A DNA stretch of 64,000 nucleotides from the IMG/VR virus record IMGVR_UViG_3300036836_000008, one strand, 5' to 3'. The notes under the pieces are model-generated. The model worked only from the letters and a program-made list of their open reading frames with translations, was not told where the DNA came from and made no database searches. Numbering within the stretch: position 1 is the stretch's first letter; the number at the start of each line of letters is the position of its first letter. A program made the position numbers and the translations under genes. Positions 1 through 64,000 of the stretch are shown in pieces. The stretch is from an uncultured virus (IMG/VR IMGVR_UViG_3300036836_000008) (taxonomy: Duplodnaviria; Heunggongvirae; Uroviricota; Caudoviricetes).

Positions 1-349
1 CAACACGTCCGTTAGGGCCTCTAGAATTGACGAGGAATTTAACTTCAGGCGTCTTGCCCCTCTGGGTCTGCACTACCTTAAATTCCATGTTTTTATCATC
101 AAAGATGGTCTGCAATCCTCTGGTAACCAATTCTTCAATCGTAGCTTGGGCATCGGCTTGCCGTGTTTCACCTATAGATGCTAGAGTGATAGCTACCTTA
201 CTGTATAGGTCAACATCAGATGAGGCTAGGCTGATCTCACCTTGAAGGGCTTTTGCCCTAGATGCAATCAGCCTAGCCTCAGCAATTCGACCATCTACAG
301 TTCTACGAATTCTGCTAGCTCTTTGAACTAGTTCATCTAGATTCTGCAA
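1..349 (-). CDS. SbcC/Rad50-like C-terminal half (partial, runs off window)
   Basis: TTG start after AAGGAAG; open frame MQNLDELVQR...IEELVTRGLQTIFDD...RGKTPEV; coiled coil then a motif typical of the second half of split phage SbcC; not in ORF track. Confidence 0.6.
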   Translation of the reverse strand, partial: MQNLDELVQRASRIRRTVDGRIAEARLIASRAKALQGEISLASSDVDLYSKVAITLASIGETRQADAQATIEELVTRGLQTIFDDKNMEFKVVQTQRGKTPEVKFLVNSRGPNGRV

Positions 350-368
350 TAATCTTCCTTTCGTATAT

Positions 369-824
369 TCACTTTATGTCAATGTTAGGAAACTTGTAAC
401 CATGCTTTTTAGCATCAGCTTCGATAATACGTAGAGCTTCCTTGAACTTCTTAGCTTCGTTTTCTGCTTTTTGCTTAGCGTACAGTTCACGATAAGGCTT
501 AGGCTTCAACCACCCAGGAACTTTAATATCGATTAACCTATAGATTCCATACAGAATCAATGCAAGTATCCCAATCGGAGGAAATGCGGCCAAAAGCGTT
601 GCCGGGAAACTAGCATCACCATAAGATTTGATCTTATTAAGTGCAGCCTTCTCTGGACCTTCGCCTTTGCCGTAATACTTTGTCTCCCAGCGGTCATCGA
701 GCATCAACTTCAGTACCGTAGGATATTTTATACTTACGATGATGTTGTGCCAAACGACCCAAACTGCTACACCAGTAAGTAAGTACCCCAAAATATACAA
801 AAATATAATCACAGCGGTCCCCAA
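369..824 (-). CDS. hypothetical membrane protein
   Basis: 151 aa, two hydrophobic segments. Confidence 0.6.
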   Translation of the reverse strand: MGTAVIIFLYILGYLLTGVAVWVVWHNIIVSIKYPTVLKLMLDDRWETKYYGKGEGPEKAALNKIKSYGDASFPATLLAAFPPIGILALILYGIYRLIDIKVPGWLKPKPYRELYAKQKAENEAKKFKEALRIIEADAKKHGYKFPNIDIK

Positions 825-1031
825 TACTTATCCATCATACGGTTTGCATACAGAGTGATAGCACAAAGCCCCGCAGGAATACCTACAAACTTTGCTGCCA
901 GAATCAGCATGTCTTTGTTTTCACGCAAAGACTCTACCAGAGTAGGATGAATCTCTGGCAAGTCCTCATCGTAGAAGTCTGTCTCCATGTCTAGACAGTA
1001 GCACACACGTTAGTGCACGTCAAGAGCTATA

Positions 1032-1511
1032 TCAGCAGAATCTCTGAGATGCGTCCTGACCGAATTCTATTGCAACAGATGCAGGCATACCAGCAGCTAC
1101 TACCGCAGTCTCTACAGCGTTGACAGCATCAGGATCTGATTCCCAACCATCAGCTACAATAGCTTCACAAGTAGAATTTGCAGCAGCTACAATCTTATAC
1201 TCCTCTACACTAGGATACTTCTTCCCCCATGCACCGATGAATTGTACTTGAGGCGGCTCACTATCTGATGGAGGTAATGAAGTTGCTGGAGTGGTAGGCT
1301 CATTATTTTTAGTAGGTTCAGGATCGTTATTAGGTGATGTAGTAGGAATAGGTGAGCCATTCCTAGTAATCTGAGGTGGAGTCGGAGTGACATCAGGACT
1401 TGCTGATGTCACTACCGGCCCTGGAGTAGGTGTAGGGTTGGGTGTATCAGAACTACAGCCTGATGTTACTACAATAGCAGCCATAGCTAAGCTTAGAACG
1501 GTTTTCTTCAT
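1032..1511 (-). CDS. Pro/Thr-rich lipoprotein
   Basis: signal peptide with lipobox-like VTSG-C, PT-rich linker. Confidence 0.65.
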   Translation of the reverse strand: MKKTVLSLAMAAIVVTSGCSSDTPNPTPTPGPVVTSASPDVTPTPPQITRNGSPIPTTSPNNDPEPTKNNEPTTPATSLPPSDSEPPQVQFIGAWGKKYPSVEEYKIVAAANSTCEAIVADGWESDPDAVNAVETAVVAAGMPASVAIEFGQDASQRFC

Positions 1512-1599
1512 GGGTTACTTCCTTAATGGTTAGTATCTTAGCCGTTAACGACGTTAACGAGCAGTAGGCTGACCCTTATCCGAGCCAGCCTGTAAGCTA

Positions 1600-1872
1600 T
1601 TATGTCAATTCTCGTGCAACCTTGCGGACAGCATCGGCATACTTTGCATCTAGCAGTTGAGTCTCACGAGAAAGTTCGTTAAACGGAATCAAGCTTTTGT
1701 GAATAGGGTTAGATGCGTTCATCCAAATAGACCAAGCATCATGGATATCCTTATAGGTAGTAAGTTCACCTTTGACAAATACTAGAAGCGCATAAAACTC
1801 TAGCAAAGCGTCAGGTACGTTAGGAAGCTCTGTACGCAAAGCTTCCAATACATTCTCTATATAATTCATCAA
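1600..1872 (-). CDS. hypothetical protein
   Basis: 90-aa ORF with AAGGA RBS. Confidence 0.6.
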   Translation of the reverse strand: MMNYIENVLEALRTELPNVPDALLEFYALLVFVKGELTTYKDIHDAWSIWMNASNPIHKSLIPFNELSRETQLLDAKYADAVRKVARELT

Positions 1873-2445
1873 CTATCCTTAGCTTTACGTCGCTGCTCAT
1901 TACTTGCGCCCTTAACTGTTCCCTTACCAACGACACCAGAAGTTGATGGGAAACCCTTTAGCTTCTTTCGTGCATCCTGATCGGCCATCTTGCTTAGCGC
2001 ATTAGCGTTCTTCTCTGCCATAAATCCTTCTTTAGTTAGCTGCTATGTAGCAGGTTCCGATAATTTGCAAGATAATAAGTACAAGATTAAGTGCTGCGAA
2101 TTTACGCTTAGCTACATCTTCAGCTTTAACTAAGGTAGTCAAGGCTCCAATGATTCCTAGTCCGTAAAAAATGAAAAATAAAATTAGTACGAATCGAAAC
2201 ACTCTCAGTTCTCCTTACATGCAGTATACCACTGCATAAACACTCCAACAGTAAAGCCAGCAAAATAACAAAAAATGCTGAAGAGTAGAAAAATTATTGC
2301 ATCAGAACTGAATCCTAGGCCATTGATTGCAAAGTCAACTGTCATCAGCGCAAAAGCAGAACCAAGAAGAAACCATGTAATCAGGTTGTCTGCAAGATAC
2401 TGGAAGTTATGCCTCCAGAGAGCAATAAATGATGTCATACCTATG

Positions 2446-2475
2446 ACTCTAGCAGAAAGGGCCGCCTCGTGTCAA
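2446..2475 (-). promoter_or_regulatory. sigma70/HrdB-type promoter
   Basis: TTGACA-N18-TAGAGT. Confidence 0.6.
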
Positions 2476-2687
2476 CTACCACAAGACGACCCTAGATCTA
2501 AGCTTACAGAAGGAGGCTAACGCCTCCCGGCCCTATCAGTAACCCAACAACAATAAGTACAATACCTAAGAGGAAGTCACGTTGAGTCAACTTGACAATT
2601 CCCCATACAACCAGTACGACTGCTAGCAACCATAAGATAAATTCCATAATTAGCCCCCTATGTCCGGTTTGCTAATTATTAGATCGG

Positions 2688-2921
2688 TCACGCTTTAACT
2701 GCTGAAGCATTTAAATGCTTCAGGTAAGGAAATAGTAAACCCATCCTCATGAGGATGTAGAATCCCCACATGCCGCGCCGTTGCCAGCTCCAAGTCTTCT
2801 TCCTTGGCGGTATTGGGCCGTCAACAGGTATCCTATCGCTTAAAACAAAAAGCCTACCGTAGCGAGGCAAGTAGTCCAGAACTAATATCATCTTGCAAAG
2901 TGCTCTTAGCCAGATATTCAT
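2688..2921 (-). CDS. hypothetical protein starting at tRNA-Ser 3' end
   Basis: ATG separated from the discriminator by one C; MNIWLRALC... Confidence 0.5.
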   Translation of the reverse strand: MNIWLRALCKMILVLDYLPRYGRLFVLSDRIPVDGPIPPRKKTWSWQRRGMWGFYILMRMGLLFPYLKHLNASAVKA

Positions 2922-2922
2922 G

Positions 2923-3006
2923 CGGAAGGTAGAGGAGTCGAGCCCCATAGGTTTCCCTACCATCTATTTAGCAAATAGAGTCACAGACCGCTGTGATTTA
3001 CCTTCC
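2923..3006 (-). tRNA. tRNA-Ser(GCT)
   Basis: GGAAGGT/ACCTTCC acceptor, TCTAT-TTGCTAA-ATAGA, long variable arm, G73. Confidence 0.85.
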
Positions 3007-3037
3007 AAATTGCCTGTCTTTCCAGGCTGTCAAGAAA

Positions 3038-3256
3038 TTAAACCAACTTGTCTACTGGGGTATTTCCATGTCCCCAGAAGTAAGTACCATCGGTAAATCG
3101 GACATCATAGTAGTCAGCTACGCCGCAGCATTCAGGATCGCCACACTCGCCCATATCAATATCGCTGGGCTCGATCTCCTTTACTACACGAAAATCAACA
3201 TCTGTGCGGATAGTGTCACCTTCGCAAACCTCGTAAAGCAGGATCTCCTCAGTCAT
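3038..3256 (-). CDS. acidic hypothetical protein, likely leaderless
   Basis: TAGACA-N17-TAGGAT-N6-ATG. Confidence 0.6.
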   Translation of the reverse strand: MTEEILLYEVCEGDTIRTDVDFRVVKEIEPSDIDMGECGDPECCGVADYYDVRFTDGTYFWGHGNTPVDKLV

Positions 3257-3288
3257 GACACTATCCTAGCACATCAATGTCGTCTTGT

Positions 3289-3765
3289 CTAGTTGGCCTT
3301 CTCGTAAACGGTAATGACCTTCTCCTGCGGAGTCACCTCATAGGTGTCGCCGTCTAGATAACCACCATCATATGAAGCATACCAGCCATCCTTACGAAAG
3401 TATCGAGTAGTTTCTCCATCAGAGATAGAAACAACCATCCAATACTGGTCGCCTTCACCCTCACCACCGTATGCGGCTTCTACCTTTGCGGTGTAATTCT
3501 CATAGGTCTTAGCCTCAGAGCTACCCCAATGGTGCTCCTTCCACATCTGCTCTGAATCGAAGTCAGTAGCTGGGTCAAATGGCTCTACCTCGCCTGACCA
3601 AGAATCTTCGTCGCTGTAGTGAGCAGCTAGGTATTCTTCATAGGTTCCCTCAAAAGATGAACCCCAACGCTGAGGACCACAAGCCGCAGCATATTCTGCA
3701 CGAGTAATAACCTCAAAAGTCTTGGCTACTGCCTCAGGCACGGACATCTCTGCTAGACTAGTCAC
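3289..3765 (-). CDS. hypothetical protein (paralog family, copy 3)
   Basis: C-terminal EVTPQEKVITVYE motif shared with neighbours. Confidence 0.7.
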   Translation of the reverse strand: MTSLAEMSVPEAVAKTFEVITRAEYAAACGPQRWGSSFEGTYEEYLAAHYSDEDSWSGEVEPFDPATDFDSEQMWKEHHWGSSEAKTYENYTAKVEAAYGGEGEGDQYWMVVSISDGETTRYFRKDGWYASYDGGYLDGDTYEVTPQEKVITVYEKAN

Positions 3766-4133
3766 TTACTCTCCCAAACATAGATTGTCTTCTCAGTCTT
3801 CTGTACAGGTGCGATCTCACGAGGATGATAATCGCTACCCTGGAATGATGCATATTCTACAGGTAGCTTATACAGAGCCTCTTCAACTCCATCAGTTACC
3901 TTAAAAACTACGAAACCATCGTTGATGTATCCGTAACCGTATGAATCGTAATTCATCTTAGCGTTGGATGTATCAACCATAGTTACTTCCCAATTCCCAG
4001 GAAGTCCTGTTACAGGAATAACATCTCCTGCATCGATGTAACGGACTTCGTAAAGAAAATCCGCACCCTCATCTGTGTCACCCCATGCTACGAAAGCATC
4101 GCGGACAAGTTCGATATCTGTTACTACTGCCAT
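3762..4133 (-). CDS. hypothetical protein (paralog family, copy 2)
   Basis: C-terminal PVQKTEKTIYVWE. Confidence 0.7.
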   Translation of the reverse strand: MAVVTDIELVRDAFVAWGDTDEGADFLYEVRYIDAGDVIPVTGLPGNWEVTMVDTSNAKMNYDSYGYGYINDGFVVFKVTDGVEEALYKLPVEYASFQGSDYHPREIAPVQKTEKTIYVWESK

Positions 4134-4507
4134 ACTAGTACAACCTTCTCTACTGGTGTTACATTAGTCAGTTCGCCATCCCAGGAAATATGCCCATAAG
4201 AATCACCTGTACCGGTCTTCTTAAAGTAGGCATCACCAACCTGGAATACCAGGAATGTATCAAACTCAGTACCCTGAGGAAGTTCTCCATAGTATGAGTC
4301 GTGATCGATATCGCCGGTGTCGTAATCAGTCTTGGAATCAACTAGTCGCAGGGTCTTACCGTTAGATAGATTCCAAGTAGCGTTCTTGCTGGCACTTTCG
4401 AAGCTGTCCCATCCACCAAGTCTGTTCTTTACATAATCAAGAACAACCTGGCGGTCAAATGCTGGATGAGAAGCTGGTAGTTCAGTCTGACAGGTTGGAC
4501 ACTGCAT
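4124..4507 (-). CDS. hypothetical protein (paralog family, copy 1)
   Basis: N-terminal CPTC, C-terminal NVTPVEKVVLVWQ. Confidence 0.7.
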   Translation of the reverse strand: MQCPTCQTELPASHPAFDRQVVLDYVKNRLGGWDSFESASKNATWNLSNGKTLRLVDSKTDYDTGDIDHDSYYGELPQGTEFDTFLVFQVGDAYFKKTGTGDSYGHISWDGELTNVTPVEKVVLVWQ

Positions 4508-5304
4508 TACATCATTCCTTTCTTAGTCTTGTCTAGAGGCTTAAGCATATGACGCTTTGAATTGTGAATAGCCATGTAGTCGTGAGGTTTGATGAAGTTC
4601 TCAATGTTATTCACGATAAACCTGGCTGACTTTCCGCGAGTCAGCGACGTGATGGTCTTCTTAAGAGCCAGCTTCCATGCAAGTCCAGGACTGAACTTGT
4701 ACTTTGTAGGAATCATCCAGCGCTCAAGTGCAGTAGCCGCAATTTCCTCACGGAAAAGCATTACCTGATTCTCAAATGGCATGCTCCACATCTTAGCAGG
4801 ATCGATATCTACAGTTTCACCATCCTTGAGGATAGCTTCGTATAGTGGACGATCTCCGTAAGCTACAGAATCATGGATAGAATCGTGATCGTAGATTCGT
4901 GTAACAGCGTCATCGAAGAAATCTCCAGCAGACTGAGCTAGATTCATCTGCTTCTTTCCATGAAGCTGAACCCATACAGGGTAAAGTAGCTTATGCAATT
5001 CTAGATCTAGCTTTGCTCCATTACGCTTCAGGAACATCAGATCTGCTACATGCTTATCCCAGCTACCATTCTTAAGTTCCCAATAGGTATGAGAGACCTT
5101 AACAGTATAGAGCTGATCGATAGTAGCATACTGCGCTCCAGGTACATCAAGCTCAGTACCTGCAAAGCTAGCATGCCAGAACATGTCCCCTGGCGGGCCT
5201 TCAGCAATTAGTGACTTAGCAGGATCGTGGAAGTAGTCCAGATCCTTAGGGTTGCGAAAATCAGGAAAATGATGCTTCATAGCTGTAGAGCCAATGATAA
5301 GCAT
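4507..5304 (-). CDS. putative nucleotidyltransferase-fold phage protein
   Basis: N-terminal hhGS...DLD (Pol-beta-like) motif, HDSIH. Confidence 0.5.
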   Translation of the reverse strand: MLIIGSTAMKHHFPDFRNPKDLDYFHDPAKSLIAEGPPGDMFWHASFAGTELDVPGAQYATIDQLYTVKVSHTYWELKNGSWDKHVADLMFLKRNGAKLDLELHKLLYPVWVQLHGKKQMNLAQSAGDFFDDAVTRIYDHDSIHDSVAYGDRPLYEAILKDGETVDIDPAKMWSMPFENQVMLFREEIAATALERWMIPTKYKFSPGLAWKLALKKTITSLTRGKSARFIVNNIENFIKPHDYMAIHNSKRHMLKPLDKTKKGMM

Positions 5305-5620
5305 AATGATTTATTCCTCCGGGAAGTTACCGAAATTGCCGTCAACGGCTATCTTGCCGCTTTGAATGCTCATTACCAAAGCGTTGAAATGAATAGTACA
5401 TAGGTTATGAGGAATAATCATATCCTCGGCGGGCCGGATAGCTACAGAAAATGATGGAGGCATATTACACCCATCAAATCGCTCTAACCCTCTACGCTCT
5501 GCTGCTGTAATCGATGCATAATCTACTGCATCACATTCGATATCGTGAACCTGAACCATATCAGGTGTCAACGGTGTTGCAGTAATAGCTAACAATATAA
5601 CCTTCCTTAACTTATGAGAG

Positions 5621-5712
5621 AGGAAGCACAGGGAGTCGAACCCTCACCCCGGAATTAAACCGCGATGGCCCTGATTTCCAGTCAGGTTAGGCAACCATGC
5701 CAACGTACTTCC
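5621..5712 (-). tRNA. tRNA-Ser(GGA)
   Basis: CCTGA-CTGGAAA-TCAGG, long variable arm, TTCGACT T loop. Confidence 0.8.
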
Positions 5713-5713
5713 A

Positions 5714-5762
5714 TGAGAGAATCTTGATACACCCACACCATAAAGGTATCTCTCACGTGGGC
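5714..5762 (-). ncRNA. inter-tRNA pseudoknot with HDV-like topology
   Basis: GCCCAC/GTGGGT crossing TGAGAGA/TCTCTCA, inner ACC/GGT. Confidence 0.35.
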
Positions 5763-5767
5763 CAACG

Positions 5768-5857
5768 CGGAAGGTAGAGGTTTCGAGCCCCTGCCCGGCT
5801 ATTAACCCGACACCCTAGCTTTCAAGGCTAGTTGCAGAACCATCTGCGGTACCTTCC
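5768..5857 (-). tRNA. tRNA-Ser(TGA)
   Basis: CTAGC-CTTGAAA-GCTAG, long variable arm, G73. Confidence 0.85.
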
Positions 5858-6236
5858 AATACCCCGAAGGGCAATACTTAATTATATCACAATTAGTCGT
5901 CTTGCTCTACTAGTTGTAAGGTTACATCTGGATCAGAATAAAGCCAATTTAGTGTCTCAGCAGGATCACTCTCTGCAAGTTTACGATCAGCATCTAGCTG
6001 CTCTTCAAAGGTAACGTTTTGTAGGTCATCCAGATAATACATACCTCTTATAGTTACCTCTACCCACCTACCCATCAGCCGGTGAAGTGGTTAACGAGAG
6101 CGATGATGGCCCAAAGTACAACACCAACGACTGTTAGCCAAAGTACAACACTTAGAATCCAAATCTTACCGAAGTTACGGAAGATCCATTCAAATGCCTT
6201 ATCCAAAACGTTTCTCCTAAAATTAGTTTACTTGCG

Positions 6237-6318
6237 TGGAAGTGGTGGGGCTCGAACCCACGTGGACCAACTACGGCATTATAATCCCCTGTTTATAAGA
6301 CAGGACCGATACACTTCC
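6237..6318 (-). tRNA. D-armless tRNA-like RNA, anticodon TAT (Ile)
   Basis: GGAAGTG/CACTTCC-A acceptor, 7-nt linker instead of D arm, CCTGT-CTTATAA-ACAGG, long variable arm, canonical T arm. Confidence 0.65.
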
Positions 6319-6322
6319 TTGA

Positions 6323-6442
6323 ATCAAGCGGAGGTCTTGCACCTCTCGTACCCTCAGCGCAACTAGTATTTGCTGTCTCCCTCGTGGCCTTTGAAGTCTG
6401 AACGGGGCGCTCCTAGAGGGATCTCCTCTCAGCTCGCTTGAT
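6323..6442 (-). ncRNA. promoter-initiated tRNA-like structured RNA
   Basis: ATCAAGCG/CGCTTGAT terminal stem, GAGG-TGCAAGA-CCTC T-like arm; starts 7 nt below a -10 box. Confidence 0.55.
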
Positions 6443-6448
6443 GTGTCT

Positions 6449-6477
6449 AGCCTAGCATCTGAGGCTAGGTATGTCAA
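6449..6477 (-). promoter_or_regulatory. sigma70-type promoter
   Basis: TTGACA-N17-TAGGCT. Confidence 0.65.
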
Positions 6478-6766
6478 CAGATAAGGCGAGCCATCCCTGA
6501 CCCGCCTTATTCCTTATGTCCACAAAGTGGGAAAGATCTCCGCTAGCTTACGCATAGCTTCCTGGCCTTCCCTGGTAAGTCTTGTCTCATCTCCAAGACT
6601 GTTATCTGCGTTAAACTTATCTTTGTATCGCTCAAGTTTATCAGCAATATCAGTAAGTTCATCTACATCAATAATAACTCGCTCACCGGCATTCTTGATG
6701 TAGTCTCTTAGCTCATAAGAAATTACTCCAGCCAGGTACAGATCAAGATTCCACCATCTCGGTGTA

Positions 6767-7234
6767 TCAGCCGCCACCAGAAGCACCCTTTCCTCCACCA
6801 GAGCTTCCGCCCTTACCTACAGTTCCAGCCTTCGGCAGACTAGATCCAGGTCCACCTTTACCTACTACATTCGGCTTGATTGTACCGTTTGAAATAGTTC
6901 CACGAGGCGGCAAACCAAACTTCTGACGAGCAGCAATATCATTAGCTCTGAACTTCTGAGCACCAGCAGGAACGCGAGATCCTACCTTGTGCGGAGAAGA
7001 TCCATGAATAGAACTTCCCATGTAGAAGAAAAAGAAACCAGAATCTACATCGCCACTAGAGTTGTCACAGTATTCAGGATCAACTACAACACCATTCTCG
7101 TCAGCGCAGTAGAAAACACCATCCTCATTAGGATCTTCGTCTTGAGGGGTATCGCAAGCCATAAGACCACCTACGGTCAGCATTGCAAAGGTACTGGTCA
7201 GCGCAACTCGGCGCGAAAACATGCGTCGGGTCAT
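6767..7234 (-). CDS. actinobacterial lipoprotein with Gly-rich tail
   Basis: SRR plus lipobox LMAC, FYCADENGVVVDPEYCD, Gly-rich C-terminus. Confidence 0.65.
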   Translation of the reverse strand: MTRRMFSRRVALTSTFAMLTVGGLMACDTPQDEDPNEDGVFYCADENGVVVDPEYCDNSSGDVDSGFFFFYMGSSIHGSSPHKVGSRVPAGAQKFRANDIAARQKFGLPPRGTISNGTIKPNVVGKGGPGSSLPKAGTVGKGGSSGGGKGASGGG

Positions 7235-7649
7235 CTAGACCGATCGCCCTTTCTGTGTTAAGTCGTTGTTGACATAAGCCTAGCAGTTCAGTCTACTGAT
7301 GTCAAGGTGTGTACTTGATGTCGCTGATCGGTGTGCCGATGTCACGAATAGGGCTATCGCTGTTTCCAGTTCTATAATGAGGTTGGTGAGCTGGAGGTAG
7401 TGCAGGAGTATGCACAGGAGCTATACTGACAGTAATGCCATCTAGTTTACCCAGCGTCTCTAGTACCTCCTGCAATTTAACGTAGGAGCCTACAGTAACA
7501 GAAACCATTACTGGCTTATCTAGTTTTACAGGATTCATTAAGGTTTTCCTTTCAGGTATAAAAATAGACCAGCTTCTTCTGTCTCCCGCAAGATTTACAT
7601 CTCTTAGGATGGTACTCACTTTAAACAGAAAGGCGCTAGTCAGGCCCGA

Positions 7650-7724
7650 TGGTACGCCGTGAGAATTACGATATCTCGACCCTCCGCTTAAGAGGCGGAT
7701 GCTCTTCCTCTGAGCTAACGGCGC
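7650..7724 (-). tRNA. tRNA-Lys(CTT), CCA encoded
   Basis: TCCGC-CTCTTAA-GCGGA; atypical T loop ATCGTAA. Confidence 0.85.
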
Positions 7725-7795
7725 TAGGATAGTTTCTAGGTCTCGGTGACTTTGTGGTCAGCTACCCTAAGGTACTATCAACCCGTTAGATGATT

Positions 7796-7896
7796 GCTGG
7801 CGGCCCTGAGAGCGTAACACTCTAACCATCGGGTTTCCCATCCTGGTTTAAAAGCCTTTGGATGGGCTTCAGGCTCTTATCTAGTGTTAGACCAGC
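7796..7896 (-). ncRNA. multi-branched structured RNA
   Basis: GCTGG/CCAGC closing; CCTG/CAGG enclosing CCCATCC/GGATGGG, AACC/GGTT and AGAGTG/CGCTCT hairpins. Confidence 0.45.
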
Positions 7897-7900
7897 TAGC

Positions 7901-8155
7901 TTACTTCTTCTTTTTCTTGTTTGCCTTGTCAACGATTTCCTGAGCCTTCTTTAGGTCACGATCACGTTCAGCCTGAGTCTTGGCTAGATACTTGTTAGTC
8001 TTCGGCTGAACTACCTGCCTAGCTGTAGCCAGGAATACCTCATCTACTTCACCGCGCTTAACCTTATTAGGATTAAGGTCTTTCTTAGGCAAGATACTAA
8101 CCTCTTTCTTTTTAGGAAAACTTGGTGCTGGCAGAATGCGATCCAACTGACTCAC
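7901..8155 (-). CDS. Lys-rich hypothetical protein
   Basis: 84-aa basic ORF. Confidence 0.55.
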   Translation of the reverse strand: MSQLDRILPAPSFPKKKEVSILPKKDLNPNKVKRGEVDEVFLATARQVVQPKTNKYLAKTQAERDRDLKKAQEIVDKANKKKKK

Positions 8156-8205
8156 ATGTCTCTCATTCTTTTACCTAGTCCTAGGCCAGCTATGTGATTT
8201 TGATA

Positions 8206-8295
8206 GGACAGGGCGGAGATCTTGCACTCTCCTGGGATCACCGTGCTACCAGAATTGCTGCGGAATCGAACCGCACCCTCTATGTGACCCTGACC
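8206..8295 (-). ncRNA. double T-arm tRNA-like RNA
   Basis: CAGGG/CCCTG closing; TGCGG-TTCGATT-CCGCA and GGAGA-GTGCAAGA-TCTCC. Confidence 0.5.
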
Positions 8296-8312
8296 TTTTC
8301 GTTAAGTTAAAG

Positions 8313-8401
8313 GAGCAGCAGGTTTCACCGCTTTATCGAGCGGGAGTGACCCTTTATAGGGATGGTTAGGCCCTTATATTCGGTAACCAGCCGAACTACT
8401 C
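8313..8401 (-). ncRNA. cloverleaf-like RNA without tRNA consensus
   Basis: 7-bp GAGTAGT/GCTGCTC stem enclosing three hairpins. Confidence 0.4.
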
Positions 8402-8406
8402 GTGCG

Positions 8407-8476
8407 TGCACCAGGAAGGACTCGAACCCTCGTGCTACTGATTTACAGTCAGCGCCCCCAACCTTAGGTCTGATGC
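8407..8476 (-). tRNA. tRNA-Tyr(GTA), short variable loop
   Basis: GCTGA-CTGTAAA-TCAGT, TTCGAGT T loop, A73. Confidence 0.75.
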
Positions 8477-8516
8477 GTTACCTGAATTAGCAGCTCAGGC
8501 GGGCTGTCATACTTCA

Positions 8517-8545
8517 ATCCTAGCACTTGGTTCTTGCTCTGTCAA
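8517..8545 (-). promoter_or_regulatory. sigma70-type promoter
   Basis: TTGACA-N17-TAGGAT. Confidence 0.6.
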
Positions 8546-8756
8546 GCTCAGAACCAAGAAGAAATCCAGGTCCAAATAATATCGATGCGAGTCATTTACC
8601 CACCTCCGATCATGCCGTAACTAGATTACATGATGATCATCGGTTTGTCAATGCTTCCGAACCTTCTTATTACTCTTAGGCTTCTTGATCTTTACAGCAG
8701 AGTCATCAGCATCTTCTTTGTCTTGCCAGTCAGCTTACACCGTGACTGACAAGATA

Positions 8757-9986
8757 TCAACACAAGCCAGAAAAGGATGCAACCATCTGAGGGATGGTAG
8801 CAATAGCTAAGGTTTCCTCATCTTTAAGTAAAATGGGAGACTTATTGGTCTTGCTATCTTGCCCCAGCATGAATACGCATTCAGGCTGAGTGTATACTTG
8901 CAGCATCTGAGCTAGGTGAATAAGATTAATTACAATATTTCTAGGCTTTCCGCCCCATGAACAACCAATACTCACTTCACTTTTACTAACAGCATTTCTA
9001 GTAACTAATGTAAGACTGTCTGAATTCAACATAATGCCGATGGCATTGCTGGTTGAATCTACAGAAGTCTTGATCTGCTTCAGAGCTGTAATCAGTTCAT
9101 TGCGATTTACTTCTAGCTTCTGATCGTTAGCCAATGCTGGACGTAACCATAACTGCTCAACGTTAGGATATGGATCAAGCATTTTATTGATAAACAGCAC
9201 AGTATTCTGTAGCTTGAACACAAGCCGATTCTGAGTTTCGCCGATTTCAAGAATTTCCTGATCACTTCCGGCTAGCATCTTTGTCAAAATGCTGATGCTG
9301 TTAGCAGGTATTTTCATGTTAAGTCGAAACTCTGGAATTCTAACTTGCTGAAAGCGAGATCCATCACAAACAGTAAACTTTCCACCCTTGATGTTTATCA
9401 TCTTCAAGCTGGAAACACCTGAGTAATCTCTATTAGGAAGTGCATACTTTACTGTAGAAACAGCTTCCGCAAATGCTTCCCTATTGACTGCATGAAATGT
9501 GATGTCAGAAATATCATCCATCACAGGGAAATCTGTTCCTGAAGTCATGCGCAATTCAGTACTGAAGCTGCCAGCTACGATAGTCAAACCTGTAGCAGTA
9601 ACTTCTACAAAAATAGTTTCGCCAGCATTAGTTTCCTTGATAACATTAAGGAATGTCCTCGCAGAAAAAACATCAGTTCCTACAGATTTCACATCTACTT
9701 GTGCAGTAGACACAACCATAGAGACATAGCTGTTGCTGGCTACTATTTCAAGTTCATCTTCTCGTAAATTGAATTGAAAATTCGTAAGTACTGGAATAAT
9801 ATCACGAGTAGGTACTACAGGCATCACCTTATTCAATAGATGCAGCAGCACCTCTCGGGTGATTTCAAATGAGATACCAGAAACCTCGGAACTTGTCAAA
9901 GTGCTGGTACTTACTGTTGGCTGGAAAGCAGGTTTGACGGTATCTGTTGCGTCTAACCAGTTTAGTACATCGATATCGTCTACCAC
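8757..9986 (-). CDS. dnaN: DNA polymerase III beta sliding clamp
   Basis: IPVLTN, DFP, CDGSR, YPNVEQL motifs in three-domain beta-clamp spacing. Confidence 0.85.
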   Translation of the reverse strand: MVDDIDVLNWLDATDTVKPAFQPTVSTSTLTSSEVSGISFEITREVLLHLLNKVMPVVPTRDIIPVLTNFQFNLREDELEIVASNSYVSMVVSTAQVDVKSVGTDVFSARTFLNVIKETNAGETIFVEVTATGLTIVAGSFSTELRMTSGTDFPVMDDISDITFHAVNREAFAEAVSTVKYALPNRDYSGVSSLKMINIKGGKFTVCDGSRFQQVRIPEFRLNMKIPANSISILTKMLAGSDQEILEIGETQNRLVFKLQNTVLFINKMLDPYPNVEQLWLRPALANDQKLEVNRNELITALKQIKTSVDSTSNAIGIMLNSDSLTLVTRNAVSKSEVSIGCSWGGKPRNIVINLIHLAQMLQVYTQPECVFMLGQDSKTNKSPILLKDEETLAIATIPQMVASFSGLC

Positions 9987-9995
9987 TGCCTACTC

Positions 9996-10235
9996 CTATT
10001 CAATCTCATCGAGCATCGCGGTAATCGTAGCTAGCTCTTGTTGGTACTTGTCTTGTAGTTCCGCTAGCATAGCATGCGCATCCGCTAGGTTGTCAAGACC
10101 AAACTTATCCTTCAATTCTGCCATAGCATCAGCGTAAGTCTTCTCAGCAGATTCCTTCAATGCCTGGCTGCGTGCACGATCAATACGAATACGCTCTACG
10201 CGGCTCTTGACTTCTGTAATTTCATCAGTACTCAA
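9996..10235 (-). CDS. small coiled-coil protein
   Basis: 79 aa, heptad-rich. Confidence 0.6.
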   Translation of the reverse strand: MSTDEITEVKSRVERIRIDRARSQALKESAEKTYADAMAELKDKFGLDNLADAHAMLAELQDKYQQELATITAMLDEIE

Positions 10236-10449
10236 AGAACACCAGTTTCTTCTTGATTGACAATCACTCTACTTGGGCCGTCAGGACATACTTTACATAC
10301 AGTACTCCAGCCTATACCGCCAGCAACACAAAGGTGTGCTTCCATTAAGCGATAATGTCCACATTCCAATGTGATACGCATCTTCCTTTTAGGATGTTCA
10401 AATCTCGCTGCTGCATCTACTTCGGCATAAAGTTGCTTTAAATACTCAT

Positions 10450-11280
10450 TCACTTGTTGAAACCCCAACCTTGCTTGTTGAATTTTTTACAAGAGTGAGC
10501 GACCTCGCAGAATGAGCAGCCTGCATTATCACTCTTCGGCTCGAAATTTTCATCCCACACATCGCGCATCATACTAGAGATTCGACCCCACATTTCTGCA
10601 CGCATCTCATTGGTGAATTCAAACTCCTTAACCTGAGTTTGGCAAAGAGGCTGAATAAATCCACACTTCTTAGGTGGTTTGCCGAACATAGCAAGAATGA
10701 CCAGATCGTAGAATACGAGCTGTCCTAAGCTCTTCTTCCAGTATTCTTCATCTGCTGTAGTCTTCAAGTCCCATACGATAAAGTTTCCATCGTTATCACG
10801 TACAAGTAGGTCGAATTCACCACGTAAGATAATTTCTTCTACCTGACCTGTCTTTGGATTCTGAATCTTGACAGGCTCGTAGAACCACTTGCCAGGCTCA
10901 TAATCATAAGGAAGTATACGAGTCTCCAGAATTGGCTGTAAAGCCTTTAATGCTTCCACGCAGGTAGTGCGAATATAGGATCTGTCATTCTCGTGACGCC
11001 ATTTGATGACATCACTTTCCTGAGCTTCTTTCACAGACTTCTCAAAATGCTCATCCAGTAAATCTGTCATGTCGCCTGAAGGGTTTTCCAGCCAGGCTTT
11101 TTGCACAGAGTCCACTACAGTACCTGCAAGAAAGTTTCGCACATCTCTGCCAGGAATGGATAGCTTTTTGCTGACTAAGTATTGCTTTTGCTTACACAAT
11201 TCGAAGCGCTGAAGAGAACTCCAACTTAATTTATATCTGTCATCTGTCATTTTAGTCCTTAATTTGAGCTGATCACTCAA
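10450..11280 (-). CDS. PD-(D/E)XK Cas4/RecB-like exonuclease
   Basis: LSWSSL..FELC, GEFD...DLKT, QL.FY, C-terminal CxxC-x5-C. Confidence 0.85.
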   Translation of the reverse strand: MSDQLKLRTKMTDDRYKLSWSSLQRFELCKQKQYLVSKKLSIPGRDVRNFLAGTVVDSVQKAWLENPSGDMTDLLDEHFEKSVKEAQESDVIKWRHENDRSYIRTTCVEALKALQPILETRILPYDYEPGKWFYEPVKIQNPKTGQVEEIILRGEFDLLVRDNDGNFIVWDLKTTADEEYWKKSLGQLVFYDLVILAMFGKPPKKCGFIQPLCQTQVKEFEFTNEMRAEMWGRISSMMRDVWDENFEPKSDNAGCSFCEVAHSCKKFNKQGWGFNK

Positions 11281-11502
11281 TTATACCAGGACTATCGTAG
11301 CAGCTCAAGTCGCCTCTGATGGTACTTATTGCGGCAGTGCCCTTTTTCATAGATGTAAGCTGTGCGCTCATTCAAAAACGGCATGACAAAAGGGCACAGG
11401 CTACAAGAGAAAAAATACATATCATAATCACTATCTTTGAAAACGATTGTAAATGTAGTAGCCATGTGCCCTTCACCTACCTGAAGCTAAAGTTAAACTT
11501 TA

Positions 11503-12498
11503 CTATCCAACATCGGTTAGTAATGCCTCTACTGCTTGCTCGAAGTCTTTGCCCATGTTTAATTGTCTAATTTTAGCCATAACAGATTCTACTGATGTAA
11601 GTTCAATCGTAGTCTGGCCTACAGATGCAAGAAATTCATCTAGATGAATCTGTTTCTGCTTTTTCTCGGTAACCTCAGCTACTCGAAATACCTCACTAGC
11701 TGGACGTGCATCTAGTTCCTTGAATTCAAATCGCCCTGTGACGGAATCCCATATCGTATATCCGACAGGTCTGGTAAGGTTAGACTCTGTAAGTGATCCT
11801 CTTGACAATGCCCCATAGTTTGCAAATCGCACGCCGTTGACGACATACTCCCCATGCCAATCATGGATGTGACCATAAATGACTTGTACATTTGATTTTC
11901 CAAATGGGTTAACGTATCGAGAAAACTTTTCGACGGAGTAGTGTTCATAAGCTGGATTACTTCCTGGTGGAAAGAATGGTGCATGAGTTACGATGAGCTG
12001 CGGAGTATCTAGTGGCTGGAACTCTGACAGAGCTGACTTTACTGCTTGATCTGCTACAGACTGTTCAGCATCCCAAAACTGCTGCCAAGGTACTCCATAG
12101 ATAGGTAGGAAATTATTCAAGCCTCGTGGCAACTTCAAATACTTCTCAGCTCGTGTGACAGCACCAGAGGAATACATCAAACCTAAAGGTTGTCCCTGAT
12201 CCAAACTATCCAATCTATCGTTAAGCAGATCGTGATTACCAGGAACGATAAACACAGGAACAGGTGAGCAGTCTTTAGCCCAATTGATTGCTCGCTGAAC
12301 AAGAGCTAGAGAGTTAGCAGATGGAGCCTTGATATGAAAGAAATCCCCTAGCTGTACGATAGCGTCAACCTTACCCATGGTCTCAGCTCTAATCTGATAG
12401 AGCAAATCAAACAGATCATCAGTGTATGTTGCAGTACAGCTAGCGGGATGTCTATTGTCGTTAGTCAGGTGTACATCATTGATTAAAGCTACTCTCAC
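11503..12498 (-). CDS. SbcD/Mre11-like metallophosphoesterase nuclease
   Basis: DVH, GDFFH, GNHD, GHIH motifs. Confidence 0.85.
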   Translation of the reverse strand: MRVALINDVHLTNDNRHPASCTATYTDDLFDLLYQIRAETMGKVDAIVQLGDFFHIKAPSANSLALVQRAINWAKDCSPVPVFIVPGNHDLLNDRLDSLDQGQPLGLMYSSGAVTRAEKYLKLPRGLNNFLPIYGVPWQQFWDAEQSVADQAVKSALSEFQPLDTPQLIVTHAPFFPPGSNPAYEHYSVEKFSRYVNPFGKSNVQVIYGHIHDWHGEYVVNGVRFANYGALSRGSLTESNLTRPVGYTIWDSVTGRFEFKELDARPASEVFRVAEVTEKKQKQIHLDEFLASVGQTTIELTSVESVMAKIRQLNMGKDFEQAVEALLTDVG

Positions 12499-13123
12499 TC
12501 ATACTCCCTGAACTTGTTTCGTACCTCAGTCTCGGTCATGAAACCGGCGACAGTCTTGGCATAATCGTCAAGGTTTTCCTTTTCCAGTTCTTCAATCCTG
12601 GTATTAGCATGTTTGATAGCAGAATGCGTATCAAACTTAGCGCGAGGAATGCCACCAAGATTAGCACTATAATCTCCAGGAACTACAGCTGCCTTTTTTA
12701 ATAACTCTTCAGCAATCTTTAAATTGGTTACCGCATCCTTTAAGCACGTAAGACTTTCCTGAAGGTCTCGCTTAATGATAGTTAACAGCTTAGGATCTTC
12801 AGTCTGAGCCTTATTCCATCTACGGAAGTTTGTCATACTCAATTCCTGCCCTCATTCTCTCAGCATCATATTCAGTAAGAAATGCAGCCATATTACCTAC
12901 ATAAGCACTAGTCCCATTATCTTCACCCTCAAGGACATTGGTGTAGAACTTGATATACCAATTAGACCGATCAATCAAGCTCCAAATTTTAGTAGAGTCA
13001 AGACTAGTACTGTGTCTATAAAGCTTTCTAAGGTAAGGCAAAGACACTTGCATAGTAAAAAGTTCCTTCTCTATCAACTTACGCACCGCTGCTCGCAATA
13101 CAGGATCATTGCGGTAATCCTCA

Positions 13124-13429
13124 TTAGCTTTCATAAGGCTTTCCCTTCGTATGGATACTGATGATATCAAGAATAGCGTTTTCAGCAATACCTGTCTGCA
13201 TCAGCATACGAGCCTGTGTGAACCATCTTTCATGTGCCCAGCCTTCCCAAGTAGGCTTGGGATAGTTAGGAACATTCTCATATTCCCAAGTACATTGATC
13301 TGTGTGATCTAATGTACAAAATGCTGCATGAAGATGCACAGCAAACTTCTTAACTACAGCAAAGTCGTCCTTTTCTTGGCGATACTTGCCGTAGCCACTA
13401 GGATCTGGTGAGTAGTTACGAATAGTCAT
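13124..13429 (-). CDS. hypothetical protein, likely leaderless
   Basis: TGG-TAGGAT-N6-ATG; LH..FC...HTD.C.W.YE. Confidence 0.6.
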   Translation of the reverse strand: MTIRNYSPDPSGYGKYRQEKDDFAVVKKFAVHLHAAFCTLDHTDQCTWEYENVPNYPKPTWEGWAHERWFTQARMLMQTGIAENAILDIISIHTKGKPYES

Positions 13430-13444
13430 GACCTCATCCTACCA

Positions 13445-13490
13445 CAAAAAAGCAGATGGGGCCACCCCTGATACGGAGCAACCCCATCTG
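13445..13490 (-). terminator. intrinsic terminator
   Basis: CAGATGGGG/CCCCATCTG hairpin followed by T6 on minus strand. Confidence 0.6.
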
Positions 13491-13502
13491 TAGGAGAACT
13501 AA

Positions 13503-13886
13503 CTACTTCAGCATATCGACAATAAGCTTAGCCCACAGTTTTGCTTCTTTATCTTTTGTGTAGTGGATATCGTTATCCCATGGAACCATTTCTACTTCGT
13601 ACTCGTGTAATGTGAAGAATCTATGGATGCACGGAAGGAAATCCCATTGTTCACGTATTTCATCTAATGGGCGTTTACCTTCAATATCGATAGCAAAACC
13701 ATCAGAATCGATAACAAAAGCATGCCCCATGTAATCTTCTGATCCTGCTGGCAGATCACTGACCAATGCAATAGTCCAACCTGTCAGTTTGTGAATTTCC
13801 CATGCAAGTGCATTACATTGTCCGTGTGTGAAGTATTCGATAACATCAGCATCATCGGTAAACGTCACATAATCTTCCAGGATCAA
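13503..13886 (-). CDS. hypothetical phage protein
   Basis: FT.GQC..LA...HA...D..G pattern (possible transglutaminase/papain-like triad). Confidence 0.55.
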   Translation of the reverse strand: MILEDYVTFTDDADVIEYFTHGQCNALAWEIHKLTGWTIALVSDLPAGSEDYMGHAFVIDSDGFAIDIEGKRPLDEIREQWDFLPCIHRFFTLHEYEVEMVPWDNDIHYTKDKEAKLWAKLIVDMLK

Positions 13887-14010
13887 AATACATACACCTT
13901 AAACCACAGAACAACCAGAAGTATCCATACTAGCCAAAATACAATCATAGCCCATGCTGCACGAGGTCTAAGTTTATCTACTCTCTCTAATCTCTGTTGG
14001 ATCTCCCCGT

Positions 14011-14034
14011 GGGATACATACTTACCTACACTTC
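14011..14034 (+). repeat. dispersed 24-bp motif copy 1
   Basis: GGGATACATACTTACCTACACTTC. Confidence 0.85.
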
Positions 14035-14045
14035 GATAGCGTGGA

Positions 14046-14522
14046 TCAAACTCCATGAATAAACCTTTCTATAGCATCCATGTGCTCTGGACGTAGCCCT
14101 CTGTTAGCCTTAGGGCGAATCAACAAAACCCGGCCTGAAGCTTCCAGCTTATCTAATAAATCTCCGAATAAAGGGATCGCCTCGTCGTCTGCCCAAACAA
14201 GCCTGGAACCTGAATCAACAATTGCCTCAGCGGCTCTCTGCTTGTCTGTGATGCTCATAGGTGAGTCAGAGTATGAGTCGAAGTGAGGCAACCCCAAAAG
14301 CTTTTCGATAGCGTCGGTAGAGCCACACCATGTTGTCCCCCAGACGATCTCAATCTTGCCAGATTTGTGAAGATTCCACAACCTTTTCACAAGAGCTGGT
14401 GCCCAGCGAATCCTCCACCCATTACCCATAGCATAAGCTGTGCCTGAGTGTGGAGCTGATGACCATCCTGCCTTGCTGGCATTAAGTACTCCATCAACAT
14501 CTAACAGTAATATAGTCTTCAT
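14046..14522 (-). CDS. HAD-family phosphatase (RNA-repair-type HAD domain)
   Basis: LLLDVDGVLN, WGTTW, WADDE. Confidence 0.8.
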   Translation of the reverse strand: MKTILLLDVDGVLNASKAGWSSAPHSGTAYAMGNGWRIRWAPALVKRLWNLHKSGKIEIVWGTTWCGSTDAIEKLLGLPHFDSYSDSPMSITDKQRAAEAIVDSGSRLVWADDEAIPLFGDLLDKLEASGRVLLIRPKANRGLRPEHMDAIERFIHGV

Positions 14523-14542
14523 AGCCGAAGTGTATCACAACA

Positions 14543-14579
14543 AAGACGGTCCTGACCATAGTTGATCAGGACCGTCTTT
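14543..14579. terminator. hairpin/terminator
   Basis: AAAGACGGTCCTGA/TCAGGACCGTCTTT inverted repeat. Confidence 0.55.
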
Positions 14580-14587
14580 ATATTAAT

Positions 14588-14977
14588 TTAGCAAGGTAGG
14601 TCGCGTCTGGTAGGATCAGCGATAGAACTTACTCTATTCGCCCAATCAGCACCTGATGCACGACGATTAGGCTGCATGTATCGATGCCAGCCTGACAAAT
14701 AGCAGTTAGCGTTATCGAAGATAACAATATCTCTGCTAGTACGATTCCAGAAAGAATTCGCCCAATTGTCATAGTTAGCTGGTAGATCGATGCCACCTTC
14801 TGCACGAATAACTGCAAGCTGGTAAGCTACAAATGAGCCTGAAGCGTCGTTGTTATTCCACATGCAGAAAAAGCCTGATGCACACTGATTCCATGTAGCA
14901 TGTGCTGGACTTGCTACGAATAAGGAACCTACAACTGCTAGTAATGAAACTACCAGAGTTGCAATCCATCTTTTCAT
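14588..14977 (-). CDS. secreted peptidase inhibitor family I36-like protein
   Basis: signal peptide (PAHA), CASGFFCMW...G, NWANSFWNRT, NRVSSI; TAATG-coupled to upstream gene. Confidence 0.7.
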   Translation of the reverse strand: MKRWIATLVVSLLAVVGSLFVASPAHATWNQCASGFFCMWNNNDASGSFVAYQLAVIRAEGGIDLPANYDNWANSFWNRTSRDIVIFDNANCYLSGWHRYMQPNRRASGADWANRVSSIADPTRRDLPC

Positions 14978-16050
14978 TAACATCCTCCTACAGTACCTGG
15001 CTTAGTTGGACCATTAGCTGCTGCGAATCCAGGTCCACCGACATTGAAGTATCGACGGTTACCTGGACCTGAGTCTGCGATACCCTCAATAGCCTTTACA
15101 TCATATGCACCTGGCATATCAGGTTCAAATGCTGGATCACTTGCTGGATCTGGAGTCATGTTTACTACAGACTTAGGAAGACCTGCAAACTCGATATCAC
15201 CAATACGTGATCCAGAAGCCGGGTATGGTCCGTTAGTATTAGTTGCTAAATTACCGTTGCCCATATCAGTACATGGGTAGCCATCAAGTTGAGGGTTAAC
15301 TACAGGATCATACTTACTAGCAACTTCACCGAAAACCTGAGTTAGGCCAATTGTCCAATTGGGATCTGCTGTTGCAGCCCAATTGGAACGAGCGAAATGG
15401 CCGATCCATTGAACTGGCTGTGTCCCATAGCACGGAGTTGCCCATAGCATCATATCTCGGGTAGTCGCATTTTCACGAATGCCCATGCGGAATGAGCATC
15501 CCGCAGGAGAATCTGCTAAGGTGTCCTTCAGATCCAATGAACTACCATAATCAGTCCAACCACAAGATCCTGTTGTTCCATCAGGATAGCAAGTAGCTAC
15601 ACCATCTTTCCAGTGGTAGCCAAAAAGACAAGGAGTTGTCAATTGTCCACACCAGAGACCCTTACCCCAACCAATTTCTACCTGTTGCTTACCATCAGCA
15701 GAACGGGTACTAATCTCCATTAGAGAATGGTATTCTTGAGGGGCCTTGTAGATGTTGCGGATTGTAAATCCTGCATTGACGCCTAATGTTCCAGTAGGAA
15801 CAAACTGGTAAGTATCGCCCCAGTATCGGTAAGTGTCTCCGGGCTGAATTGCATCATCAGCAAAAGAAGATGCCTTGCCGCCAATTGGTGGAGGTGGGAA
15901 CTTGATTAATCCATCTGTTCCTCGTGGAGCATTATCAACTGCTGCGGCGATAGGTACAAAAGTATCTGCTTGAGCTGGGCCAGCTACAGCCACAGCGCCT
16001 GTAAATATTACAATAGCTGCCGTGGCGACACCAACAATTCGTCTGATCAT
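14977..16050 (-). CDS. secreted neprosin-family (glutamic) peptidase
   Basis: signal peptide, HSLMEI, QVEIGW, LFGYHW..G..TCY, QVFGEV, CTDMGNG. Confidence 0.75.
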   Translation of the reverse strand: MIRRIVGVATAAIVIFTGAVAVAGPAQADTFVPIAAAVDNAPRGTDGLIKFPPPPIGGKASSFADDAIQPGDTYRYWGDTYQFVPTGTLGVNAGFTIRNIYKAPQEYHSLMEISTRSADGKQQVEIGWGKGLWCGQLTTPCLFGYHWKDGVATCYPDGTTGSCGWTDYGSSLDLKDTLADSPAGCSFRMGIRENATTRDMMLWATPCYGTQPVQWIGHFARSNWAATADPNWTIGLTQVFGEVASKYDPVVNPQLDGYPCTDMGNGNLATNTNGPYPASGSRIGDIEFAGLPKSVVNMTPDPASDPAFEPDMPGAYDVKAIEGIADSGPGNRRYFNVGGPGFAAANGPTKPGTVGGC

Positions 16051-16278
16051 AAGATCTCCGTTCTGATTACATGAAAAAAGGCAGAAGCTTTTACACTCCT
16101 GCCTTCACCTATATAGGTCTTATCGACCCTTTTCCTCTGGATCGATGTTGCGATCCTTAGGCTTGTTCTGATCCTTAGGACCGTAGTTCTTAGCCCCAGA
16201 ATTCTTCTTCTTAGCTGCTTCACGTGCCTTGTCGTTGTCAGCCAAAATAATTCTCCTAGAATCTATTTACACATTAAG

Positions 16279-16353
16279 GGTGAGTAGGGGGAATCGAACC
16301 CAACCTCCAGCGGAGTCACAATCCACTATGCTAACCGTTACAACATACCCACC
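16279..16353 (-). tRNA. tRNA-His(GTG)
   Basis: GTGGA-TTGTGAC-TCCGC, G-1 present. Confidence 0.85.
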
Positions 16354-16354
16354 A

Positions 16355-16439
16355 TGGAGAATAGTAGCAGGACTCGAACCTGCATGAGGAGTAAGCACCC
16401 TACCTCGCTAACGTCTGTCGATTTCGCCATACTATTCTC
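16355..16439 (-). ncRNA. anticodon-less tRNA-like RNA ending in CCA
   Basis: 8-10 bp acceptor, Leu-like D arm, irregular single arm, GCAGG-TTCGAGT-CCTGC. Confidence 0.6.
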
Positions 16440-16565
16440 TTTCGCAATTCTACGAGTATCGATCCTCATATTTTTGCTACTACTAAGTCTAAGATGCTGG
16501 CATTTATTTGTGTATTCATACCCATCAGTTAATCGTTTCAGATACCTACTGATGTCTTAGACAAG

Positions 16566-16638
16566 TCGGGAAGCCGGGATTTGAACCCGGGCCTGAGCCT
16601 TCCAAAGGCCCCCGTCTACCTGACTAACGTACCTCCCG
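16566..16638 (-). tRNA. tRNA-Pro(TGG)
   Basis: C1, GGGCC-TTTGGAA-GGCTC. Confidence 0.8.
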
Positions 16639-16977
16639 AATGTGCGAAGCGTTTCGTCGCCTAGACCCAATGGTTCGGCTAGCAGCTATTATGCTCCGCA
16701 GTCCTGCTGTTAGGACTGTATTACCAGTTTCTTATCGTGGTGCCTTACTGTTACATGTTTGGCACAGAATTTGTTATCAGGATTGTCCTTTACTTTTTTC
16801 TGTGGTCGCCAGCATGAGTGTTCCTTGCAAACATTCTTCTTCATGTAAAACTGATTTGAGTCTGGGCATCAGTTAAGCCACCAGTTATTTTTATTGTTGG
16901 CAGAATCACCCGCTATCTGCCGCTGTGCACACACGCCTCCCTGACCTACATGCACTCCCATTCTATTATACAATATG

Positions 16978-17052
16978 TCTGGGTAGAGGGATTTGAACCC
17001 CCGGCCTCAGCACCCCAAATGCCGCGCGCTGACCAAACTGCGCTATACCCAG
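16978..17052 (-). tRNA. tRNA-Pro(TGG)
   Basis: canonical cloverleaf, CGGCA-TTTGGGG-TGCTG. Confidence 0.9.
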
Positions 17053-17055
17053 ATA

Positions 17056-17170
17056 TAACATCCCTAGAGTCGATAGTTTCCACACAGTCTATCGCTTCTT
17101 CACAACAGCTTCCCTAACAGTGTGGAAGTTAGGTACTGGCAGCGCCGGGTCTTTCACCCGAAGGATGTTA
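17056..17170 (-). ncRNA. kissing-loop structured RNA
   Basis: TAACATCC/GGATGTTA closing, CGGG-TGAAAGA-CCCG, loops TTCCACAC and GTGTGGAA. Confidence 0.6.
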
Positions 17171-17179
17171 AGCTTTACA

Positions 17180-17256
17180 CACAGAGCGTGCTTACCATTA
17201 CACTAAACAGGTCACCCTCAAGGCCCTGCATCCGTACTTACCGGCTCTTCTCTGTG
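17180..17256 (-). ncRNA. circularly permuted tRNA-like RNA
   Basis: CACAGAG/CTCTGTG terminal stem; canonical D arm at 3' side. Confidence 0.45.
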
Positions 17257-17268
17257 CTTCTACGTTCT

Positions 17269-17298
17269 ATCTTACCCTACCTTAGGAGGATCTGTCAA
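17269..17298 (-). promoter_or_regulatory. sigma70-type promoter
   Basis: TTGACA-N18-TAAGAT. Confidence 0.55.
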
Positions 17299-17512
17299 GC
17301 GAAGATGCCAGTCAACTTGTTAGCTATGTAGGTATCCAACTCACTTTGAGACATCTCTGCGGTAGGAGGATAGTCTAGATAAGTAACTACCTTACCGTTG
17401 AAATATATGGTAAGTCTCTTACCTGTCACATTACCGTTCTCAAGAATTTCAACGAAATCTGCTGTAATCATTGCAATTCCTCCTATAAATATCAACTTAT
17501 AAATTGAATCGG

Positions 17513-18157
17513 TCAGAAGGAATTACATTCTCCACCGTTGGCACATACAAGCATACCGATATGGGTGTAGTAATTCAGCAAAGAGAACAGCAAGAAGAAT
17601 CCACCAGAAATCTTCCACATAACACTTGCCAGCATAGCTCCCCAAGGCTTATCTGAAAACCATACAGCCATGGTTCCTATAGCAGCAGCCAGGTATACCA
17701 GACCAAATGTAGTATTCTCCCAGCCCTTGAATTGCCCTGTAATAGGTTCAATATCAGGAGCATCACCTACTAGGTTGAATCTGAAGATTGCCATGGAAAT
17801 AGCAAACAACATAACACCTAGTACAGCAATCAACCCGCGAACTGGCTTCCAATCAATAAGGACTGTGTATCCTGCTGGAGTCATATTCAACCCTCGACTT
17901 AGGAAATATCCTGCAATGACTGCAAGTACACCTAGAAGTAAACTAGGCTCAGCAAATGCGATGTTGATAGGTGGATTAACATGTAGCGGCCATGTTACTG
18001 CCATCATAAAAGATAAAACAGTAAGTGGAATACCCGCTACCAGCAGAGCAATTCCATGCCCTATCAGACGTTGAGTTTTGTACTTAAGAATTACACTAGA
18101 CATTGTTAGAATAACAATTCCAGCTAGCACACCCATCAAGGTGTTGTACAGAATCAT
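17513..18157 (-). CDS. DUF981-like multi-pass membrane protein
   Basis: YNTLMG, TWPL...NIAFAEP, YYTHIG; about 6 TM segments. Confidence 0.6.
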   Translation of the reverse strand: MILYNTLMGVLAGIVILTMSSVILKYKTQRLIGHGIALLVAGIPLTVLSFMMAVTWPLHVNPPINIAFAEPSLLLGVLAVIAGYFLSRGLNMTPAGYTVLIDWKPVRGLIAVLGVMLFAISMAIFRFNLVGDAPDIEPITGQFKGWENTTFGLVYLAAAIGTMAVWFSDKPWGAMLASVMWKISGGFFLLFSLLNYYTHIGMLVCANGGECNSF

Positions 18158-18530
18158 ATATAACCTCCTATATCTTGCAGGAAGCTATATCGGTTAGCGC
18201 CAATTTTCTACGATGAATCTGGCACGAAATGCCGGAGGTAGCTTAAGTACAGCTCTATTTGCCTTAGAATTAAGTTCATAATACTTAGGCGTAGGTTCCT
18301 TACTCTTCGTGGCTCGCTGTCCGTACATATACCGGTTAAGTTTATCGCATGCTGCCTGAGCAGCCGCAATATCCTTATCTAGCTTAGCGAGTTTTGATCC
18401 GATACTCATTGTTATCTCCAACATCTAGGGCAAGCACAATCCTGGCGCTTACCTGTCTGTTTGCGAATACAAGCGTCATGTCTGTTTAGTGAACAGGGCC
18501 AACAATAGTTTATTGCAAACATAATGAATT

Positions 18531-18749
18531 TCATGGTGCGATACCTGTATCCCAAGAATAGTGGTTATCTTCATCTTCAGGGTCACCTTCGTATGCAGAA
18601 ACCCAGTTTTCATACTCATCGCCTGTTAGTGCGCGAACCATCTGATCGATAGTCCAAGTCTTGTGATGAACACTATCAACCTGCCCCCAATTATATGCAA
18701 CTTGGAGTGCAGTTTCGATACGCTCAACCATATCATCATTACTTAACAT
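18531..18749 (-). CDS. hypothetical protein starting at tRNA-like 3' end
   Basis: GQVD..HHKTW.IDQMVRAL, WD.GIAP. Confidence 0.65.
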   Translation of the reverse strand: MLSNDDMVERIETALQVAYNWGQVDSVHHKTWTIDQMVRALTGDEYENWVSAYEGDPEDEDNHYSWDTGIAP

Positions 18750-18750
18750 G

Positions 18751-18884
18751 CGAGGCACTAGGGATTCGAACCCTAATCCTGGGCCACTTTTTCCCTGCTA
18801 CTCCGTTCGATGCCACCCACGGTGGTCTTAGACTACTAGTTTCGCAGGTACTCGGCGGCCCTGTGCTACCATACACTATACCTC
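18751..18884 (-). ncRNA. tRNA-like RNA with 71-nt insertion replacing the anticodon loop
   Basis: D arm, GGGCC/GGCCC stem, T arm TAGGG-TTCGAAT-CCCTA. Confidence 0.65.
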
Positions 18885-18936
18885 TCACTCAGGTAGCTAG
18901 TCTGAGTGCAGCTACAGATTGATCAGATCTGCAACG

Positions 18937-19057
18937 TGGACCGAGAGGGATTCGAACCCTCTTACGCGCGCTCTCTCCTGAAAACTGAAAAGAATAATGT
19001 CACCATTGACTGTGTACATCAGCCTGGAAACCTATTCTACCAGAGTTCGATCGGCCC
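18937..19057 (-). ncRNA. Ala-identity tRNA-like RNA with pseudoknot
   Basis: GGGCCGA/TCGGTCC-A (G3.U70), T arm, AGAATAG/TTATTCT pairing. Confidence 0.65.
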
Positions 19058-19068
19058 TAGTTTTTGCG

Positions 19069-19137
19069 TGGACAACAGTGGATTTGAACCACTCAGGACG
19101 TTCCTCCGAAGAGGAGCCCTGCTCACCTAGATCGCCC
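19069..19137 (-). ncRNA. minimal Ala-identity tRNA-like RNA (tmRNA TLD-like)
   Basis: GGGCGAT/GTTGTCC-A (G3.U70), stemless D loop, UUCG-capped arm, T arm. Confidence 0.65.
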
Positions 19138-19141
19138 TAGT

Positions 19142-19179
19142 GCCGGTTCCTACATTGATTAAAGGGAGGTAAAACCGGC
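19142..19179 (-). repeat. covarying hairpin with anti-SD loop, copy 1
   Basis: GCCGGTT-TTACCTCCC...AATGTA..-AACCGGC. Confidence 0.6.
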
Positions 19180-19187
19180 TGAACTTA

Positions 19188-19673
19188 TTACCTTAATAGG
19201 AACCAAGTACCACACCTATTCCACTTTGACTCATTACAGTCTTTGCAAGCCCTAACAAAATTATACCAAATATTAGATCCACCCTTACTCACAGGAAAGT
19301 AATGATCATCGTGCATAATAGGTTTTACTGCCCCACAGTACCTACAGGAATCCTTAGCGATGGCTTTTCTATATTCTCTAGAAATTAAAGCATCTTTGGG
19401 ATCTAACTTGAGAAGACGGTTTTTATACACAGATTTATAGTAACGATTTAATTCAGGATTAGCTTTCCTGTACGCTGCCTTATAAGACTTAATATCTTCA
19501 GCATTAGCCTCTCTATAGGCTTTACGTTTAACTAATACTGTGTCTCTATTTTTAACATAGTAGGTTTTGTTGTAGTTCTGCCTACATTCTTTGCAAGTGT
19601 TTCTACGCCCGTTGCCATCCTTGGCAAAACTGTCCAGTGATTTAGAGACACCGCACTTATTACAAGTTTTCAT
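19188..19673 (-). CDS. HNH endonuclease
   Basis: CxxC N-terminus, CRYCG..DHYFP..GG.N...N...AC..CN. Confidence 0.9.
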   Translation of the reverse strand: MKTCNKCGVSKSLDSFAKDGNGRRNTCKECRQNYNKTYYVKNRDTVLVKRKAYREANAEDIKSYKAAYRKANPELNRYYKSVYKNRLLKLDPKDALISREYRKAIAKDSCRYCGAVKPIMHDDHYFPVSKGGSNIWYNFVRACKDCNESKWNRCGTWFLLR

Positions 19674-19752
19674 GTCACTCCTAGTAGGGTAGGAAGGGAC
19701 AGGCCCTACCCTGTCCCTAACCCATCTTACTACAGAAGTAAGACAATTTCAA

Positions 19753-19786
19753 CTCAGTTCATACATTTTTGGGAGGTAAAACTGAG
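19753..19786 (-). repeat. covarying hairpin with anti-SD loop, copy 2
   Basis: CTCAGTT-TTACCTCCC..AATGTA..-AACTGAG. Confidence 0.6.
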
Positions 19787-20215
19787 CCAACTCCGTCCCT
19801 GGTGCTTCTAGTCTAACACATCGGTTCGTACTGTCAAGCTCTACCGCATACCTGCTTGTGGAGGGTTAACCTTAATCATAGTATCGTAGGTAATTCCCGC
19901 AGGTTGAATAGGAAGCTCTACAGGCGTGTAGTATTCTGGGTTCCTAGACTGGGATGCAAAATCAAGTGCATCCTGCTCGCTAGCAAATACGCCATACTCG
20001 GCCATGTACTTGTTCAGATAAAAGAGAATCCATACTGTCTGCATGCTCATCAGCCTATACCATACTCGACAGACTGTCAAGGCTTCTTTCGCTTCTGCTT
20101 GCTGACATTGCTGTTGCCGTGATCAGGATTGCCCGCAGGTCTTGATCTACCTGTTGGGTGACAGTTCAAGCATGTGCCCATTTTATTCAAGAAAGCCGCA
20201 CAACGAGGACAGATA

Positions 20216-20659
20216 TCACTTTTCGCCATTAGCTCTACCCTCATCTCTACGCCTGATTTTCTCAGCATCGTAATGGATAGTCTCTGTCGGTATGCCAGCA
20301 GCCTTAGCTGCGTTACGGCAGTGTAGCGTGCCCCTAGAATTGTCTCTGAGGAACGCTAGGCAGGCATCAGGCATGCTGCGTACCATCCGCATATTACGCT
20401 TTATTCCAGCGCTGCGTCCATGCATCGCCCAATCAGCCTCATAGATTTCGATTTTGCACTTAAGTACATCTCGTGCGAATCTATCAGCTAAGAAATCTGC
20501 TCCACGAGGACAACCACCATGAACTAGCGTAAACCAGTTGATAGGACCAGATTCATATTCAGGATGATCCTTGACCCACTCTAGAATAACTCTAGTGATT
20601 TCTTCAACTATAGTATCATAGTCATCCCAATCACGAGAGCCTGTAATTAATAGTCTCAT
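20216..20659 (-). CDS. SLOG/DUF2493 (YspA-like) protein
   Basis: LITGSRDW, VHGGCPRGAD, AG..RN..M, SRGT. Confidence 0.8.
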   Translation of the reverse strand: MRLLITGSRDWDDYDTIVEEITRVILEWVKDHPEYESGPINWFTLVHGGCPRGADFLADRFARDVLKCKIEIYEADWAMHGRSAGIKRNMRMVRSMPDACLAFLRDNSRGTLHCRNAAKAAGIPTETIHYDAEKIRRRDEGRANGEK

Positions 20660-20746
20660 AAGTCTCCATTAAGCCATAGAAACAGCAATAGCCCTAACCC
20701 TACTAGGATCAGAGCTATACCAAAAATCATTACTACAGTGCTCATG

Positions 20747-20848
20747 CTACCATCTATCTATAGCTCGATCACCTATGCCGCCTAGGTGGGGGCAATTTCG
20801 TCCATACCTCAGACGGCAGTATACTGCTGCAATAAAATGCTTTAACAT
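20747..20848 (-). CDS. 33-aa peptide starting at tRNA-Glu 3' end
   Basis: MLKHFIAAVYC...; stop followed after 1 nt by the next ATG. Confidence 0.4.
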   Translation of the reverse strand: MLKHFIAAVYCRLRYGRNCPHLGGIGDRAIDRW

Positions 20849-20849
20849 G

Positions 20850-20924
20850 TAGAATCGACGGGATTCGAACCCGCATCATCCTGATTGAAAGTCAGGGGAC
20901 TTAGTCCATTTAGTCTACGATTCC
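20850..20924 (-). tRNA. tRNA-Glu(TTC)
   Basis: CCTGA-CTTTCAA-TCAGG. Confidence 0.9.
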
Positions 20925-20928
20925 ATGG

Positions 20929-21037
20929 CCCTATCTGGCTGGCCTTGTCCAGCGTTGAGCTATCACCTCAACTGGTCTTGAGAGTACTTTAGTCTGAACG
21001 TGATAGGCTCAATTCATTTCCTCTACACCACATAGGG
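20929..21037 (-). ncRNA. structured RNA with long central arm
   Basis: CCCTAT/ATAGGG, TTGAGC(C)TATCAC/GTGATAGCTCAA, GCTGG/CCAGC. Confidence 0.45.
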
Positions 21038-21100
21038 ATGGCTGACAGGTAAAGTGCTTTTAACGTTGCGACCTGTCATTCACAACAAAGGGTGGGTACC

Positions 21101-21277
21101 CTAAAAATCAAATTCATTCTTCTTAACGCCTGCAATAAATGCTCGCCACTCATCTAGAGTATAACGACACTCATTGCCGAACAGATCATATACAACAACA
21201 GTACCTGGCTCAGACACTGCGTCAACCTCAACACAGGTTCCTGAGGCACAAAATGATGACTTAATTTTATTCTGCAT
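21101..21277 (-). CDS. DUF397 protein (BldB/AbaA-like), 58 aa
   Basis: KSSFC.SGTCVEV...EWRAFIAGVKKNEFD; below ORF-track cutoff. Confidence 0.8.
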   Translation of the reverse strand: MQNKIKSSFCASGTCVEVDAVSEPGTVVVYDLFGNECRYTLDEWRAFIAGVKKNEFDF

Positions 21278-21278
21278 G

Positions 21279-21349
21279 TAGCCCGACGGGGAATCGAACC
21301 CCGACCGTGAGACTGAGAACCTCGTGTTCTACCATTAAACTACCGGGCC
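21279..21349 (-). tRNA. tRNA-Glu(CTC)
   Basis: cloverleaf, loop TTCTCAG. Confidence 0.8.
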
Positions 21350-21416
21350 ATTCTGTGAGCGAAACGCTTAGTCAACATACCCGGGATGCTACTTGCCTGT
21401 CTCGCTCACATGGACT

Positions 21417-21445
21417 ACTTTACTACGTTGTTGAGCTGCTGTCAA
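21417..21445 (-). promoter_or_regulatory. sigma70-type promoter
   Basis: TTGACA-N17-TAAAGT. Confidence 0.6.
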
Positions 21446-21590
21446 CCCCTACTTCTAGGGCCTTTGCTGTCTTTACGCTTAGAAGCTTCATTTAAGGCTT
21501 TGGAACATCCTGTATAAGTAAACTTACCATTACCAGCATGCCCTGAATTGCCTGTCATGTTCTTAGCGTTTTGATTAACTTTCTTACCCA

Positions 21591-21911
21591 TTACTTGAGT
21601 CCTAGTTCCTTCAATGCGAGATCATGGCTTGCATGACGTAGGCAATATTCTGGAATCCAAATCTTGTACTTGAACTTTTTCTCTATCTCAGAGTAATAGA
21701 TTTCAATGTTAACAGGCTTTGACATTCCATCAGAATCGATAAATGCATTGCGCTTCTCTAGATTAGGTAGCACTGCTGGAATGTTCTCGTATCGAATGCT
21801 TACCCATTCACCTTTTTCTCGGCGAGAGAATAGGCCAAACCCATTTGTAACCATTAAGATAAATACAAATAGTACTAACCATCCCCAATTAGCCTCTAAA
21901 AATTCTCCCAT
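21591..21911 (-). CDS. membrane-anchored protein starting at tRNA-Leu 3' end
   Basis: MGEFLEANWGWLVLFVFILMV... Confidence 0.6.
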   Translation of the reverse strand: MGEFLEANWGWLVLFVFILMVTNGFGLFSRREKGEWVSIRYENIPAVLPNLEKRNAFIDSDGMSKPVNIEIYYSEIEKKFKYKIWIPEYCLRHASHDLALKELGLK

Positions 21912-21912
21912 G

Positions 21913-21986
21913 TGCTCACGGTGGGATTCGAACCCACACTGTACCGATTTTAAGTCGGTTGCCTCCTGCCTTTGGGCTACGCGAGC
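21913..21986 (-). tRNA. tRNA-Leu(TAA) (bldA-equivalent anticodon)
   Basis: ACCGA-CTTAAAA-TCGGT, A73. Confidence 0.9.
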
Positions 21987-21991
21987 TTGTC

Positions 21992-22075
21992 GGAAGAGAT
22001 GGAGTTTAGCATGTCGGTAATGCCCGGCCAAAGCCTGTGATTCAGCCGCAGGTGCCCGCTAAACATATCTCTTCC
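21992..22075 (-). ncRNA. structured RNA upstream of tRNA-Leu
   Basis: GGAAGAGAT/ATCTCTTCC and GTTTAGC/GCTAAAC stems with branched top. Confidence 0.45.
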
Positions 22076-22393
22076 AAAGACACAACCTGAGGGATATTAT
22101 CCAAGGCGCTCAGGTTGGGTAAAATTAATTAGGGTTTTCGATAGTAAGGATTTCACCGTGAGATTCGATACGGTCAACAGTAACCACATCATCAGGGGCA
22201 AACCAGAACTGCTTAATGCAAGGAATTAACCCTTCAGCCATAGCCCACAATACAGTAGGATCGTAGGTATTACCTGTAATACCGATTGCTGTACTTGTTG
22301 TACCTGATGCGTTAACGAAATATACCATATACATTCCGCCGTTGACGTGGTTGACTGCCATTTAATTATCCTAACTATTCGGTTAACCTAACG

Positions 22394-22467
22394 TGACTCC
22401 GGTCAGATTCGAACTGACACTACTCAGGGTCTAAGCCTGATTCCTCTACCATTTGGGATACGGAGCC
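22394..22467 (-). tRNA. tRNA-Leu(TAG), short variable loop
   Basis: TCAGG-CTTAGAC-CCTGA. Confidence 0.85.
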
Positions 22468-22502
22468 ATAGAAGAGATAAGTATCTGAGCTTTTGAATTA
22501 AG

Positions 22503-22586
22503 TACCCGTGACAGGATTCGAACCTGCACGCCTTGCGGCATTGGAGCCTAAATCCAACGTGTCTCCCTAATTTCCACCACACGGGC
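22503..22586 (-). tRNA. tRNA-Leu(TAG), long variable arm
   Basis: TTGGA-TTTAGGC-TCCAA. Confidence 0.85.
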
Positions 22587-22931
22587 ATAAGGTAAGGAAT
22601 CCACAGGAGCATGGGATTCACATGGTCGGCGTGGCTACCGCTCTTACTTACCTTGAGTATTCAATTAGATTTGATCGTGAGAGCCGTACCAGCAGTATTC
22701 GCAAAGCCATAGCATAACTATTTCATCACGGATCTCTGCCAGGAAAGGATCTTCAGTGTAGACAACTACACCTTCACCTTTCTTGAGCTTCCATCGGCCC
22801 AACCAGTCTTCCTCGGTACCTACTGGATAAATCTTACCATCGCAGAAGTCACCTTGACAAGCTCTATATTGCATGTTATTTCTCCTAAGTTAGTAGTAAA
22901 CGTCTCTTGTCACGTACTAACTTAGATCTTT

Positions 22932-23498
22932 TCAACTGAAGTGCTTACGAACCTCGGCAAGTGCTGCTGACATTTCTTTGACTTGCTCACTCAATCCTAC
23001 CAGAGATGCCTGCATCTTGGCAAGTTCATCTGTCAACTTCTTGATTCTAACATCCTGCTCATCAACATAAGGCCAAGGTTGCTGTACGCCAAGCCTAGCG
23101 TCTGGTAGAAACTGCTCATACGGTGCTGGCTTATCTGGAGCTGGCTTAGCGAATACCATCCAAGGTGTAAACTTACGTCCAGCTCCGGTAAAGATCTTAT
23201 ATGCAATAGCTACATTAGTAGCTGGATCTCTCCAACGTCCTCCTGCGGCCTGAATCTTAGGATACTGCCAGCGTCCGGATAGTTGGAAAATGCCGTGATC
23301 TCGATTACCAATACTACCAGGATCAGATGTTAATGGTGCAGTAGTACGAGAAATAGCTTCTGAATCTGCACTAGATTCCGCTAAAGCAACAGCGACAGCA
23401 ACTACTGCCTCAGAATCAGAAGTTCCAGGAACTATAGTAGTCTTGCTGAATCCTGCCTTAATGACAAGATCTGCTACTTCATGCGGAGATAGCTTCAT
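22932..23498 (-). CDS. lytic transglycosylase-like (SLT/lysozyme fold) protein
   Basis: AVAVALAESS...D.GIFQ...DPATN...A..I....F.PW; C-terminal coiled coil. Confidence 0.7.
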   Translation of the reverse strand: MKLSPHEVADLVIKAGFSKTTIVPGTSDSEAVVAVAVALAESSADSEAISRTTAPLTSDPGSIGNRDHGIFQLSGRWQYPKIQAAGGRWRDPATNVAIAYKIFTGAGRKFTPWMVFAKPAPDKPAPYEQFLPDARLGVQQPWPYVDEQDVRIKKLTDELAKMQASLVGLSEQVKEMSAALAEVRKHFS

Positions 23499-23623
23499 AA
23501 AATAATCCTAACTAAAATAACTTACCATAGCTCCTGCTACACTTACTGCAACAAATAGAAAAAGGATTACGAGAAACACGATAAAGCTAGGCTTATCTTC
23601 ACGTTTCATAGTAATCCTCCTGC

Positions 23624-23709
23624 TGGCATAGGCGGAGGGATTCGAACCCCCATAGAGCATCCGCTCACGGTTTTGGAGACCGCTGCATTCCCAATTATGC
23701 TACGCCCAT
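23624..23709 (-). tRNA. tRNA-Trp(CCA) with long variable arm, CCA encoded
   Basis: GCGGT-CTCCAAA-ACCGT, GAGC-GGAT-GCTC extra arm, G73. Confidence 0.85.
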
Positions 23710-23759
23710 AAGTGAGTTTCAATTTAAAATCTGCTACAGAAACTCTAACTCTCGCATTG

Positions 23760-23834
23760 ATGCGGAGGCTGGATTCGAACCAGCGGCCTTCAGCATATGA
23801 AACTGACGAGCACTCCGAGCTGCTCCACCCCGCA
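23760..23834 (-). tRNA. tRNA-Met(CAT), initiator-like 5' half
   Basis: TGCGGGGTGGAGCAGC..., loop TTCATAT. Confidence 0.8.
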
Positions 23835-23847
23835 ATGTGATGTACCT

Positions 23848-23876
23848 ATTCTAGTACATCGGTTATTATTTGTCAA
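23848..23876 (-). promoter_or_regulatory. sigma70-type promoter
   Basis: TTGACA-N17-TAGAAT. Confidence 0.65.
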
Positions 23877-23877
23877 G

Positions 23878-23949
23878 TACCGACCCTCGGATTTGAACCG
23901 AGACCTACCAGGGTATGAATCTGGCGCTCTACCATTAAGCTAGACCGGC
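23878..23949 (-). tRNA. tRNA-Met/Ile2(CAT)
   Basis: CCAGA-TTCATAC-CCTGG. Confidence 0.85.
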
Positions 23950-24559
23950 TTAGCTGTTTCCAGCTTACAGCAAATCCTCATCGTTGTCAAGTCGATCTAT
24001 TCCACCGATCAACTCTACAATCCTTGTAGGCTTGTTGTCGATTCTGACAGTAATATTCAATACGTGATGCTCATAATCAGGATCGATTAACCAACGAGTC
24101 TCCACATAAGGTACTACAGTAGGCAGGTTATGCGTAGCTACTATGTCGTCAGACTTAGTAACTCTGCGAAGTCTATCGGCAGCTTGAATCTCAGTATTGC
24201 TCACGCTTGGCCTGCTTCCTGTTGTACTTCTTCTTGTTACGGTGCTTACTGGACGCGCTAGAACGGCGAAGCTCTAGGAGCCGACGCAGCTCTTCACGAT
24301 CCATCTTAGTTTTGATGTACTGCATTGTCAACCCCTATCGCTTTCGTCTTCAGCAATCCATGATCGGATTACCTTCATTGTCTACAGGAAAGTAATTCCC
24401 GGCCTCTACGTTATCACGCACCTGACGCTTAAGTCTAGTAGCACGTCGAGAAAACTCTGCCTGCTCTCGTACTGTCATCAGTGATCCATTAAGTTCGATC
24501 ATCCTGACAATAGCGTCCATCTGATGAAGCAGCTCATCAATCTTTGTCATAGCCTCATC

Positions 24560-24871
24560 CTAACGTATCTGGTTGATGCTGTCAAGGTTTCCGTACGGAG
24601 CCCTGAACTGATCAAGATAACTCCTGGTCACAGCCACATCGCTCCACACGATCTGAGTCTTGCCTCCGTGACCGTGGATGTATTCCACATCTTCAATGGA
24701 ATTATACCACGCTACAGAAGATGTGCTAGTAAGCCATACCATAACACAAGTTCCGTCATCAAACTGAATACCGTTCGCTACAATACCTGTTCCAGACACA
24801 CCGGTTTCATCTTCAATCCTGTCTAGGAGGAATCTTCTCATCTTCAGATTTATCCTTGTCTGGCTTGGCAT
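24560..24871 (-). CDS. hypothetical phage protein
   Basis: R.EDETGVSGTG.VA.G..F.DG...W...IHGHGG.T motif. Confidence 0.7.
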   Translation of the reverse strand: MPSQTRINLKMRRFLLDRIEDETGVSGTGIVANGIQFDDGTCVMVWLTSTSSVAWYNSIEDVEYIHGHGGKTQIVWSDVAVTRSYLDQFRAPYGNLDSINQIR

Positions 24872-25270
24872 AGCTGTCGAAAATGTTGTTAAGTTCTTTT
24901 AGAAGAGTTACGGCTTTATTCCTATCCTCTTCTGACATCTCGTCCCAATCAATTATTTCTTTCCTCTTCGGCATGCTTCCTCCTCATAGTTACACTCATC
25001 CATTCTCCTGGACCCAGCATAAGAGTATCGACAGCAGCCTGAGGTAACTCAAATGCGTCAAAGTCGTATCCAGCAGCATCAGCCATACGCATAACCATAA
25101 GAGCATTACCTACAGAAATAATAGAATGCAATTCCTCTACCTCATCCGCAAGGCAGGCCCAGATTTCTCCACACTCAAATCCTCGCATGAAATCTTCGTC
25201 AGGAGTATCAAATTCGAGAAGAAAGTCTTCGGAATCAAGATGTGCCTTGATTCCTCTCTTTCCTGGCTGT

Positions 25271-25603
25271 TCAGCTCTCATCGGCCTTTGCCCTTCTGAT
25301 GCCGTAATTCTTTCCTCGCTTCTGACCTACCCAACGCCCACTGACAACTCCATGATCAATCAAAGAGTTAAGAGCTAAGTCAAGAAAATCTGCTACAAAT
25401 ATAGGATACCTTACACCTGTAATGACATCCTTTAGATGAAGGTATTTAGCAGATCTGCCAGAAGTCACTCCCTCTTCTATACTCATCGTCGCATGAAAGA
25501 CATCATTATCGTGCCATTCTGCGTCATAAGACGGATAGTGATCTAATTGAACTTGATTTAGGTAGTTTTGGCTGAACGGAAGCTTATAATCTCCACGTGC
25601 CAA
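25271..25603 (-). CDS. hypothetical phage protein
   Basis: GRSAKY...KRGKNYGI. Confidence 0.65.
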   Translation of the reverse strand: MARGDYKLPFSQNYLNQVQLDHYPSYDAEWHDNDVFHATMSIEEGVTSGRSAKYLHLKDVITGVRYPIFVADFLDLALNSLIDHGVVSGRWVGQKRGKNYGIRRAKADES

Positions 25604-25606
25604 TTT

Positions 25607-26545
25607 TTAACTCACCTTCTGTTCGCACAACGGACAAGTGCCAGCATCTACCAACACTTGGTGAAGTTCTTCTTCTGCTGTGATTATAGCAGAGTCTTGT
25701 TCTTCAATGCTAGCAGAAAGTTTGGCAATCTCTTTAACAGACAAGGCTGCGGCGCGTACAAGGCTCTTGAAGTTCTCTAGTTTTTTGTGTGCATCTAGAA
25801 GAGGGCCTATCTCAGGCTCATCTGCTATTTCTTTAAATCCTACAAGGGCTTCAGAAGCCCTGTCTGCGTTAGCTACGACTCTACCCAGTTCAGCAAGCTG
25901 CCTATCAAGATCCTTGGCTGTCTCAAGTTTAAGTTCTGCTTCTGCAATAGCCTTAGCTTGTTTGGGTAAACTACCATACCCCTTAAGTTGAGTAGTAACT
26001 TGATCGAGATCTTTCTTTCGCAGATTCAATACTCCTGATGCTACCTTGACTTTACCGTTAGCTTTTTTAACCGCTTCAAAGATGGTGGACACGTTAGTCA
26101 ACTCACCAAGAATTCTAGCTACATTGCTAGCACCATCTTTAAGCAGATACGGTGCATCGAACTGTCCTGCGAAGTTTATTGAATCTACTTCTTTGGTGCT
26201 CGGCGTGATACCAAGTATGCTCGTAATTTCGGTAGGAACTTGACGATTAAGCTTAGTATAGCTGGATTCTTTGCCGCCCAGCGCAGCAACTTTGTAAGTA
26301 GAGCTGGCATTTGTCTCCCTTTCGATTGTAACAGTATGAGTATCAGTTCTTACTGATACTGCTGCTTTTTTTGTTCCTTGTGTTATGTAATCGGAGTCCA
26401 GTTGATTAGATGCTACGGCCTTCAAGGCTCTAGTAAAAGCAGACTTACCTGAACTGGACGCTCCGACGATTACTGTAAGCTTACCAAGTTCTACGTTAAC
26501 ATCGTGTAAGCTCTGGAAGTTCTTGATACGAATTGAATTAATCAC
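25607..26545 (-). CDS. SbcC/Rad50-like ATPase N-terminal half ending in zinc hook
   Basis: IKNFQS, Walker A GASSSGKS, Q-loop FAGQFD, coiled coil, terminal CPLC; no signature or Walker B. Confidence 0.85.
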   Translation of the reverse strand: MINSIRIKNFQSLHDVNVELGKLTVIVGASSSGKSAFTRALKAVASNQLDSDYITQGTKKAAVSVRTDTHTVTIERETNASSTYKVAALGGKESSYTKLNRQVPTEITSILGITPSTKEVDSINFAGQFDAPYLLKDGASNVARILGELTNVSTIFEAVKKANGKVKVASGVLNLRKKDLDQVTTQLKGYGSLPKQAKAIAEAELKLETAKDLDRQLAELGRVVANADRASEALVGFKEIADEPEIGPLLDAHKKLENFKSLVRAAALSVKEIAKLSASIEEQDSAIITAEEELHQVLVDAGTCPLCEQKVS

Positions 26546-26693
26546 TTCACTTCCCTATTGCAAATCAAGCAATAAATCTTTCCACCATTGATATTTTGCT
26601 TAGTAGAAATTCCATGATTTTTACAATTAGCTACGACGTCTTTTTCTCGATGTTTAGCTTGGTACTTAGTCATTAGATTCTCCTAATACGCAG

Positions 26694-26722
26694 AAAAGAC
26701 CACCCCGTAGGGTGGCCTCTTC
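26694..26722 (-). terminator. intrinsic terminator
   Basis: GGCCACC-CTACGG-GGTGGTC followed by TTTT. Confidence 0.55.
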
Positions 26723-26925
26723 AGTATATCACAGTTCAACAGACTCTACACTAACTTTGCCTGTATCAGTATCTAGACTACAGTGCAAGGTTACTTCATA
26801 GAAGGGTCTCCCGATCATTTGAGCAAATTGTTCAGAGTCCATATCTAAATCTATTTGATCTAGAATCATCTCTGCACGTTCGCGGCCTGTAGCGTCATCA
26901 TGCAGATAGTACTTGAATGGGACCT

Positions 26926-27273
26926 TCACCATTCACGACCTTCCCAGGCAATTCTACGGTGAATATGTCTTGTACGGTTGTCTTCTATTATTGCGTAGTT
27001 CTTCTTACGGCTTCTACGTGACTCTGTCAGATTCTTCGCCTGAGCTAATGTCTTGAACTTAGCTCTACGTGGTGCATGACACCTACAATAACCAAATCTA
27101 ACATCATGCTCAACCAGCATAGCAACCTTACGCCACTGAGAATCGTTAGTCTTCCTCGGAGGCTTGAATGCTGTACCCATGAAAGTCATAGGCTCATGAC
27201 AATGAGGGCAGGTATGAGTTTGCTTAGCGGAGAATCTACACGGAATGCACGTATGTACTACATTACTAGGCAT
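26926..27273 (-). CDS. Cys-rich hypothetical protein
   Basis: CxxC..CxxC, MG.AFKPPRK...W. Confidence 0.6.
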   Translation of the reverse strand: MPSNVVHTCIPCRFSAKQTHTCPHCHEPMTFMGTAFKPPRKTNDSQWRKVAMLVEHDVRFGYCRCHAPRRAKFKTLAQAKNLTESRRSRKKNYAIIEDNRTRHIHRRIAWEGREW

Positions 27274-27296
27274 TGTTATCTCCTAAAATATTAAAG

Positions 27297-27366
27297 TGCC
27301 CCGCCCGGGAGTCGAACCCGGAAGTCCTGGTTTAGAAGACCTGGATGTGTATCCGTCACGCAAGGC
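27297..27366 (-). tRNA. tRNA-Arg(TCT), compact D region
   Basis: loop CTTCTAA, CCGGG-TTCGACT-CCCGG. Confidence 0.7.
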
Positions 27367-27371
27367 ATGGG

Positions 27372-27443
27372 TGCATTGGGCGGATTCGAACCGCATCTTT
27401 CCCTCGAATATCGAGAACGCATTGCCCTAATGCTATCCAACGC
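27372..27443 (-). tRNA. atypical tRNA/pseudo-tRNA with TAT triloop
   Basis: acceptor, D and T arms present; CTCGA-TAT-TCGAG, no U33. Confidence 0.5.
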
Positions 27444-27450
27444 TAACAGG

Positions 27451-27538
27451 GTGCCAGCCCTGCTTTTACCATTACAGCAGCTACGATAGTTACTTGCGGA
27501 CAAGCCACAAGCACTTACCCAATAACCCATGCTGGCAC
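27451..27538 (-). ncRNA. permuted tRNA-like RNA (D arm at 3' side)
   Basis: GTGCCAGC/GCTGGCAC terminal stem; CTGCT-GTAATGGTAAA-AGCAG. Confidence 0.4.
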
Positions 27539-27609
27539 AAAGGTTTTTAACTTGCTGCACCCTCGGTTTCCATTTCCATAAGGAAAGTCTACCGAGCAAA
27601 ACCAAAGCG

Positions 27610-27681
27610 TACCCCCGGCAGGACTCGAACCCGCGCGCCTCCGATTAAAAGTCGGCAGCTCTGCCTCTGAGCTACGAGGGC
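27610..27681 (-). tRNA. tRNA-Lys(TTT)
   Basis: loop CTTTTAA, canonical cloverleaf. Confidence 0.9.
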
Positions 27682-27686
27682 ATGAC

Positions 27687-28016
27687 TTACAATATACTAC
27701 CAAGTACATCTACAGATTGCAAGCGTTGAAAAGTAGTAACATGTGCGTGACAGGACATGCATCTAAGGACACATTTGTCTACTTCAGCCCACAAAACATC
27801 TTTTCTTTTACCTGCAAAAATCTCTCCCATGTTAAAAGATTTTTCTTTAGGATTAACATGATCAAATTCTAATTCTGTAGTTCTCCCACAATCAACGCAC
27901 TTGCTACCAAGATAAACTATGGCTGCATCACGTCTTTGTTTATACCTAAGTTTCATGTAAGCATTCATACGTGCATTGTACTCTTGACGAGTCTCATTTT
28001 TGCGTTGTTTACCCAT
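27687..28016 (-). CDS. HNH endonuclease
   Basis: CVDCG...LEFDH..P..K...E..KC.L.C..CH. Confidence 0.85.
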   Translation of the reverse strand: MGKQRKNETRQEYNARMNAYMKLRYKQRRDAAIVYLGSKCVDCGRTTELEFDHVNPKEKSFNMGEIFAGKRKDVLWAEVDKCVLRCMSCHAHVTTFQRLQSVDVLGSIL

Positions 28017-28079
28017 TTAAACTCCTAGTCGATTTTTAATGTCAAGGTCAGAACCGACTAAGAAACTGACCTTGACAAG

Positions 28080-28151
28080 TGGGTCGCACGGGATTCGAAC
28101 CCGCACCTGGCTCCTTAAGAGGGAGTAATGCCACCGTAACACCTACGACCC
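28080..28151 (-). tRNA. tRNA-Lys(CTT)
   Basis: CTCC-CTCTTAA-GGAG. Confidence 0.85.
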
Positions 28152-28205
28152 TTACCGCAGCATACCTGCAAGCTAGCAGAGGATTTGCACCTCAGTATAC
28201 TGCTG

Positions 28206-28225
28206 AACGATGTTGCAACATCGTT
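28206..28225. repeat. perfect 20-bp palindrome
   Basis: AACGATGTTGCAACATCGTT. Confidence 0.8.
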
Positions 28226-28228
28226 TTG

Positions 28229-28303
28229 TAGGGGTTACTGGATTTGAACCAGTGGCTTCCATTTTGTAAGAATGGCACTCTACCCAGGCTGAGTTAAACC
28301 CCC
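28229..28303 (-). tRNA. tRNA-Val(TAC)
   Basis: CCATT-CTTACAA-AATGG. Confidence 0.9.
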
Positions 28304-28553
28304 ATATTATCTTGTAATGCTTTGAACCAGCCAAACTGAACGGCTGTCCTTCTTGTGTGGCAGTTAGCACATCTTACCACACACTTTGCAATCTCGTCAA
28401 GCATCTTAGGCCAAGAAAACCCACCCTTAACCATGTGAGCAATATTATACTTCTTTTGCTTTTGGTTTCAAGTTTGTTAGAATACATCCAGTACATACGC
28501 ATATCACAGCGCCCACATGGACAAGTAAATTACTGTGTATTCTAAGTTTAGCA

Positions 28554-28655
28554 AGATAAATGAAGGAATTGAACCTTCGAGCGGGCCGTCGCCCTATTCG
28601 CCTTTGACTTGAACCGTTCTCAACAGGAATCGAACCTGATTACTCCCCATTTATC
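28554..28655 (-). ncRNA. double T-arm tRNA-like RNA
   Basis: GATAAAT/ATTTATC acceptor-like stem; CAGG-TTCGATT-CCTG and GAAGG-TTCAATT-CCTTC. Confidence 0.6.
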
Positions 28656-28664
28656 CATCTTACG

Positions 28665-28737
28665 TGGAGCCACGGGGAGTCGAACCCCGTCCTGAAGTTT
28701 GCAAAACTTCCGTGCCAACCCTTAACACCTTGGCCCC
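28665..28737 (-). tRNA. tRNA-Ala(TGC)
   Basis: G3.U70, GAAGT-TTTGCAA-ACTTC. Confidence 0.9.
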
Positions 28738-28988
28738 ATTGAGGTAAGAAGTGTGCTTAGGCGGGCCGACCTTAGGTCATGACTCCCTCGGTGCCGCCAC
28801 CTTCTTACCCTTACTACCTTACATGTTCATCGGACCTTTGTCAAGCTCTCTGGCAAGATTTACCCAACCATTTGCGATCTTAACTCTGACCTCAGCCTTC
28901 TCATCCCTGCCTGTAGCAACTTCTCGCTCAGCAGCTTCAAGATTAAGCTGTGCCTGCTCTAACATCTGCTTCCATGTCTTCATGCTCA

Positions 28989-29648
28989 TCAGTCTAGCAG
29001 CAGGCCGTAAAGATCGCAACCCTTGAGCTTAACGATGACACGATCACCCTTACGGTTGAATAGAGGCATAGATGGAGTACCTACCATACCTTCTGCGTCC
29101 TTGAAATCCTTCGCTATGGCAGAAATCAACTCAGTTGCAGACATCCACTTGATAGCTGCACGTAGAGTACCTTCCCAAACTACAGGTACTACATTGATTC
29201 CAAGAGAATCAGCAATCTCCTCTACCTTATCACGCATAAGCCACCAACCATCGATGTAAATGTCGAATAAAATAAATGACTTATCTGTTCGGTAAAGACC
29301 GCCTCCCTTTTGGATTCCTGCGCCGTAACCCTCACCATACAGAGTTACGGGTGTTGCACCAAAAGTTTGTTCCATAAGCTCTTCAGGAAACATCTCAGTT
29401 AGAGCCTCTAGAAGACCGGGAGGAAATTGTGCCTTATCGGTACGGCCACGGAATTCAGGCTTATGCCCATCCCAGATTACACGGATGTTAGTTCCGTCAA
29501 TCTTTTCAGTAAAGGTCCACACATTATCTGCTAAGTAAGCAAACTCAGGAGTTGACCAATCCCAAGGAATAAGCTTATTCTTATTAGGGCCTGATACGTG
29601 GCGCTTGAACGGGCCGGAGATCTTGTGGTATTCCTTCATTTCGTCCAC
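28989..29648 (-). CDS. RNA ligase (Rnl2-like adenylation domain)
   Basis: TEKIDGTN, LYGE, FILFDI, EGMV, VKLK motifs. Confidence 0.85.
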   Translation of the reverse strand: MDEMKEYHKISGPFKRHVSGPNKNKLIPWDWSTPEFAYLADNVWTFTEKIDGTNIRVIWDGHKPEFRGRTDKAQFPPGLLEALTEMFPEELMEQTFGATPVTLYGEGYGAGIQKGGGLYRTDKSFILFDIYIDGWWLMRDKVEEIADSLGINVVPVVWEGTLRAAIKWMSATELISAIAKDFKDAEGMVGTPSMPLFNRKGDRVIVKLKGCDLYGLLLD

Positions 29649-30013
29649 CCCTTTCTTTGTGATAGTTGCTTATGTCTGTCAATTAGCATTTCACGCAATT
29701 CCATTTTGCGATTGAGACTCTTGCGTATGCGAGCTAAGGCACTCTGACAGTCTTCAATCTCTTTATCTATTCCTGCAATCTCATCTGCTAATTCTTCTGC
29801 ATTAAGATCCAGGTAATCCTCTAACTCGTCCATCGTAGCTACTCTCTGATCAAAAGTCCAGTCCACCTGATGCACTTAGCGTCCAACAACCTAGAACTGC
29901 TAGAATAAGTCCTGCAATAATAGCAACAGGCCAAATAGCAGATAGAACGAAGTGGATAACCAAAGTAGCAATGATCCAGAGAACTACTGTAACAATTAGT
30001 TCAGCCATGTGCC

Positions 30014-30646
30014 TCAGCTTACCTTATCACTGTCGGGGTTGTCAACCTCATACACATCATAGATTCTGAACTTATCATGTATCCTGCTGGTAGTAGGTCC
30101 GGCTTGATTCTGGTAATGGGAGTTTGACCACCTTCCTCCATAAATCAAGGTAGTAGGTTCAGGCAATTTGAAGAAAGCTAGTTGCCCGATCTTCATGCCA
30201 GGGATCAGAATGATAGGCATTGTACCTACATTACTAAGTTCTAATGTGATTTGACCTTCAAAACCAGGATCAATGAACCCAGCCGTAGCATGAATAATCA
30301 GTCCTAGCCTGCCTAAAGAACTCTTGCCTTCGAGCCGAGAAAGGATATTAGAATTAAGAGCGATGGTCTCGTGTGTATGCCCTAACACAAATGCTCCTGG
30401 CCTCAGAATCAGTTCTGATCCTTTAGGTACATGAACATCAGCAAAGTAATCAGAACTATCTTCCCTAGGATCGATAACTACTTCGGCCTGATTGTAATCA
30501 GCATAGTCAGGAGAAAACTGTACCTTAAAATCTGGACCTAAGGTTACATCGTAGCTACAGGGCTGAATCAACTCCGGCCTGTAAGGATGGATAATAATAC
30601 TCTTAAATCCAATTTCCTCTTCAATATTCCTGTTAGATAATAGCAT
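30014..30646 (-). CDS. dcd: dCTP deaminase
   Basis: QPCSYD, EGKSSLGRLGL..H.TAGFIDPGFEG.ITLE. Confidence 0.95.
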   Translation of the reverse strand: MLLSNRNIEEEIGFKSIIIHPYRPELIQPCSYDVTLGPDFKVQFSPDYADYNQAEVVIDPREDSSDYFADVHVPKGSELILRPGAFVLGHTHETIALNSNILSRLEGKSSLGRLGLIIHATAGFIDPGFEGQITLELSNVGTMPIILIPGMKIGQLAFFKLPEPTTLIYGGRWSNSHYQNQAGPTTSRIHDKFRIYDVYEVDNPDSDKVS

Positions 30647-30962
30647 CGTTTTCCCAACGTATTTTGGCATTTCCTTGCTCATCTATTCTAACATCTAGAA
30701 TAGTGTCTACACTAGCCTTGAGCAGATTCAATTCAATCTTCTTGCCTTCGGGCACATATTTTCTCAGCAGTAACCCGAGAATGGCTTCATATATTTTCAG
30801 CTTCTCATCTTTGACATTAAAAAACCTGGATGCTAAGAAATCATCCAGGCTTAATGGCTCGTTATTAATTAGTACCACTCTCGACTTTCATAGAAAAAGA
30901 GGCCGCACCATAACCAGCAGAGAGTCTATGCTCGTCTACCAATTTGGAATTGGCCTCAAAAA

Positions 30963-31313
30963 TTAATACGTATGGTACCTTGCATGTCCTGAGTCTACCA
31001 TACGATCGTTGATCGATGCAACCCTGGTGAAATCTTCTCCCCACACCCAGATGTCTCCAAGGTATCTACCATATTTTTCTTTCTTGTCTTTTATAGTCAG
31101 CAGGTAGACTGCCTTCAAACTGCCGTCAGGGTTAGTCAACAAATCCCTCAGCCATGCTTGAGCTGCTACCCCTTCAGGTGTTCCGCGCTCTGGTGCGTTA
31201 ACTCTGTTGAACCTGATACGCATATCTTGCCATAAATCCGCACCTGCGTCGCGTTTAACATCTATTGTGTCAGCATCGACGATAGCAACTACTTTAGCGT
31301 AATAATCATACAT
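30963..31313 (-). CDS. thermonuclease (SNase-like)
   Basis: VDADTID, IR....APE, KYGRYL. Confidence 0.85.
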   Translation of the reverse strand: MYDYYAKVVAIVDADTIDVKRDAGADLWQDMRIRFNRVNAPERGTPEGVAAQAWLRDLLTNPDGSLKAVYLLTIKDKKEKYGRYLGDIWVWGEDFTRVASINDRMVDSGHARYHTY

Positions 31314-31412
31314 AAGAAAAAACTCCCATCTGCATTGATGAGAGTTTAATCGGTAGAAAATGGGGGCTGAACGCACCACGCGCTACGTACGAATCGAACG
31401 CACAACCCCAAG

Positions 31413-31491
31413 AGCAGATAGGGGGAATCGAACCCCTGACATAAGACGCCTTTTGCAGAGGCGCGGCTGCCACCAGCAACCTTCTATCCGC
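31413..31491 (-). tRNA. tRNA-Cys(GCA) with extended 6-bp D stem
   Basis: CGCCT-CTGCAAA-AGGCG, U73, GGTTGC/GCAGCC. Confidence 0.75.
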
Positions 31492-31613
31492 ACGCGCGGG
31501 AGCAACTTACAGCCTGACGCATGCTCACAAGCCTTAGATGGTCTCCCTAGGATTTGTCGTGACCTGCCCTACAGGTTCAAATTCAGACAAACATTTATGT
31601 CTGAACGCAAAAG

Positions 31614-31760
31614 TCAGTGCCCGTGCTTCTTGCGAAACTCTCTATCGAGATTTTCTACATTCCTATTGTGCTCTTCTCGAAGTTTCTGGTTGTTCATGTC
31701 CTTGCGCGCCTTTGCGCCAGACTTCTTAGCTTTACTGTGCAGTTTATCTAGTTTATCCAT
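31614..31760 (-). CDS. 48-aa basic peptide starting at tRNA-Thr 3' end
   Basis: MDKLDKLHSKAKKSG... Confidence 0.5.
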   Translation of the reverse strand: MDKLDKLHSKAKKSGAKARKDMNNQKLREEHNRNVENLDREFRKKHGH

Positions 31761-31761
31761 G

Positions 31762-31836
31762 AGCCGACAGTGGGATTCGAACCCACGACCTCTTTCTTAC
31801 CAAGAAAGTGCTCTAACCAGGCTGAGCTATGACGGC
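31762..31836 (-). tRNA. tRNA-Thr(GGT)
   Basis: CTTTC-TTGGTAA-GAAAG. Confidence 0.9.
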
Positions 31837-31837
31837 A

Positions 31838-31981
31838 TTATTGTACTTGACCACATTTTAGATGTGTAATTCTCCCGTTAACGGCATACCATCCAGTACT
31901 GCTCTTGCAAGTACTACAATAAGCCTTAACGCCATTCTTCTTAAGAGTTCCCTGAGTAATCACTTCAACAGATTTAGCCAT
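31838..31981 (-). CDS. 47-aa Zn-ribbon-like peptide filling tRNA-Gly/tRNA-Thr spacer
   Basis: MAKSVEV...CSTC...HLKCG; one spacer base on each side. Confidence 0.55.
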   Translation of the reverse strand: MAKSVEVITQGTLKKNGVKAYCSTCKSSTGWYAVNGRITHLKCGQVQ

Positions 31982-31982
31982 G

Positions 31983-32053
31983 AGCGGAAGACGGGAATCG
32001 AACCCGCGACAAATGATTGGAAATCACTTATGTTACCTCTACACCACATCCGC
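31983..32053 (-). tRNA. tRNA-Gly(TCC)
   Basis: AGTGA-TTTCCAA-TCATT, U73. Confidence 0.9.
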
Positions 32054-32056
32054 ATA

Positions 32057-32140
32057 CATAGTCAAGGAGGTGCCCCACGACGGGCCTTCCCTTGTTCAGA
32101 AAGAGCGGTTCGTCGGTGGCTCTTTCCTCTTGCTGCTATG
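32057..32140 (-). ncRNA. two-hairpin RNA with complementary loops
   Basis: GAAAGAGC/GCTCTTTC, loops CGACG/CGTCG, CATAG/CTATG closing. Confidence 0.4.
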
Positions 32141-32149
32141 TCAGCCTTG

Positions 32150-32220
32150 AGCGACATAGGGGAATCGAACCCCTGTATCCTCCATGGCAAGGAGGCGCAC
32201 TACCATTGTGCTAATATCGC
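32150..32220 (-). tRNA. tRNA-Gly(GCC)
   Basis: CCTCC-TTGCCAT-GGAGG. Confidence 0.9.
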
Positions 32221-32278
32221 AAAACCCGGCCCTGCGAGAGAAAGATTAACCGTCGTTAATCTAGCCGGGTGGTGTATG

Positions 32279-32350
32279 CGCCCTCGACGGTATTCGAAAC
32301 CGCCCTAACACCTTGACAGGGTGTTGTGCTAACCACTACACTACGAGAGC
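32279..32350 (-). tRNA. tRNA-Asp(GTC)
   Basis: ACACC-CTGTCAA-GGTGT, G73. Confidence 0.9.
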
Positions 32351-32598
32351 TTGGCCTGCCGATACCCCGTCTAGCTCGGGGATGCACGTGCAGTTCAGGG
32401 TTGGAATCCTTTACTGTCGTTGCTGCTAGCATATCACCTTGCTCGGTAGCACACAAGGTAAAGTTTGACGTTCTCCCTCGCCGTAAACGACTAATGCCTA
32501 GGATATCGGGAGAACAAGTTTGGAGTCGGAATTTCTACAATCAATGGGACATTACGCAGCGCTACGTCTTGTTGCGGTTTCCGACTTACCGTGGCACG

Positions 32599-32673
32599 CA
32601 CCAGTAGAGGGATTCGAACCCCCGACCTCTTCGTTCGTAGCGAAGCGCTCTATCCAGGCTGAGCTATACCGGC
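32599..32673 (-). tRNA. tRNA-Arg(ACG)
   Basis: CTTCG-CTACGAA-CGAAG. Confidence 0.9.
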
Positions 32674-32674
32674 A

Positions 32675-32950
32675 AGGTGAGTATTCCATTATCAAATTCC
32701 CAATTGAGCACAACCCCCTGGACAGGGTTTCCGCTTAGCTTGACGCCAAGCCTTAACTCTATCGTACTCTGTCACTTAACTCCGTCCAGAGGGTATACGC
32801 CCGGATGCTGTAAGCGATTGAGCCATGTGTCGAAGACCGAGCAATCGCTTACAGTTGGCATGTCAGTGAGATCGAGCAACTCCCGTGGAGTCCTCAGCGC
32901 ACCTCGTACCTCACAGAGTCGCCACACTCTGCTTCACTACCTCGCCTGAC
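32675..32950 (-). ncRNA. ~275-nt promoter-initiated structured RNA
   Basis: 13-bp and 10-bp helices, no credible ORF, promoter at 32958-32986. Confidence 0.5.
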
Positions 32951-32957
32951 ATCTACT

Positions 32958-32986
32958 ACTCTACATCATCGGCACTTGGCTGTCAA
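32958..32986 (-). promoter_or_regulatory. sigma70-type promoter heading tRNA/ncRNA cluster
   Basis: TTGACA-N17-TAGAGT. Confidence 0.65.
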
Positions 32987-33187
32987 CCCTCGGGAAGATT
33001 TTCTTCAGGGAAAATCTCATCCATGTCAAAGCCGTTACCTTGAATGTATCCTACAAAAGCATCTGCAAGCTTCACTACATCGTTAAGAGTGAAGTCATCT
33101 TCGAAATCTTCATGTTGAACAATAATATCTGCCCAACGTAGTGAAGCTTGCAAAGCAGCAATACGAATCTCTTGATTAGTAATCAAG

Positions 33188-33637
33188 TCAAGCCTTCCTG
33201 TAAAAATCTGACCACTCAGGAATTCTAGGCTTGAACATTAGAGGCATCTTAGCCTGCTCAGGAGTCCTGTCAGCCTTATTGTTGTTACATGGTGAACACG
33301 CAGCAATAGTGTTCTTCCAGGAATTCTTGCCACCCTGAGATCTAGGCATGATGTGGTCGATGGTTGTGGCCTTTCCACCACAGAATGCACAGATGTACTT
33401 GTCTCGCCTTAGAACACCAGACTTAGACCACTTAGGCTGCCTTTGGTACCTCCATGTGGTAACAACGTACTTAAGCAATCTGACAGAAATAGGACGTATA
33501 AATGTACCTATAAACTCGTCAGCTGCCTCGTGTACCTCAGCAACACCCCTTACAATCATTCTCACCGCATGCTGAACAGAGACGGTATGCAGATGGGTTA
33601 GGTCTGCGTTTAATACCATAACACTTCCTGCCATCAC
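33188..33637 (-). CDS. HNH endonuclease (actinobacterial type)
   Basis: VLNAD, RD...C.FCG..ATTIDH..PRS.GG.N.W.N..AAC..CN. Confidence 0.9.
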   Translation of the reverse strand: MMAGSVMVLNADLTHLHTVSVQHAVRMIVRGVAEVHEAADEFIGTFIRPISVRLLKYVVTTWRYQRQPKWSKSGVLRRDKYICAFCGGKATTIDHIMPRSQGGKNSWKNTIAACSPCNNNKADRTPEQAKMPLMFKPRIPEWSDFYRKA

Positions 33638-33709
33638 CGCTCTCCCTTCTGTCTAATTTGTTGCGGTGTGTTGTGCTAGGCTCAGCTTATCACCAAGCCT
33701 AGCACACTG

Positions 33710-34048
33710 TCAAGACAGTTTTGCAATCTCTTCTAGGCATCGGGTACGATCTCCACCCTGAGGCTTCAAACTGTACGCCCACCTCCTAGACTCTTCTTCG
33801 CCAAGCCAAGACCTGAATGCAAGCATTAGTTCCTGCTTGGTTCCGCGAGTAAGATCAGCCTTAGTAACGCCCTCAAGAGGTCCGTTACAAGAGCAGCCTG
33901 ACTCATCGATCCAGTAGAAATATCCAGTCTCTGCTTCCTTGAAAACAGAAAAGATATCCCACTCGTAATCGTATGCATCAGTCTGCAATACCAGCTCTAG
34001 TCCTGGAAAGTACTGCGGGTCGTCGTAACGCATGAGTCCAATCTCCAT
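33710..34048 (-). CDS. hypothetical phage protein
   Basis: YEWD...YW..ESGCSC..P. Confidence 0.6.
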   Translation of the reverse strand: MEIGLMRYDDPQYFPGLELVLQTDAYDYEWDIFSVFKEAETGYFYWIDESGCSCNGPLEGVTKADLTRGTKQELMLAFRSWLGEEESRRWAYSLKPQGGDRTRCLEEIAKLS

Positions 34049-34279
34049 TCGATATAGGTTGACATCTGTTCATCAGGTGTCTGTAAACCTCTGAATTCCA
34101 ATTCAAAGATAATCGCTGGCACAATTTGTACCCAATAACCTACGACTGAAGTGCAGTAATTCTCAGGCTGTTCGCCGGTAAGTCTTATTCTTTCGTACTC
34201 ATCTGTATCTAGATAAACTAGTGTGTTGCCTTTCATGGTGCATGAGTCTATCAGCAACACACTAGTTTGTCAAGATGTC

Positions 34280-35398
34280 TCAGTGAGCGTGGGCCAGAAG
34301 CCTACCGCAAGGATTATCCTGTGAGCAAACCCCCTGCTCAGCAGCAGCCGGAAGCTCTCCACCGATACGCATTAGACGATCAACGTCAACCGGTGAAAGA
34401 TCAGGTCCGTTAGCTAGCTGGGTAACTGCCTGCATCAGAGAGTACATGGTCAGTTCACGATCGTCAAGCATTCCGCTGATGATCTGTGAACGCTGTCCTG
34501 ATGGAATGCCGTACTCACGAAACACATCGTTTAGAGTCTCACGAGTGTGTCCTTCGATAGATACGCTAGTCATAGCCTGAACGGCATCTAGAGATTCTTC
34601 AAGACCACCTAGAACCTCATCTACAGCATCTCGTGCCCACTCGAATACAGCCTCATCGTCACGACCAGCAGCACCACGGCGAGACCATGTGCTGTTAGCG
34701 TTGGTGCGAGTATCGATAGCTCCGTTAGTACACCAGTAACGGAACAGGTATCCGTTGATCTCAGTCTGCTCAGCTCCGGTTAGAGAATTGATAAGCTGAA
34801 GACCTGTTGACCATGTGTCATTATCGGTCCCGGTATTCTCGATTACACGAACATACTCAGGAACAATTAGACGTAGATGAGTCTGTTGTAGGTTGTGGGT
34901 GAACTTGTAATCAGCAAATACCTCTCCCTTACCGTACTTCTGCTCGATAGCGTCAAGCATAAGATCTAGAAAACGTAGGTTAGAATATGGATGAACGGCT
35001 GCGCGAGCGATAGCCGCAACCTTGTCACCACGAATACCTAGACCCTTAAGTTCCCTATCTGAAGTAAGGCCCTCACGGTAATAAGTGTTCAGTAGCTCTC
35101 CAGCTAGATGAGCTGGGGCCTTATCTAGGAAGCCCTTAGATACCTTAGTCTGCTTTAGAGCATCGTAAAGTCCTGCCTTAGTTAGCTGAAGCTCACGACC
35201 GCCTACAGAGATATAAGCGTTTACAGTGTCGTTAGAATCTAGAGCCTTAAGGCCATGGTTGTAGTCGTCTTCGAGGCGGAATGAAATACTGTCAGCGTCG
35301 AAATCGTGAACTACCAGAGGCTCGGTATAAGATAGAGTCTCGCGTACATCATCAAGGCTGATTAGCTTGTCCTTGACATCGTTGATTGAATAACTCAA
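34280..35398 (-). CDS. DUF932-like protein
   Basis: G....NS.TG......YLFR..CTNG motif. Confidence 0.65.
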   Translation of the reverse strand: MSYSINDVKDKLISLDDVRETLSYTEPLVVHDFDADSISFRLEDDYNHGLKALDSNDTVNAYISVGGRELQLTKAGLYDALKQTKVSKGFLDKAPAHLAGELLNTYYREGLTSDRELKGLGIRGDKVAAIARAAVHPYSNLRFLDLMLDAIEQKYGKGEVFADYKFTHNLQQTHLRLIVPEYVRVIENTGTDNDTWSTGLQLINSLTGAEQTEINGYLFRYWCTNGAIDTRTNANSTWSRRGAAGRDDEAVFEWARDAVDEVLGGLEESLDAVQAMTSVSIEGHTRETLNDVFREYGIPSGQRSQIISGMLDDRELTMYSLMQAVTQLANGPDLSPVDVDRLMRIGGELPAAAEQGVCSQDNPCGRLLAHAH

Positions 35399-35409
35399 AG
35401 CAACCCCTT

Positions 35410-35460
35410 AAAAAGAGAAATGGGAGTGTGGGACGTTGATCGCCCTTACACTCCCATTCT
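35410..35460 (-). terminator. terminator hairpin overlapping a promoter start
   Basis: AATGGGAGTGT/ACACTCCCATT followed by T-rich tract. Confidence 0.5.
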
Positions 35461-35471
35461 AGCAGAATCAA

Positions 35472-36569
35472 CTACCCTGCGTCAACCTCTGCGTCTGCTG
35501 ACTTTCTCTTCTTACTCTCTCGATCCTGATCTAGGATCTTGACAGCAGCATCAATCATCTGCCTACGCCATACAGGATCTTCTTTAGCCTTTTCATAAAA
35601 CTTAGAAGAACCATTAAATGATCCGCCTCCTAGAGCATCATCGATTTTGATCCAGGCTCCAGAAGATACGATTAGTCCATTGAATTCAAGAATCTTTCGA
35701 GCTGACCAGAAGTTGTCGAATCCAATACCGTAACGCACAAGTGCCTTACCTTCACGCATTGGAATTCCAACCTTATTCTTGGTGCAGACCATCTTGACTT
35801 CGGTAGCTACAGCAACCTCAACCTCTTCACCATAAACGTTAGTAACCTTACCCTTTTCCTTGGTGGTTCCGATGAACTCCACCATAGCAGAAGAGTAGTA
35901 AGTCAACTTCTCGCCACCAGGACGTGTCTTCTGAGGCGGCCCGAAGCCAGGCATACCTCCGATGGCATTATGAATATGATTGATAAAAATAGCTGCTGCA
36001 TTAGTCCTGTTAAGGATTGGATTCAACATGCCTAAGAATGGAGACATAAGACGAGCTAGTGGAGCTACGGCTGCCTTACCTACTTCATCATCGAACACTG
36101 CTGATGGAATAGCTGCTGCTACAGAATCCCATACCGTAAGAGGAACCTTACCGGATTCGATAAGCTCCTTAGCCAGGTTGGCACCTGTCTCAAAATCCTC
36201 AGGACGTAGCATCAAAAATGAGTCATCATTGATGTCAAGTCCTAGGCTCATAGCATAAGTCTCATCTAGTGCACATTCGTAATCCATGTAAAGAATTACT
36301 TCATCACTACCTGTACGCTGAATCCTTTGCTGCTCTAGCGCTGCTGTCTGAAGTGCAGCAGTAGTCTTACCTGACTGAGACTTGCCGTAGAATTGAGTAA
36401 TACGACCTCGTGCAACCCCGCCACCTAAAATGTCGTTTAGTGCGATGTTGCCGGTGTCCATGAAGTCTACATCAGCAGTAAATCCTACAGAAAACTTGTC
36501 AGCGTACTTTTTATTAGCTGCGGCTAGGATGCTTGCAATATCTGATTTTGCTCTTTCCTTTGGTGGCAT
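35472..36569 (-). CDS. recA: RecA/UvsX-like recombinase
   Basis: GKSQSGKTT, DYECALD, DSVAA, ARLMS, PGG..L.YYSS, KNKV. Confidence 0.9.
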   Translation of the reverse strand: MPPKERAKSDIASILAAANKKYADKFSVGFTADVDFMDTGNIALNDILGGGVARGRITQFYGKSQSGKTTAALQTAALEQQRIQRTGSDEVILYMDYECALDETYAMSLGLDINDDSFLMLRPEDFETGANLAKELIESGKVPLTVWDSVAAAIPSAVFDDEVGKAAVAPLARLMSPFLGMLNPILNRTNAAAIFINHIHNAIGGMPGFGPPQKTRPGGEKLTYYSSAMVEFIGTTKEKGKVTNVYGEEVEVAVATEVKMVCTKNKVGIPMREGKALVRYGIGFDNFWSARKILEFNGLIVSSGAWIKIDDALGGGSFNGSSKFYEKAKEDPVWRRQMIDAAVKILDQDRESKKRKSADAEVDAG

Positions 36570-36946
36570 ATATTAACCTTCTGTCTTCTTTTCTTTGATT
36601 CCTGCTTGCTTAGCACATTCTCCCTTATGGATATCCCACTTCTGGCCGTCTTCGTCTTCTGCGGCTGTCTCAACAGTAACCTGCTCAAAACAGATTTCGC
36701 ACATGTTGCCCCACTGGGGATGATTAACTGTCACTTTTTAGCTCCTGGAAGGTAACAGTAATTTGTGCACGACCGATCATGTCATCTACACGACGATAAA
36801 GTTCGTCTCTCTCATCATTAGACATCTGATAAAAGCGATCCTCATCATAGAAAAAGTTATCTGTCATCTCTACTACACTAAGAAACTCAGTATAGTCTAC
36901 TTGTGAAATGAGAATGTTTGTGGCAATAAGTTTAACGGTGCCTTCA

Positions 36947-37402
36947 TCAATTTCCACGGATTTTCCTTAATAAGTCTTGTGCTGGTGGATTCTTGAGGTA
37001 GTCTATGTATCGCTGAAGTCTCAGGATAGCATGACCTTGTGAATCGCCTACTTGACCAATAAGAGAGTTGCATGGACTGCAAATCAATCCTCGAATACAC
37101 TTACCACAAATAGGCGGTGCCGGACAGCAACTGTGATCATGGTCTACGGAGAGCTTCTTGCTCAATCCTCTGTTGCCGGTCCAACTACCACAAGTATAGC
37201 ACATCCCGCCCTGAGCTTCATACAGCGCATCGTACTCACCATCGCTTAAGTTGTACATCTTCAACATTCTGTTAGAATGATTTTTAGTACGTAAGTCCTT
37301 TTTTCTAGCCCGATGGCATGTAGTACAACGAGGGCCAGGATAAGGCAACTTTCTTGTAGTAGACTTACAGTCTTTACAAGCTTTTACTTTAGTTGTCGCC
37401 AT
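36947..37402 (-). CDS. endonuclease VII family (possible Holliday junction resolvase)
   Basis: Q.G.C..C...VDHDH.CC...RGL.C..CN..IG. Confidence 0.85.
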   Translation of the reverse strand: MATTKVKACKDCKSTTRKLPYPGPRCTTCHRARKKDLRTKNHSNRMLKMYNLSDGEYDALYEAQGGMCYTCGSWTGNRGLSKKLSVDHDHSCCPAPPICGKCIRGLICSPCNSLIGQVGDSQGHAILRLQRYIDYLKNPPAQDLLRKIRGN

Positions 37403-37449
37403 TATCCTGACCCTCTCATACGCTATTTAGTTGTTCTAGTATATCAGAC

Positions 37450-38346
37450 TTACAGACCTTTTAGAAGTGTTTCTAGATCTGTAGCATCGCTATCACTAGA
37501 GGTTGTAGCTTCAGGCTTTGAATCCTTAGGCTCATCTAGAAGAGTTGACAGACCAGCGTCTAGGTTGCGCTCAGCACCAGCTAGATCATCTGAATTTGAC
37601 TCACCCCTAGTGCCGTTAACCTGATCCCAGGCACGCTTAACCTTGTCAACCTCATCATGCATCCAATCAGCCTTCATCTTACGGCCTAGGAATGCAGAAA
37701 GGTCATCTACCTTGTTTTCTGCAACAATCTCATCGAAAGCAGCGCTGGATGCATCACTTTCGGAACGCTTAACCTGAGGAGAAGTAATGATCTTGTACTT
37801 CTGGAACAGCTTGTTCTCACAAGGACCAAGAATGAAGTCTACATTCTCAGGATCGTTATCCTTTACCTCGTCAAGAAGGTCTACGATTTCACCAAACTTC
37901 TGATCGGTGAACGCCCAAATCTTGACAGAGCCCTGGAAATTCTTGGTTGGCTTGGAAGTGCCGTTAGTAGCGTACTGGAATACGTGCATAGCGTAACGAC
38001 GCTTAGGAGCTGCAAACATATCTGGAGCTTCCTGAGCTGCCTTACATAGCGGGCAGTTCTTTGGATCAACTCCACGTTCCTTAACTACATCCGCATCACC
38101 TACACAGATAGGGTTTGATACGAAGTCGAAATCCATCTGGCGCTCAGTGCCACCACCCTTTGACTGGACGGTCTTGTAAACAACTTCACCGTTTACAATC
38201 TTAGGCTTGCGAACGTTGTGGACGAATGCTGAATCAGGAGCCTCATAGATGTGAATACGGGCGGTCTCATCCTGATCGAGCTTCAGCTTAGGGAAGCTGT
38301 CAAATGTACGAGCTTTGTTCTCAGACTTAAATTCGATTCTAGCCAT
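37450..38346 (-). CDS. single-stranded DNA-binding protein (gp32-like)
   Basis: H...C..CPLC Zn motif, acidic tail, located near recA. Confidence 0.6.
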   Translation of the reverse strand: MARIEFKSENKARTFDSFPKLKLDQDETARIHIYEAPDSAFVHNVRKPKIVNGEVVYKTVQSKGGGTERQMDFDFVSNPICVGDADVVKERGVDPKNCPLCKAAQEAPDMFAAPKRRYAMHVFQYATNGTSKPTKNFQGSVKIWAFTDQKFGEIVDLLDEVKDNDPENVDFILGPCENKLFQKYKIITSPQVKRSESDASSAAFDEIVAENKVDDLSAFLGRKMKADWMHDEVDKVKRAWDQVNGTRGESNSDDLAGAERNLDAGLSTLLDEPKDSKPEATTSSDSDATDLETLLKGL

Positions 38347-38425
38347 TTAATTCTACCTTTTCTCTTGGTTCTGAGCGAACACTTTTGGATCGCTTCATCT
38401 ATTATCCCATGTCAGCCGGGCTACG

Positions 38426-38920
38426 TCAAGCGCTGAAGTACTCTTGTTGTGAGAAGTCCAGCCTTTTGCGCAGATCTTGCCTTACCTTATCCAACCCATA
38501 ATAATGAAGTCTGATAACGTTCACAGCCTCATCAGCAAATGCCTGGAGTTCTTCTTCCCTACGTAGTTGCCGAGCTGTCTCTAGCGTAGCTAGATTAGCT
38601 TCTGCTGCACGTTCTTTACCTGTTGAATATTCATTGACAGCAAATTTTTTAACAGGTTTGACAATTACCTTATCCCACTCCTCTTGGTATTGCATCTTAA
38701 ATGCAGCAACCTTGCGATCAGCTAAAGCCTTGATTCGCATAGCAAGCGCTAACTGCTTTTCGATTTCTGACAGAGTAGGTGAGAGATTTACGAAGGCTGA
38801 GTGCACATCAGTTATTGGGGCATCGAAGTTTGGTACATACACACTGAAACGTAGCTGTATTACTTTTTCAATCTGTTCAGTCAGTTGCTGATAGAGTTTC
38901 TGCCAAGCCTCTGCGCTCAA
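38426..38920 (-). CDS. helical protein, possible UvsY-like mediator
   Basis: coiled coil, T..ER.AEA; synteny with SSB/RecA. Confidence 0.4.
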   Translation of the reverse strand: MSAEAWQKLYQQLTEQIEKVIQLRFSVYVPNFDAPITDVHSAFVNLSPTLSEIEKQLALAMRIKALADRKVAAFKMQYQEEWDKVIVKPVKKFAVNEYSTGKERAAEANLATLETARQLRREEELQAFADEAVNVIRLHYYGLDKVRQDLRKRLDFSQQEYFSA

Positions 38921-39470
38921 TGCCTTCTCTTTCCATGATTGCGTGAACTTCAGATTCTACATGAGCTATATCTGAATCATTCCAGATCTCGTAGTCTCTA
39001 TATGGGAACACATCACGAGATTCGGATGCGTGACCATCTGATTCTACACCAGGGCGCTCGATCCACACAATAGCTCCACCGATCTTCTCTACAAATTTCG
39101 CCTCGTTAACGAATCTGCAATCGGTGACTACATAGCGTGTAGCAGGATGAGCCATATCAGGAAAACGCTTATCAACGATATCTACCCAAACATTTTCACC
39201 ATAAAAATTCCTACCAGCTTCGGTGCCAATAACCTGAAGAAGCCTACGGATTTCAGGAATTTCACGCTTAACAAGGTCCCATCCATAATGCTCTACTAAA
39301 GCAGATAGGCGAGAAACACCTTCAGGTACAATAACGATAGGGTCGATAATCAAAGCCATTTCACGTACAGCATCAGCAAATGCGACTTTAGTAAAGCCAT
39401 ACTGCTCAATCAGCACACTAGCTGCGGTATCTTTACCACTCCCCTTAAGACCACTAAACGCTACCAGCAC
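38877..39470 (-). CDS. deoxynucleoside monophosphate kinase
   Basis: GLKGSGKDT, FAD, LQ..GTE.GR, DCRF.NE, HASE. Confidence 0.9.
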   Translation of the reverse strand: MLVAFSGLKGSGKDTAASVLIEQYGFTKVAFADAVREMALIIDPIVIVPEGVSRLSALVEHYGWDLVKREIPEIRRLLQVIGTEAGRNFYGENVWVDIVDKRFPDMAHPATRYVVTDCRFVNEAKFVEKIGGAIVWIERPGVESDGHASESRDVFPYRDYEIWNDSDIAHVESEVHAIMEREGIERRGLAETLSATD

Positions 39471-39765
39471 TTACTTTCTCCCTACGATTGATGGCCTCTA
39501 CCCAAGCTACTGCAACCGCAGCAACCTGAATTAATTCTGTGCGAAGCTTAGCTTCATCGTCTTCTGCTACAGCTTCATAAACTTCCTCAAGAAGAATGTC
39601 TCTCCAAGAAAGCCCACCTACATCTGCTAGAAAGTCTGTGCGCACTCGCTGTTCATCAGCCATACGCTTCATCACAGGCCCGCCAGTCCCATCATCATGA
39701 TTCTGCTCGCCCCACTTGGCGTCCTGAGCTTTACGCTCAGCAGCTACTTCATCAAGAACTGACAC
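39454..39765 (-). CDS. MazG-like NTP pyrophosphohydrolase
   Basis: ER..QD.KWGEQNH, ILLEEV.E, ELIQVAAV. Confidence 0.7.
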   Translation of the reverse strand: MSVLDEVAAERKAQDAKWGEQNHDDGTGGPVMKRMADEQRVRTDFLADVGGLSWRDILLEEVYEAVAEDDEAKLRTELIQVAAVAVAWVEAINRREKVSAGSV

Positions 39766-40320
39766 TGTACTTTTCCTTTAGCTTGTTTAGGTGGTCCTTG
39801 AACTTCTGGCCTAGCTCTGCTGCGGTAAAGTTGCTTGTTACGCCCATAGTCTCCATTTTCAGAGTTACAAGCCACTCTGCCTGAAGGCTGAGCATAAGGA
39901 ACTTATCTGCAACTTTTAGATCGATAGGATCAATGCCTGCCTCTACAGCGTTGGCCTGAATATCTGATTCATCCAGCTCAACATCAAACTTGACCCATCG
40001 TCCATCTCGGGTCTCGGCGCTTCCGCCTCGAACTACTCTCACTCGTCTTCCTCCATAAGTAATTCTTCATCAAAGAATTCAATAAAGACTTTCCCAGTAA
40101 AATCTACTATGCGTGCCTGTCCTGTTTGAAGGTTGAGCTGCCAATCAGCGAAGTCAATACTACACCCACAAGATAGTTTGATTGTCTGACTTTCTTGGAT
40201 TGCTCCATTTTCTGTCAGAACATATCTAATCTCGTTGACGTAAGTATTGACTTCGCTGTTGCAGTTATGACACCTTACTGAAAACTCTTTGCACATGCAT
40301 CAAGTCTAGCAAGATCATAG

Positions 40321-42756
40321 CTATAATGCAAGGTCATCCAGCACAAGCTCTTTAGCGACCTCTTGCTTGTAGCGTATCGTAGCGCCTCCAAAAACTAGTG
40401 ATACGATACGCTGATGTTTTTCTGGATTGAGTCCACAGGTCACTCCTAACAACACCTCACCTTCAGGTGTATTAAGAATAATCTCAGAGCCGCCAGGAAC
40501 CTTATCTACTACCCTCATGAAATTACTGTATTGTTCTTCAGTTGGCATCTGTACAATCTCGATAACGAGAGTCTCAGATTCTTCAGTTTGAAGTGTAGGT
40601 AAGTATGTATCCCTCGGAGATTCGTCCTCAACTACCTGTTCTAGGGTCTCAGATTCTTCAGTTTGAAGTGTAGGTAAGTATGTATTCCTCAGGGAACTGG
40701 TGAACTCAGGTCCACCTTCTACCTTAATAGTTCCATCTTCCAGAACTTCAATTTCCTTTACAGATCCCCAACGCTTTCCTAGATGCCAGTCAGCTTTCAT
40801 CATAGGCCATCCTGGTACCGGGAAAATTACTGCTGGCTGAAGTACCTTAATGACATCTGCTGGGTTAAGGCTACGATGAACATAGAATTCAAGAGCATCA
40901 TGAACATTCATGAACAACTTTACTTTATTCTGCCAGCCCATCTTACGAATAGCCTTACGCGCACGCACCATAGCGATACGTACATAGTCACCTGTTGCAC
41001 CACCCTGTACAGGATAATTGAAGCAAGCACGTTCACCGCCCTCACGAATCCATCGACGAGAATCTTCAAGTTCCCAAATAGGAATCTTGCGGCCGAATAC
41101 AGTAAATACATAACCATGGTTATACCCGTATTCCACCTGCTTTTCTGTCCAACGCTTTAGCTTAGGGAATGCTGCGAAGTACTGTGCAAACAGCTCCTCA
41201 GCCTCTTGGATGGAGCAGTTAAGGCGTTTAGCAAGAGCAGATGCGGTCATACCGAATAGAAGACCGAAACCAATAGTCTTAGCCTTTGAACGGTATTCCT
41301 TGGTCACCTTATCCTTAGGTAGCTTGAACATCATCATAGCTACCTTGGTGTGAACATCTTCACCTGTTTCGAACGCTTCAATCAATGCTGATTCATTAGC
41401 CAAACCGGCGGCTGCACGATACTCAGCCTGAGACAAGTCGAACCCCAGAATGTAGTAATCATCTGGTGCGATTACAGCATCACGGAAATTCAATTTGAAA
41501 CTTTCTCCGTTGCTTAGTTTATAATAGTAACTAAGTGGAGTTCCATCATCATCCTTCAGGTTTACTGACGGCTGATTCTGCTGATTTGGATTAGCAGATG
41601 AGAATCGAGCTGTACGAACATAGCTCTGGTTAAGTGATGGATGCACCATTCCATCTGGTGCGTATCCGTAATCTTTAGGGTACTTGTCAAGAAATGATGT
41701 AGTCAGACGCTTCATATTCTTATAGTTAGAAATTTTCTTAACTACAGGATTCTGTTCTGCTAGAATGTCTAGAGCCATCTTGCCGGTAGACATCTTCTTG
41801 TCTTCCTTGGCTGCGCCCTTGGTGCTTGTGGTGTAGACGTTCACGGTCAAACCTAGACGATCGAACAAGATTTCAGATAGCTGCTTTGGGCTACCTAGAT
41901 TTACGTTCAATTTAGTTCCAGGCATGCCTAGTAGTTCAGCTAGCTCAGCCTGAATTTCATCATTTAATTTGGCTGTGAAGTCCTTAGCGCGTGCAGACGC
42001 TTCCTGCATGAAATACCAGTCATAGCGAATGCCGCAATCTTCCATTTCAGCAATGACATAAACAATTTCCATGTCAACCTGATAAACAAATTGATCTTTA
42101 ATCTTAGGATAGGTGTCCTCGTGATGTGCAAGACACCATAGCGCATCTTCACATGCATACGTAACTACTTGTTCGTTAAGACTTAGAATATTGAATCGGA
42201 AAGCTTTTTTCTTTTTCTCAGTAAGGTGCTCGAACAGCTCTTCGAACTTGATCATGCGGTGTCCGAATTTGTTCAGAGTCAATCCCTTAAGATCGAAATC
42301 CTGAAAACGTCTCTCAATATAAGCTTCCACCTGGGTATCAGATCGCGCAGGAAAATATCCATTACTTTCACGAACTTCCTCACCAAAAAGCGGGTGATCG
42401 GATAGCATTTCACGAAAGAATCTAGCCATGCGCCTAAGTTCGAAGCCTAGGTTATGTGCTACCAGCAGACCGGTCTTGAATGCGTTCCATAAAATTACAG
42501 CAACCTCAAGATGGTCTGTAATGTTATCATCAAAATCATGAGCTAGAGGACAATATCTCGCCCATGTCAAAGAGTTTGTGTAGCTGAAACCTACTAATAG
42601 GTTTGTCTCCAACTTAAGAGCGCCGCGATCTTCATCTTCTCCACGATATCCTGTTTCAATGTCGAATCCGAACGGCTTTCCTTCATCTACGATCTTATTG
42701 AAATGCTGACGTAGTTCATCAACAGATCGTACAATGCCATAATTTTTTGTAGACAA
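40321..42756 (-). CDS. polA: family A DNA polymerase with 3'-5' exonuclease
   Basis: FDIET, HN..F, YACED, T.RFSS..PN.QN, DLSQAEYR, R..AK...FG..FG, VHD. Confidence 0.95.
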   Translation of the reverse strand: MSTKNYGIVRSVDELRQHFNKIVDEGKPFGFDIETGYRGEDEDRGALKLETNLLVGFSYTNSLTWARYCPLAHDFDDNITDHLEVAVILWNAFKTGLLVAHNLGFELRRMARFFREMLSDHPLFGEEVRESNGYFPARSDTQVEAYIERRFQDFDLKGLTLNKFGHRMIKFEELFEHLTEKKKKAFRFNILSLNEQVVTYACEDALWCLAHHEDTYPKIKDQFVYQVDMEIVYVIAEMEDCGIRYDWYFMQEASARAKDFTAKLNDEIQAELAELLGMPGTKLNVNLGSPKQLSEILFDRLGLTVNVYTTSTKGAAKEDKKMSTGKMALDILAEQNPVVKKISNYKNMKRLTTSFLDKYPKDYGYAPDGMVHPSLNQSYVRTARFSSANPNQQNQPSVNLKDDDGTPLSYYYKLSNGESFKLNFRDAVIAPDDYYILGFDLSQAEYRAAAGLANESALIEAFETGEDVHTKVAMMMFKLPKDKVTKEYRSKAKTIGFGLLFGMTASALAKRLNCSIQEAEELFAQYFAAFPKLKRWTEKQVEYGYNHGYVFTVFGRKIPIWELEDSRRWIREGGERACFNYPVQGGATGDYVRIAMVRARKAIRKMGWQNKVKLFMNVHDALEFYVHRSLNPADVIKVLQPAVIFPVPGWPMMKADWHLGKRWGSVKEIEVLEDGTIKVEGGPEFTSSLRNTYLPTLQTEESETLEQVVEDESPRDTYLPTLQTEESETLVIEIVQMPTEEQYSNFMRVVDKVPGGSEIILNTPEGEVLLGVTCGLNPEKHQRIVSLVFGGATIRYKQEVAKELVLDDLAL
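40571..40688 (-). repeat. in-frame 40-bp duplication carrying 24-bp motif copies 2 and 3
   Basis: 40571-40610 = 40646-40685 (period 75); encodes TYLPTLQTEESETL twice. Confidence 0.9.
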
Positions 42757-42799
42757 TGCATTCTCCTATCGTGCGACACTTGATTACTGGAGAGGTCGC

Positions 42800-43267
42800 T
42801 TAAACTCCATAAATTACTTCATCAATTTTAGTCTTATCGGCATGGCAGGCGCTACACAGAATCTGCAAATTAGTCTGATGATGCCTACAGCTAAAGCGAG
42901 ACTTATCTCCCTGTCTAGGGATGATGTGGTCACACGTCAGTATACCACCTCGAAGCTTGATGATCGACTCGCACAGGCCACAGTTTGCACATAGCGCATG
43001 ACGAGTCTCATGGTCTTTTCTGACACAATTGCATCTACCACGAGCTAACTTAACAGCTAATTGACGTGCCAAAAAATAACGGTGCTGCAAGCGCCATGCT
43101 TCTAAGCATGCACCTGAGCACCATCTTTTTTGAACTGGATCTAGTTTGGATGAGCACCATCGGCACTCATCCTCAAAGCCTGACCAACTAGAAAGATCAC
43201 AATGTAAAGGATTCACACTCATAGAAAGAATCCTCAAAGTGCTGCAAGCAACAGCGCTGAAATCCAC
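42800..43267 (-). CDS. HNH endonuclease with extra Zn motif
   Basis: CRWC..WCS..C, DHIIP, NLQILC..CH..KT. Confidence 0.85.
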   Translation of the reverse strand: MDFSAVACSTLRILSMSVNPLHCDLSSWSGFEDECRWCSSKLDPVQKRWCSGACLEAWRLQHRYFLARQLAVKLARGRCNCVRKDHETRHALCANCGLCESIIKLRGGILTCDHIIPRQGDKSRFSCRHHQTNLQILCSACHADKTKIDEVIYGV

Positions 43268-43698
43268 AGACAGAAATGATGTAATGCCTGGTCTGCCTGA
43301 TACATTCCATTAATAGGGGTCTTCATCTTAGCAAAATTAGGACTGCCTACCAGCTCAAGAATTTTTCGAACAGGCCAGCGTCTATCAAGAAATCCATGGG
43401 TTACAGCAGAAAATGCAAAAGCTGCAATAAGTCCCAACCATGTTAACGGCAGACCCAAAACAACCCAAGTAATCAAAAACATAAACAGCATTACTAAGTG
43501 GTAAGCTATGACATGACTAATTAAAGCAACCCAACCTGATATACCCGGTTGCATTTTATTAGTGGCCTGATGGTCATTTTGACCGAACACGTGATCTGCT
43601 ACGTTATGAGCTGCATAAAACACAGCTAATCCCGCAGCAAACACAAGAGCTTCCATTAGAGAGTTCCGTTCCTGGCAGCCTGACCTAGAGCCTTCCAC
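43234..43698 (-). CDS. DUF3307 membrane protein
   Basis: H.VADH..Q, TH...DRRWPV, DQALH. Confidence 0.8.
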   Translation of the reverse strand: MEGSRSGCQERNSLMEALVFAAGLAVFYAAHNVADHVFGQNDHQATNKMQPGISGWVALISHVIAYHLVMLFMFLITWVVLGLPLTWLGLIAAFAFSAVTHGFLDRRWPVRKILELVGSPNFAKMKTPINGMYQADQALHHFCLWISALLLAAL

Positions 43699-43869
43699 TT
43701 GTTGTGGACTTCACGAGCCTCAGAAGGAGTCATGGCTCCCTTAGCGCCGAAATCGTGGCGCTTAGCCCAATCCAAGTAAAGCTCCTCATAAGTCATTTCC
43801 CAGGAATGCTTAACCTCTGTGTTGTTGCTCAAAATTACTCCTTATTATCAGCCTTACAATACTTCTAAG

Positions 43870-43942
43870 TAGCGATGGTGGGGGTCGAACCCACGCTGGA
43901 CGGGTTTTGAATCCGTTGCCTCTACCTTTGGGCTACATCGCC
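43870..43942 (-). tRNA. tRNA-Leu(CAA)
   Basis: loop TTCAAAA, Leu-type D loop. Confidence 0.85.
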
Positions 43943-43946
43943 AAGC

Positions 43947-44017
43947 GTCCCCTAACTACCCTTCCGGGTCCTCCTATGTCAGCTAACCGGTACCTGTCGC
44001 TGACCCCCTTCGGGGAC
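43947..44017 (-). ncRNA. promoter-initiated small structured RNA
   Basis: GTCCCC/GGGGAC, GTCAGC/GCTGAC, ACCC/GGGT; TTGCAG-N17-TAAGAT upstream. Confidence 0.45.
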
Positions 44018-44284
44018 AAATCTATCTTATCAGACTTCAGCAGAATCTGCAACTGTAGACTCTACAAGAGTAATACCATAATTGCTTAGAGTGTCTGAAT
44101 CTGCTGTAAATACATCAGGTGGAGACATATCATACATATCCATCTGCCACCTACGTACTCTAGTGATCGGCTTGAGTACTAGCTCAGACCAAACGAAATC
44201 TGGAATGTCGTGACCTGCATGCTCAACATGACCATCAAGGTAGACAACCTTCCAGTCGTCGCCATCAATGATATCTAGAATCAT

Positions 44285-44665
44285 CTAGTAAACTCTTTCT
44301 ACACTATAGCCACCAAGTTCATTGGTGTATACGATTTCCTTAATGCCTGCATCCACAATCGCCTTCATGCAATTAGTGCACGGACGAGAAATGGTAGACT
44401 CGCCAGCATTATTAACTCTGGCAATATAAATAGTGGTTCCCTTAAGCTCGATTCCGATTTTAGTAAGATCCTTGATTACGGCTGCCTCAGCGTGAACACT
44501 AACGTTATGTTCATCAACAGTAGGAGGATTACGAAACTTGTTAGGTGCGAACCCGATAACCTTGTTTCCCTTAGCTACTACTGCTCCATGCTTCCAACGA
44601 TACGTGCTACGCTGGGCAACCTTAATCGATCGGCGGATCAAGTTCTCATGACGTCTCATGAGCAT
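44285..44665 (-). CDS. cytidine/dCMP deaminase-family protein
   Basis: HGAV, HAE, PCTNC. Confidence 0.85.
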   Translation of the reverse strand: MLMRRHENLIRRSIKVAQRSTYRWKHGAVVAKGNKVIGFAPNKFRNPPTVDEHNVSVHAEAAVIKDLTKIGIELKGTTIYIARVNNAGESTISRPCTNCMKAIVDAGIKEIVYTNELGGYSVERVY

Positions 44666-44940
44666 GAGTCTAGCTTACAGACCTCGCTCGCGCAAGTCCT
44701 CATCTTCGGTGCCAGAGCTAGCTCTGTAATAGGATTCTAATTCCATCAGGATAGAATATTCAATATTGTCGTAATATGAGTCCCAAACTTTAACATCCCA
44801 CCAAGCATTATGAATCTTCACAAGATGTTCAGCTAGCGGAGTAAGGATATCATAACCTATGACAACAGCACCTGATACGATAAGTGCCAGACCTGCCACC
44901 TCTTCATCAGGTTCAGCACTCCAATAAGATTCTTCAACAT

Positions 44941-45480
44941 TTACCATAGTACTTTTCCTTGATTTAGGTAATGAATTGCATTACTTAATAGTTGTACTGA
45001 ATCTTTAAAGTGACCTAAGGCTACATTACAATTATGGCATAACAAACCTCTTACACACTTTCCGCAGGCATATCCTGCCTTATTTGCGTTTAAGTTATTA
45101 CAGCAAGTATGGTCGTGGTCAATGTCAAACCCCTTTTTTGAGGTAGGCGGCGTATTACATATAGCACAAACCCCTTTTTGCTTATCTAGCAAAATTAAAT
45201 ATTGCTCCATAGAAATACCTTGTACTCTGCGCAGCCTAGCATCTTTTAATTTATCAGCGTTAATTAATCCATACGCTCTCATTTTTGCTTTAGCTTCTTC
45301 ACTCAATTTTCGCTTTATGTGCGCAGTTTTCACTTGGTGACATTGTTTACAGTCGCCACGGAGTCTATTCGGATTAGACTTGCTTGGGTTTTTGTAAAAT
45401 TCTGTCTCTGGCTTACTAGTATTGCACTTCCTACAGACTCTCATAACCTGATCCCTTCTCTCTACCATATGTATCGGCAA
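44941..45480 (-). CDS. endonuclease VII-domain (likely homing) endonuclease
   Basis: CxxC..CxxC N-terminus, Q.G.CAIC, IDHDH, RGLLC..CN..LG; AT-richer than flanks. Confidence 0.85.
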   Translation of the reverse strand: MPIHMVERRDQVMRVCRKCNTSKPETEFYKNPSKSNPNRLRGDCKQCHQVKTAHIKRKLSEEAKAKMRAYGLINADKLKDARLRRVQGISMEQYLILLDKQKGVCAICNTPPTSKKGFDIDHDHTCCNNLNANKAGYACGKCVRGLLCHNCNVALGHFKDSVQLLSNAIHYLNQGKVLW

Positions 45481-45495
45481 GAGTTACTTTCAGGG

Positions 45496-46446
45496 TTACC
45501 ACAAAGCTATGAGAGATTCCATAACTCCTGTACGATTACCATCTCTCCAGGCTGCATCAATAACAGCCAGAAGTTGTCGATGGTATTTGATCTTATTGTT
45601 GTCGTAGTCTTTGACGGCTGACTTGAATCTTTTGATCAGGAATATCTTGATTCCTGTATTAGCTGCGATGTCACCATCATATGCACGCCTACGTACATGC
45701 TTGCCTATCTCCATCAGCATGTCAAGTCTATAATCTAGCTGTGATATAATTTTAGCTCTTTCTGATTCTGACATATTCTGTAGCGCTAGGTAAGCGTTTT
45801 TCTTATCCTTGAGTATCAGATAATCTGAAAACGGGTCTAACGCCAGCTCTTCGCACAATAAATCAATAGCTTTAGAGCTGGGGGAACCATTCCAAATATG
45901 AACCTTACGAAGAACATTCAAAATAGTAGTAACGTCACCAGATGTGCGTTCCACTAAATGCTCAGCAACCGCTGGATTCAAGCCGTATGTTTGAATCCAC
46001 TTTACAAGATCTTCATCATTAGGAGTAGAGCACTTTATGAATTTACCCTTAGTACGGATAAGTTCAATATGCTCTTGATATCCTTGCTTTTTCCCTTTTG
46101 TGAATACTGCTGGAGCATCAGCTTGAGATGCTACGAATATAATATAGTTGTTTGGAATGCTGCGAGAGTATTCGATCCACTCACTCAAGTAGCTCCAATC
46201 AACAATTAACTCAGCATCTCGTACAACAGTAAGCCTGTTAGCTCCTGCCTTCAAAGGATATTGGCTAGAGATTTCCCAAAATGCCTCTACTGAAGATACT
46301 TCTACATAATCAATAACTGGCACATCGAGAATTTTTTTGATGTCATCAACAACCAATTCTACTAAAGCTGGCTGATCACCACAGACATATGTAATTCTAG
46401 CTACTGAACCTTTGTCGGCATGTGCTCTCCACTGATTGAAATTCAT
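45496..46446 (-). CDS. clamp loader delta (HolA-like) subunit
   Basis: Y..GD...L, L.VVRDAE, L..WI, A..LVE..G.D; synteny. Confidence 0.55.
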   Translation of the reverse strand: MNFNQWRAHADKGSVARITYVCGDQPALVELVVDDIKKILDVPVIDYVEVSSVEAFWEISSQYPLKAGANRLTVVRDAELIVDWSYLSEWIEYSRSIPNNYIIFVASQADAPAVFTKGKKQGYQEHIELIRTKGKFIKCSTPNDEDLVKWIQTYGLNPAVAEHLVERTSGDVTTILNVLRKVHIWNGSPSSKAIDLLCEELALDPFSDYLILKDKKNAYLALQNMSESERAKIISQLDYRLDMLMEIGKHVRRRAYDGDIAANTGIKIFLIKRFKSAVKDYDNNKIKYHRQLLAVIDAAWRDGNRTGVMESLIALW

Positions 46447-46773
46447 AGGCCGACGCCTGGCCTCCCTGGAATTAGAAGGGTAGAAGGCTTTTGTACCAAA
46501 CCATTACGAACTTCAGCAAGTGCCGCATCTAGTTGCTCACGAATGGCAATTTCAAGATTTCTTACATAAACCAATTTAGAGTTTTCATCCAAGAACATCT
46601 CTACAATCAAGTCGATCTTAAGATTTGCTAGCATCGTAGGATCGACACCTTTACCTGATCTAGCTAATGCGTTGATTTTATTGATATTAGCTTGCTGAAG
46701 ATCTTTAATCTCTTTTAGTGCTGCTTGTTTGTCTGCTAGGAATTCTCCTACAGTTCTTTCTTCGTCTGACATG

Positions 46774-47559
46774 TCAACCTTTCAATACTGATTCTAGTGC
46801 GGCTCTCACCGCTAGTTGTGGTCTGGCAGTAGATATAGCACTCCATGCAGCTAAGATTTTCATAGCTGCTGGCCTTTTACCGAACACCTCTAAATACTCT
46901 GGCTTAAACAACTTCCAACTCTGAGATGCTGACTCCTCCAGTGCTACTAATATCATTCTAGCAGAATTTTCATCTATTGCCTTGCAAGCTTGACAAAAAA
47001 GTTCATAATCTCCGCTAGCCGCAGCTTGAAGTATTGTAATAGCACTAGCCTTGGCTGCTACATCGTTGTAGGCGTTCATTGCTAAATCTACTCTGCCGAA
47101 GGTGGAAAACCTTTTAGCATCTTCGGCAGGTAATCCTTTATTGAGAAGAATTTGCTCTAACTCATTTGTTTTTAGCAAGCCTACACGGTATTTATGGCCT
47201 CTGGTCAGTATGGTAGCCGGTAGCTTACTTGAGCTAATTAGCGTAAATCTGGCATAGCTTGGAGGCTCTTCCAGAGTCTTCAGCAGATCATTGATTGCAG
47301 CAGTAGATGATCCATCCAAATCTATGAGTGCATATTTCAATGTCTGCATAGGACTGACACTCATGAACTGCTTAACCCTAGTAGCTTCAGCAACTGTAAG
47401 ATTACTAACTTCAGTAAAGTCTACTCGCGCTACATTATGAACCATTGCAGCATAGATGCCGACCATACGCTTACCTACAGACGGAGGCCCGGTAATGATA
47501 GAAACAGGGGGTAACTGTGAGCTTAATGCTCCAATTACCCCCTCGTGTCCTACAAGCAC
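46774..47559 (-). CDS. clamp loader delta' (HolB-like) subunit
   Basis: LVGHE, GPPSVGK, A.N.LLKTLEEPP, L..TI.TR. Confidence 0.8.
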   Translation of the reverse strand: MLVGHEGVIGALSSQLPPVSIITGPPSVGKRMVGIYAAMVHNVARVDFTEVSNLTVAEATRVKQFMSVSPMQTLKYALIDLDGSSTAAINDLLKTLEEPPSYARFTLISSSKLPATILTRGHKYRVGLLKTNELEQILLNKGLPAEDAKRFSTFGRVDLAMNAYNDVAAKASAITILQAAASGDYELFCQACKAIDENSARMILVALEESASQSWKLFKPEYLEVFGKRPAAMKILAAWSAISTARPQLAVRAALESVLKG

Positions 47560-48174
47560 TTATAAACTCCTAAAGGCTTTCATTTGCGTTGGGATTAGTA
47601 TATGTTGGTCCTGGCTGGGTAATCTGTTCAGCATCATTAGGAATATCTCTAGATGCCCAATCCTCAGCCTGTTCGATAGGTTGCTTACGAGGACGGCCGC
47701 GCCTCTTAGGTTCAGGCATCTCTTCGATAGCATTGTACTCTGCATCAAGAGTTCGTAGCAAGGTCTTACCGACAACAATGTTTGAAGTTCCATCGGTAGA
47801 TGTCAACCTATACCCATTCTTAACCTTATAACCTAAAGGCGTAGCTAAAGGCTCATCTGATCTCACTTCCTCTACAACACGGAATTTAGTTCCTGAGAAC
47901 AGAGAATCCATACGAGCCTTTCTAGTTTCGTGCCACTTATCTGCTTGTGCCATAATCCACCTCTTTCTTAGTAGCTTCTGCTACATAGAAGAAATCGGTA
48001 GAATAACTCTTCCGAGTGTGCTTTGCTTCTTTGTGGAACGCAGCTCCTGAATATGATAGAAGATACCATGAGCTAACATTCGATACTGCTGCTCATAAGC
48101 ATCGTGGCGAGCAGCAGCTTCACAATACCCTACATACATCTTAACTTCTAAATCAATTTGCTCATCTAGAGACA

Positions 48175-48747
48175 TCATGCTTCCAGCTTTCTAGCCATGA
48201 CAACTTTACAAGTTTTCAACCACTTAAGAGCGCTCTCATCTGTTTTAACAGAATCAAGTAACTTTAAGCAACTATCTAGTGTACTGGCAACATCTCCATC
48301 AAGCTGCCTGATGTCCCAATCAGAGCTTATTCCTGAGCAATAGGTTTTTAAAGCCTCAGCTAGGGCTAGAGTGTCAGGAGGCTCTTCCCCTGACACAGCA
48401 GTAGCTTCTGCCCAACGCTCTTTAATACTCTTAGGCTTGTAACCTGAGTCCTCCAGTAACCTGAAGGCAGCATTATCCCAGGAGCAATCCCACTTTGCAG
48501 CCGCTAAAGCCACAGGCCCGTAACGTTTACTGCATGAGAAACAGTACACTGTATTAGATTGTAAGTATACTCTCATCGCCTTGGAAAGTCCACCGTCTGA
48601 GTGGTAGAAGCCGAAGGGGCAATGCACCTTTCTGCTCCCACCACCTTTGACGTTGGTAGGTACATATATTCCAAGAGTTGTTAAAACGTCAGTTATACTA
48701 ATTTTTTCATTAGCTAAGTCGATCCATGATCTATTCTGACGCAACAA
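48175..48747 (-). CDS. CHC2 zinc-finger (primase Zn-binding domain) protein lacking TOPRIM
   Basis: CPF..H.D....YCFSC. Confidence 0.7.
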   Translation of the reverse strand: MLRQNRSWIDLANEKISITDVLTTLGIYVPTNVKGGGSRKVHCPFGFYHSDGGLSKAMRVYLQSNTVYCFSCSKRYGPVALAAAKWDCSWDNAAFRLLEDSGYKPKSIKERWAEATAVSGEEPPDTLALAEALKTYCSGISSDWDIRQLDGDVASTLDSCLKLLDSVKTDESALKWLKTCKVVMARKLEA

Positions 48748-48757
48748 TTTATTTTCC

Positions 48758-48988
48758 TCAGCTTACCTCAGCACCAACTGCACGGCGAGTAAGTAGATCT
48801 CGGGTATCTATAGCAATCATAAATCCTTGAGAATCCAAATCTTCTGCAAGTTTAGTGTAATGGTGCCCGCAAAAATCTAATTCTAGTTCTCCATTATTAA
48901 CCCTTACGTATGCCTGGGCTCCGCAACGGTCACAACGATCTGTACTAACTAATGTTTCCATATCTATAGCCCCTTTCAGGCGGCACAT
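48758..48988 (-). CDS. small actinobacterial Zn-ribbon protein
   Basis: DRCDRCGAQAYVRV...L.FCGHH. Confidence 0.7.
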   Translation of the reverse strand: MCRLKGAIDMETLVSTDRCDRCGAQAYVRVNNGELELDFCGHHYTKLAEDLDSQGFMIAIDTRDLLTRRAVGAEVS

Positions 48989-49010
48989 GTACTATCGATA
49001 TTATCGGGTA

Positions 49011-50492
49011 CTACATCATTCCAAACATACCTGAGCCGCTGTTCAGAAGCATATTATCCATGTTGTTCTCAATTCTGCGCTCAGCAGACCAGTAACTTGT
49101 AGCATAATCCACCATAAGATCGATACCCATAGACTTCTCACCGTCACGGTTCTTGACTACCTGAGCTTTGATCTGAGCGTAGCGAGATTCATTTTCTTTA
49201 GGCTCTAGTAGAGTAATTACTACATCAGAAGTTGATGTGGCTTCTGCGGTCTCAGCTAGCGCTGAAGAGTTGTAATACCCCACCTGCTGAGCCTCTTTCC
49301 AGGAGTCACGAGATGTCTGCCATGGAGATACGATAGGAATTCCCCTACCATCATCGAAGGTAGTAGCCATCTGCTTACCTTCTTGAATAGTTGCTGCAAG
49401 CTCCTCTCGACGTGAGGTAAATCTGCGGTCAGGCTTCAATAGAGCTAGATAATCTATGATTCCTAAGTCTACTTGAAATTCACGCTGGTAACGTAATAGT
49501 TTGCCTTCACACGTAGCGATAGTTGCACCACGAGGAACCTGTACGATAATCAGCTTACCGTAATTAGGATTCTTAGTAAAATCATCGATAACGGCAGGAA
49601 GTGCTCGCAACTCTTCAGGAGTCATCAAACCACTGTCACGACCAGCCTTAAGGTGTCGAGAATTAATACCAGACTCAAGACCGAATTCTGCTAGCATAGA
49701 ATGACGACAAATCAACTTACGCCTAACCTGCGGACGTAGAGTTTCAGAAGTCAGAATAACAACATTCTTGCCTTGCTGAATAGCTGCTGACCAAGCTAAC
49801 TGAATAGTCGCAAGAGTGGTTTTACCAGAAGATGAATAACCTACAATAAGATCAAGCTCACCTGGCTGAAGACCATTAACCTTGGCATCAAGATCTGGAA
49901 TACCAAATTTGATACCACCTTGACCTCTAGGCTCATTGAATTCTGCTAAAATTTCATCACCTTCCATTCGAGCATCACCTTCTGGTGACTCTTGCATAGA
50001 AAGTTCACGATCAATCTCAGCAAATCTCTCAAGAACATGCAGACGAGCATCTTTATGGCCTAGCAGATCCTCATTCTTTTTGCCTTTAGCTCCACGAGTA
50101 AGAATCTCCATACCCGTAGTAATAGCTTCTGCTGTTTTCTTCTCTGCTGCAATTTCTTTAAGCTGATCCATGCTCCACTTGAAATCTGAGGGTTCTACCT
50201 CAGACTTAGCGAGTGCATCATACATTTCCAGATACAAAGCTACTTTGGCTGTATCAAGTTTTCTCTTGACCAACATCTCTTCGAGAGTAGCACGAGGAAT
50301 TACAGTACCATAACCTTCAAAGTACCTATCTAAAATCAGATAAAGATTTTTGTAATGCAGGTCTGGGAAATGAACTTCAGTCAACTGAGAAGTCAACCTA
50401 CTTAGCAGATCTTCTCGGTCCCTCTTTGGCTTGCTATTAGATAGTACAGCTCCTAAAACTACCTTGCTGTGATCTAATGCGCTACGAGCCAT
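49011..50492 (-). CDS. dnaB: DnaB-like replicative helicase
   Basis: GLQPGEL..GYSSSGKT, IIDYL, Q.SR, KNRDG. Confidence 0.9.
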   Translation of the reverse strand: MARSALDHSKVVLGAVLSNSKPKRDREDLLSRLTSQLTEVHFPDLHYKNLYLILDRYFEGYGTVIPRATLEEMLVKRKLDTAKVALYLEMYDALAKSEVEPSDFKWSMDQLKEIAAEKKTAEAITTGMEILTRGAKGKKNEDLLGHKDARLHVLERFAEIDRELSMQESPEGDARMEGDEILAEFNEPRGQGGIKFGIPDLDAKVNGLQPGELDLIVGYSSSGKTTLATIQLAWSAAIQQGKNVVILTSETLRPQVRRKLICRHSMLAEFGLESGINSRHLKAGRDSGLMTPEELRALPAVIDDFTKNPNYGKLIIVQVPRGATIATCEGKLLRYQREFQVDLGIIDYLALLKPDRRFTSRREELAATIQEGKQMATTFDDGRGIPIVSPWQTSRDSWKEAQQVGYYNSSALAETAEATSTSDVVITLLEPKENESRYAQIKAQVVKNRDGEKSMGIDLMVDYATSYWSAERRIENNMDNMLLNSGSGMFGMM

Positions 50493-50759
50493 TAATTATC
50501 CTTTCTAACAAAAGCCAATACTTCATCCCAAGCGTTATATACCCACATCTTAGATTCCGGGTACCCCGCGTGTACGACTACCTTGTAAGGATCATACGCT
50601 ACAGTTGCCTTGACTACAAGCCCTGCGCCAGCAATCGTATCACCTTCAACTAGATCGATGGCTGAGGTTTGTCTCCACTCGCGGTTTATACTGCCACCTA
50701 CTTCAATACGAGGCTTATTAAATGCTGGAACGCTCTTTTTACTTTTAAGTCTGCCCATA

Positions 50760-51194
50760 TCAATCTCCTGTAGATCCGAATCCGTTATCGCCACGAACAG
50801 CTTCATCCAGATCAGCTACCTCGAAGAACTCTCCGGTGCAAACCTCCTGGAATACTAGCTGTGCGATACGATCACCCTTTTCAACCTCTATTGTTAATTG
50901 ACCAAGGTTAATAACATTAACTAGAATTTCTCCGCGATATCCTGAATCAATTGTCCCTGGAGCATTGGTTACAGTTAAACCTTGCTTCCAGGCTAATCCA
51001 GAACGAGGATGAATCAATCCTACATAGCCTTCTGGGATAGCGATAGCAATTCCTGTAGGAATCAGAACTCGCCTTCCTGGTGTAATTAAATAACTCTCTA
51101 CTGCATAAAGATCTGCCCCAGCATCTCCTGGGTGAGCATATGTAGGAATAATGGCATCCGGGTGAAGCCTATTAATATTTATAGGAACTAACAT
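50760..51194 (-). CDS. dut: dUTPase
   Basis: AGADL, PRSGLA, GTIDSGYRGE, RIAQ, RG..GFGSTG. Confidence 0.95.
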   Translation of the reverse strand: MLVPININRLHPDAIIPTYAHPGDAGADLYAVESYLITPGRRVLIPTGIAIAIPEGYVGLIHPRSGLAWKQGLTVTNAPGTIDSGYRGEILVNVINLGQLTIEVEKGDRIAQLVFQEVCTGEFFEVADLDEAVRGDNGFGSTGD

Positions 51195-51929
51195 TTAACC
51201 TCTCTCCTGAGCAACACTATACATTGCTTGCTGTACGGTGTTTACTGCCTGAACATGTAGCTGAGAAACCTTAGCTTCGGGTATTCCCAACTCTTCAGCT
51301 ACCTTGCGAATATCTAGTCTACCATAATAGCACAATGCAATTACTACTTGCTGGTCTGGAGGAAGAATCTTGAAAGTAGATACAAAGGTATCCATGATCT
51401 CGTTTACAAAAACATTAGATTCTGTGTCGATATCATCTTGCACTTGATCTCCCCAGAAATCCATATCTCCGTCAGCGCTAGCAATAGGTGCATCTAAACT
51501 TACTCTTTTAATACCTAGCCTAGCATTAACCTTATTTATGTCAGCAACAGAAAAGCCGGTTCTCTCGGAGAGAATTTCTACAGGTAGTCCTTCGTCTTGA
51601 CCTGCTTCCTTTAGCTTTTTTGCCTTAGTACGTAAGGTTCTTGATGCTCCTTTTTCACGATCTTCATTCCTAAGATGGTCTCGAATCGTTCCTCGGATAC
51701 GCAACCTAGCGAACACTTTAAAGAACTGTACTGCGCCAGGATCATAATTCTTCTTGGCGCAGTACCCTTCCCACCTATTTGCGGCATCGACAAGTCCAAA
51801 ATAAGCTAGACTGAGCATTTCTTGTTTATCAAGAGCGTGTGTAGCTGTAAGCCATTCTGATCTTCCGATCTGCTCTGCTAAATACATATGGTCAGCAATT
51901 AATTGCTCTACTTGCATACTATCCTCCAA
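51195..51929 (-). CDS. RNA polymerase sigma factor (FliA/WhiG-like)
   Basis: GL.DAA, FA..RIRG.I.D.LR, VSLDAP, region 4 HTH VA..LGI.E..VSQLH. Confidence 0.85.
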   Translation of the reverse strand: MEDSMQVEQLIADHMYLAEQIGRSEWLTATHALDKQEMLSLAYFGLVDAANRWEGYCAKKNYDPGAVQFFKVFARLRIRGTIRDHLRNEDREKGASRTLRTKAKKLKEAGQDEGLPVEILSERTGFSVADINKVNARLGIKRVSLDAPIASADGDMDFWGDQVQDDIDTESNVFVNEIMDTFVSTFKILPPDQQVVIALCYYGRLDIRKVAEELGIPEAKVSQLHVQAVNTVQQAMYSVAQERG

Positions 51930-53520
51930 TCATAGAAAGCATTTCTAGTGGGGATAGCGCATCAAACAATTCACTCTTGGAATCCCAAACATAATCAATA
52001 AGAGCTTGCTCACGTTGCAATGCTGGTAAGTACTTTTCTTCTTGTGTCCCCACAGTCAAAAGATTGTGTACGAATACAGTACTGAATCGTGACCCATCTC
52101 GCCTGATGCGACCAGCAAGCTGTTCCATACGTGATGGATTCATAATCATATCTACATTAATCAAGTGTCTTGCAACCTGAAGATTCAAGGACTGCTCGAT
52201 AGAGTTTGTTCCGATCAAAACTCTACAGTTAGGATTATTCCAGAATTCTTGCTGATTAGAAAACTTCTCTGCGTTACTCTTATTTTCTCCCCAAATAGTG
52301 GTGTAACCTACTCCCGCTCGATCTAATCTAGCCATGAGAGCACGAACACCATTCTTAAATCTAATGAAAACAACTACCTTCTCATCAGACAGGTCTCCAT
52401 CAACAAGCTTTTCCTCCACCCAATCTAATTTAATAGAAGTCTGAGGATTGTCAGGTTCTCCGATGGTAGCTAAACCGCCACAAATCTGAGCGCCATAATT
52501 GAAGATAGAAATAGCTGTTGCTCGTTTAACTTCTTCACCGTGCTCACGAATAATGCGTAGAACACCCTGGCGAAGTTCTTTATACTTGGCTATTTGAGCA
52601 GGGTACGGCTCAAGAAACACATTAGCAGGAGTAATCGCAGGTAGATCCACATCATCAATATCATCTGCGGTTCGGCGCAGAGACAGGTGTGCAATCTTTT
52701 CCTTGAATTCTCCTAGATTCCTGTAGCCCACTACTTGATTTTTTACTGCAATATTCCCTGAGGCCGTAGCCATTTCTACTCTCTGTTTGTCGAGATATCT
52801 ACGCTCAAAACTGATAGGAGAACCTAGAATCTCTCGACCACCCAGGATCAATAGAATATTATACAGATCTTGCAAACGCTTCTGTAGCGGTGTACCTGTA
52901 AGCACGTAAACTCTTGGAGAGAAGCGAGAGATCCTCTTGAGGGCATAAGCTGTGGCGGTATCTCCATTACGGAGCGGATCTACGTCATCAACAAATACAG
53001 CTCGATAATTAAAACACAAGTCGAGTTGTTCAAGATCGTTGATGATGATTGGGGCTCCCATAATACAGACATCCCAATCTGCTGACTCATATTTAGCGAT
53101 GCGCTTATCTTTAGCGCCAGCAGCTACGATGATTTTCAAATCTGGTAGAAGACGTTGAAGCTGTGCTTTCCACTGATCTACCGCAGAAGGTCTGCAAATA
53201 ACTAGAGCTTTATCGTCTTCAAGTTCTCCAGCCTCTTTCATTGCTGCAATAGTTCCAGCAGCTTGAATAGTCTTACCTGTACCTACACTATCTGCTAGCA
53301 ATCCTTTTTCTGCTAGAAAGAGCCATGCTACTCCGACTCTCTGATGCTTACGGAAAACGATCCCGCACTGTTGACATGCAGGATCGATCTCAGAATGATT
53401 AGCACAAGGAGAGCTGTTGAAGTATTTTAACTCAGGAAGTTTTATATCCTTTACATTTCTGACCTTCTCTGCAAGGGCTGCCTTTTTCTTAGGTGGCAAC
53501 TTTTGCACTTCAAACAGCAC
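51919..53520 (-). CDS. SNF2-family helicase
   Basis: LLADSVGTGKT, LTGTPLQ, SLNLQ, NP..MEQ..GRI.R. Confidence 0.9.
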   Translation of the reverse strand: MLFEVQKLPPKKKAALAEKVRNVKDIKLPELKYFNSSPCANHSEIDPACQQCGIVFRKHQRVGVAWLFLAEKGLLADSVGTGKTIQAAGTIAAMKEAGELEDDKALVICRPSAVDQWKAQLQRLLPDLKIIVAAGAKDKRIAKYESADWDVCIMGAPIIINDLEQLDLCFNYRAVFVDDVDPLRNGDTATAYALKRISRFSPRVYVLTGTPLQKRLQDLYNILLILGGREILGSPISFERRYLDKQRVEMATASGNIAVKNQVVGYRNLGEFKEKIAHLSLRRTADDIDDVDLPAITPANVFLEPYPAQIAKYKELRQGVLRIIREHGEEVKRATAISIFNYGAQICGGLATIGEPDNPQTSIKLDWVEEKLVDGDLSDEKVVVFIRFKNGVRALMARLDRAGVGYTTIWGENKSNAEKFSNQQEFWNNPNCRVLIGTNSIEQSLNLQVARHLINVDMIMNPSRMEQLAGRIRRDGSRFSTVFVHNLLTVGTQEEKYLPALQREQALIDYVWDSKSELFDALSPLEMLSMIGG

Positions 53521-53564
53521 AATTACTCCTTAGGTGTTTTACGTTTCTTTTTTGAAGACATAGA

Positions 53565-53687
53565 ACGAGCCGACTCCGCAACCTGAACAGCATACATGGG
53601 ATCACGCCCAAATGCGTCTATCGCCTCAGCTACTAGTGTAGCATACTTGGCGGTGTCCAGGGTAGTAGCTCTGCGGAGTCGGCTCGT
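53565..53687. ncRNA. structured element bounded by 16-bp perfect inverted repeat
   Basis: ACGAGCCGACTCCGCA...TGCGGAGTCGGCTCGT with nested hairpins. Confidence 0.45.
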
Positions 53688-53697
53688 CACTTCTGTA

Positions 53698-54042
53698 TTA
53701 CCTGTTTGCTGTTGAATTGTCTGCTCCTGGTACTAGCTTAGGCTTTGCTTCGCTCTGAGTATTGTCAATACTCTTCAGCAAGTCCTGACCGATAGATGCA
53801 CCGGAACCTAGAAGAACACCTAGTGCAGCCTGAGTCCAAAGACTCATCTGATCAAGACTTACATTAGCAACTTCTACGGCTGATGCAAAGTCTACATGTG
53901 CAGCTAGCCACACAACGACTACACCAGAAACCCAAGCAAGAAGCTGAGTAAGTACGGCATTCATATCTCTTCCGCGCAAGTTTCGTACAAAGTCCACAGC
54001 CTTCTTAACAAAGGCACCTAGGACTAGTAGTTCTGGACCCAT
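53698..54042 (-). CDS. putative holin
   Basis: 2-3 TM segments, G..LG.GA....DLL, at end of tail module. Confidence 0.55.
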   Translation of the reverse strand: MGPELLVLGAFVKKAVDFVRNLRGRDMNAVLTQLLAWVSGVVVVWLAAHVDFASAVEVANVSLDQMSLWTQAALGVLLGSGASIGQDLLKSIDNTQSEAKPKLVPGADNSTANR

Positions 54043-54099
54043 CTTATTCCTCCTATAGTAAAACGTTTTACTACTCTAATTGTAGATCATTTTCACTCA

Positions 54100-55215
54100 T
54101 TACGCAACTTTAGTAATACGAAGAATTGAATTCTCTCGCATTGTTGCGGCTGTAGCGTTAGCTGTTACCTGTGCCCATTTCATTTGTAACTGTCCTGCGG
54201 TTCCACCTGTAGTAATACACATTTCATCTCTGATGTGCTGATACGCAGTAGAGTTGTGCGTACCGTACGGATATTCAGTGGTAATACCTGTAGCAGCAAT
54301 AACCAAAGTAGTATCATTGCTGTTGGTTCCTGTTGAAGGCATACCGGACAACCACCTAGTACCTGTAGTACCTGCTGGGTAATTCCATCCAACTTTAACA
54401 TCAGACGGGCCTGCGTATACCATAATAAGCTCTACAAGATAACTACTGTTAGCATCTAAATCATAATTGAAATCAGTCTCTACAGCCATTACGGTAGTGT
54501 TAGTTCTGGTGCTTGCCGCAGTTTTTCTCAATACTATAGGTACATTTATTCCATCACCTTCTAGTATGCCAGTAATGACTGCTCCACCAACAATTTGCAA
54601 ATCTCCAGTAACATTTCCTCCGACATTGAAGTCACCAGATACGTTAAGATCGGTTGTAGCAACAGTTCCGGTAACGCTTAAATCATTTGCCATAGCAACG
54701 CTACCAACAATGCTTAACTGATTAGCCGCCGGTCGATATAGCCTTGTCTCTGGAGAAATGGTTCCGTCTCCCCAACGAATACCATCATGATCGATCTGTA
54801 AGCGATGAAAAGATTCACCGCTTTGAGCATACTTAGCTAACGGTGCTGTAGTAATGTTGTTAACGATAACGTCAAGAATAGCTGAAGGAGTAATAGTACC
54901 AATACCAATTCTGACAGCATCTCCTAGTAAGAGATTGCTCAAGAATGTAGTACCTGCTGTCAATAACTGAGTCCATGCTGCCGCAGTTGCATGCCAGAAT
55001 GAAGCTTTGCCAGAATCGGTGTTGTACCTAGCCATACCATCGTACACGGTTGATGGAGGCAAAGCTTCCGTTGCCGGAACAAAGCCAATAGAGGAATCTA
55101 GTTTTTCTAGATTATCATTAAGATCTGTAGCGACATTAATAGGCTCTGTACCATCATCGTCAGGCATGTAGAATCCGACACGTGGTGTGCTAGATGCCAT
55201 AAGTATTACCTCCAA
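54100..55215 (-). CDS. minor tail/fibre protein
   Basis: LN.NL.KLD, IGIGT.TP, V.GDL.V repeats; C-terminal domain paralogous to 59885-60706. Confidence 0.7.
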   Translation of the reverse strand: MEVILMASSTPRVGFYMPDDDGTEPINVATDLNDNLEKLDSSIGFVPATEALPPSTVYDGMARYNTDSGKASFWHATAAAWTQLLTAGTTFLSNLLLGDAVRIGIGTITPSAILDVIVNNITTAPLAKYAQSGESFHRLQIDHDGIRWGDGTISPETRLYRPAANQLSIVGSVAMANDLSVTGTVATTDLNVSGDFNVGGNVTGDLQIVGGAVITGILEGDGINVPIVLRKTAASTRTNTTVMAVETDFNYDLDANSSYLVELIMVYAGPSDVKVGWNYPAGTTGTRWLSGMPSTGTNSNDTTLVIAATGITTEYPYGTHNSTAYQHIRDEMCITTGGTAGQLQMKWAQVTANATAATMRENSILRITKVA

Positions 55216-55267
55216 GGTTTCTGAAATCTCTTTGATTACATCGGTAGTGAAGTGTAGGCTCCTGTGA

Positions 55268-55291
55268 GGGACACATACTTACCTACACTTC
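55268..55291 (+). repeat. dispersed 24-bp motif copy 4
   Basis: GGGACACATACTTACCTACACTTC (1 mismatch), with inverted half-copy at 55249-55258. Confidence 0.85.
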
Positions 55292-55313
55292 AACTCACTC
55301 CATAGACTGCTGC

Positions 55314-58300
55314 TTACTTGACGTATACGATAGTTAAGACAGGCTCATTACTTTGACCATTACCGTTGAATCTACCGTATTGAGTCTTGCTACCAGATGT
55401 AGGACCAAGAGCGATACCTTTAGAAGCCCCACTCTTGAATTCATTTCCAATAGTAGTTCCCAGACTTACTTTTCTTTTACCTGGCTTCGGCCAGTTTGAA
55501 GAAGATACTCGTTGTTCATTTACACGAGACCCTGCCCAAGAGCCAGGTCGTCCTGTATAATTGTGAGTACCTATCCTAGCTGTTCCGCCATCGTTCCAAT
55601 ACCAGTGATTTGCATACAAAGTAATGTAGCAAGCCTTAATGGTCGCACCCTTAAGATCAGCCATAATCTGCCTATAATCGAAGCCCATAAGAGATCTAGC
55701 ATCATTTAGCCAGCTATCGTAACCAGAGTCTCCCTGCACCATGGTATTTCCATGAGATGAAGAGTAATCTCCATTAGAACGATATGTGCCAGACCAAGTA
55801 CATGAGTAGTTCTTGGTGTAGGTAATCTTAGGCTTAGGTGCTGGTGGCTTTTCTGCTGCTGGAATTGGGGCTGGTGCATTATATTCATCTACACCGGCAT
55901 CATTTACAATAACAGTGTTAGTCTGAGGCATACCTACGTCCTCAACCCAGATAAGTGTTGTAGATTCCACACCAGATGCTCCAAGAGCATTCACAACAGC
56001 ATTAGCTCCAGCAACACCTACAGCATAGAAAGACCACAAAATTCTATGTAACCCTGGTGTAAACGTACCGGCATAGATGATCTGTGCCCCCATGTTGGAG
56101 TTAGCTCCAACGGCCGGAGCAGTAATGGACTGCTGAATATGAGGTAGAGCTAGAGTAGGTTGATTTTCCCCTCCATCACGTAAACGCATAGACAGTCGTG
56201 CACCATCAACAGTAGATTCCCATTCTGTTACAGCACAGATCATGTAAGTACGAGATTCCTCAGCAATAAAGCTGATCTCCAGGAATCCTCGCTCTACACC
56301 AGGACCACCACCAGGATAAGGCTCGCTATAAGTGCCTATAGCAATAACACCTCTACCGATAGGGTCGATAATTTCTTCCTTAAGCAAAGCGCCATTCATA
56401 GTGATGTCATTTGCTACAGAAATACTCTGGAAAGATCCCCTACCTGTACCATCAATACCAGCCAGTGTAGCGGTAGGATCTTCCAGATCCTTAATTAGCA
56501 GGAAGTTTCCATTAGTTCCTGGATTACCTAGTAGAGAAACTGTAGGATCATCTTCTTCAGAGAAGATTCGGAATCCTTCAAAGTTCATTTCTGCTCTAGC
56601 GCCAGATTCAGCAGTCTTAATGACTCCTGCTAGAATAATGGATGAACTGATAGTACCAGCAGTAATCTTAGATGCAGTCAAATCACTGATATGCGCATCA
56701 TCAATGAGATTGATAGTAGAAGTAACTGCGTTAGATGGTGAAGATTTGTTTCCTGCACGATCTACAGCGATAACTCTAACCCAAACATCCTCAGTATTCT
56801 CCAAGGAGAAGGTCTGAATGACCGGGGTACCTGAGCGAATTAAGCCCTGGTCAGCAATTACCTTACCAACCATGGTTTCTTCAGAAGGATAAAAAGCTGG
56901 ACCACCTACATGCACTTCTAGATGTGCCATGTCTGGTGGCAGATTGAATGTACCACCAGTAGCTTGCCCTAGATAGTGTGTAATCTGCACACCAAGCATG
57001 CTTGAAGCAACTACAGGAGGAGCAGGGCGAGGTGGAGCGATGGTATCGCTTTGTGCCTCAAAGGTGAAAGTAGGAGACCAATCAGAAAAGTGCTGTGGTG
57101 TAGATGAGTCTACTGCACGAATTTGAATTTCGTACACTACTCCAGGAGTTAATTCTTGGATAACGGTAGATAATTCATCAAATCCTACATAAAGAATCTG
57201 CCAACCAGCATTAGTAATAGGTGGAATAGTAGGCTGTCCCCAGGTGTATACTTCATCCCAGGTTAATCCTTCTACTTCACCCCAGGTAGCAGAATAGTCC
57301 GCAGTCACATCTGGACGGTACCTCAACTCGAAATGATGTCCATCTGTAATAACAGACCCATCTGTGTTAGTAGGTAAAGTCCATGAGATTTCTGCCTGAG
57401 CACGCACAGATACGCCATCAGCAGGATAGTATACATTGCTGTATACTGTAGTGAATTCTGGAGTTGACGGAACAGTCTTATCTCCTGGTGCTACTGGCAC
57501 CCAAAAACCATTGCTGAAAGTTAATACATCTCCATCAACAGGATTAGGAATTACTACATCACGCAATCCTGCTAGAGTTACTTGTTCAATTAAAGTAGCA
57601 GCACTAATAGCACTACCGAGGGATGTGCCTCCGGCAGCGCTAGATGCAGATAGATTATCTACAGCGGCTTTTAGTCTTTCAGCTAACAATTCCATTCTTG
57701 ATTGTAGAGTAAGTTCAACAAGAGTATCACCATCGATAAGCTGGATAGCAATACCTACAACTCTCCACTGAGCTGCGGCTACTTGTCCACGAGAATTAAC
57801 AGTTTCTACTGTAATCCAATCGCCTACATCGTAGTCTACAAATGGACGTCTGCCCTGCTGGTCGAAGGTAACCCCAACTCTCCAAGAAGATTTCTCATCC
57901 TTAAGATCCTGCAATGAGGAATCAAGAACTTGAGCTAGTGAAGTCAGGTCATTTGCATTTCCAGCAGAAATAAAAGCCTCACGACGCTGAAATGCACTAA
58001 TAGACTCGCTATCTTCGACATAAGCATACTGCCCAGCAGCATTCTTACCTACAATAGCATTAGCTATGCCTTCACGATTACGAGTTCTATCCTTAGAGAC
58101 CTGAGATCCTGCTTCATGGAATACTACATCCTCCTTAGTAAAATATACTGGAGGAATAGTAACATCTTCTTTTGTTTTCTGATAAGCCTTTAAGACGAAA
58201 TCAGGCTCCATAATCCAATCAGCCTGCTGAACCTGAGTTAATGTCTGAAGGGCTTGAGATAGTTTAGTGCCTTCAGAGACATCGATATCAGGTTTGCCGA

Positions 58301-59867
58301 TCCAAGCTAATCCACGTGAATCAACTTCATCAGTAAAATCTAGGGTTACATAAGGAATAACGCCTCTACCCTGGGCAGCTTCAAGTAACCCACGAAACTT
58401 CTGCATAGTAGTTTGCGTAGTCGGAATATTAGCATTGTTAAGCTGGAATAGATAAGCAGAGATAGGAGGAGCTACACCAGTAGGCCCAGCAATTTCTACA
58501 GTGAACTGTAAAATTACTTTATTGTTAGGCCAATTGTATGCAGAGCGGAATCTCTCAGTCCATGTAGAGTTATCTGGTGAGGTATCAAAAACGATTTCAC
58601 CATTATCTTCACGAATTCTCCAGTACCTCTGCTCTGAAGTGGAATATTGCCACTCTTCCTGGGCTACTTCATTGTTGTTGACAACTTCAGCTACAAGACG
58701 ATGATTGTTACCAATTCTCTGAGTATACATTCTAGCCATGTGAGTACGATCAAGAGTCTGGTATTCCAGGTCTTCAATAATGTCAGGTGCGTGGCCTACA
58801 ATCATTGCTGTGGTAGCCTGACCACCACTAGTGGTGGTAGATGGAAGTGGCTCAACTCCAACAGACACACCTGAATCAACAATATCCCAGGCTCCGCGCG
58901 CAGTTAAGCTATTGCTTCCAGCTTCGGTAAGAGTCATTCTAAGATGACCGTAGTTATCATCCTCAGGCAATTCTCCAATAAAGTTCTTAATCTGTGTCTG
59001 ACGAGCAATTTCAGCAGTATTAGCAGCAATGAGTTTGTTAGTTTTATCCAGCTCTAATTTAGCAGCATTAAGTTGCTTAAGAGCTTCGGCCTTCTCTGCG
59101 GCTGTAGAGCCGCTATCCTTCATTACTAATCCATAATCAGCTACTTCATCGTTGTACTGATCGATGTCATTGTCTTTTTGCTCAAGAAGTTGAGCTTTTT
59201 CTTGGTTTAGTCTATCCAAGTTCTGTTCTGCTTCTCGGCGCATACCTAGAGAAGTATAAGACATACCTTTGATAGCAATCCATAGATCATTGTTCAATGC
59301 CTCGCCAGAGAAGTCATCTTGGAATGTCTCAAGCTTAAAGGTAATGTCGTCAGGGAAACCAACAGGGTATACGGATGCCCACTCAAGCACACGAGCAATC
59401 CCAGATCCGGTTACAGTAACTGTTTTGACTTCATTAGCATTTAGCATGGAATCTGCTACAGCAGTACCTAGTGCTTGAAATACTACTCTACCATCAAATC
59501 TGATTTCCCATAGATTTTCGTGATCGATTAATGTTTCTACATTGTATCCACTAGTCTGCCTCATTAAAGGATGATTCATGTCTAATGAAAATGAAGCGGC
59601 ACCGATTGCGCTTAATTCTTTAGAAAAAGTCAATGATGTCATATCAGTAGTTCTTAATAGAACTGTCTGGAAATCAAAATGGGCACGACAAATCAACTCC
59701 CATCCTACACTTCCGTAAGGAGTTTCCTCCTCAGACATCTGAGCACTAAGTGAGAATGGAAGTCTTTTAGGCAATACTCCAGTCAACCCATAGGCTTTTG
59801 TTTCAGCAGGTCTTACCAAACCGCCTAATGCGAATGGAATCCTATGAGGTAGTGATGCTAGACTCAT
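55314..59867 (-). CDS. large minor tail protein (Tal/host-recognition, Fn3-like domains)
   Basis: 1517 aa after Dit; D..GD.I, Fn3-like Y...RAVD repeats, ASKITAGTI. Confidence 0.8.
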   Translation of the reverse strand: MSLASLPHRIPFALGGLVRPAETKAYGLTGVLPKRLPFSLSAQMSEEETPYGSVGWELICRAHFDFQTVLLRTTDMTSLTFSKELSAIGAASFSLDMNHPLMRQTSGYNVETLIDHENLWEIRFDGRVVFQALGTAVADSMLNANEVKTVTVTGSGIARVLEWASVYPVGFPDDITFKLETFQDDFSGEALNNDLWIAIKGMSYTSLGMRREAEQNLDRLNQEKAQLLEQKDNDIDQYNDEVADYGLVMKDSGSTAAEKAEALKQLNAAKLELDKTNKLIAANTAEIARQTQIKNFIGELPEDDNYGHLRMTLTEAGSNSLTARGAWDIVDSGVSVGVEPLPSTTTSGGQATTAMIVGHAPDIIEDLEYQTLDRTHMARMYTQRIGNNHRLVAEVVNNNEVAQEEWQYSTSEQRYWRIREDNGEIVFDTSPDNSTWTERFRSAYNWPNNKVILQFTVEIAGPTGVAPPISAYLFQLNNANIPTTQTTMQKFRGLLEAAQGRGVIPYVTLDFTDEVDSRGLAWIGKPDIDVSEGTKLSQALQTLTQVQQADWIMEPDFVLKAYQKTKEDVTIPPVYFTKEDVVFHEAGSQVSKDRTRNREGIANAIVGKNAAGQYAYVEDSESISAFQRREAFISAGNANDLTSLAQVLDSSLQDLKDEKSSWRVGVTFDQQGRRPFVDYDVGDWITVETVNSRGQVAAAQWRVVGIAIQLIDGDTLVELTLQSRMELLAERLKAAVDNLSASSAAGGTSLGSAISAATLIEQVTLAGLRDVVIPNPVDGDVLTFSNGFWVPVAPGDKTVPSTPEFTTVYSNVYYPADGVSVRAQAEISWTLPTNTDGSVITDGHHFELRYRPDVTADYSATWGEVEGLTWDEVYTWGQPTIPPITNAGWQILYVGFDELSTVIQELTPGVVYEIQIRAVDSSTPQHFSDWSPTFTFEAQSDTIAPPRPAPPVVASSMLGVQITHYLGQATGGTFNLPPDMAHLEVHVGGPAFYPSEETMVGKVIADQGLIRSGTPVIQTFSLENTEDVWVRVIAVDRAGNKSSPSNAVTSTINLIDDAHISDLTASKITAGTISSSIILAGVIKTAESGARAEMNFEGFRIFSEEDDPTVSLLGNPGTNGNFLLIKDLEDPTATLAGIDGTGRGSFQSISVANDITMNGALLKEEIIDPIGRGVIAIGTYSEPYPGGGPGVERGFLEISFIAEESRTYMICAVTEWESTVDGARLSMRLRDGGENQPTLALPHIQQSITAPAVGANSNMGAQIIYAGTFTPGLHRILWSFYAVGVAGANAVVNALGASGVESTTLIWVEDVGMPQTNTVIVNDAGVDEYNAPAPIPAAEKPPAPKPKITYTKNYSCTWSGTYRSNGDYSSSHGNTMVQGDSGYDSWLNDARSLMGFDYRQIMADLKGATIKACYITLYANHWYWNDGGTARIGTHNYTGRPGSWAGSRVNEQRVSSSNWPKPGKRKVSLGTTIGNEFKSGASKGIALGPTSGSKTQYGRFNGNGQSNEPVLTIVYVK

Positions 59868-59884
59868 GGTCTTTCACTCCTATA

Positions 59885-60706
59885 TTAGACGATTGCAAGT
59901 TTCTTTACTCGCATGTAAGATGATCCACGAATGATAGTTGCAGTAGCATTGGAAGTATTCTGAGCATGACGGAACACTACGGTTCCGCCAGTAGCGCTTG
60001 TAGTAATAATGAATCTTTCCTGAATGCTTACTGGTGCGCCAGGCTCAGCAGAGGCAAGACCGTACCCGATTTCACCAGAGAAGGTATACGCACCTAAGTT
60101 AACAGTAGCGTTATTACGGTTTGTAATGCTTGTAGCCGGACCAAATACACTACGTGTTCCTGAAGCTCCTGATGGCACACCCCAAGCAATTCTTACGTCT
60201 CCACCTGCAACTCCAGAAACTACAGCAAACAATTCTACTGCATAGCGGCTGTTAGCTTCAGCGGTGAATTTCAGAACAGTGTCATCGTTCAAAGTAGTAT
60301 CAGATGAATAGCTCTGATCTACATCCTTAAAGATAAGCCATTCTTCATCCCAAGCAGACACAGGTAGCCCATGTACTGCTCCAGGAGTTTCGGTTGCCAT
60401 ATGATCCTGAGGTTCCTGAAAATCACGAGCAGATACTCCGTGAACAATAACAGATCCCGCAGCATGACTTTTAGCTGTAGTACCATCTTGAGCACGAGTG
60501 ACAAGTAAGACTCCTGGTGAGCCAGGCTTTGGTCCTGTTACAGTAACTAATTCTTCGTTTGATGTGTCAGGCTCTAATCTAAGTGTGTAAGGGTACTGGC
60601 CTGGGAAGCCTGTAGTTGAAGTAGGTGTCAATTCTGTAGCGCCGACAGAGATTCCTCCGATGTCGGCTAAGGTAGTAAGTACTGCTACATTGCTGTAATA
60701 TCTCAT
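59885..60706 (-). CDS. minor tail protein
   Basis: E.V.VT....L.VTRAQDGT.A..H.AG motif. Confidence 0.75.
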   Translation of the reverse strand: MRYYSNVAVLTTLADIGGISVGATELTPTSTTGFPGQYPYTLRLEPDTSNEELVTVTGPKPGSPGVLLVTRAQDGTTAKSHAAGSVIVHGVSARDFQEPQDHMATETPGAVHGLPVSAWDEEWLIFKDVDQSYSSDTTLNDDTVLKFTAEANSRYAVELFAVVSGVAGGDVRIAWGVPSGASGTRSVFGPATSITNRNNATVNLGAYTFSGEIGYGLASAEPGAPVSIQERFIITTSATGGTVVFRHAQNTSNATATIIRGSSYMRVKKLAIV

Positions 60707-60766
60707 TATTCTCCATTTAAGCTATGGTTGCTTTTATGCAACTCCTGGTGTCTTAAGCTTCCACGC

Positions 60767-61606
60767 TTACAGGTATGCAGGTCGAAACTTCAGCACTACA
60801 TCACCTGAGCTATTTCCTAAAGATGTTAGTTTTAGGGTGTTGTCTCCCTTATTCAGTCTCATCCAATACTGATTTCCTGAATGGGATACTGAGCCTACAA
60901 GATTACTATTATCGAAGGTGTTAACAACTGTAAACTCACCAACATCTACAAGTACATCATCGGCAATTACTGCGGTGTTCAATCTCATCCACACATTAGG
61001 CTCTACTGTCTCATTAACAATAGTTGGTGAAACCAGTTCTCCATTAAATGTCATATTAATTGTTTTAGACACCGCAATATCGCCAGGGTTGTTCACTACT
61101 ACCGGGACATCTGGATCTAAATTAACAATTAATTCTGGCCCGTAGAACCACGGATCTGCGAGAAGCAGGTCTACAGCAAAATCTGCTCGTGTACGCCCAG
61201 TCATGGTAGGGTCCATGGTTCCGGCCAACTCACATAAAGCAGATGCCTCACGCAACACAGGAGTTCCTGCATTCTCCCACCATCTACGAGTAAGAGTTAG
61301 CTGTTCTCCTGGAGACCAGAAAAGTTGCTGAAGTGTGCGCCAGTTATCGTTGAATTGAACAACCTGATTAGTAGATGGCTGGTCTAGATCTGGGTCGATA
61401 CCAGCCACCCACATAGCTAATGTAATAACTCTGGAATCAGCTTTCTTTTCTCGAAAGTTCCTACCTTCCTTGTTAGGAATTAAGGTGTTATCTCCACGGA
61501 GTTTAGGAACTGCCCAGCGTGATCCTCCTACAGTCTTAATAGACCAGCAGTACTGGTTAAGAGATACTCCGTTGATATCCCAGAATTCTTCAGAGCTGTT
61601 ACTCAT
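60767..61606 (-). CDS. distal tail protein (Dit)
   Basis: follows TMP; R.ITL, DPWFY, NPGD, L..G.N.L, F.PAYL. Confidence 0.8.
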   Translation of the reverse strand: MSNSSEEFWDINGVSLNQYCWSIKTVGGSRWAVPKLRGDNTLIPNKEGRNFREKKADSRVITLAMWVAGIDPDLDQPSTNQVVQFNDNWRTLQQLFWSPGEQLTLTRRWWENAGTPVLREASALCELAGTMDPTMTGRTRADFAVDLLLADPWFYGPELIVNLDPDVPVVVNNPGDIAVSKTINMTFNGELVSPTIVNETVEPNVWMRLNTAVIADDVLVDVGEFTVVNTFDNSNLVGSVSHSGNQYWMRLNKGDNTLKLTSLGNSSGDVVLKFRPAYL

Positions 61607-61618
61607 ATCCTACCCTCC

Positions 61619-64000
61619 TTAGAAAAGTAGCTGTGTTCTGTAAAGAGCATTTCTGATGGAATCTCCACCACGCTCAGGTGCAGGGTTATTAATAATAATG
61701 TCGCCAAAAGTAGTTCCATTATCTGTTGAATTGTTTACTACGCTGCTGGCCGCAGGTGATAGTGATCTAGGTGTTGACGGCAATGGAGTATTCATACTTG
61801 GCAACCCTCCACCGATATTCATCATATTCATAAGATCAACCAAACCACCTTGACGGAATGCCCAGTGTAGGTGCGCATTCCCGCCAGCCCAATTGTGCTG
61901 ATTCCAAACAGCTCCAGTATAACGATGAGGCTTACCGTTGTGCAGGTTAAGATCCTGGAATGGAGTAATAAGTTCCTTAGTTCTTGAACCATAGTTCGCT
62001 CTAATCCATGCGGCAACCTCACGGCTAGGGTGAAGGTCAACTGCGCGACCTAATGCGTGGTAAGATCTGTTTCCTGACAAAGTTCTGGAATTTGGTCGGT
62101 ATCCAGAAATTAAAGGCAAACCTGGGAATTGCTTACGCAATACAGTCATCTGCCAACGCCAGCCACCAGAGCCTGAGCCTTCTCCTAGGCCACCCATATT
62201 GGTAGCCCAATCTTTATCGATTAAGGTATTACCAACAGTAGTAGGGAACGGCCACACGGCTCCACCACGTGCAAAGTGATGTCCACCTGTAGCACAAGCT
62301 ACACACTTGCCGCTATGTACTGCTCCACCGGACTTGAAATTAACCATGTTGTCATCAGGTAATGCCTCAGAAATTGCAGCCCTATCCAACTTACGGGTAC
62401 GGATAGCTTCCATAATAGGCATGCCGTAGTACTCGACAGCATCAGTAGGCTGAACGAATTCTCCATTAGACAACCAAGCCTGAATAGAGTCAGATGTTCT
62501 GGTCCCAGCACCCCAAACAGGTCCACCGTTCTTGAATCCTGGAATTCCGTAACCGTCACCCCAACCCTTCATACCGGCCTGAGCCTTATTCTGCTCAACT
62601 TCACGCTGAGCTTCAGTCAAGCTCTTACCGCTCTGCAAGGATGCCTGAAGTGCCTTAAGGTCTTGCATCTGCTGCCATACAGCAGCATAGTTGGTTACCT
62701 TAAGGTTGGTTGCAACATCCTCAGGAACATCTCCATAAGTATCGATAAGTTTCTTGGTTTCCTTATTGGTACCAAAAGCCTTATCTGCTTCCTTCTGAAG
62801 CTCCTTAATTCTGTCACGGTGACGCTTAGTAGCTTCTTCCATAGGAACACCAGATGCGATATCCTGTAGATAAAGTTCACGAGTAGCCTGAGCGGCAGCC
62901 TGTAGCGCATCACGATTACGTAGACCTTCACGAGTCTTTCTGCTTAAAGACTTGCCGTTAGATTCTACGGCATCCCTTAAGGTTAAAAGACTTGATTGCC
63001 AGGTTTCAGAAGCTTCGTTTGCACTGATTAGTACACCCTTCTCCTGGTTGATGATATCGCGCAATGCGCGAGACCTATCCGCAGCAGTAGATGTAGCACT
63101 AGACATGACATCCAGTGCATTAGACAAAGTAGTAATTCTACTTTGAACTTCACCGATAGCTACAGAATTATCTACCTGACCTTGAGTCATTCCAGCTAGG
63201 CGCTCCTGATATGTCAAGGACATACTGGATGCACGCTCAAGCACCTTAGTTTGAGTATCCTGAGCATTAGCTACTTCATTAATAGAATCCTTGAACTTCT
63301 GAGCTTCGATACGCTGCTCGCGGAATGGCAATGCCGCAGTAGGTCCACCAGCATCAAATGCAGCGATCCTTAGGCGTTCCAAGTTTGCGATCTGTGCATC
63401 AAGTACAGAATTAACTCTGTTAAGATCCTGCTCTTGGTTGTTTAGGGCACCAGAAACTGTGCGCAGAGTAAGTCCATACTGCGCAGCATTTCCAGCAATG
63501 TCACGGAACTTCTCATTAGTTTCCGCTAGGTTATTAACGTTTTCTGTATTTCCTTGTGAAAGATCTCCATATGCATTCTTCAATGCTAGGAATGCTTCTT
63601 TAGTATCCCTAGCTTCTTGCTTCTGATCGTTAAGTTTTCCAATCAATGCTCCAGCGGCTACTGTAGCTCCGATAAGAGCTAGTCCCCATGGACCTCCTAG
63701 TAGACTTGTCAATCCACTAAGTGCACCTCGTGCCAAACTACCTGCACTGCGTACACCATTTAATGCACGACTAAACCCGACAACCTGAGGTGTTGCACGA
63801 GAAGCAGCATTTCCAGTAGCTTCCGTAGCACGTCCCGCGCCACCATCAACTCCTCCAAGAGGAGTTGGAATCCTATTAGGCAGATTTGATTGTCCTGTAG
63901 TCTGCAAACCAGCTACTCCGCGAGCAGCATCAGCAAATGCACCAGACAGGTTTCCTCTGTTACGAGACATCCAAGTAAAGAAATCCCACAGCTTGAACAA
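61619..64000 (-). CDS. tape measure protein (3' part) with C-terminal M15-like peptidase domain
   Basis: Ala-rich helical repeats, GG.V.G.GT.TSDSI.A.LSNGEFV, SGYR..SYH..GRAVD...HLH. Confidence 0.85.
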   Translation of the reverse strand: MFKLWDFFTWMSRNRGNLSGAFADAARGVAGLQTTGQSNLPNRIPTPLGGVDGGAGRATEATGNAASRATPQVVGFSRALNGVRSAGSLARGALSGLTSLLGGPWGLALIGATVAAGALIGKLNDQKQEARDTKEAFLALKNAYGDLSQGNTENVNNLAETNEKFRDIAGNAAQYGLTLRTVSGALNNQEQDLNRVNSVLDAQIANLERLRIAAFDAGGPTAALPFREQRIEAQKFKDSINEVANAQDTQTKVLERASSMSLTYQERLAGMTQGQVDNSVAIGEVQSRITTLSNALDVMSSATSTAADRSRALRDIINQEKGVLISANEASETWQSSLLTLRDAVESNGKSLSRKTREGLRNRDALQAAAQATRELYLQDIASGVPMEEATKRHRDRIKELQKEADKAFGTNKETKKLIDTYGDVPEDVATNLKVTNYAAVWQQMQDLKALQASLQSGKSLTEAQREVEQNKAQAGMKGWGDGYGIPGFKNGGPVWGAGTRTSDSIQAWLSNGEFVQPTDAVEYYGMPIMEAIRTRKLDRAAISEALPDDNMVNFKSGGAVHSGKCVACATGGHHFARGGAVWPFPTTVGNTLIDKDWATNMGGLGEGSGSGGWRWQMTVLRKQFPGLPLISGYRPNSRTLSGNRSYHALGRAVDLHPSREVAAWIRANYGSRTKELITPFQDLNLHNGKPHRYTGAVWNQHNWAGGNAHLHWAFRQGGLVDLMNMMNIGGGLPSMNTPLPSTPRSLSPAASSVVNNSTDNGTTFGDIIINNPAPERGGDSIRNALYRTQLLF

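Follow-up and report, generated by a model that had tools for sequence, protein, structure and literature searches.

Background

The punctuation of transcripts by tRNAs in animal mitochondria was reportedly described by Ojala, Montoya and Attardi in 1981.

In plant mitochondria, tRNA-like structures that do not decode, the t-elements, direct the processing that gives rise to mRNA ends (Forner et al. 2007, PMC1920247), and in archaea and plants tRNA-snoRNA dicistrons are released by RNase Z (PMC4247193). The 5'-end map of Streptomyces coelicolor places the 3' cut of pre-tRNAs after C74 (Romero et al. 2014, PMC4681348), and by our reading 43 of the 44 rows of its Table S4 include a cut immediately behind that C (e.g., between GCAc and gc, or between C and CA). 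The cut in Propionibacterium acnes falls "always between the Cs" (Lin et al. 2013, PMC3848588). Both sets of cuts were mapped on host tRNAs, not on phage precursors. Leaderless mRNAs are common and well translated in Actinobacteria (PMC4633059, PMC4681348). Mycobacteria need an ATG or GTG at the extreme 5' end of such an mRNA for its translation and require nothing more (Shell et al. 2015, PMC4633059), and 264 leaderless genes were reported in S. coelicolor (PMC4681348). Cleavage by MazF is a proposed route to leaderless mRNAs in E. coli (PMC4681348, PMC4633059). The only report that we found of translation of leaderless mRNAs bearing a 5' monophosphate, in the table of a review, concerns E. 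coli as well.

tRNA genes that end at start codons

We analyzed a window of 64,000 nucleotides, i.e., the whole stretch of viral DNA presented here. ARAGORN identified 26 tRNAs, every one on the minus strand (as are the tRNAs, tRNA-like elements, flush reading frames and promoter-like sequences located below), and Rfam identified 24, with a model that ends at N73, one base inside the ARAGORN end. Base 74 is a C in 26/26 ARAGORN tRNAs, of which 24 end in N73-C and two in CCA. The window thus shows the design of actinobacterial tRNA genes (N73 and an encoded C74 without a full CCA, position 75 being other than C), and it probably represents a novel low-GC (about 44%) phage with this design.

The sequence reads N73-C-ATG at five of the 26 tRNAs, all of them called by both programs and given here with C74 included: tRNA-Glu(TTC) at 20849..20924 (C74 at 20849, ATG at 20848), tRNA-Glu(CTC) at 21278..21349 (C74 at 21278, ATG at 21277), tRNA-Leu(TAA) at 21912..21986 (C74 at 21912, ATG at 21911), tRNA-Thr(GGT) at 31761..31836 (C74 at 31761, ATG at 31760), and tRNA-Gly(TCC) at 31982..32053 (C74 at 31982, ATG at 31981). 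Two tRNA-shaped RNAs show the same junction, with ATGs at 2921 and 18749. From position 2921 to position 31981, the ORFs opened by the seven ATGs encode 77, 72, 33, 58, 106, 48, and 47 aa. The preliminary description had listed seven N73-C-ATG-ORF junctions with ORFs of 33-106 aa, and all are present. Hence, the five tRNAs and the two tRNA-like RNAs abut an ORF on the same strand with 0 nt between position 74 and the ATG, as in mitochondria, and there is no space for a promoter or a terminator between them.

The same description had called the upstream elements tRNA or tRNA-like. The Ser(GCT) element and the one ahead of 18749 are absent from the ARAGORN and Rfam (E <= 1) calls and do not qualify as canonical tRNAs. 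Judged by sequence and fold, the former (2922..3006) is a tRNA-Ser(GCT)-like cloverleaf of type II. Its anticodon loop carries GCT, its acceptor stem is formed by GGAAGGT/ACCTTCC, its T arm is weak (4 bp), and N73 (G) and C74 lie at 2923 and 2922. The latter, the 135-nt tRNA-like RNA A (18750..18884), has acceptor, D and T arms (TAGGG-TTCGAAT-CCCTA for the T arm), N73 G at 18751 and C74 at 18750, and its anticodon arm is replaced by a long insert.

The frequency of ATG on the junction strand is 0.023, which gives a probability of 2.8e-4 of finding at least 5 among 26. For an ATG that opens at least 33 codons the frequency is 0.0074 and the probability 1.3e-6, or 3.4e-9 for at least 7 of 32 when all tRNA or tRNA-like ends are counted. 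These results confirm that the flush arrangement of tRNA and ATG is real in the window. It could nevertheless result from plain genome compaction, where real genes are packed on tRNAs and translated by SD-independent internal initiation or by standby on uncut polycistronic RNA, without any role for processing. The phage is indeed tightly packed and has overlapping stop and start codons. However, spacing is all-or-none here, with exactly 0 nt in five to seven cases and no ATG-ORF that begins 1-9 nt past C74. The other post-tRNA genes examined begin at a distance of about 16 nt or more and are preceded by a Shine-Dalgarno (SD) sequence.

Coding status of the flush reading frames

We compared the codon scores of the flush ORFs with those of 31 off-frame ORFs, whose maximum is 0.12. 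Five of the seven flush ORFs score between 0.198 and 0.426, above all 31, whereas the 33-aa and 77-aa ORFs each score -0.012, an ambiguous value between the coding and non-coding distributions. Five of the flush ORFs look coding, namely a DUF397 gene, a member of a conserved 72-aa family, and three others by their codon usage; the 33-aa and 77-aa frames are doubtful as genes.

The 72-aa gene (18531..18749), flush after C74 of tRNA-like RNA A, has the highest codon score (0.426). Its product ends in a C-terminal WDTGIAP, has 10 homologues with 43-61% identity and co-linear N-termini, and belongs to a phage family found at 46 viral loci (phrog_23179 at 3.8e-5). The 58-aa gene (21101..21277, codon score 0.350), behind tRNA-Glu(CTC), had been recognized as a DUF397 from sequence inspection. 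The Pfam search agrees, with 26.8 bits against PF04149 for a gathering cut-off of 24, and residues 6-52 align on profile positions 5-55 of 55. A terminator-like hairpin follows this gene at 21089-21102. The 106-aa ORFan (21591..21911, codon score 0.260), behind tRNA-Leu(TAA), has a hydrophobic stretch at its N terminus, and its stop codon overlaps the ATG of the next ORF (21591) by one base. The 48-aa ORF (31614..31760, codon score 0.228), behind tRNA-Thr(GGT), is highly charged and had no match in Pfam or PHROG. The 47-aa ORFan (31838..31981, codon score 0.198), behind tRNA-Gly(TCC), carries a CxxC...HxxC motif. Its stop codon TAA lies 1 nt from the 5' end of tRNA-Thr, so it fills the spacer between the two tRNAs, as was already noticed in the first inspection. 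An Atlas match of this protein to YhfH-like small proteins (0.92) is a lead only. Searches for homologues of the 47-aa and 106-aa ORFs gave only self or spurious matches. The doubtful 33-aa ORF (20747..20848), behind tRNA-Glu(TTC), is the head of a coupled chain: its stop TAG is separated by 1 nt from the ATG of a 29-aa hydrophobic ORF (20656-20745), which overlaps through ATGA a 147-aa gene of the YspA/SLOG family (ATG at 20659). The 77-aa ORF (2688..2921), flush after C74 of the Ser-like element, had no match in Pfam or PHROG.

These data bear on the idea that the ATG belongs to a motif of the tRNA trailer or of its processing, and that the short frames, all or some of them, do not represent genes. 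The window shows a bias at positions 75-77 (A 11, T 17, G 12 of 26), and in a second viral fragment, G002, position 75 is an A in 20/20 CCA-less tRNAs. The ambiguous codon scores of the 33-aa and 77-aa frames, and the lack of relatives of the 47-aa and 106-aa frames in our searches, also fit a motif of this kind. Against it stand the DUF397 match above the Pfam cut-off, the conserved family of the 72-aa protein, and the five codon scores that exceed all 31 off-frame ORFs. Moreover, the flush ATGs open at least 33 codons in 5/5 cases, while the four TTG and one GTG found at the same position open just 3-28 codons. We consider such a motif very unlikely as the explanation.

Translation and promoter signals

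The flush ATGs had been described as lacking an SD, and this holds: no SD motif was found upstream of any of the seven, and their anti-SD duplex energies range from +0.7 to -2.5 kcal/mol. The median is -5.55 kcal/mol for 52 long ORFs, each taken at its first start, and -2.2 kcal/mol at random positions. By a crude call, about a third of these 52 long ORFs also have no obvious SD at their first start. The phage may therefore have other means of initiation without an SD, as compaction would have it. On the other hand, an AUG with a stable acceptor helix just 2 nt away would offer ribosomes no single-stranded landing site.

Another possibility is that the flush genes are expressed from primary leaderless transcripts, with a promoter inside the tRNA gene and a start at the A of the ATG. 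Leaderless genes of Actinobacteria usually arise in this way, and the phage has its own sigma-like factor (51195-51929). Yet, when we inspected by eye the 20 nt that precede each of the seven ATGs, none showed a TANNNT box at the usual distance, which makes a transcription start at their A unlikely. These 20 nt are constrained by the acceptor and T arms and differ among the seven. A consensus promoter scan likewise gave no second hexamer ending 6-8 nt before the five tRNA-flush ATGs of the scanned region, and thus no promoter at the right distance from them. We give this possibility very little weight. The flush genes share the absence of an SD with ordinary leaderless genes made as primary transcripts, but no -10 hexamer was seen or predicted near their ATGs, and so we did not class them with such genes.

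Two promoter-like sequences, both consensus matches only, were found elsewhere: TTGACA-N17-TAAAGT at 21417..21445, some 70 nt ahead of tRNA-Glu(CTC), and TTGACA-N17-TAGAGT at 32958..32986, upstream of the run Arg-Asp-Gly-Gly-ORF47-Thr-ORF48. The promoters of the phage sigma-like factor may differ from the consensus used in the scan. The tRNAs and the small genes, which lie on one strand, are most likely transcribed together.

Flush genes in other phages

Nearly all tRNAs of 9 cultured actinophages have C74, and among 269 CCA-less tRNAs just 2 have a C at position 75. Two controls, Bacillus phage Deep Blue and Salmonella phage Arash, depart from this C74 design rule. The 264 tRNAs of the 9 actinophages include 3 flush ATG-ORFs, for about 2.4 expected per offset, and hence the flush arrangement is not general in these cultured phages. 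Their starts are scattered 0-7 nt past C74 with no sharp peak at 0, in line with compaction. The nearest isolate by DNA polymerase, Microbacterium phage Magritte (37% amino acid identity), has no flush genes in its tRNA cluster. The fragment G002, mentioned above, has 3 flush ATG-ORFs (51-114 aa) among its 23 tRNAs.

We also scanned IMG/VR, where the fractions are those among the matches listed and not totals. Among the unique matches listed, the flush ATG frame is open for at least 33 codons in 59/107 and the other frames in 9 and 8, which further disfavors a trailer motif. When the ATG lies at offsets +1, +2, and +5, the frame is open in 28/114, 22/115, and 19/110 of the matches listed (Fisher P 5e-6 to 5e-9 for offset 0 versus these offsets, among the same matches). 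Compaction does not alone predict an excess of open ATG frames that is confined to offset 0 among the matches listed, and we regard it as an unlikely explanation.

The flush junctions might also be scars of insertion, e.g., of homing-endonuclease traffic, rather than an expression device. Two HNH endonuclease genes lie within the tRNA region of the window (19188-19673 and 33188-33637). In the annotation of Wakanda, tRNA-Gln(TTG) has its last base at 86970 and the next base, 86971, opens a GTG endonuclease CDS; in that of BillNye, gp010 begins 2 nt past C74 of tRNA-Thr. These two cases also provide annotated precedents for the release of mRNAs by tRNA excision proposed below. In both phages the flush GTG gene is annotated as an endonuclease. 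Against such an accident, the seven junctions of the window join different tRNAs and unrelated ORFs in one single-base register, there are no nucleases among the flush ORFs by Pfam and PHROG, and a scar would leave the expression of the genes unexplained. We find this origin highly improbable.

Processing after C74 as a proposed source of leaderless mRNAs

It had been assumed at the outset that RNase Z cuts these precursors after N73 and that the resulting mRNAs start with (C)AUG. The 5'-end maps of S. coelicolor and P. acnes instead put the cut after C74. With this cut the C remains on the tRNA and the trailer begins with AUG, not CAUG, so that the AUG form of the proposal fits the mapped cut and the CAUG form is abandoned. 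A trailer that starts exactly with AUG matches the requirement of actinobacterial leaderless translation.

On balance, we lean towards the view that tRNA excision releases leaderless mRNAs with a 5' AUG from the flush genes and ties their expression to tRNA maturation. Judging from the host maps, the host endonuclease would cut the phage precursors after C74 and thereby liberate the tRNA for completion by the CCA-adding enzyme. The downstream fragment would have a 5' phosphate and A-U-G as its first bases, i.e., it would be a perfectly leaderless mRNA, which actinobacterial 70S ribosomes would presumably translate without an SD. Before cleavage, the AUG is expected to be poorly accessible, since it lies 2 nt from the acceptor helix and has no SD, and the small proteins would then be made only as the tRNA matures. 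Five genes or more would be expressed from this arrangement. The 47-aa ORF, with tRNAs on either side, would be excised as little more than a reading frame, and the non-decoding RNA at 18750-18884 would apparently be mainly a processing mark. The original proposal that tRNA 3' processing generates leaderless mRNAs thus keeps its core, with the spacing, the absence of SD, the real genes, the common strand, and the absence, by eye, of a -10 box in its favor; its premise on the cut had to be changed, and two of its ORFs are doubtful.

More tentatively, and with slightly less than even confidence, we suggest that actinobacterial phages, and perhaps others, exploit the host endonuclease that cuts pre-tRNAs after C74 to make mRNA 5' ends at defined sites, and that some non-decoding tRNA-shaped RNAs persist purely as punctuation marks.

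Comparison with known systems

The window resembles the actinobacterial C74 cleavage of pre-tRNAs in that N73-C74, the predicted cut site, is present in every tRNA; the passages of PMC3848588 and PMC4681348 used here treat tRNA maturation only and make no connection between the downstream fragment and translation. The flush genes are like the leaderless mRNAs of Actinobacteria in having no SD and, as predicted, ATG or GTG as first bases of the mRNA, but the known ones are primary transcripts with an upstream -10 box and a start at the A or G of the start codon (PMC4633059, PMC4681348), whereas the 5' end of the phage mRNA would come from cleavage and bear a monophosphate. As in tRNA-snoRNA dicistrons, the 3' processing of an upstream tRNA would free a second functional RNA, which in the dicistrons is a non-coding RNA and not an mRNA (PMC4247193). 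The RNAs at 18750-18884 and 2922-3006 could play the part that t-elements have in plant mitochondria as described by Forner et al. (PMC1920247), in a phage setting and with an element that ends exactly at the start codon and whose processing is predicted.

The closest resemblance is to animal mitochondria. There too, coding regions abut tRNAs of the same strand, tRNA excision is reported to set the ends of mRNAs, and the mRNAs have no leader or SD, as is predicted for the phage; the phage ORF at 31838-31981 even has tRNAs on both sides. The phage case, known from sequence alone, differs in that it concerns a bacterial virus that would use host enzymes, in that five to seven genes are punctuated while most keep an SD, and in that the register is set by an encoded C74, with a predicted cut after C74 versus N73. 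If our reading is correct, cleavage at tRNAs would add a route to bacterial leaderless mRNAs, beside the initiation of transcription on the start codon itself and the cleavage by MazF that has been proposed in E. coli, and the window would hold the counterpart, in a bacterial virus, of mitochondrial tRNA punctuation.

Open reading frames directly adjoining tRNA genes

The preliminary description pointed to seven places where a tRNA or tRNA-like gene is followed by its discriminator base (N73), an encoded C (C74) and then, with no intervening base, an ATG, which we call a flush start (positions 2921, 18749, 20848, 21277, 21911, 31760 and 31981). We recovered N73-C-ATG at all seven, on the minus strand, five of them behind tRNAs reported by ARAGORN and two behind tRNA-shaped RNAs. 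The Rfam tRNA model stops at N73 and ARAGORN ends one base beyond; setting the register of tRNA-Glu(TTC) by hand gives seven acceptor pairs, then A73, C74 and the ATG. The ATG directly follows C74 at Glu(TTC), Glu(CTC), Leu(TAA), Thr(GGT) and Gly(TCC). Base 74 is a C in 26 of the 26 tRNAs of the window, two of which encode the full CCA.

This arrangement is not expected by chance. With the ATG frequency on this strand (0.023), finding it at one fixed position in 5 of 26 tRNAs has P = 2.8e-4. Considering only ATG codons that open at least 33 codons (frequency 0.0074), P falls to 1.3e-6 for 5 of 26, and to 3.4e-9 for 7 of 32 tRNA or tRNA-like ends. Four TTG and one GTG also occupy the flush position, with frames of 3-28 codons only. 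No ATG-ORF in the window starts 1-9 nt after C74, and the other post-tRNA genes that we inspected are set back by about 16 nt or more, with an AGGAG-type Shine-Dalgarno (SD) motif in front. Plain compaction of the genome combined with SD-independent initiation must be weighed against this spacing, and it fits less of the evidence than processing at the tRNA end.

The two tRNA-shaped RNAs (2922-3006 and 18750-18884) are reported neither by ARAGORN nor by Rfam, even at E <= 1. In each, an acceptor stem of 7 bp and a T arm are present, and N73 and C precede the ATG. The first, previously named tRNA-Ser(GCT), folds as a type-II cloverleaf with the anticodon loop TTGCTAA and a weak T arm of 4 bp. 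In the second, the D arm contains GG and a long insert takes the place of the anticodon arm. We rejected a tmRNA here, given that ARAGORN reports none and that the 7-bp acceptor partner is local, 135 nt upstream.

This second element is one of three tandem tRNA-shaped RNAs of 135, ~122 and ~70 nt (18750-19143, minus strand), located downstream of an HNH endonuclease gene and all with an N73-C end. None has a normal anticodon arm, and one has a UUCG-capped hairpin in its place. The cluster matches no Rfam family and nothing in the phage collection (blastn). A Ro/Y-RNA system, an idea that came from the Ro-like gene within the tRNA array of phage GiJojo, was also discarded, there being no Ro/TROVE match in 65 ORFs of at least 90 aa and no Rfam Y-RNA match. 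Two further candidates missed by ARAGORN lie at 6237-6318 and 5622-5712 (both minus strand): one is an Rfam tRNA match (37.3 bits), the other matches the tRNA-Sec model at 45.5 bits, for a cut-off of 47, and is probably a long-arm tRNA. The element at 6237 is followed by N73-C. Four more T-arm-like motifs on the minus strand, with a 5-bp stem, a TTCRANN loop and N73 at 31379, 28554, 16359 and 8251, lie outside ARAGORN tRNAs and have no C74; these may be remains of degenerate tRNAs, or they may have arisen by chance. Finally, the ARAGORN calls of tRNA-Asn(ATT) and tRNA-Arg(TCT) at 27297-27443 (minus strand) have one base in common, and the T-arm scan places the Arg(TCT) discriminator at 27297, one base beyond the ARAGORN register.

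Coding potential of the seven ORFs

In order of position, the frames have 77, 72, 33, 58, 106, 48 and 47 aa, which is the range of 33-106 aa initially given. As also noted then, one of them is a DUF397 protein: the 58-aa frame scores above the Pfam cut-off and aligns over nearly the full profile. Another, the 47-aa frame, exactly fills an inter-tRNA spacer, its TAA stop lying just one base short of where tRNA-Thr begins. For the 72-aa frame we found ten homologues with 43-61% identity, most of which have N-termini within a few residues of its ATG, and its relatives are encoded at 46 viral loci.

We scored codon usage by a log-likelihood trained on 41 long ORFs. In-frame windows of 45 codons had a mean of 0.355 (5th percentile 0.092), and 31 off-frame ATG-ORFs a mean of -0.189 (maximum 0.12). 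The scores were 0.426 for the 72-aa ORF, 0.350 for the 58-aa, 0.260 for the 106-aa, 0.228 for the 48-aa and 0.198 for the 47-aa, and -0.012 for both the 77-aa and the 33-aa ORFs. Compared with these controls, five of the seven ORFs therefore look coding and the 77-aa and 33-aa ORFs are doubtful. That the frames are non-genes next to a trailer motif would suit the two doubtful ones; over all seven, it fits less of the evidence than processing at the tRNA end does. The 33-aa frame also starts a coupled chain, in which its stop is followed by one base and the ATG of a 29-aa hydrophobic ORF, itself joined by an ATGA overlap to a 147-aa SLOG-family gene. It may act as a ribosome entry point even without a relevant peptide.

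Homology searches gave little for the other short frames. The search with the 106-aa ORF returned only itself, with all Atlas rows under the bar. For the 47-aa ORF, a word-based search gave no candidate and an exhaustive one gave five matches that we take as spurious: four are short stretches of proteins of 426-2113 aa, three of which have 5-26 matched stretches, and the fifth is a 91-aa protein (E 8e-4). The Atlas gives a YhfH-like identity as a lead only, with few features in common.

A homologue of the 72-aa protein is found in an unrelated 193-kb viral contig with a GC content of 39% (L076:2345-2482), behind a tRNA-like RNA of ~124 nt missed by ARAGORN. At this junction CCA is encoded, and an AAGGA SD lies ahead of the ATG. 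Judging from these sequences, the pairing of tRNA-like RNA and 72-aa gene recurs there with a seemingly different initiation mode.

Ribosome and promoter signals

None of the seven flush starts has an SD motif; the preliminary description had seen no room for one. Their anti-SD duplex energies range from +0.7 to -2.5 kcal/mol. Random positions have a median of -2.2, and for 52 long ORFs the median at the first start is -5.55. By eye, no TANNNT box lies at the usual distance from a transcription start in the 20 nt upstream of the seven ATGs, a segment that is part of the tRNA T and acceptor arms. Promoters within the tRNAs could also yield transcripts starting at the ATG; this explanation fits less of the evidence, and the promoter-like TTGACA-N17-TAnnnT sites that we located, which are consensus matches only, lie upstream of tRNAs. 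One such match (21445-21417, minus strand) precedes tRNA-Glu(CTC), the DUF397 gene and a hairpin (21102-21089). Another, TTGACA-N17-TAGAAT (23848-23876, minus strand), comes directly after tRNA-Met, and its -35 box is one of the flush TTG. Promoter-like TTGACA boxes also lie flush after C74 at four loci in other genomes (L003, L004, L023 and L028), and among 290 actinophage tRNAs, 6 have TTGAC at offset 0, with TAnnnT 17 nt later in 3 of the 6; the site behind tRNA-Met in the window is among them.

tRNA tails and cleavage sites in Actinobacteria

The preliminary description placed the cut after N73, so that the downstream piece would begin with C-AUG. This is contradicted by two actinobacterial transcriptome papers, which place it after C74. 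In Streptomyces coelicolor, where 53 of 65 tRNA genes lack CCA (Romero et al. 2014, PMC4681348), Table S4 marks each mapped site with a bar, as in C|CA or in GCAc|gc, GCTc|tg, CTAc|tc and similar entries. In our own reading of this notation, 43 of the 44 S. coelicolor rows include a cut directly behind the post-N73 C, the exception being tRNA22-Met; four rows are drawn CCAc| and are ambiguous (PMC4681348). In Propionibacterium acnes, cleavage inside CCA is described as "always between the Cs", by an enzyme given as unknown, with no evident tRNase Z homologue (Lin et al. 2013, PMC3848588). The mapped sites in these reports are 5' ends of the downstream product (PMC4681348, PMC3848588).

We then compared the tails of 264 tRNAs (ARAGORN) from six Streptomyces phages and one phage each of Mycobacterium, Microbacterium and Rhodococcus. 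All but two end in N73-C or CCA, and position 75 is a C in only 2 of 269 CCA-less actinophage tRNAs, window included. The actinophage design is thus N73, C74 and a non-C, or a full CCA, and it is a property of the host group. The control phages do not keep to it: of the 19 tails in Bacillus phage Deep Blue, 9 are CCA, 4 are C and 6 are of other kinds, and of the 25 in Salmonella phage Arash, 22 are CCA and 3 are of other kinds. As a signature, the design could point to the host group of an uncultured phage.

Flush starts in other phages

The preliminary description proposed counting such junctions across phage tRNA arrays. In the nine cultured actinophages we counted 3 flush ATG-ORFs with 30 codons or more, for ~2.4 expected per offset, and this rarity counts against a universal mechanism. 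Magritte has no flush gene. In BillNye and Wakanda, a flush GTG after tRNA-Gln(TTG) opens an annotated 120-aa endonuclease gene, and annotated genes of cultured actinophages also begin 2 and 6 nt downstream of C74.

An excess appears in IMG/VR, which we scanned for a canonical T loop followed by 11 bases and a C, with an ATG either directly behind that C or separated from it by 1, 2 or 5 bases. With at least ~120 loci per offset, we compared the fractions of unique matches with a paired T stem that have at least 33 open codons. Among the matches listed, the ATG frame is open in 59 of 107 at offset 0 (9 in frame +1, 8 in frame +2), 28 of 114 at offset +1 (16 and 23), 22 of 115 at offset +2 (16 and 16) and 19 of 110 at offset +5 (23 and 23); offset 0 differs from the others with Fisher P from 5e-6 to 5e-9. 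From this excess among the matches listed, the flush register marks, at the level of sequence, a class of phage gene start that is both distinct and widespread. Insertion scars as the origin of the junctions fit less of the evidence than processing at the tRNA end does.

A further example is a 24-kb viral fragment with 42% GC (G002), where ARAGORN finds 23 tRNAs in 13 kb (L602, G002:C1:10500-24190). All 20 CCA-less tRNAs have C74-A75, and an ATG is flush after the tail at seven tRNAs, with three open frames of 114, 51 and 89 aa.

Gene content, relatives and probable host

The window has a GC content of ~44% and a negative GC skew along its whole length, and its minus strand carries all 26 ARAGORN tRNAs and all 70 listed ORFs of at least 90 aa. 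We scanned 65 of the latter with Pfam. The larger ones concern phage replication and nucleotide metabolism (PolA, DnaB, RecA, sliding clamp, dUTPase, dCTP deaminase), and there are further matches to an RNA ligase, an RNA-repair HAD domain, HNH endonucleases and a sigma-like factor. The RNA-repair-type HAD domain (14046-14522), the RNA ligase (28989-29648) and the sigma-70-like factor (51195-51929), all on the minus strand, are encoded close to the tRNAs or between them. Protection of the phage's tRNA pool is a possible role for the HAD protein and the ligase; the encoded sigma factor implies phage-specific promoters, which our consensus promoter scan would miss.

The phage collection contains no close relative of the window: matches are limited to single tRNAs, with Streptomyces phages giving the best ones, and a megablast of 20000-33000 likewise matched single tRNAs only. 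No match to the DUF397 protein was found there by tblastn, and related-locus searches with the 72-aa, 106-aa and DUF397 proteins singly found no loci. The nearest record (G001) has 38% of the window's words in common, and the tRNA region (1-33000) is outside its coverage except for short matches. By PolA, the closest isolate is Microbacterium phage Magritte (37% aa identity). Because the tRNAs match Streptomyces phages best and PolA is nearest to Magritte, the host is probably an actinobacterium.

A proposed mechanism and its relation to known systems

The most likely explanation of the junctions is co-transcription, a cut after C74 and leaderless translation. The tRNA and the gene would be transcribed together, a host endonuclease would cut after C74, the downstream product of N73-C-ATG would start exactly with AUG, and it would be translated as a leaderless mRNA; the tRNA-like RNA at 18750-18884 would serve as a processing mark. 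Concerning leaderless starts, Shell et al. report that TTG and CTG fail and that a start codon lying further inside the mRNA is probably used less efficiently (PMC4633059), and a table in a review, citing work in E. coli, lists the 5' phosphate as enhancing leaderless translation.

If this is true, phage tRNA genes would act as processing signals in place of ribosome-binding sites, besides supplying tRNAs, and the expression of small phage proteins would be tied to tRNA maturation. It would give a reason for the tRNAs scattered among tiny ORFs in many large actinophage genomes, a rule for gene callers on start codons now handled inconsistently, and a function for the "unusual" cut after C74 left unexplained in the two transcriptome papers. 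A full-text literature search, with subscription journals outside its scope, did not find tRNA-punctuated leaderless genes in phages or bacteria; the systems it did find are mitochondrial punctuation, plant t-elements and the leaderless genes of Actinobacteria.

Follow-up and report, generated by a model that had tools for sequence, protein, structure and literature searches.

An uncatalogued structured RNA with a T-loop, a loop E motif, and predicted kissing loops in a phage tRNA operon

In the window analyzed here, a 64,000-nt stretch of DNA from an uncultured phage, every one of the 26 tRNA genes lies on the minus strand. Directly ahead of one of these genes lies a 115-nt sequence in which the initial annotation had noticed paired hairpins with complementary loops. 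The locus raises the question of whether a real RNA is encoded there, to which known RNAs it is related, and what such an RNA would do in a tRNA operon. Structure prediction and shuffling statistics indicate that the minus-strand 115-mer is very probably a genuine folded RNA. It is an uncatalogued structured RNA and, in the searches described below, an orphan.

Predicted fold and motifs of the 115-nt RNA

The predicted elements of the RNA are as follows:

17056..17170, minus strand: the 115-nt RNA, predicted to fold as a four-way junction, P1-P2-P3-P4
17161..17170, minus strand: 5' strand of P1, paired with 17056-17065 over 8 to 10 bp (pairing probabilities)
17056..17065, minus strand: 3' strand of P1 (pairing probabilities), 3 nt upstream of tRNA-Pro
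17146..17160, minus strand: P2, putative T-loop hairpin with the loop UGAAAGA at 17150-17156 (predicted fold and T-loop consensus)
17113..17133, minus strand: upper P3, a 6-bp stem and 9-nt loop with the kissing 8-mer UUCCACAC at 17120-17127
17134..17137, minus strand: AGUA strand of a loop E (bulged-G) motif, with the partner strand GAA at 17110-17112
17066..17099, minus strand: P4, consisting of 3 bp, a 2x2 internal loop, 6 bp, and a 12-nt loop with the 8-mer GUGUGGAA at 17078-17085

The secondary structure elements named in the initial annotation were all recovered on the minus strand. The 8-bp closing helix had pairing probabilities of 0.65 to 1.0 and can be extended to 10 bp by U9-G107 (0.93) and U10-A106 (0.43), and the two 6-bp hairpin stems had probabilities of 0.96 and 0.92 to 0.93. 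The hairpin CGGG-UGAAAGA-CCCG is present as described, and its loop, in which the energy model also closes a U-A pair, is assigned as a putative T-loop by its consensus. In the predicted fold, P1 joins the three arms through linkers of 0 to 1 nt, forming a near-perfect four-way junction in which P3 and P4 are of similar length. T-loops are defined in general terms in PMC1747187. The folding z-score of the 115-mer was -2.63 for the minus strand and -2.41 for the plus strand; the RNA was assigned to the minus strand because the T-loop, the loop E motif, a promoter-like site, and the tRNA genes all set that orientation. No minus-strand open reading frame of at least 60 aa covers the RNA; on the plus strand, and so antisense to the operon, a 69-aa frame beginning at 17122 runs over its edge. 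By inspection after the fact, the 6-bp stems of P3 and P4 (17066-17133, minus strand) keep the strong or weak class of the pair at six of six positions when one is reverse complemented, possibly a relic of an old inverted duplication.

The two loops were said to be exactly complementary, and this holds for the 8-mers UUCCACAC and GUGUGGAA, which are exact complements; the loops themselves are 9 and 12 nt long and leave 1 and 4 nt unpaired. This pair was the sole kissing match in the 64-kb window (the same element being scored on both strands), and no kiss of at least 7 bp occurred in 30 Markov-shuffled 64-kb windows. When the 115-mer was dinucleotide-shuffled 20,000 times, an 8-bp kiss appeared once, and the loop E motif and the T-loop hairpin appeared 5 and 188 times, respectively; any two of the three motifs never appeared together, with the proviso that the descriptors were written after the RNA had been seen, so that these counts reflect design rather than a blind test.

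The loop E motif had escaped the first reading. It consists of A34-G35-U36-A37 opposite G59-A60-A61, closed by C38-G58, and lies directly below the 6-bp stem of P3, 6 bp below the kissing loop. Its GUA/GA core corresponds to the definition of the loop E or bulged-G motif (PMC2919703). The energy model favors another register of lower P3, in which A34-U64, G35-C63, and U36-G62 pair with probabilities of 0.85 to 0.92 and consume the AGU of loop E. Across the window and its relatives, a loose loop E descriptor gave 22 matches against a mean of 12.6 and a maximum of 20 in 100 shuffles, a count from such loose criteria that no conclusion is built on it.

The duplex energy of the kiss is -12.6 kcal/mol, and neither the P3 loop nor the P4 loop is self-complementary. 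A nested alternative that uses the same eight kiss pairs accounts for 3 to 4% in the energy model, which also closes two weak pairs within the P4 loop (0.38 and 0.33); because of these two pairs, a kissing scan based on minimum free energy structures alone missed the RNA. Forcing open both loops together with loop E costs 2.3 kcal/mol before noncanonical terms are counted. The kiss would probably be intramolecular. An 8-bp kiss between parallel arms that have no kink-turn may be strained, and the kiss of the lysine riboswitch requires a kink-turn (PMC3082890).

A compact tertiary fold is supported because three independent motifs co-occur far above chance. The initial annotation had suggested an unrecognized compact fold of the aptamer, ribozyme, or Alu-like type; its compactness and its absence from catalogues stand, and the three types that it named found no support.

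Genomic setting and other kissing-loop elements

Among cultured phages, the closest to the window is Microbacterium phage Magritte, with 37% identity in the DNA polymerase and 36% in an Mre11-like nuclease, and the nearest tRNA-Pro alleles are those of Streptomyces phages; because of these resemblances, an actinobacterial host is likely. Four uncultured relatives, L001 to L004, share the tRNA cluster order of the window, and their nucleases are 66 to 74% identical to its own. Three features flank the RNA:

17269..17298, minus strand: promoter-like site TTGACA-18-TAAG(A)T, with an equivalent before the same slot in L001 to L004
17178..17258, minus strand: an 81-nt circularly permuted tRNA-like RNA (predicted fold), separate from the 115-nt RNA
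16977..17052, minus strand: tRNA-Pro(UGG), the next gene of the putative transcript

The operon order on the minus strand is promoter-like site, permuted tRNA-like RNA, 115-nt RNA, and, 3 nt on, tRNA-Pro. The upstream RNA is predicted to fold like a tRNA that has been opened in its anticodon stem, a layout like that of YrlA; it has a nonstandard T-loop, GUNAGUA, and no GNCGAA motif was seen in it. Relatives of it were found at 7477-7559 in L002 (nhmmer E value, 6e-15) and at 7293-7374 in L001, both without the 115-nt RNA. In their alignment, which comprises only three sequences, 87.5% of the cells were paired, and four pairs had changes on both sides. The permuted RNA occurs both with a Ro60 gene nearby (L002) and without one (the window and L001).

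The slot occupied by the 115-nt RNA was devoid of it in all four relatives. In L002, the upstream tRNA-like RNA lies 3 nt from tRNA-Pro, with the same neighbors and nothing in between; in L001, L003, and L004, other sequences fill the slot before tRNA-Pro. Because it is missing from this slot in four of four relatives, the RNA is a separate, optional module. The slot occupants at 7372-7508 in L001 and 7071-7161 in L003 look structured. An exchange of the RNA as a cassette with its tRNA allele was considered and set aside: the tRNA-Pro gene is 47 to 59% identical to those of the relatives and 84% identical to that of phage Moab, but the relatives differ among themselves by a similar margin (51 to 88%), and for the Glu allele the identity with L003 is 80%.

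Further elements of the cluster deserve mention. A 58-aa protein encoded at 17295-17471 (minus strand) has no Pfam match and is found in two relatives just ahead of the promoter; a metagenome scan with it returned two contigs, both matching phages already found. The tRNA cluster also encodes an RNA ligase and a HAD domain of the type found in RNA repair proteins (at 28989-29648 and 14046-14522, respectively, minus strand), which is consistent with countering RNA cleavage. Two tandem tRNA-like RNAs at about 18935-19140 (minus strand), and at 6316-6607 in L001, look like tmRNA reduced to its tRNA-like domain, the message part being small or missing; they were missed by ARAGORN and Rfam, and the L001 pair has a kissing element between its members. 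The L001 kissing element was examined as a possible homolog of the 115-nt RNA and rejected, its apparent T-loop belonging to the neighboring tRNA-like RNA and the one-sequence model described below giving no match. A conserved structured element of about 60 to 90 nt with no Rfam match lies directly upstream of tRNA-Glu(UUC) in the window (about 21040-21085, minus strand), in L002 (5510-5572), and in L003 and L004, and another conserved element lies between two tRNA-Pro genes (about 16890-16960, minus strand; 6657-6790 in L004). More nonstandard tRNA-like or structured intergenic RNAs were seen at 5620-5860, 6237-6430, 8200-8340, and 18760-18910 (minus strand).

The count of kissing hairpins covered 247 intergenic segments, 47,104 nt in all, from the window and its relatives, with the 115-nt RNA included, and was repeated on 296 shuffles. 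Adjacent hairpins with loop complements of at least 6 bp numbered 11, against a shuffle mean of 2.65 and a maximum of 9, and those with at least 7 bp numbered 5, against a mean of 0.42 and a maximum of 3; without the 115-nt RNA, the counts were 10 and 4. The thresholds were chosen after examples had been seen, and several of the 11 hits look like chance. Four kissing pairs lie in the window, near 21007, 17128, 8391, and 7872; all of their loop sequences differ, and by inspection they would not cross-pair. The fold z-scores of the other candidates were weak (-0.1 to -2.0).

Individual candidates were as follows. The element at about 20927-21040 (minus strand), between the conserved upstream RNA and tRNA-Glu, has a 7-bp kiss, CUAUCAC/GUGAUAG, and an inverted loop E, and the energy model prefers a long competing hairpin there. 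The element at about 7793-7903 (minus strand) has a 7-bp kiss and is predicted to form two three-way junctions and a short fifth helix, the topology of the Bacillus Alu domain, with no UGU linker. A 65-nt element after tRNA-Tyr (about 8338-8402, minus strand) has a 6-bp kiss and a fold z-score near zero. In other records, a multiarm RNA with a 7-bp kiss lies between two tRNA-Lys genes (L069, 4828-4950), and a spacer of Streptomyces phage LilMartin (L126, 9468-9600) has a 7-bp kiss containing UGCUGA. In Gordonia phage Boopy, an unannotated 116-nt tRNA spacer (L158, 4856-4971), identical in five of five records, has a pair of 7-nt loops with exactly complementary sequences, giving a 7-bp kiss. 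Anticodon mimicry by such loops was also considered: the P3 loop contains CCA and CAC, codons of the Pro and His tRNAs of the operon, but by inspection only two of six actinophage kissing candidates matched an adjacent tRNA, which is about the chance level, and the idea was rejected.

Homolog searches and the closest known RNA

A match to a known Rfam family would have spoken against the initial annotation, and none was found: at the gathering score Rfam 15 matched only tRNAs in the window, and nothing over 17056-17170 at E values of up to 10. With the flanks included in the query, blastn gave no match in cultured phages; a further phage search returned seven short partial matches and a plasmid search three, none of them a true homolog. 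Four IMG/VR patterns gave 0, 2, 42, and 25 loci and again no true homolog: one of the 42 passed the descriptor, the best model E value was 0.03 over the pattern itself, and none was retained; all of the 25 were checked, and none was retained. A GTDB pattern gave one locus, in coding-looking sequence, which was not a homolog. R1, a model built from the single sequence, found no homolog in most of 5 related records, 27 loci, 8 loci, and 45 further records, nor in 121 genomes of one nonhost phylum; over these searches, the best E value on whole records was 0.3. Exact patterns and a model made from one sequence have low sensitivity, and these results do not show absence. The nearest record, G001, lacks the region. 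Six motif strings had no matches in six of the supplementary files of PMC10690425, and no published description of the RNA was found in a literature search that was thin on subscription journals.

The closest known RNA is RNA C of phage T4 (rnaC, species 1 RNA; NC_000866, 70908-71046), which has the same parts and the same setting but is not an orthologue. Both are small RNA genes lying within tRNA clusters, and both combine a closing stem and a T-type hairpin with two arms whose loops are complementary. The order of parts differs, being stem, kiss, kiss, and T in RNA C and stem, T, kiss, and kiss here, as do the T-loop (tRNA-type UUCGAAU versus UGAAAGA) and the length of the kiss (6 versus 8 bp), and the loop E motif is a feature of the 115-nt RNA. 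The characters of rnaC orthology, namely, sequence homology, the loops UUGACG/CGUCAA, and a 3' tRNA T-arm, were all missing from the 115-nt RNA, and R1 had no match in T4. The loop hexamers of RNA C are invariant in five of five aligned sequences while one arm diverges, a case of conservation rather than covariation.

RNA D of T4 and RNAs I, III, and IV of T5 (103 to 119 nt, stable) resemble the 115-nt RNA in size, multiarm fold, and tight packing with tRNA genes; they have no kiss of at least 5 bp by descriptor and no sequence similarity to it. These T4 and T5 RNAs sit 0 to 6 nt from tRNAs or from one another. As a non-tRNA, structured gene free of open reading frames within a phage tRNA operon, the 115-nt RNA belongs with such tRNA-cluster small RNAs, of which it is a new architectural variant.

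Proposed role and alternative explanations

In the best explanation, in which we have about even confidence, the 115-nt RNA is a small noncoding RNA gene of the phage tRNA operon, of the same functional kind as T4 RNAs C and D and the stable RNAs of T5. It would be cotranscribed with the permuted tRNA-like RNA and tRNA-Pro, its 3' end being freed by RNase P at tRNA-Pro and its 5' end by a cut in the 7-nt linker. The arms may form an H-shaped fold, with P2 stacked on P3, P1 stacked on P4, and the kiss clamping the P3 and P4 tips together; loop E could stiffen P3 or dock onto the internal loop of P4, and the T-loop could accept an adenine supplied by the junction or by a partner RNA. With its ends paired and no long single strand, the RNA would be expected to resist nucleases and would build up late in infection; it would probably be a stable, separate RNA.

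One view of phage tRNA clusters is that they counter tRNA-targeting defense. Because of this, and because the RNA displays tRNA- and rRNA-type motifs, a trans-acting role as a decoy or protein scaffold is favored by analogy, though only tentatively: a rigid look-alike of a tRNA or rRNA surface might titrate a host RNA-binding protein or an RNA-cutting defense factor. The sarcin-ricin loop of rRNA has a GAGA tetraloop adjoining its bulged-G motif; in the 115-nt RNA no such tetraloop stands beside the bulged G, its place being taken by the 6-bp stem that carries the kissing loop. The co-occurrence of motifs, the energy of the kiss, the matched arms, the modular slot, the parallel with T4 RNA C, and the enrichment of kissing hairpins in the clade support a small RNA gene of this kind. 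Weighing against it are the lack of a detected homolog, the register clash in the energy model, the possible strain of the kiss, and the weakness of the other candidates.

An unlikely alternative is that the loops of P3 and P4 pair between molecules, giving dimers, rings, or filaments. The RNA-only assemblies GOLLD and ROOL, found close to phage tRNA islands, are held together by kissing loops between molecules (10.1101/2024.12.08.627333) and share both location and kissing loops with the 115-nt RNA; moreover, its junction linkers of 0 to 1 nt would let P3 stack on P4 with the loops pointing apart, and the four kissing pairs of the window, differing in sequence, would not cross-pair. On the other hand, the similar arm lengths and the four spare nucleotides of the P4 loop suit a turn within one molecule, neither of the two loops can pair with itself, and an RNA of about 115 nt with no Rfam match is far smaller than GOLLD and ROOL (650 to 800 nt).

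Somewhat less probable still is a folded spacer that acts in cis, insulating its neighbors or setting the processing or stability of the tRNA precursor, with no role after release. The 115-nt RNA and other kissing elements directly adjoin tRNA or tRNA-like genes, and the end of P1 lies 3 nt ahead of the RNase P site, as a spacer might; against this, L002 keeps the same neighbors without the RNA, and a T-loop, a loop E, and an 8-bp kiss would be superfluous for a spacer.

We regard as distinctly unlikely a combined reading in which the RNA would be a free-standing small version of the domain I scaffold of group IIC introns, with its T-loop hairpin, loop E arm, and 8-bp kiss, and one of several mutually orthogonal kissing-loop RNAs, unrelated in sequence, used by one phage as RNA-only building blocks, which would self-assemble or present tRNA- or rRNA-like surfaces and so neutralize host RNA-targeting defense.

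A new self-cleaving ribozyme or ligand-binding aptamer is improbable. The hairpin ribozyme comes to mind because two neighboring arms of the four-way junction each carry an internal loop (PMC1747187), and twister-sister has a similar hairpin (PMC7373991). Both twister-sister sequences of that article share the catalytic-loop strands GCAAG and GCUCA, and neither strand occurs in the 115-mer. There was no Rfam match, and a check for the conserved core motifs of the other small ribozymes found those of the hammerhead, HDV/theta, hairpin, and twister ribozymes absent from the 115-mer and a single 4-nt motif of pistol; only GAAA and AGCG were present, with their partner motifs missing. For an aptamer, the lysine riboswitch offers the nearest likeness, with loop E in its first arm (P2) and a kiss between L2 and L3 (PMC3082890), both of which have counterparts here. 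Its five-way junction, kink-turn, and expression platform before an open reading frame do not, the junction of the 115-nt RNA being four-way with almost no unpaired nucleotides for a pocket, and a tRNA gene follows 3 nt downstream, with no regulated open reading frame or terminator.

A question of origin, compatible with the best explanation, is whether the RNA is a miniaturized descendant of domain I of a group IIC intron, retaining stem I, the IA T-loop hairpin, and the alpha and alpha-prime elements, with alpha in IB, and preserved as a free scaffold; we think this quite improbable. Domain I (RF02001) has a stem, an immediate T-loop-type hairpin, a kissing-loop arm, and a GUA/GA core near the kiss, an order of parts that the predicted fold of the 115-nt RNA repeats. 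Among the 14 RF02001 loci examined, a T-loop-type hairpin came directly after the stem in 8 of the 12 listed, and two loci had an 8-bp alpha/alpha-prime pairing, UUGACCAC/GUGGUCAA, with five of eight positions identical to the loop of the 115-nt RNA. In the intron, the GUA/GA core anchors the kiss and the IA/IB stack (PMC2919703). However, a five-of-eight identity has a chance of about 3% per comparison (binomial estimate), and several alpha types were compared. A profile of eight intron 5' segments ranked the RNA second in the window at an E value of 1, and nhmmer and R1 gave no significant match in the 14 loci (best E value, 0.19). Loop E lies 6 bp below the loop, the alpha-prime equivalent is in a hairpin, and the other intron parts are absent: the 5' GUGYG, IC and ID with the exon-binding site (EBS), domains II to VI, and the reverse transcriptase gene were missing, and no intron family matched in the window.

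Two further readings are very improbable. As a mimic of the Alu domain in the signal recognition particle (SRP), the RNA would slow elongation from the ribosomal factor-binding site. Like the Bacillus Alu domain, it has adjacent hairpins, a predicted loop-loop pseudoknot between them, and UGU in between (PMC4231752). The UGU lies in the P3-P4 linker at nt 67, and UGUNR occurs five times in the 115-mer and is hence uninformative. The Alu domain has two three-way junctions, a helix 5 leading to the S domain, other arm lengths, and a 5-bp pseudoknot, against one four-way junction and 8 bp here; no SRP family matched, and the 115-nt RNA has a T-loop and a loop E in addition.

The other, a second Y RNA (YrlB-like) bound by Ro60 as the partner of the upstream YrlA-like RNA, fares no better. 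YrlA and YrlB arise from one precursor in Mycobacterium smegmatis, YrlB possibly has a T-arm, and Y RNAs are marked by GNCGAAN0-1G in a long terminal stem (PMC4201824), and three of five related records encode a TROVE protein; yet the 115-mer lacks this motif and has a terminal stem of only 10 bp, no TROVE domain was found among 30 window proteins scanned, where a Y RNA would have a Ro60 gene within about 4 kb, no open reading frame exceeds 357 aa in 11000-23000 and none at the syntenic place has the length of the Ro frames of the relatives (559 to 580 aa), and the Ro-carrying relatives have GNCGAA RNAs beside the Ro gene instead. Several unannotated GNCGAA-containing Y-RNA-like elements, uncalled by Rfam, precede the Ro60 gene (L123 to L125) at 1690-2270 in L002, 1920-2900 in L003, and 1080-1500 in L004.

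The 115-nt RNA brings together known folding motifs, a T-loop, a loop E, and a kiss, in an arrangement absent from the catalogues searched. The weight of this finding is limited by the orphan status of the RNA. It is small and rich in motifs, each of which can be broken and rescued separately, which makes it well suited to probing and structure determination, and up to three further, unrelated kissing-loop candidates occur in the same genome. PMC3014915 and PMC9697503 still list T4 RNAs C and D and the T5 RNAs as having no known role, and the 115-nt RNA bears on this question. Because the cultured Gordonia phages Boopy and Forza hold an unannotated 116-nt analogue, that question can be tested in a laboratory host.

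Follow-up and report, generated by a model that had tools for sequence, protein, structure and literature searches.

The G3.U70 pair is the major AlaRS determinant, and minihelices made up of an acceptor and a T arm can be charged without an anticodon, as was reportedly established for tRNA-Ala and alanine minihelices by Hou and Schimmel in 1988 and by Francklyn and Schimmel in 1989. Small stable tRNA-like RNAs that are co-transcribed and co-processed with phage tRNAs occur in the tRNA clusters of T4 and T5. The tRNA-like domain (TLD) of tmRNA, as represented by RF00023, combines the alanine acceptor set and a T arm with a GG-containing D-loop analogue that contacts the T loop, and has neither a variable loop nor an anticodon; in the consensus, a 7-bp acceptor is followed by about 10 unpaired nt containing GG and by a helix that lies 0-1 nt from the T arm. 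Our literature searches found only one phage tag-less TLD RNA, that of the Mycobacterium phage DS6A (JN698994, 28478-28560), which is a recognisable tmRNA fragment. A TLD-only molecule is described as a strong inhibitor of tmRNA, perhaps via titration of SmpB (PMC4131195), and the DS6A form as an inhibitor of endogenous tmRNA in E. coli (PMC11915505). Jakobid mitochondrial tmRNA and the plastid forms of ~65 bp described in the latter source are natural TLD-sized derivatives without a tag frame, which shows that such molecules are maintained; organisms with these reduced organellar tmRNAs also have an SmpB gene, and the plastid forms are reported to be nearer to other plastid tmRNAs than to tRNAs.

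The window analysed here, a stretch of 64,000 nucleotides from an uncultured virus, contains about 28 tRNA genes in total, and the 26 ARAGORN tRNAs, all on the minus strand, include some odd calls (an Asn with anticodon att, an 86-nt Trp and an 80-nt Cys). On the same strand lie two RNAs that had been predicted as a tandem pair of anticodon-less tmRNA-TLD mimics with alanine identity:

19069..19137, minus strand: RNA1, a 69-nt anticodon-less tRNA-like RNA, single copy per related phage (anatomy and covariation)
19058..19068, minus strand: 11-nt spacer between RNA1 and RNA2, beginning C74-G like the trailers of the phage tRNAs (sequence)
18937..19057, minus strand: RNA2, a 121-nt tRNA-like RNA with a long irregular hairpin and an 11-nt linker (anatomy and consensus fold)

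RNA1, numbered from G1 (19137) to A73 (19069), has the acceptor GGGCGAU/GUUGUCC, which is paired at 7/7 positions and comprises G1-C72, G2-C71, G3.U70 and two more G.U pairs. C74 is encoded and CCA is not, because A73 is followed by C-G. The D-arm position is occupied by nine unpaired nt, CUAGGUGAG, that constitute a GG-containing D-loop analogue, and the middle of the molecule is a hairpin of 11 bp, interrupted by a 2-nt AC bulge and capped by UUCG, which returns with 0 nt between helix and T arm into a perfect T arm, AGUGG-UUCAAAU-CCACU. The MFE fold has the same layout (-28.5 kcal/mol, z -2.09, with 7/200 shuffles equally good). RNA1 folds as the acceptor/T-arm half of a tRNA, with the D-loop analogue docking on the T loop, and its conserved helix occupies the place where an anticodon stem would stack. 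The length, 7-bp GGG acceptor, G3.U70, A73, perfect T arm and UUCG-capped arm given in the original prediction are all confirmed by this anatomy, and inspection of each sequence bears out that both RNAs carry alanine identity and have neither a D stem nor an anticodon loop.

In RNA2 (G1 at 19057, A73 at 18937), the acceptor GGGCCGA/UCGGUCC is likewise paired at 7/7 positions, with G1-C72, G2-C71 and G3.U70 followed by A73-C-G, and is separated by ~85 nt from the T arm, GAGGG-UUCGAAU-CCCUC; RNA2 lacks both a D stem and an anticodon loop at the standard distance. The insert adopts in the consensus fold a single long irregular hairpin with an apical 7-nt loop, after which an 11-nt single-stranded linker leads to the T arm; this fold retains the T arm, which is disrupted in the unconstrained MFE fold (z -3.13). 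The predicted extent of 121 nt, 7-bp GGG acceptor, G3.U70, A73 and perfect T arm therefore stand, whereas the pseudoknot that had been proposed within the insert was not recovered: no helix of at least 4 bp among the unpaired columns was kept in 3/3 rows, except for one that uses the 3′ trailer. We rejected a reading of RNA2 as an intron-bearing or long-variable-arm tRNA, since a D stem is missing, the arm extends over ~24 bp, the triplet at its apex is GUA in one lineage and AGC in the other, and a pyrimidine in the apical loop at the position equivalent to 37 counts against a tRNA.

Neither RNA belongs with ordinary tRNAs. ARAGORN reported no tRNA, no tmRNA and no tag at either locus, Rfam gave no RF00005 or tmRNA-family match there by gathering score or at E<=10, and the RF00005 cloverleaf, with its D stem and 7-nt anticodon loop, is absent from both. 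What they share with tRNA-Ala and alanine minihelices is the acceptor identity set and the T arm; unlike tRNA-Ala, they have no D stem and no anticodon arm, and their likeness to the phage's own tRNA-Ala (28664-28737) is slight beyond the identity set. G3.U70 occurs in 4/26 ARAGORN calls (Ala, Trp, Asn-att and Cys), and its presence in three non-alanine calls counts against the alanine-rescue reading; the full set G1-C72/G2-C71/G3.U70/A73 is found, among the window calls, only in tRNA-Ala, RNA1 and RNA2. Of the phage tRNAs, 24/26 have no encoded CCA, and in 25/26 the trailer starts N73-C, as in RNA1 and RNA2.

For homolog searches we built a covariance model of RNA1, designated R1, which matched exactly once per record in the window and in 4/4 related phage records. 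A metagenome pattern that left positions 1-7, 70 and 73 free matched 10 loci, 9/10 of which were confirmed by R1; the unconfirmed locus (L009) was left out of the RNA1 rows. The 14 hits collapse into 9 distinct rows and 6 distinct cores; the family is shallow, all cores coming from one phage clade. G1-C72, G2-C71 and G3.U70 are present in 9/9 rows and A73 and C74 are invariant, so that the loss of G3.U70 in homologs, which had been named as a refutation of the original prediction, did not materialise; positions 70 and 73 had been left free in the search pattern. Acceptor pairs 4-6 and the T stem vary while G1-G3/U70-A73 stays fixed. On the negative side, pair 7:66 is a C.A mismatch in 7/9 rows. 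Pairing was observed in 93.4% of 196 cells, compared with 82.4+/-1.3 in shuffles (0/500 as high), a statistic that leans toward the model because the alignment was fitted to R1; it falls to 35-45% when the partners are slid, and 7/22 pairs are changed on both sides, including 4/5 T-stem pairs. The tertiary pair 19:56 (tRNA numbering), which joins D-analogue position 5 to T-loop position 3, takes the form G-C in 6 rows and A-U in the other 3 (3 vs 3 when counted by cores), a switch that may represent one event. The lower helix, GCAG(G/C)GC...ACGU(C/G)CUG, which contains a G.U pair and the AC bulge, hardly varies; RNase P would have no need of such constancy, which suggests a specific ligand. 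RNA1 is a real, conserved and functional small RNA gene of the phage.

Neither megablast with 17000-21000 nor blastn with 18700-19200 revealed close relatives in a phage collection, and the best match of the window DNA polymerase there, to Microbacterium phage Magritte, is only 37%. Exact 26-nt strings from the 3′ halves of RNA1 and RNA2 gave 0 matches each against viral contigs, a related-locus search with a 214-aa neighbour protein found none, and the RNA1 pattern gave 0 matches in bacterial genome contigs, and hence no bacterial or prophage copy and no clue to the host.

RNA2 is more patchily distributed. Homologs were found only in L003, L016 and L017; in all, RNA2 occurs in two lineages, which are ~60% identical in the insert, and in most relatives RNA2 is absent or replaced: the slot between RNA1 and RNA3 (described below) is variable and is empty, holds RNA2 or holds a different odd tRNA-like RNA. 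The tandem pair that was originally envisaged is thus not supported as a unit, RNA2 being the optional member. Nevertheless, G3.U70 and A73 are kept in 3/3 RNA2 rows, pairing reaches 93.5% of 108 cells compared with 85.9+/-2.0 in shuffles (0/500), and 7/36 pairs show two-sided changes (1/500 shuffles), including a C-G to U-A change at acceptor pair 5:68, these figures being drawn from 2 effectively different sequences with a structure derived from the same alignment as was tested. RNA2 is probably a functional small RNA gene, less certainly so than RNA1.

When the two RNAs are compared with tmRNA, both have the alanine acceptor set with A73, and only RNA1 has a T arm with a docking D-loop analogue in place of a D stem, because RNA2 has no conserved GG. 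The helix returns straight into the T arm in RNA1, as in the RF00023 consensus, and is separated from it by the linker in RNA2; the TLD layout that had been ascribed to both RNAs consequently holds for RNA1 with its 9-nt GG analogue and not for RNA2. Unlike bacterial tmRNA, neither RNA1, at 69 nt, nor RNA2 contains pseudoknots, a message part, a tag frame or an encoded CCA. RF00023 gave no match to RNA1 or RNA2 at E<=10 in the window, nor in L014 and L016, and none of the 27 matches that RF00023 gave at E<=0.001 in the 4 relatives falls on an RNA1 locus; several of these matches proved on inspection to be ordinary tRNAs scoring 14-20 bits. As a positive control, the DS6A TLD-only RNA scored 43.2 bits (E 4e-15). 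The tmRNA signature beside the T arm (CGAC.../...GGAC in the RF00023 consensus) is absent from RNA1. Since RNA1 has no RF00023 score while the DS6A RNA scores 43 bits, RNA1 is TLD-like in shape and is not a demonstrable relative of tmRNA, and the tmRNA kinship for which Rfam tmRNA covariance scores had been put forward as a check is not supported by sequence for either RNA. A match of R1 to the DS6A TLD (22.6 bits) was discarded as evidence of kinship, since an ordinary tRNA-Ala of Streptomyces phage Jay2Jay scores alike (22.1 bits) and the match therefore reflects a resemblance that alanine acceptor/T arms have in common.

The DS6A RNA is nevertheless the closest counterpart in architecture. 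Like RNA1, it is phage-encoded and small (~70-83 nt) and has a 7-bp acceptor with G3.U70, a 9-nt D analogue, a closed helix leading into the T arm and A73-C, with no encoded CCA and no tag frame. This architecture (alanine set, D analogue, closed helix and T arm within ~65-85 nt) is present in RNA1 and only loosely in RNA2, which at 121 nt differs from the DS6A RNA by its ~85-nt insert and the 11-nt linker before the T arm. In sequence, the DS6A RNA is set apart from both by a CGAC.../...GCAC signature flanking the helix, by which it is recognisable to RF00023, whereas RNA1 shows a different conserved helix, marked by a G.U pair and an AC bulge; tmRNA descent of the DS6A type is thus not indicated by sequence signature for RNA1 or RNA2. 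The organellar forms resemble RNA1 in size and in having no tag frame, but whereas they are accompanied by SmpB and, for plastids, are reported to be closest to other plastid tmRNAs, no SmpB was found in the scanned ORFs of the window or in the relatives and neither RNA gave a tmRNA-clan match at E<=10. SmpB (PF01668), AlaRS (PF01411) and a full tmRNA were sought in 4 relatives and the window and none was found, the protein searches of the window extending to 96 of the 101 retained minus-strand ORFs of at least 60 aa by Pfam and to 4 of the remaining 5 with PHROGs, all located before 61619.

We also found similar unannotated elements in cultured actinophages. In Jay2Jay (KM652554, 87505-87584), an 80-nt element with no annotated feature lies, like RNA1, in the tRNA array of a large phage (~133 kb) and has G3.U70, A73 and no anticodon; its acceptor (GGGUUUG/CAAAUCC) is followed by 10 unpaired nt, then by a hairpin of 8 bp and finally by a T arm. 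In contrast to RNA1, it scores 33 bits against RF00023 and is therefore nearer to tmRNA, and R1 misses it at E<=1; Jay2Jay also encodes a full tmRNA (96.5 bits), which the relatives of the window do not. The Magritte element has G3-C70.

RNA1 is embedded in a larger conserved arrangement on the minus strand, the remaining features of which are as follows:

19810..19837, minus strand: sigma-70-like promoter match, TTGACA-16-TAGACT (10/12 consensus matches)
19751..19800, minus strand: distal leader copy, GGACGGAGUU and then a hairpin whose loop carries ACCUCCC; it lies a little downstream of the promoter-like site (sequence)
19188..19673, minus strand: HNH homing-endonuclease gene between the two leader-hairpin copies (HNH families)
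19142..19179, minus strand: leader hairpin directly 5′ of RNA1, with ACCUCCC and AUGU in the loop; proximal of the two copies (sequence)
18886..18929, minus strand: two small conserved hairpins between RNA2 and RNA3 (compensatory changes in relatives, by eye)
18751..18884, minus strand: RNA3, a 134-nt tRNA-like RNA with acceptor, D arm and T arm (covariation)
18531..18749, minus strand: conserved small ORF starting 1 nt after RNA3 (homologous ORFs in L004, L006 and L018)

Sigma-70-like sites are not enriched across the region, and promoter-like sites also precede the leader in relatives, as found by search in L004 and by eye in the others. Homologs of the leader hairpin in relatives show compensatory stem changes, again by eye. 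Of the two small hairpins, the first has a CUGAUCA loop and the second, with a 7-bp stem, abuts RNA3. In RNA3, which shows compensatory change at 11/14 predicted pairs in 8 sequences, the anticodon loop is replaced by a conserved insert of ~75 nt and the acceptor is not of the alanine type (G73). A gap of 1 nt separates its 3′ end from the ATG of the small ORF, for which tblastn against the phage collection gave nothing. Other anticodon-less tRNA-like RNAs without alanine identity are located in the cluster at 16353-16440 and 28548-28662, and together with RNA3 they point to a more general role for the tRNA shape. In L016, a ~520-nt insert with an apparent reverse-strand ORF separates RNA1 from RNA2. 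Three further candidates in this region were rejected: a short ORF that would extend out of the leader into RNA1, whose frames and lengths vary among relatives and which in the window reads AUG-UAG; a tag-like frame ending at a UAGUAR motif in RNA3, which is not conserved; and a hammerhead-like CUGAUGA just before RNA3 in L003, for which the other relatives show no conservation.

From these comparisons we propose, with a probability of roughly 40%, that RNA1 is a host-processed, alanine-chargeable, non-decoding RNA that acts on SmpB or ribosome rescue. The sigma-70-like promoter would drive transcription of a conserved non-coding operon in the order leader hairpin, RNA1, optional slot (RNA2), two hairpins, RNA3 and small ORF. 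Host RNase P would then cut the 5′ end of RNA1, a 3′ nuclease would trim it and the CCA-adding enzyme would complete it, as with the CCA-less phage tRNAs. Charging with alanine by host AlaRS via G3.U70 is plausible, because AlaRS charges without reading the anticodon. Unable to decode, and TLD-like, RNA1 would enter the ribosome only at an empty A site together with SmpB; having no message, it would, in competition with host tmRNA over SmpB, EF-Tu and stalled ribosomes, inhibit or divert trans-translation, or else could donate no more than one alanine. RNA2 would be an accessory long-armed variant of the same acceptor identity, in a slot that is empty or otherwise filled in relatives. A more far-reaching version, which we consider unlikely as a whole, would make RNA1 a convergent analogue of the TLD and not a trimmed tmRNA, a candidate alanine-charged, anticodon-less adaptor that a clade of large phages of soil bacteria might produce from a dedicated non-coding operon to seize or block SmpB-dependent rescue, its helix docking through the G.U pair and AC bulge, and RNA2 and RNA3 serving as modular "top-half tRNA" effectors.

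The main rival to rescue interference is processing punctuation, which we hold to be possible at somewhat long odds: the tRNA shapes would be cutting signals for RNase P and 3′ nucleases that split a long transcript into stable pieces and set mRNA ends, the excised mini-RNAs being by-products. RNA1 indeed comes after the promoter-like site and leader, further non-alanine tRNA-like elements flank real tRNAs, and the content of the slot between RNA1 and RNA3 varies. Moreover, no Shine-Dalgarno sequence precedes the small ORF in the window or relatives, so that cleavage at the end of RNA3, 1 nt from the start codon, would give a nearly leaderless mRNA. However, RNA1 adjoins no ORF start, and since RNase P needs only the acceptor/T-arm stack, punctuation would leave unexplained the invariant G1-G3/U70-A73, the covarying 19:56 elbow pair and the lower helix, which, G.U pair and AC bulge included, hardly varies. 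That helix and bulge look protein-binding and have no equivalent in the tmRNA consensus, as might be expected if RNA1 were a decoy or ligand outside the rescue system, that is, a sponge for anti-phage effectors or host factors acting on the acceptor ends of tRNAs, a trap for AlaRS or EF-Tu, a non-ribosomal alanine donor or the RNA partner of a phage protein. The phage does invest in tRNA defence and repair, as judged from an RNA ligase (28989-29648), a HAD_SAK_2 domain (14046-14522), both from the Pfam scan of the window, and its many tRNA genes, and a short distance upstream there are small zinc-ribbon ORFs in the window (20077-20268), L004 and L005. Nonetheless, the promoter-like site is located downstream of these ORFs, which only some relatives conserve, the analysis identified no specific partner, the relatives yielded no AlaRS family and the window Pfam scan no aminoacyl-transferase family, and a general acceptor-end decoy needs no alanine set. 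We consider a role outside rescue quite improbable.

Decay, in which RNA1 and RNA2 would be remnants of tRNA-Ala with scrambled D and anticodon arms, kept by linkage or as homing-endonuclease targets, would fit the insertion of HNH genes in the region (19188-19673 in the window), the ~520-nt insert of L016, the patchiness of RNA2 and the odd tRNA calls (Asn att, 86-nt Trp, 80-nt Cys). Against this, each relative has one RNA1, in which three helices and a tertiary pair have undergone compensatory change, a mark of purifying selection on structure, RNA2 has 7 compensatory pairs between lineages as diverged as ~60% identity in the insert, and both RNAs are unlike the phage's tRNA-Ala beyond the identity set; we therefore regard decay as very improbable.

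The RNA1 family thus presents a DS6A-like architecture, an invariant alanine set and good covariation, yet no detectable tmRNA ancestry, and it sits in a conserved non-coding operon with a promoter-like site in large tRNA-rich phages. Similar unannotated elements in Jay2Jay (alanine-type) and Magritte point to a possible common class, and anticodon-less "top-half tRNAs" may be a common kind of phage RNA overlooked by annotation. If RNA1 is charged and engages SmpB or ribosomes, it would constitute a new phage route to manipulate translation quality control; if these RNAs are instead processing signals, tRNA punctuation would organise phage transcripts, possibly yielding leaderless mRNAs.

Read on the minus strand, the window carries the two alanine-type, anticodon-less RNAs (RNA1 and RNA2) with the anatomy originally described for them, in an array whose elements and neighbours are as follows.

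19137..19069, minus strand: RNA1, 69 nt
19057..18937, minus strand: RNA2, 121 nt
19142-19179 and 19751-19800, minus strand: leader hairpin, two copies in the window, flanking the HNH gene
19188-19673, minus strand: HNH gene, between the two leader hairpin copies
18886-18929, minus strand: two small hairpins separating RNA2 from RNA3; CUGAUCA forms the loop of one
18751-18884, minus strand: RNA3, 134 nt, with acceptor, D arm and T arm
20077-20268, minus strand (and ~6390-6455 in L004, ~6068-6226 in L005, both related viral contigs): zinc-ribbon ORFs

The RNA1 acceptor (GGGCGAU/GUUGUCC) is paired at 7/7 positions, G3.U70 included, and is followed by A73 and then C-G. Its D arm is replaced by nine unpaired nucleotides (the D analogue), and the T arm (AGUGG-UUCAAAU-CCACU) directly abuts a UUCG-capped helix of 11 bp that carries an AC bulge, the variable loop being absent. 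In RNA2 the acceptor (GGGCCGA/UCGGUCC) is likewise paired at 7/7 positions with G3.U70 and continues into A73-C-G, and ~85 nt separate it from the T arm (GAGGG-UUCGAAU-CCCUC). ARAGORN called neither RNA, and the Rfam tRNA and tmRNA models matched neither of them at the gathering threshold or with the cut-off relaxed to E≤10. G3.U70 alone occurs in 4 of the 26 tRNA calls of the window and so is not unique to these RNAs; the full set of G1-C72, G2-C71, G3.U70 and A73 is confined, within the window, to tRNA-Ala, RNA1 and RNA2. The non-alanine calls with G3.U70, Trp (86 nt), Asn(att) and Cys (80 nt), are each odd in length or anticodon. CCA is not encoded in 24/26 of the phage tRNAs, yet N73-C continues in 25/26, and the trailers of RNA1 and RNA2 are alike in this. 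Two further minus-strand loci are likely tRNA genes missed by ARAGORN: a Ser(GGA)-like element with a long variable arm (~5605-5700) and an 82-nt Rfam tRNA match with UAU in an anticodon-like loop (6237-6318).

The window is a portion of a large phage genome, and its minus strand encodes every long ORF and each of the 26 tRNA genes called by ARAGORN. PHROG and Pfam matches include DNA polymerase, DnaB-like helicase, RecA/UvsX, an SbcCD-like nuclease, tail proteins, several HNH endonucleases, an RNA ligase and a HAD_SAK_2 domain. The RNA ligase (PF09414, 28989-29648), the HAD_SAK_2 domain of RNA-repair proteins (14046-14522) and a YAcAr/SLOG protein (20216-20659), all on the minus strand, may together serve tRNA repair next to the tRNA array. 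No close relative was found when the phage collection was searched with the RNA1/RNA2 region, and the top match of the DNA polymerase (37%) is Microbacterium phage Magritte. A search with the SbcD-like protein identified four related viral contigs (L003-L006, 66-74% identity), one of which, at 135.6 kb and bounded by direct terminal repeats, is a complete genome; the gene order tRNA-Glu ... tRNA-Pro, tRNA-His is kept locally in all four. An actinobacterial host is tentatively hinted at by three features: tRNAs without CCA, an ORF start that appears leaderless, and the identity of the nearest phage relative.

RNA1 homologs are present at the equivalent position in all four relatives, and a covariance model (R1) built from these and the window sequence has a single hit in the window and a single one in every related record searched in full. 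A metagenome scan, whose pattern was restricted to the helix, the T loop and C71-C72 so that positions 1-7, 70 and 73 were free, returned 10 loci, of which R1 confirmed 9; the unconfirmed L009 was left out, and the hits total 14, with 9 distinct rows (6 distinct cores). In the resulting alignment, which was fitted to R1 and is hence biased towards the model structure, pairing is kept in 93.4% of 196 cells, against 82.4±1.3% when shuffled (0/500 reach the observed value) and 35-45% with slid partners, and two-sided changes occur in 7/22 pairs, including 4/5 T-stem pairs. The alanine identity set is kept across homologs, a check that the original proposal passes, with G1-C72, G2-C71 and G3.U70 in 9/9 rows and A73 and C74 invariant; pair 7:66 is a C.A mismatch in 7/9. 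The lower helix, GCAG(G/C)GC...ACGU(C/G)CUG, is almost invariant, including a G.U pair and the AC bulge. Position 5 of the D analogue covaries with T-loop position 3, corresponding to the tRNA 19:56 elbow pair (G-C in 6 rows, A-U in 3; 3 vs 3 by cores), and the adjacent G faces U in 9/9 rows. RNA1 is a conserved structured RNA and, because its helices and the 19:56 pair covary, its fold is most likely an L shape with a closed elbow.

RNA2 was detected by blastn only in the L003 lineage (L003 and the loci L016 and L017). The slot that it occupies is empty in L004, L005, L006, L014 and L018, where RNA1 leads to the hairpins before RNA3, and in L013 (1328-1397) holds another tRNA-like RNA with a non-alanine acceptor; this RNA has a normal D arm and T arm and an anticodon stem capped by ~5 nt only. 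In L016, a ~520-nt insert (180-700) with an apparent reverse-strand ORF separates RNA1 from RNA2. From acceptor to T arm, the RNA2 consensus runs through a 5-nt linker, a long irregular hairpin with a 7-nt apical loop and a single-stranded linker of 11 nt; the pseudoknotted insert originally proposed was not confirmed, a search of the consensus for a conserved pseudoknot having found none. Pairing (93.5% of 108 cells against 85.9±2.0% shuffled) and two-sided changes (7/36 pairs) reflect two effectively different sequences and a structure derived from that same alignment. R1 does not detect RNA2 in the window, and RNA2 is therefore not a copy of RNA1. We conclude that RNA2 is a genuine but accessory RNA.

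In the relatives, the array as a whole lies behind a TTGACA-N17-TAnnnT site (found by search in L004, by eye in the others), and a promoter-like site lies at 19837-19810 (minus strand) in the window. The array of the relatives then continues with the leader, RNA1, the optional slot, the CUGAUCA-loop hairpin, a second hairpin and RNA3. The conserved leader comprises GGA(C/U)GG(A/G)GUU and a hairpin whose loop contains ACCUCCC and AUGU; ACCUCCC resembles an anti-Shine-Dalgarno sequence. Relatives have one copy of this hairpin, between the TTGACA-N17-TAnnnT site and RNA1, and its stem shows compensatory changes among them; the duplication of the hairpin around the HNH gene in the window looks like an endonuclease insertion site. 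Compensatory stem changes are also visible by eye in the two small hairpins. In RNA3, a tRNA-like RNA with discriminator G73, the anticodon loop is replaced by a ~75-nt conserved insert (motifs AGUAG, GCGAAA and GAGUA); RNA3 is kept in 8/8 sequences compared, with 11/14 predicted pairs compensatory, and gave no match in the Rfam scan of the window. The ATG of ORF 18531-18749 (minus strand) lies 1 nt past the RNA3 discriminator and has no Shine-Dalgarno sequence ahead of it. Just upstream of the promoter-like site of the operon, small basic zinc-ribbon ORFs (CxxC...CxNC) occur in three phages. Elsewhere in the window, anticodon-less, non-alanine tRNA-like elements with terminal stems of 9-10 bp and T arm(s) lie at 16353-16440 and 28548-28662 (minus strand); one directly precedes tRNA-His and the other directly follows tRNA-Ala.

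The layout of RNA1 supports its original likening to the tRNA-like domain (TLD) of tmRNA: the Rfam tmRNA consensus (RF00023) also has a 7-bp acceptor, ~10 unpaired nt with GG, and a helix leading to the T arm with 1 nt between, and the TLD-only RNA of Mycobacterium phage DS6A (28478-28560) resembles RNA1 in its 9-nt D analogue and closed helix. The sequence does not support it. Whereas the DS6A RNA scores 43.2 bits against RF00023 (E 4e-15), none of the window, L014 and L016 gave a score for RNA1 or RNA2 at E≤10. The four relatives have 27 RF00023 matches at E≤0.001, and the RNA1 loci are not among them; several of these matches were inspected and proved to be ordinary tRNAs (14-20 bits). A match of R1 to the DS6A TLD (22.6 bits) was rejected as a sign of kinship and is generic, because an ordinary tRNA-Ala of phage Jay2Jay scores 22.1 bits with R1. 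RNA1 is therefore not classifiable as a tmRNA and works, if at all, like a TLD. No full tmRNA, SmpB or AlaRS was found in L003-L006 or the scanned ORFs of the window, so any partner must be a host protein.

Phage TLD-only RNAs are a kind already known through DS6A. Streptomyces phage Jay2Jay (KM652554), which has a full tmRNA (97949-98233), also contains an unannotated 80-nt anticodon-less alanine-type RNA (87505-87584; L029 1501-1580) with G3.U70, A73, a 10-nt D analogue, an 8-bp hairpin and a T arm, at 33 bits against RF00023, under the cut-off. Magritte (OR553905) has an unannotated anticodon-less tRNA-like element (~73536-73613; L025 1466-1543) after tRNA-Cys and just before tRNA-Ala; its acceptor is nearly identical to the one in the adjacent tRNA-Ala but has G3-C70 and contains a U.U mismatch. 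An 82-nt tRNA-like gene at locus L040 (G005 38952-39033) has an alanine-type acceptor (GGGGCUG/CAGUUCC) and A73; its D region is abnormal, and its anticodon loop contains a CAU triplet.

AlaRS recognises G3.U70, and minihelices are among its substrates. Starting from the fold, conservation, invariant alanine set, missing anticodon and tRNA-like flanks established for RNA1, host tRNA-processing enzymes would excise RNA1 and RNA2, CCA would be added and host AlaRS would charge the product. Such an RNA would be unable to decode, and the best-supported outcome is that it would compete against tmRNA for stalled ribosomes and for the factors SmpB and EF-Tu. Two reports describe inhibition of tmRNA in E. 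coli by a TLD-only molecule, also in the DS6A form (PMC4131195, PMC11915505). We tentatively give a host-processed, alanine-charged competitor of tmRNA a probability of about 0.4. The main rival, which we consider rather unlikely, takes the tRNA shapes as RNase P and 3'-nuclease signals that divide transcripts; the operon context, including the end of RNA3 next to an ATG, and the other non-alanine tRNA-like elements speak for it. That RNA1 and RNA2 have some other decoy or ligand role is doubtful, and that they are products of decay is very improbable.

What is new in the RNA1 family, relative to the TLD-only RNA of DS6A, is a TLD architecture without detectable tmRNA ancestry, with a conserved helix of its own, in a non-coding operon dedicated to such RNAs.
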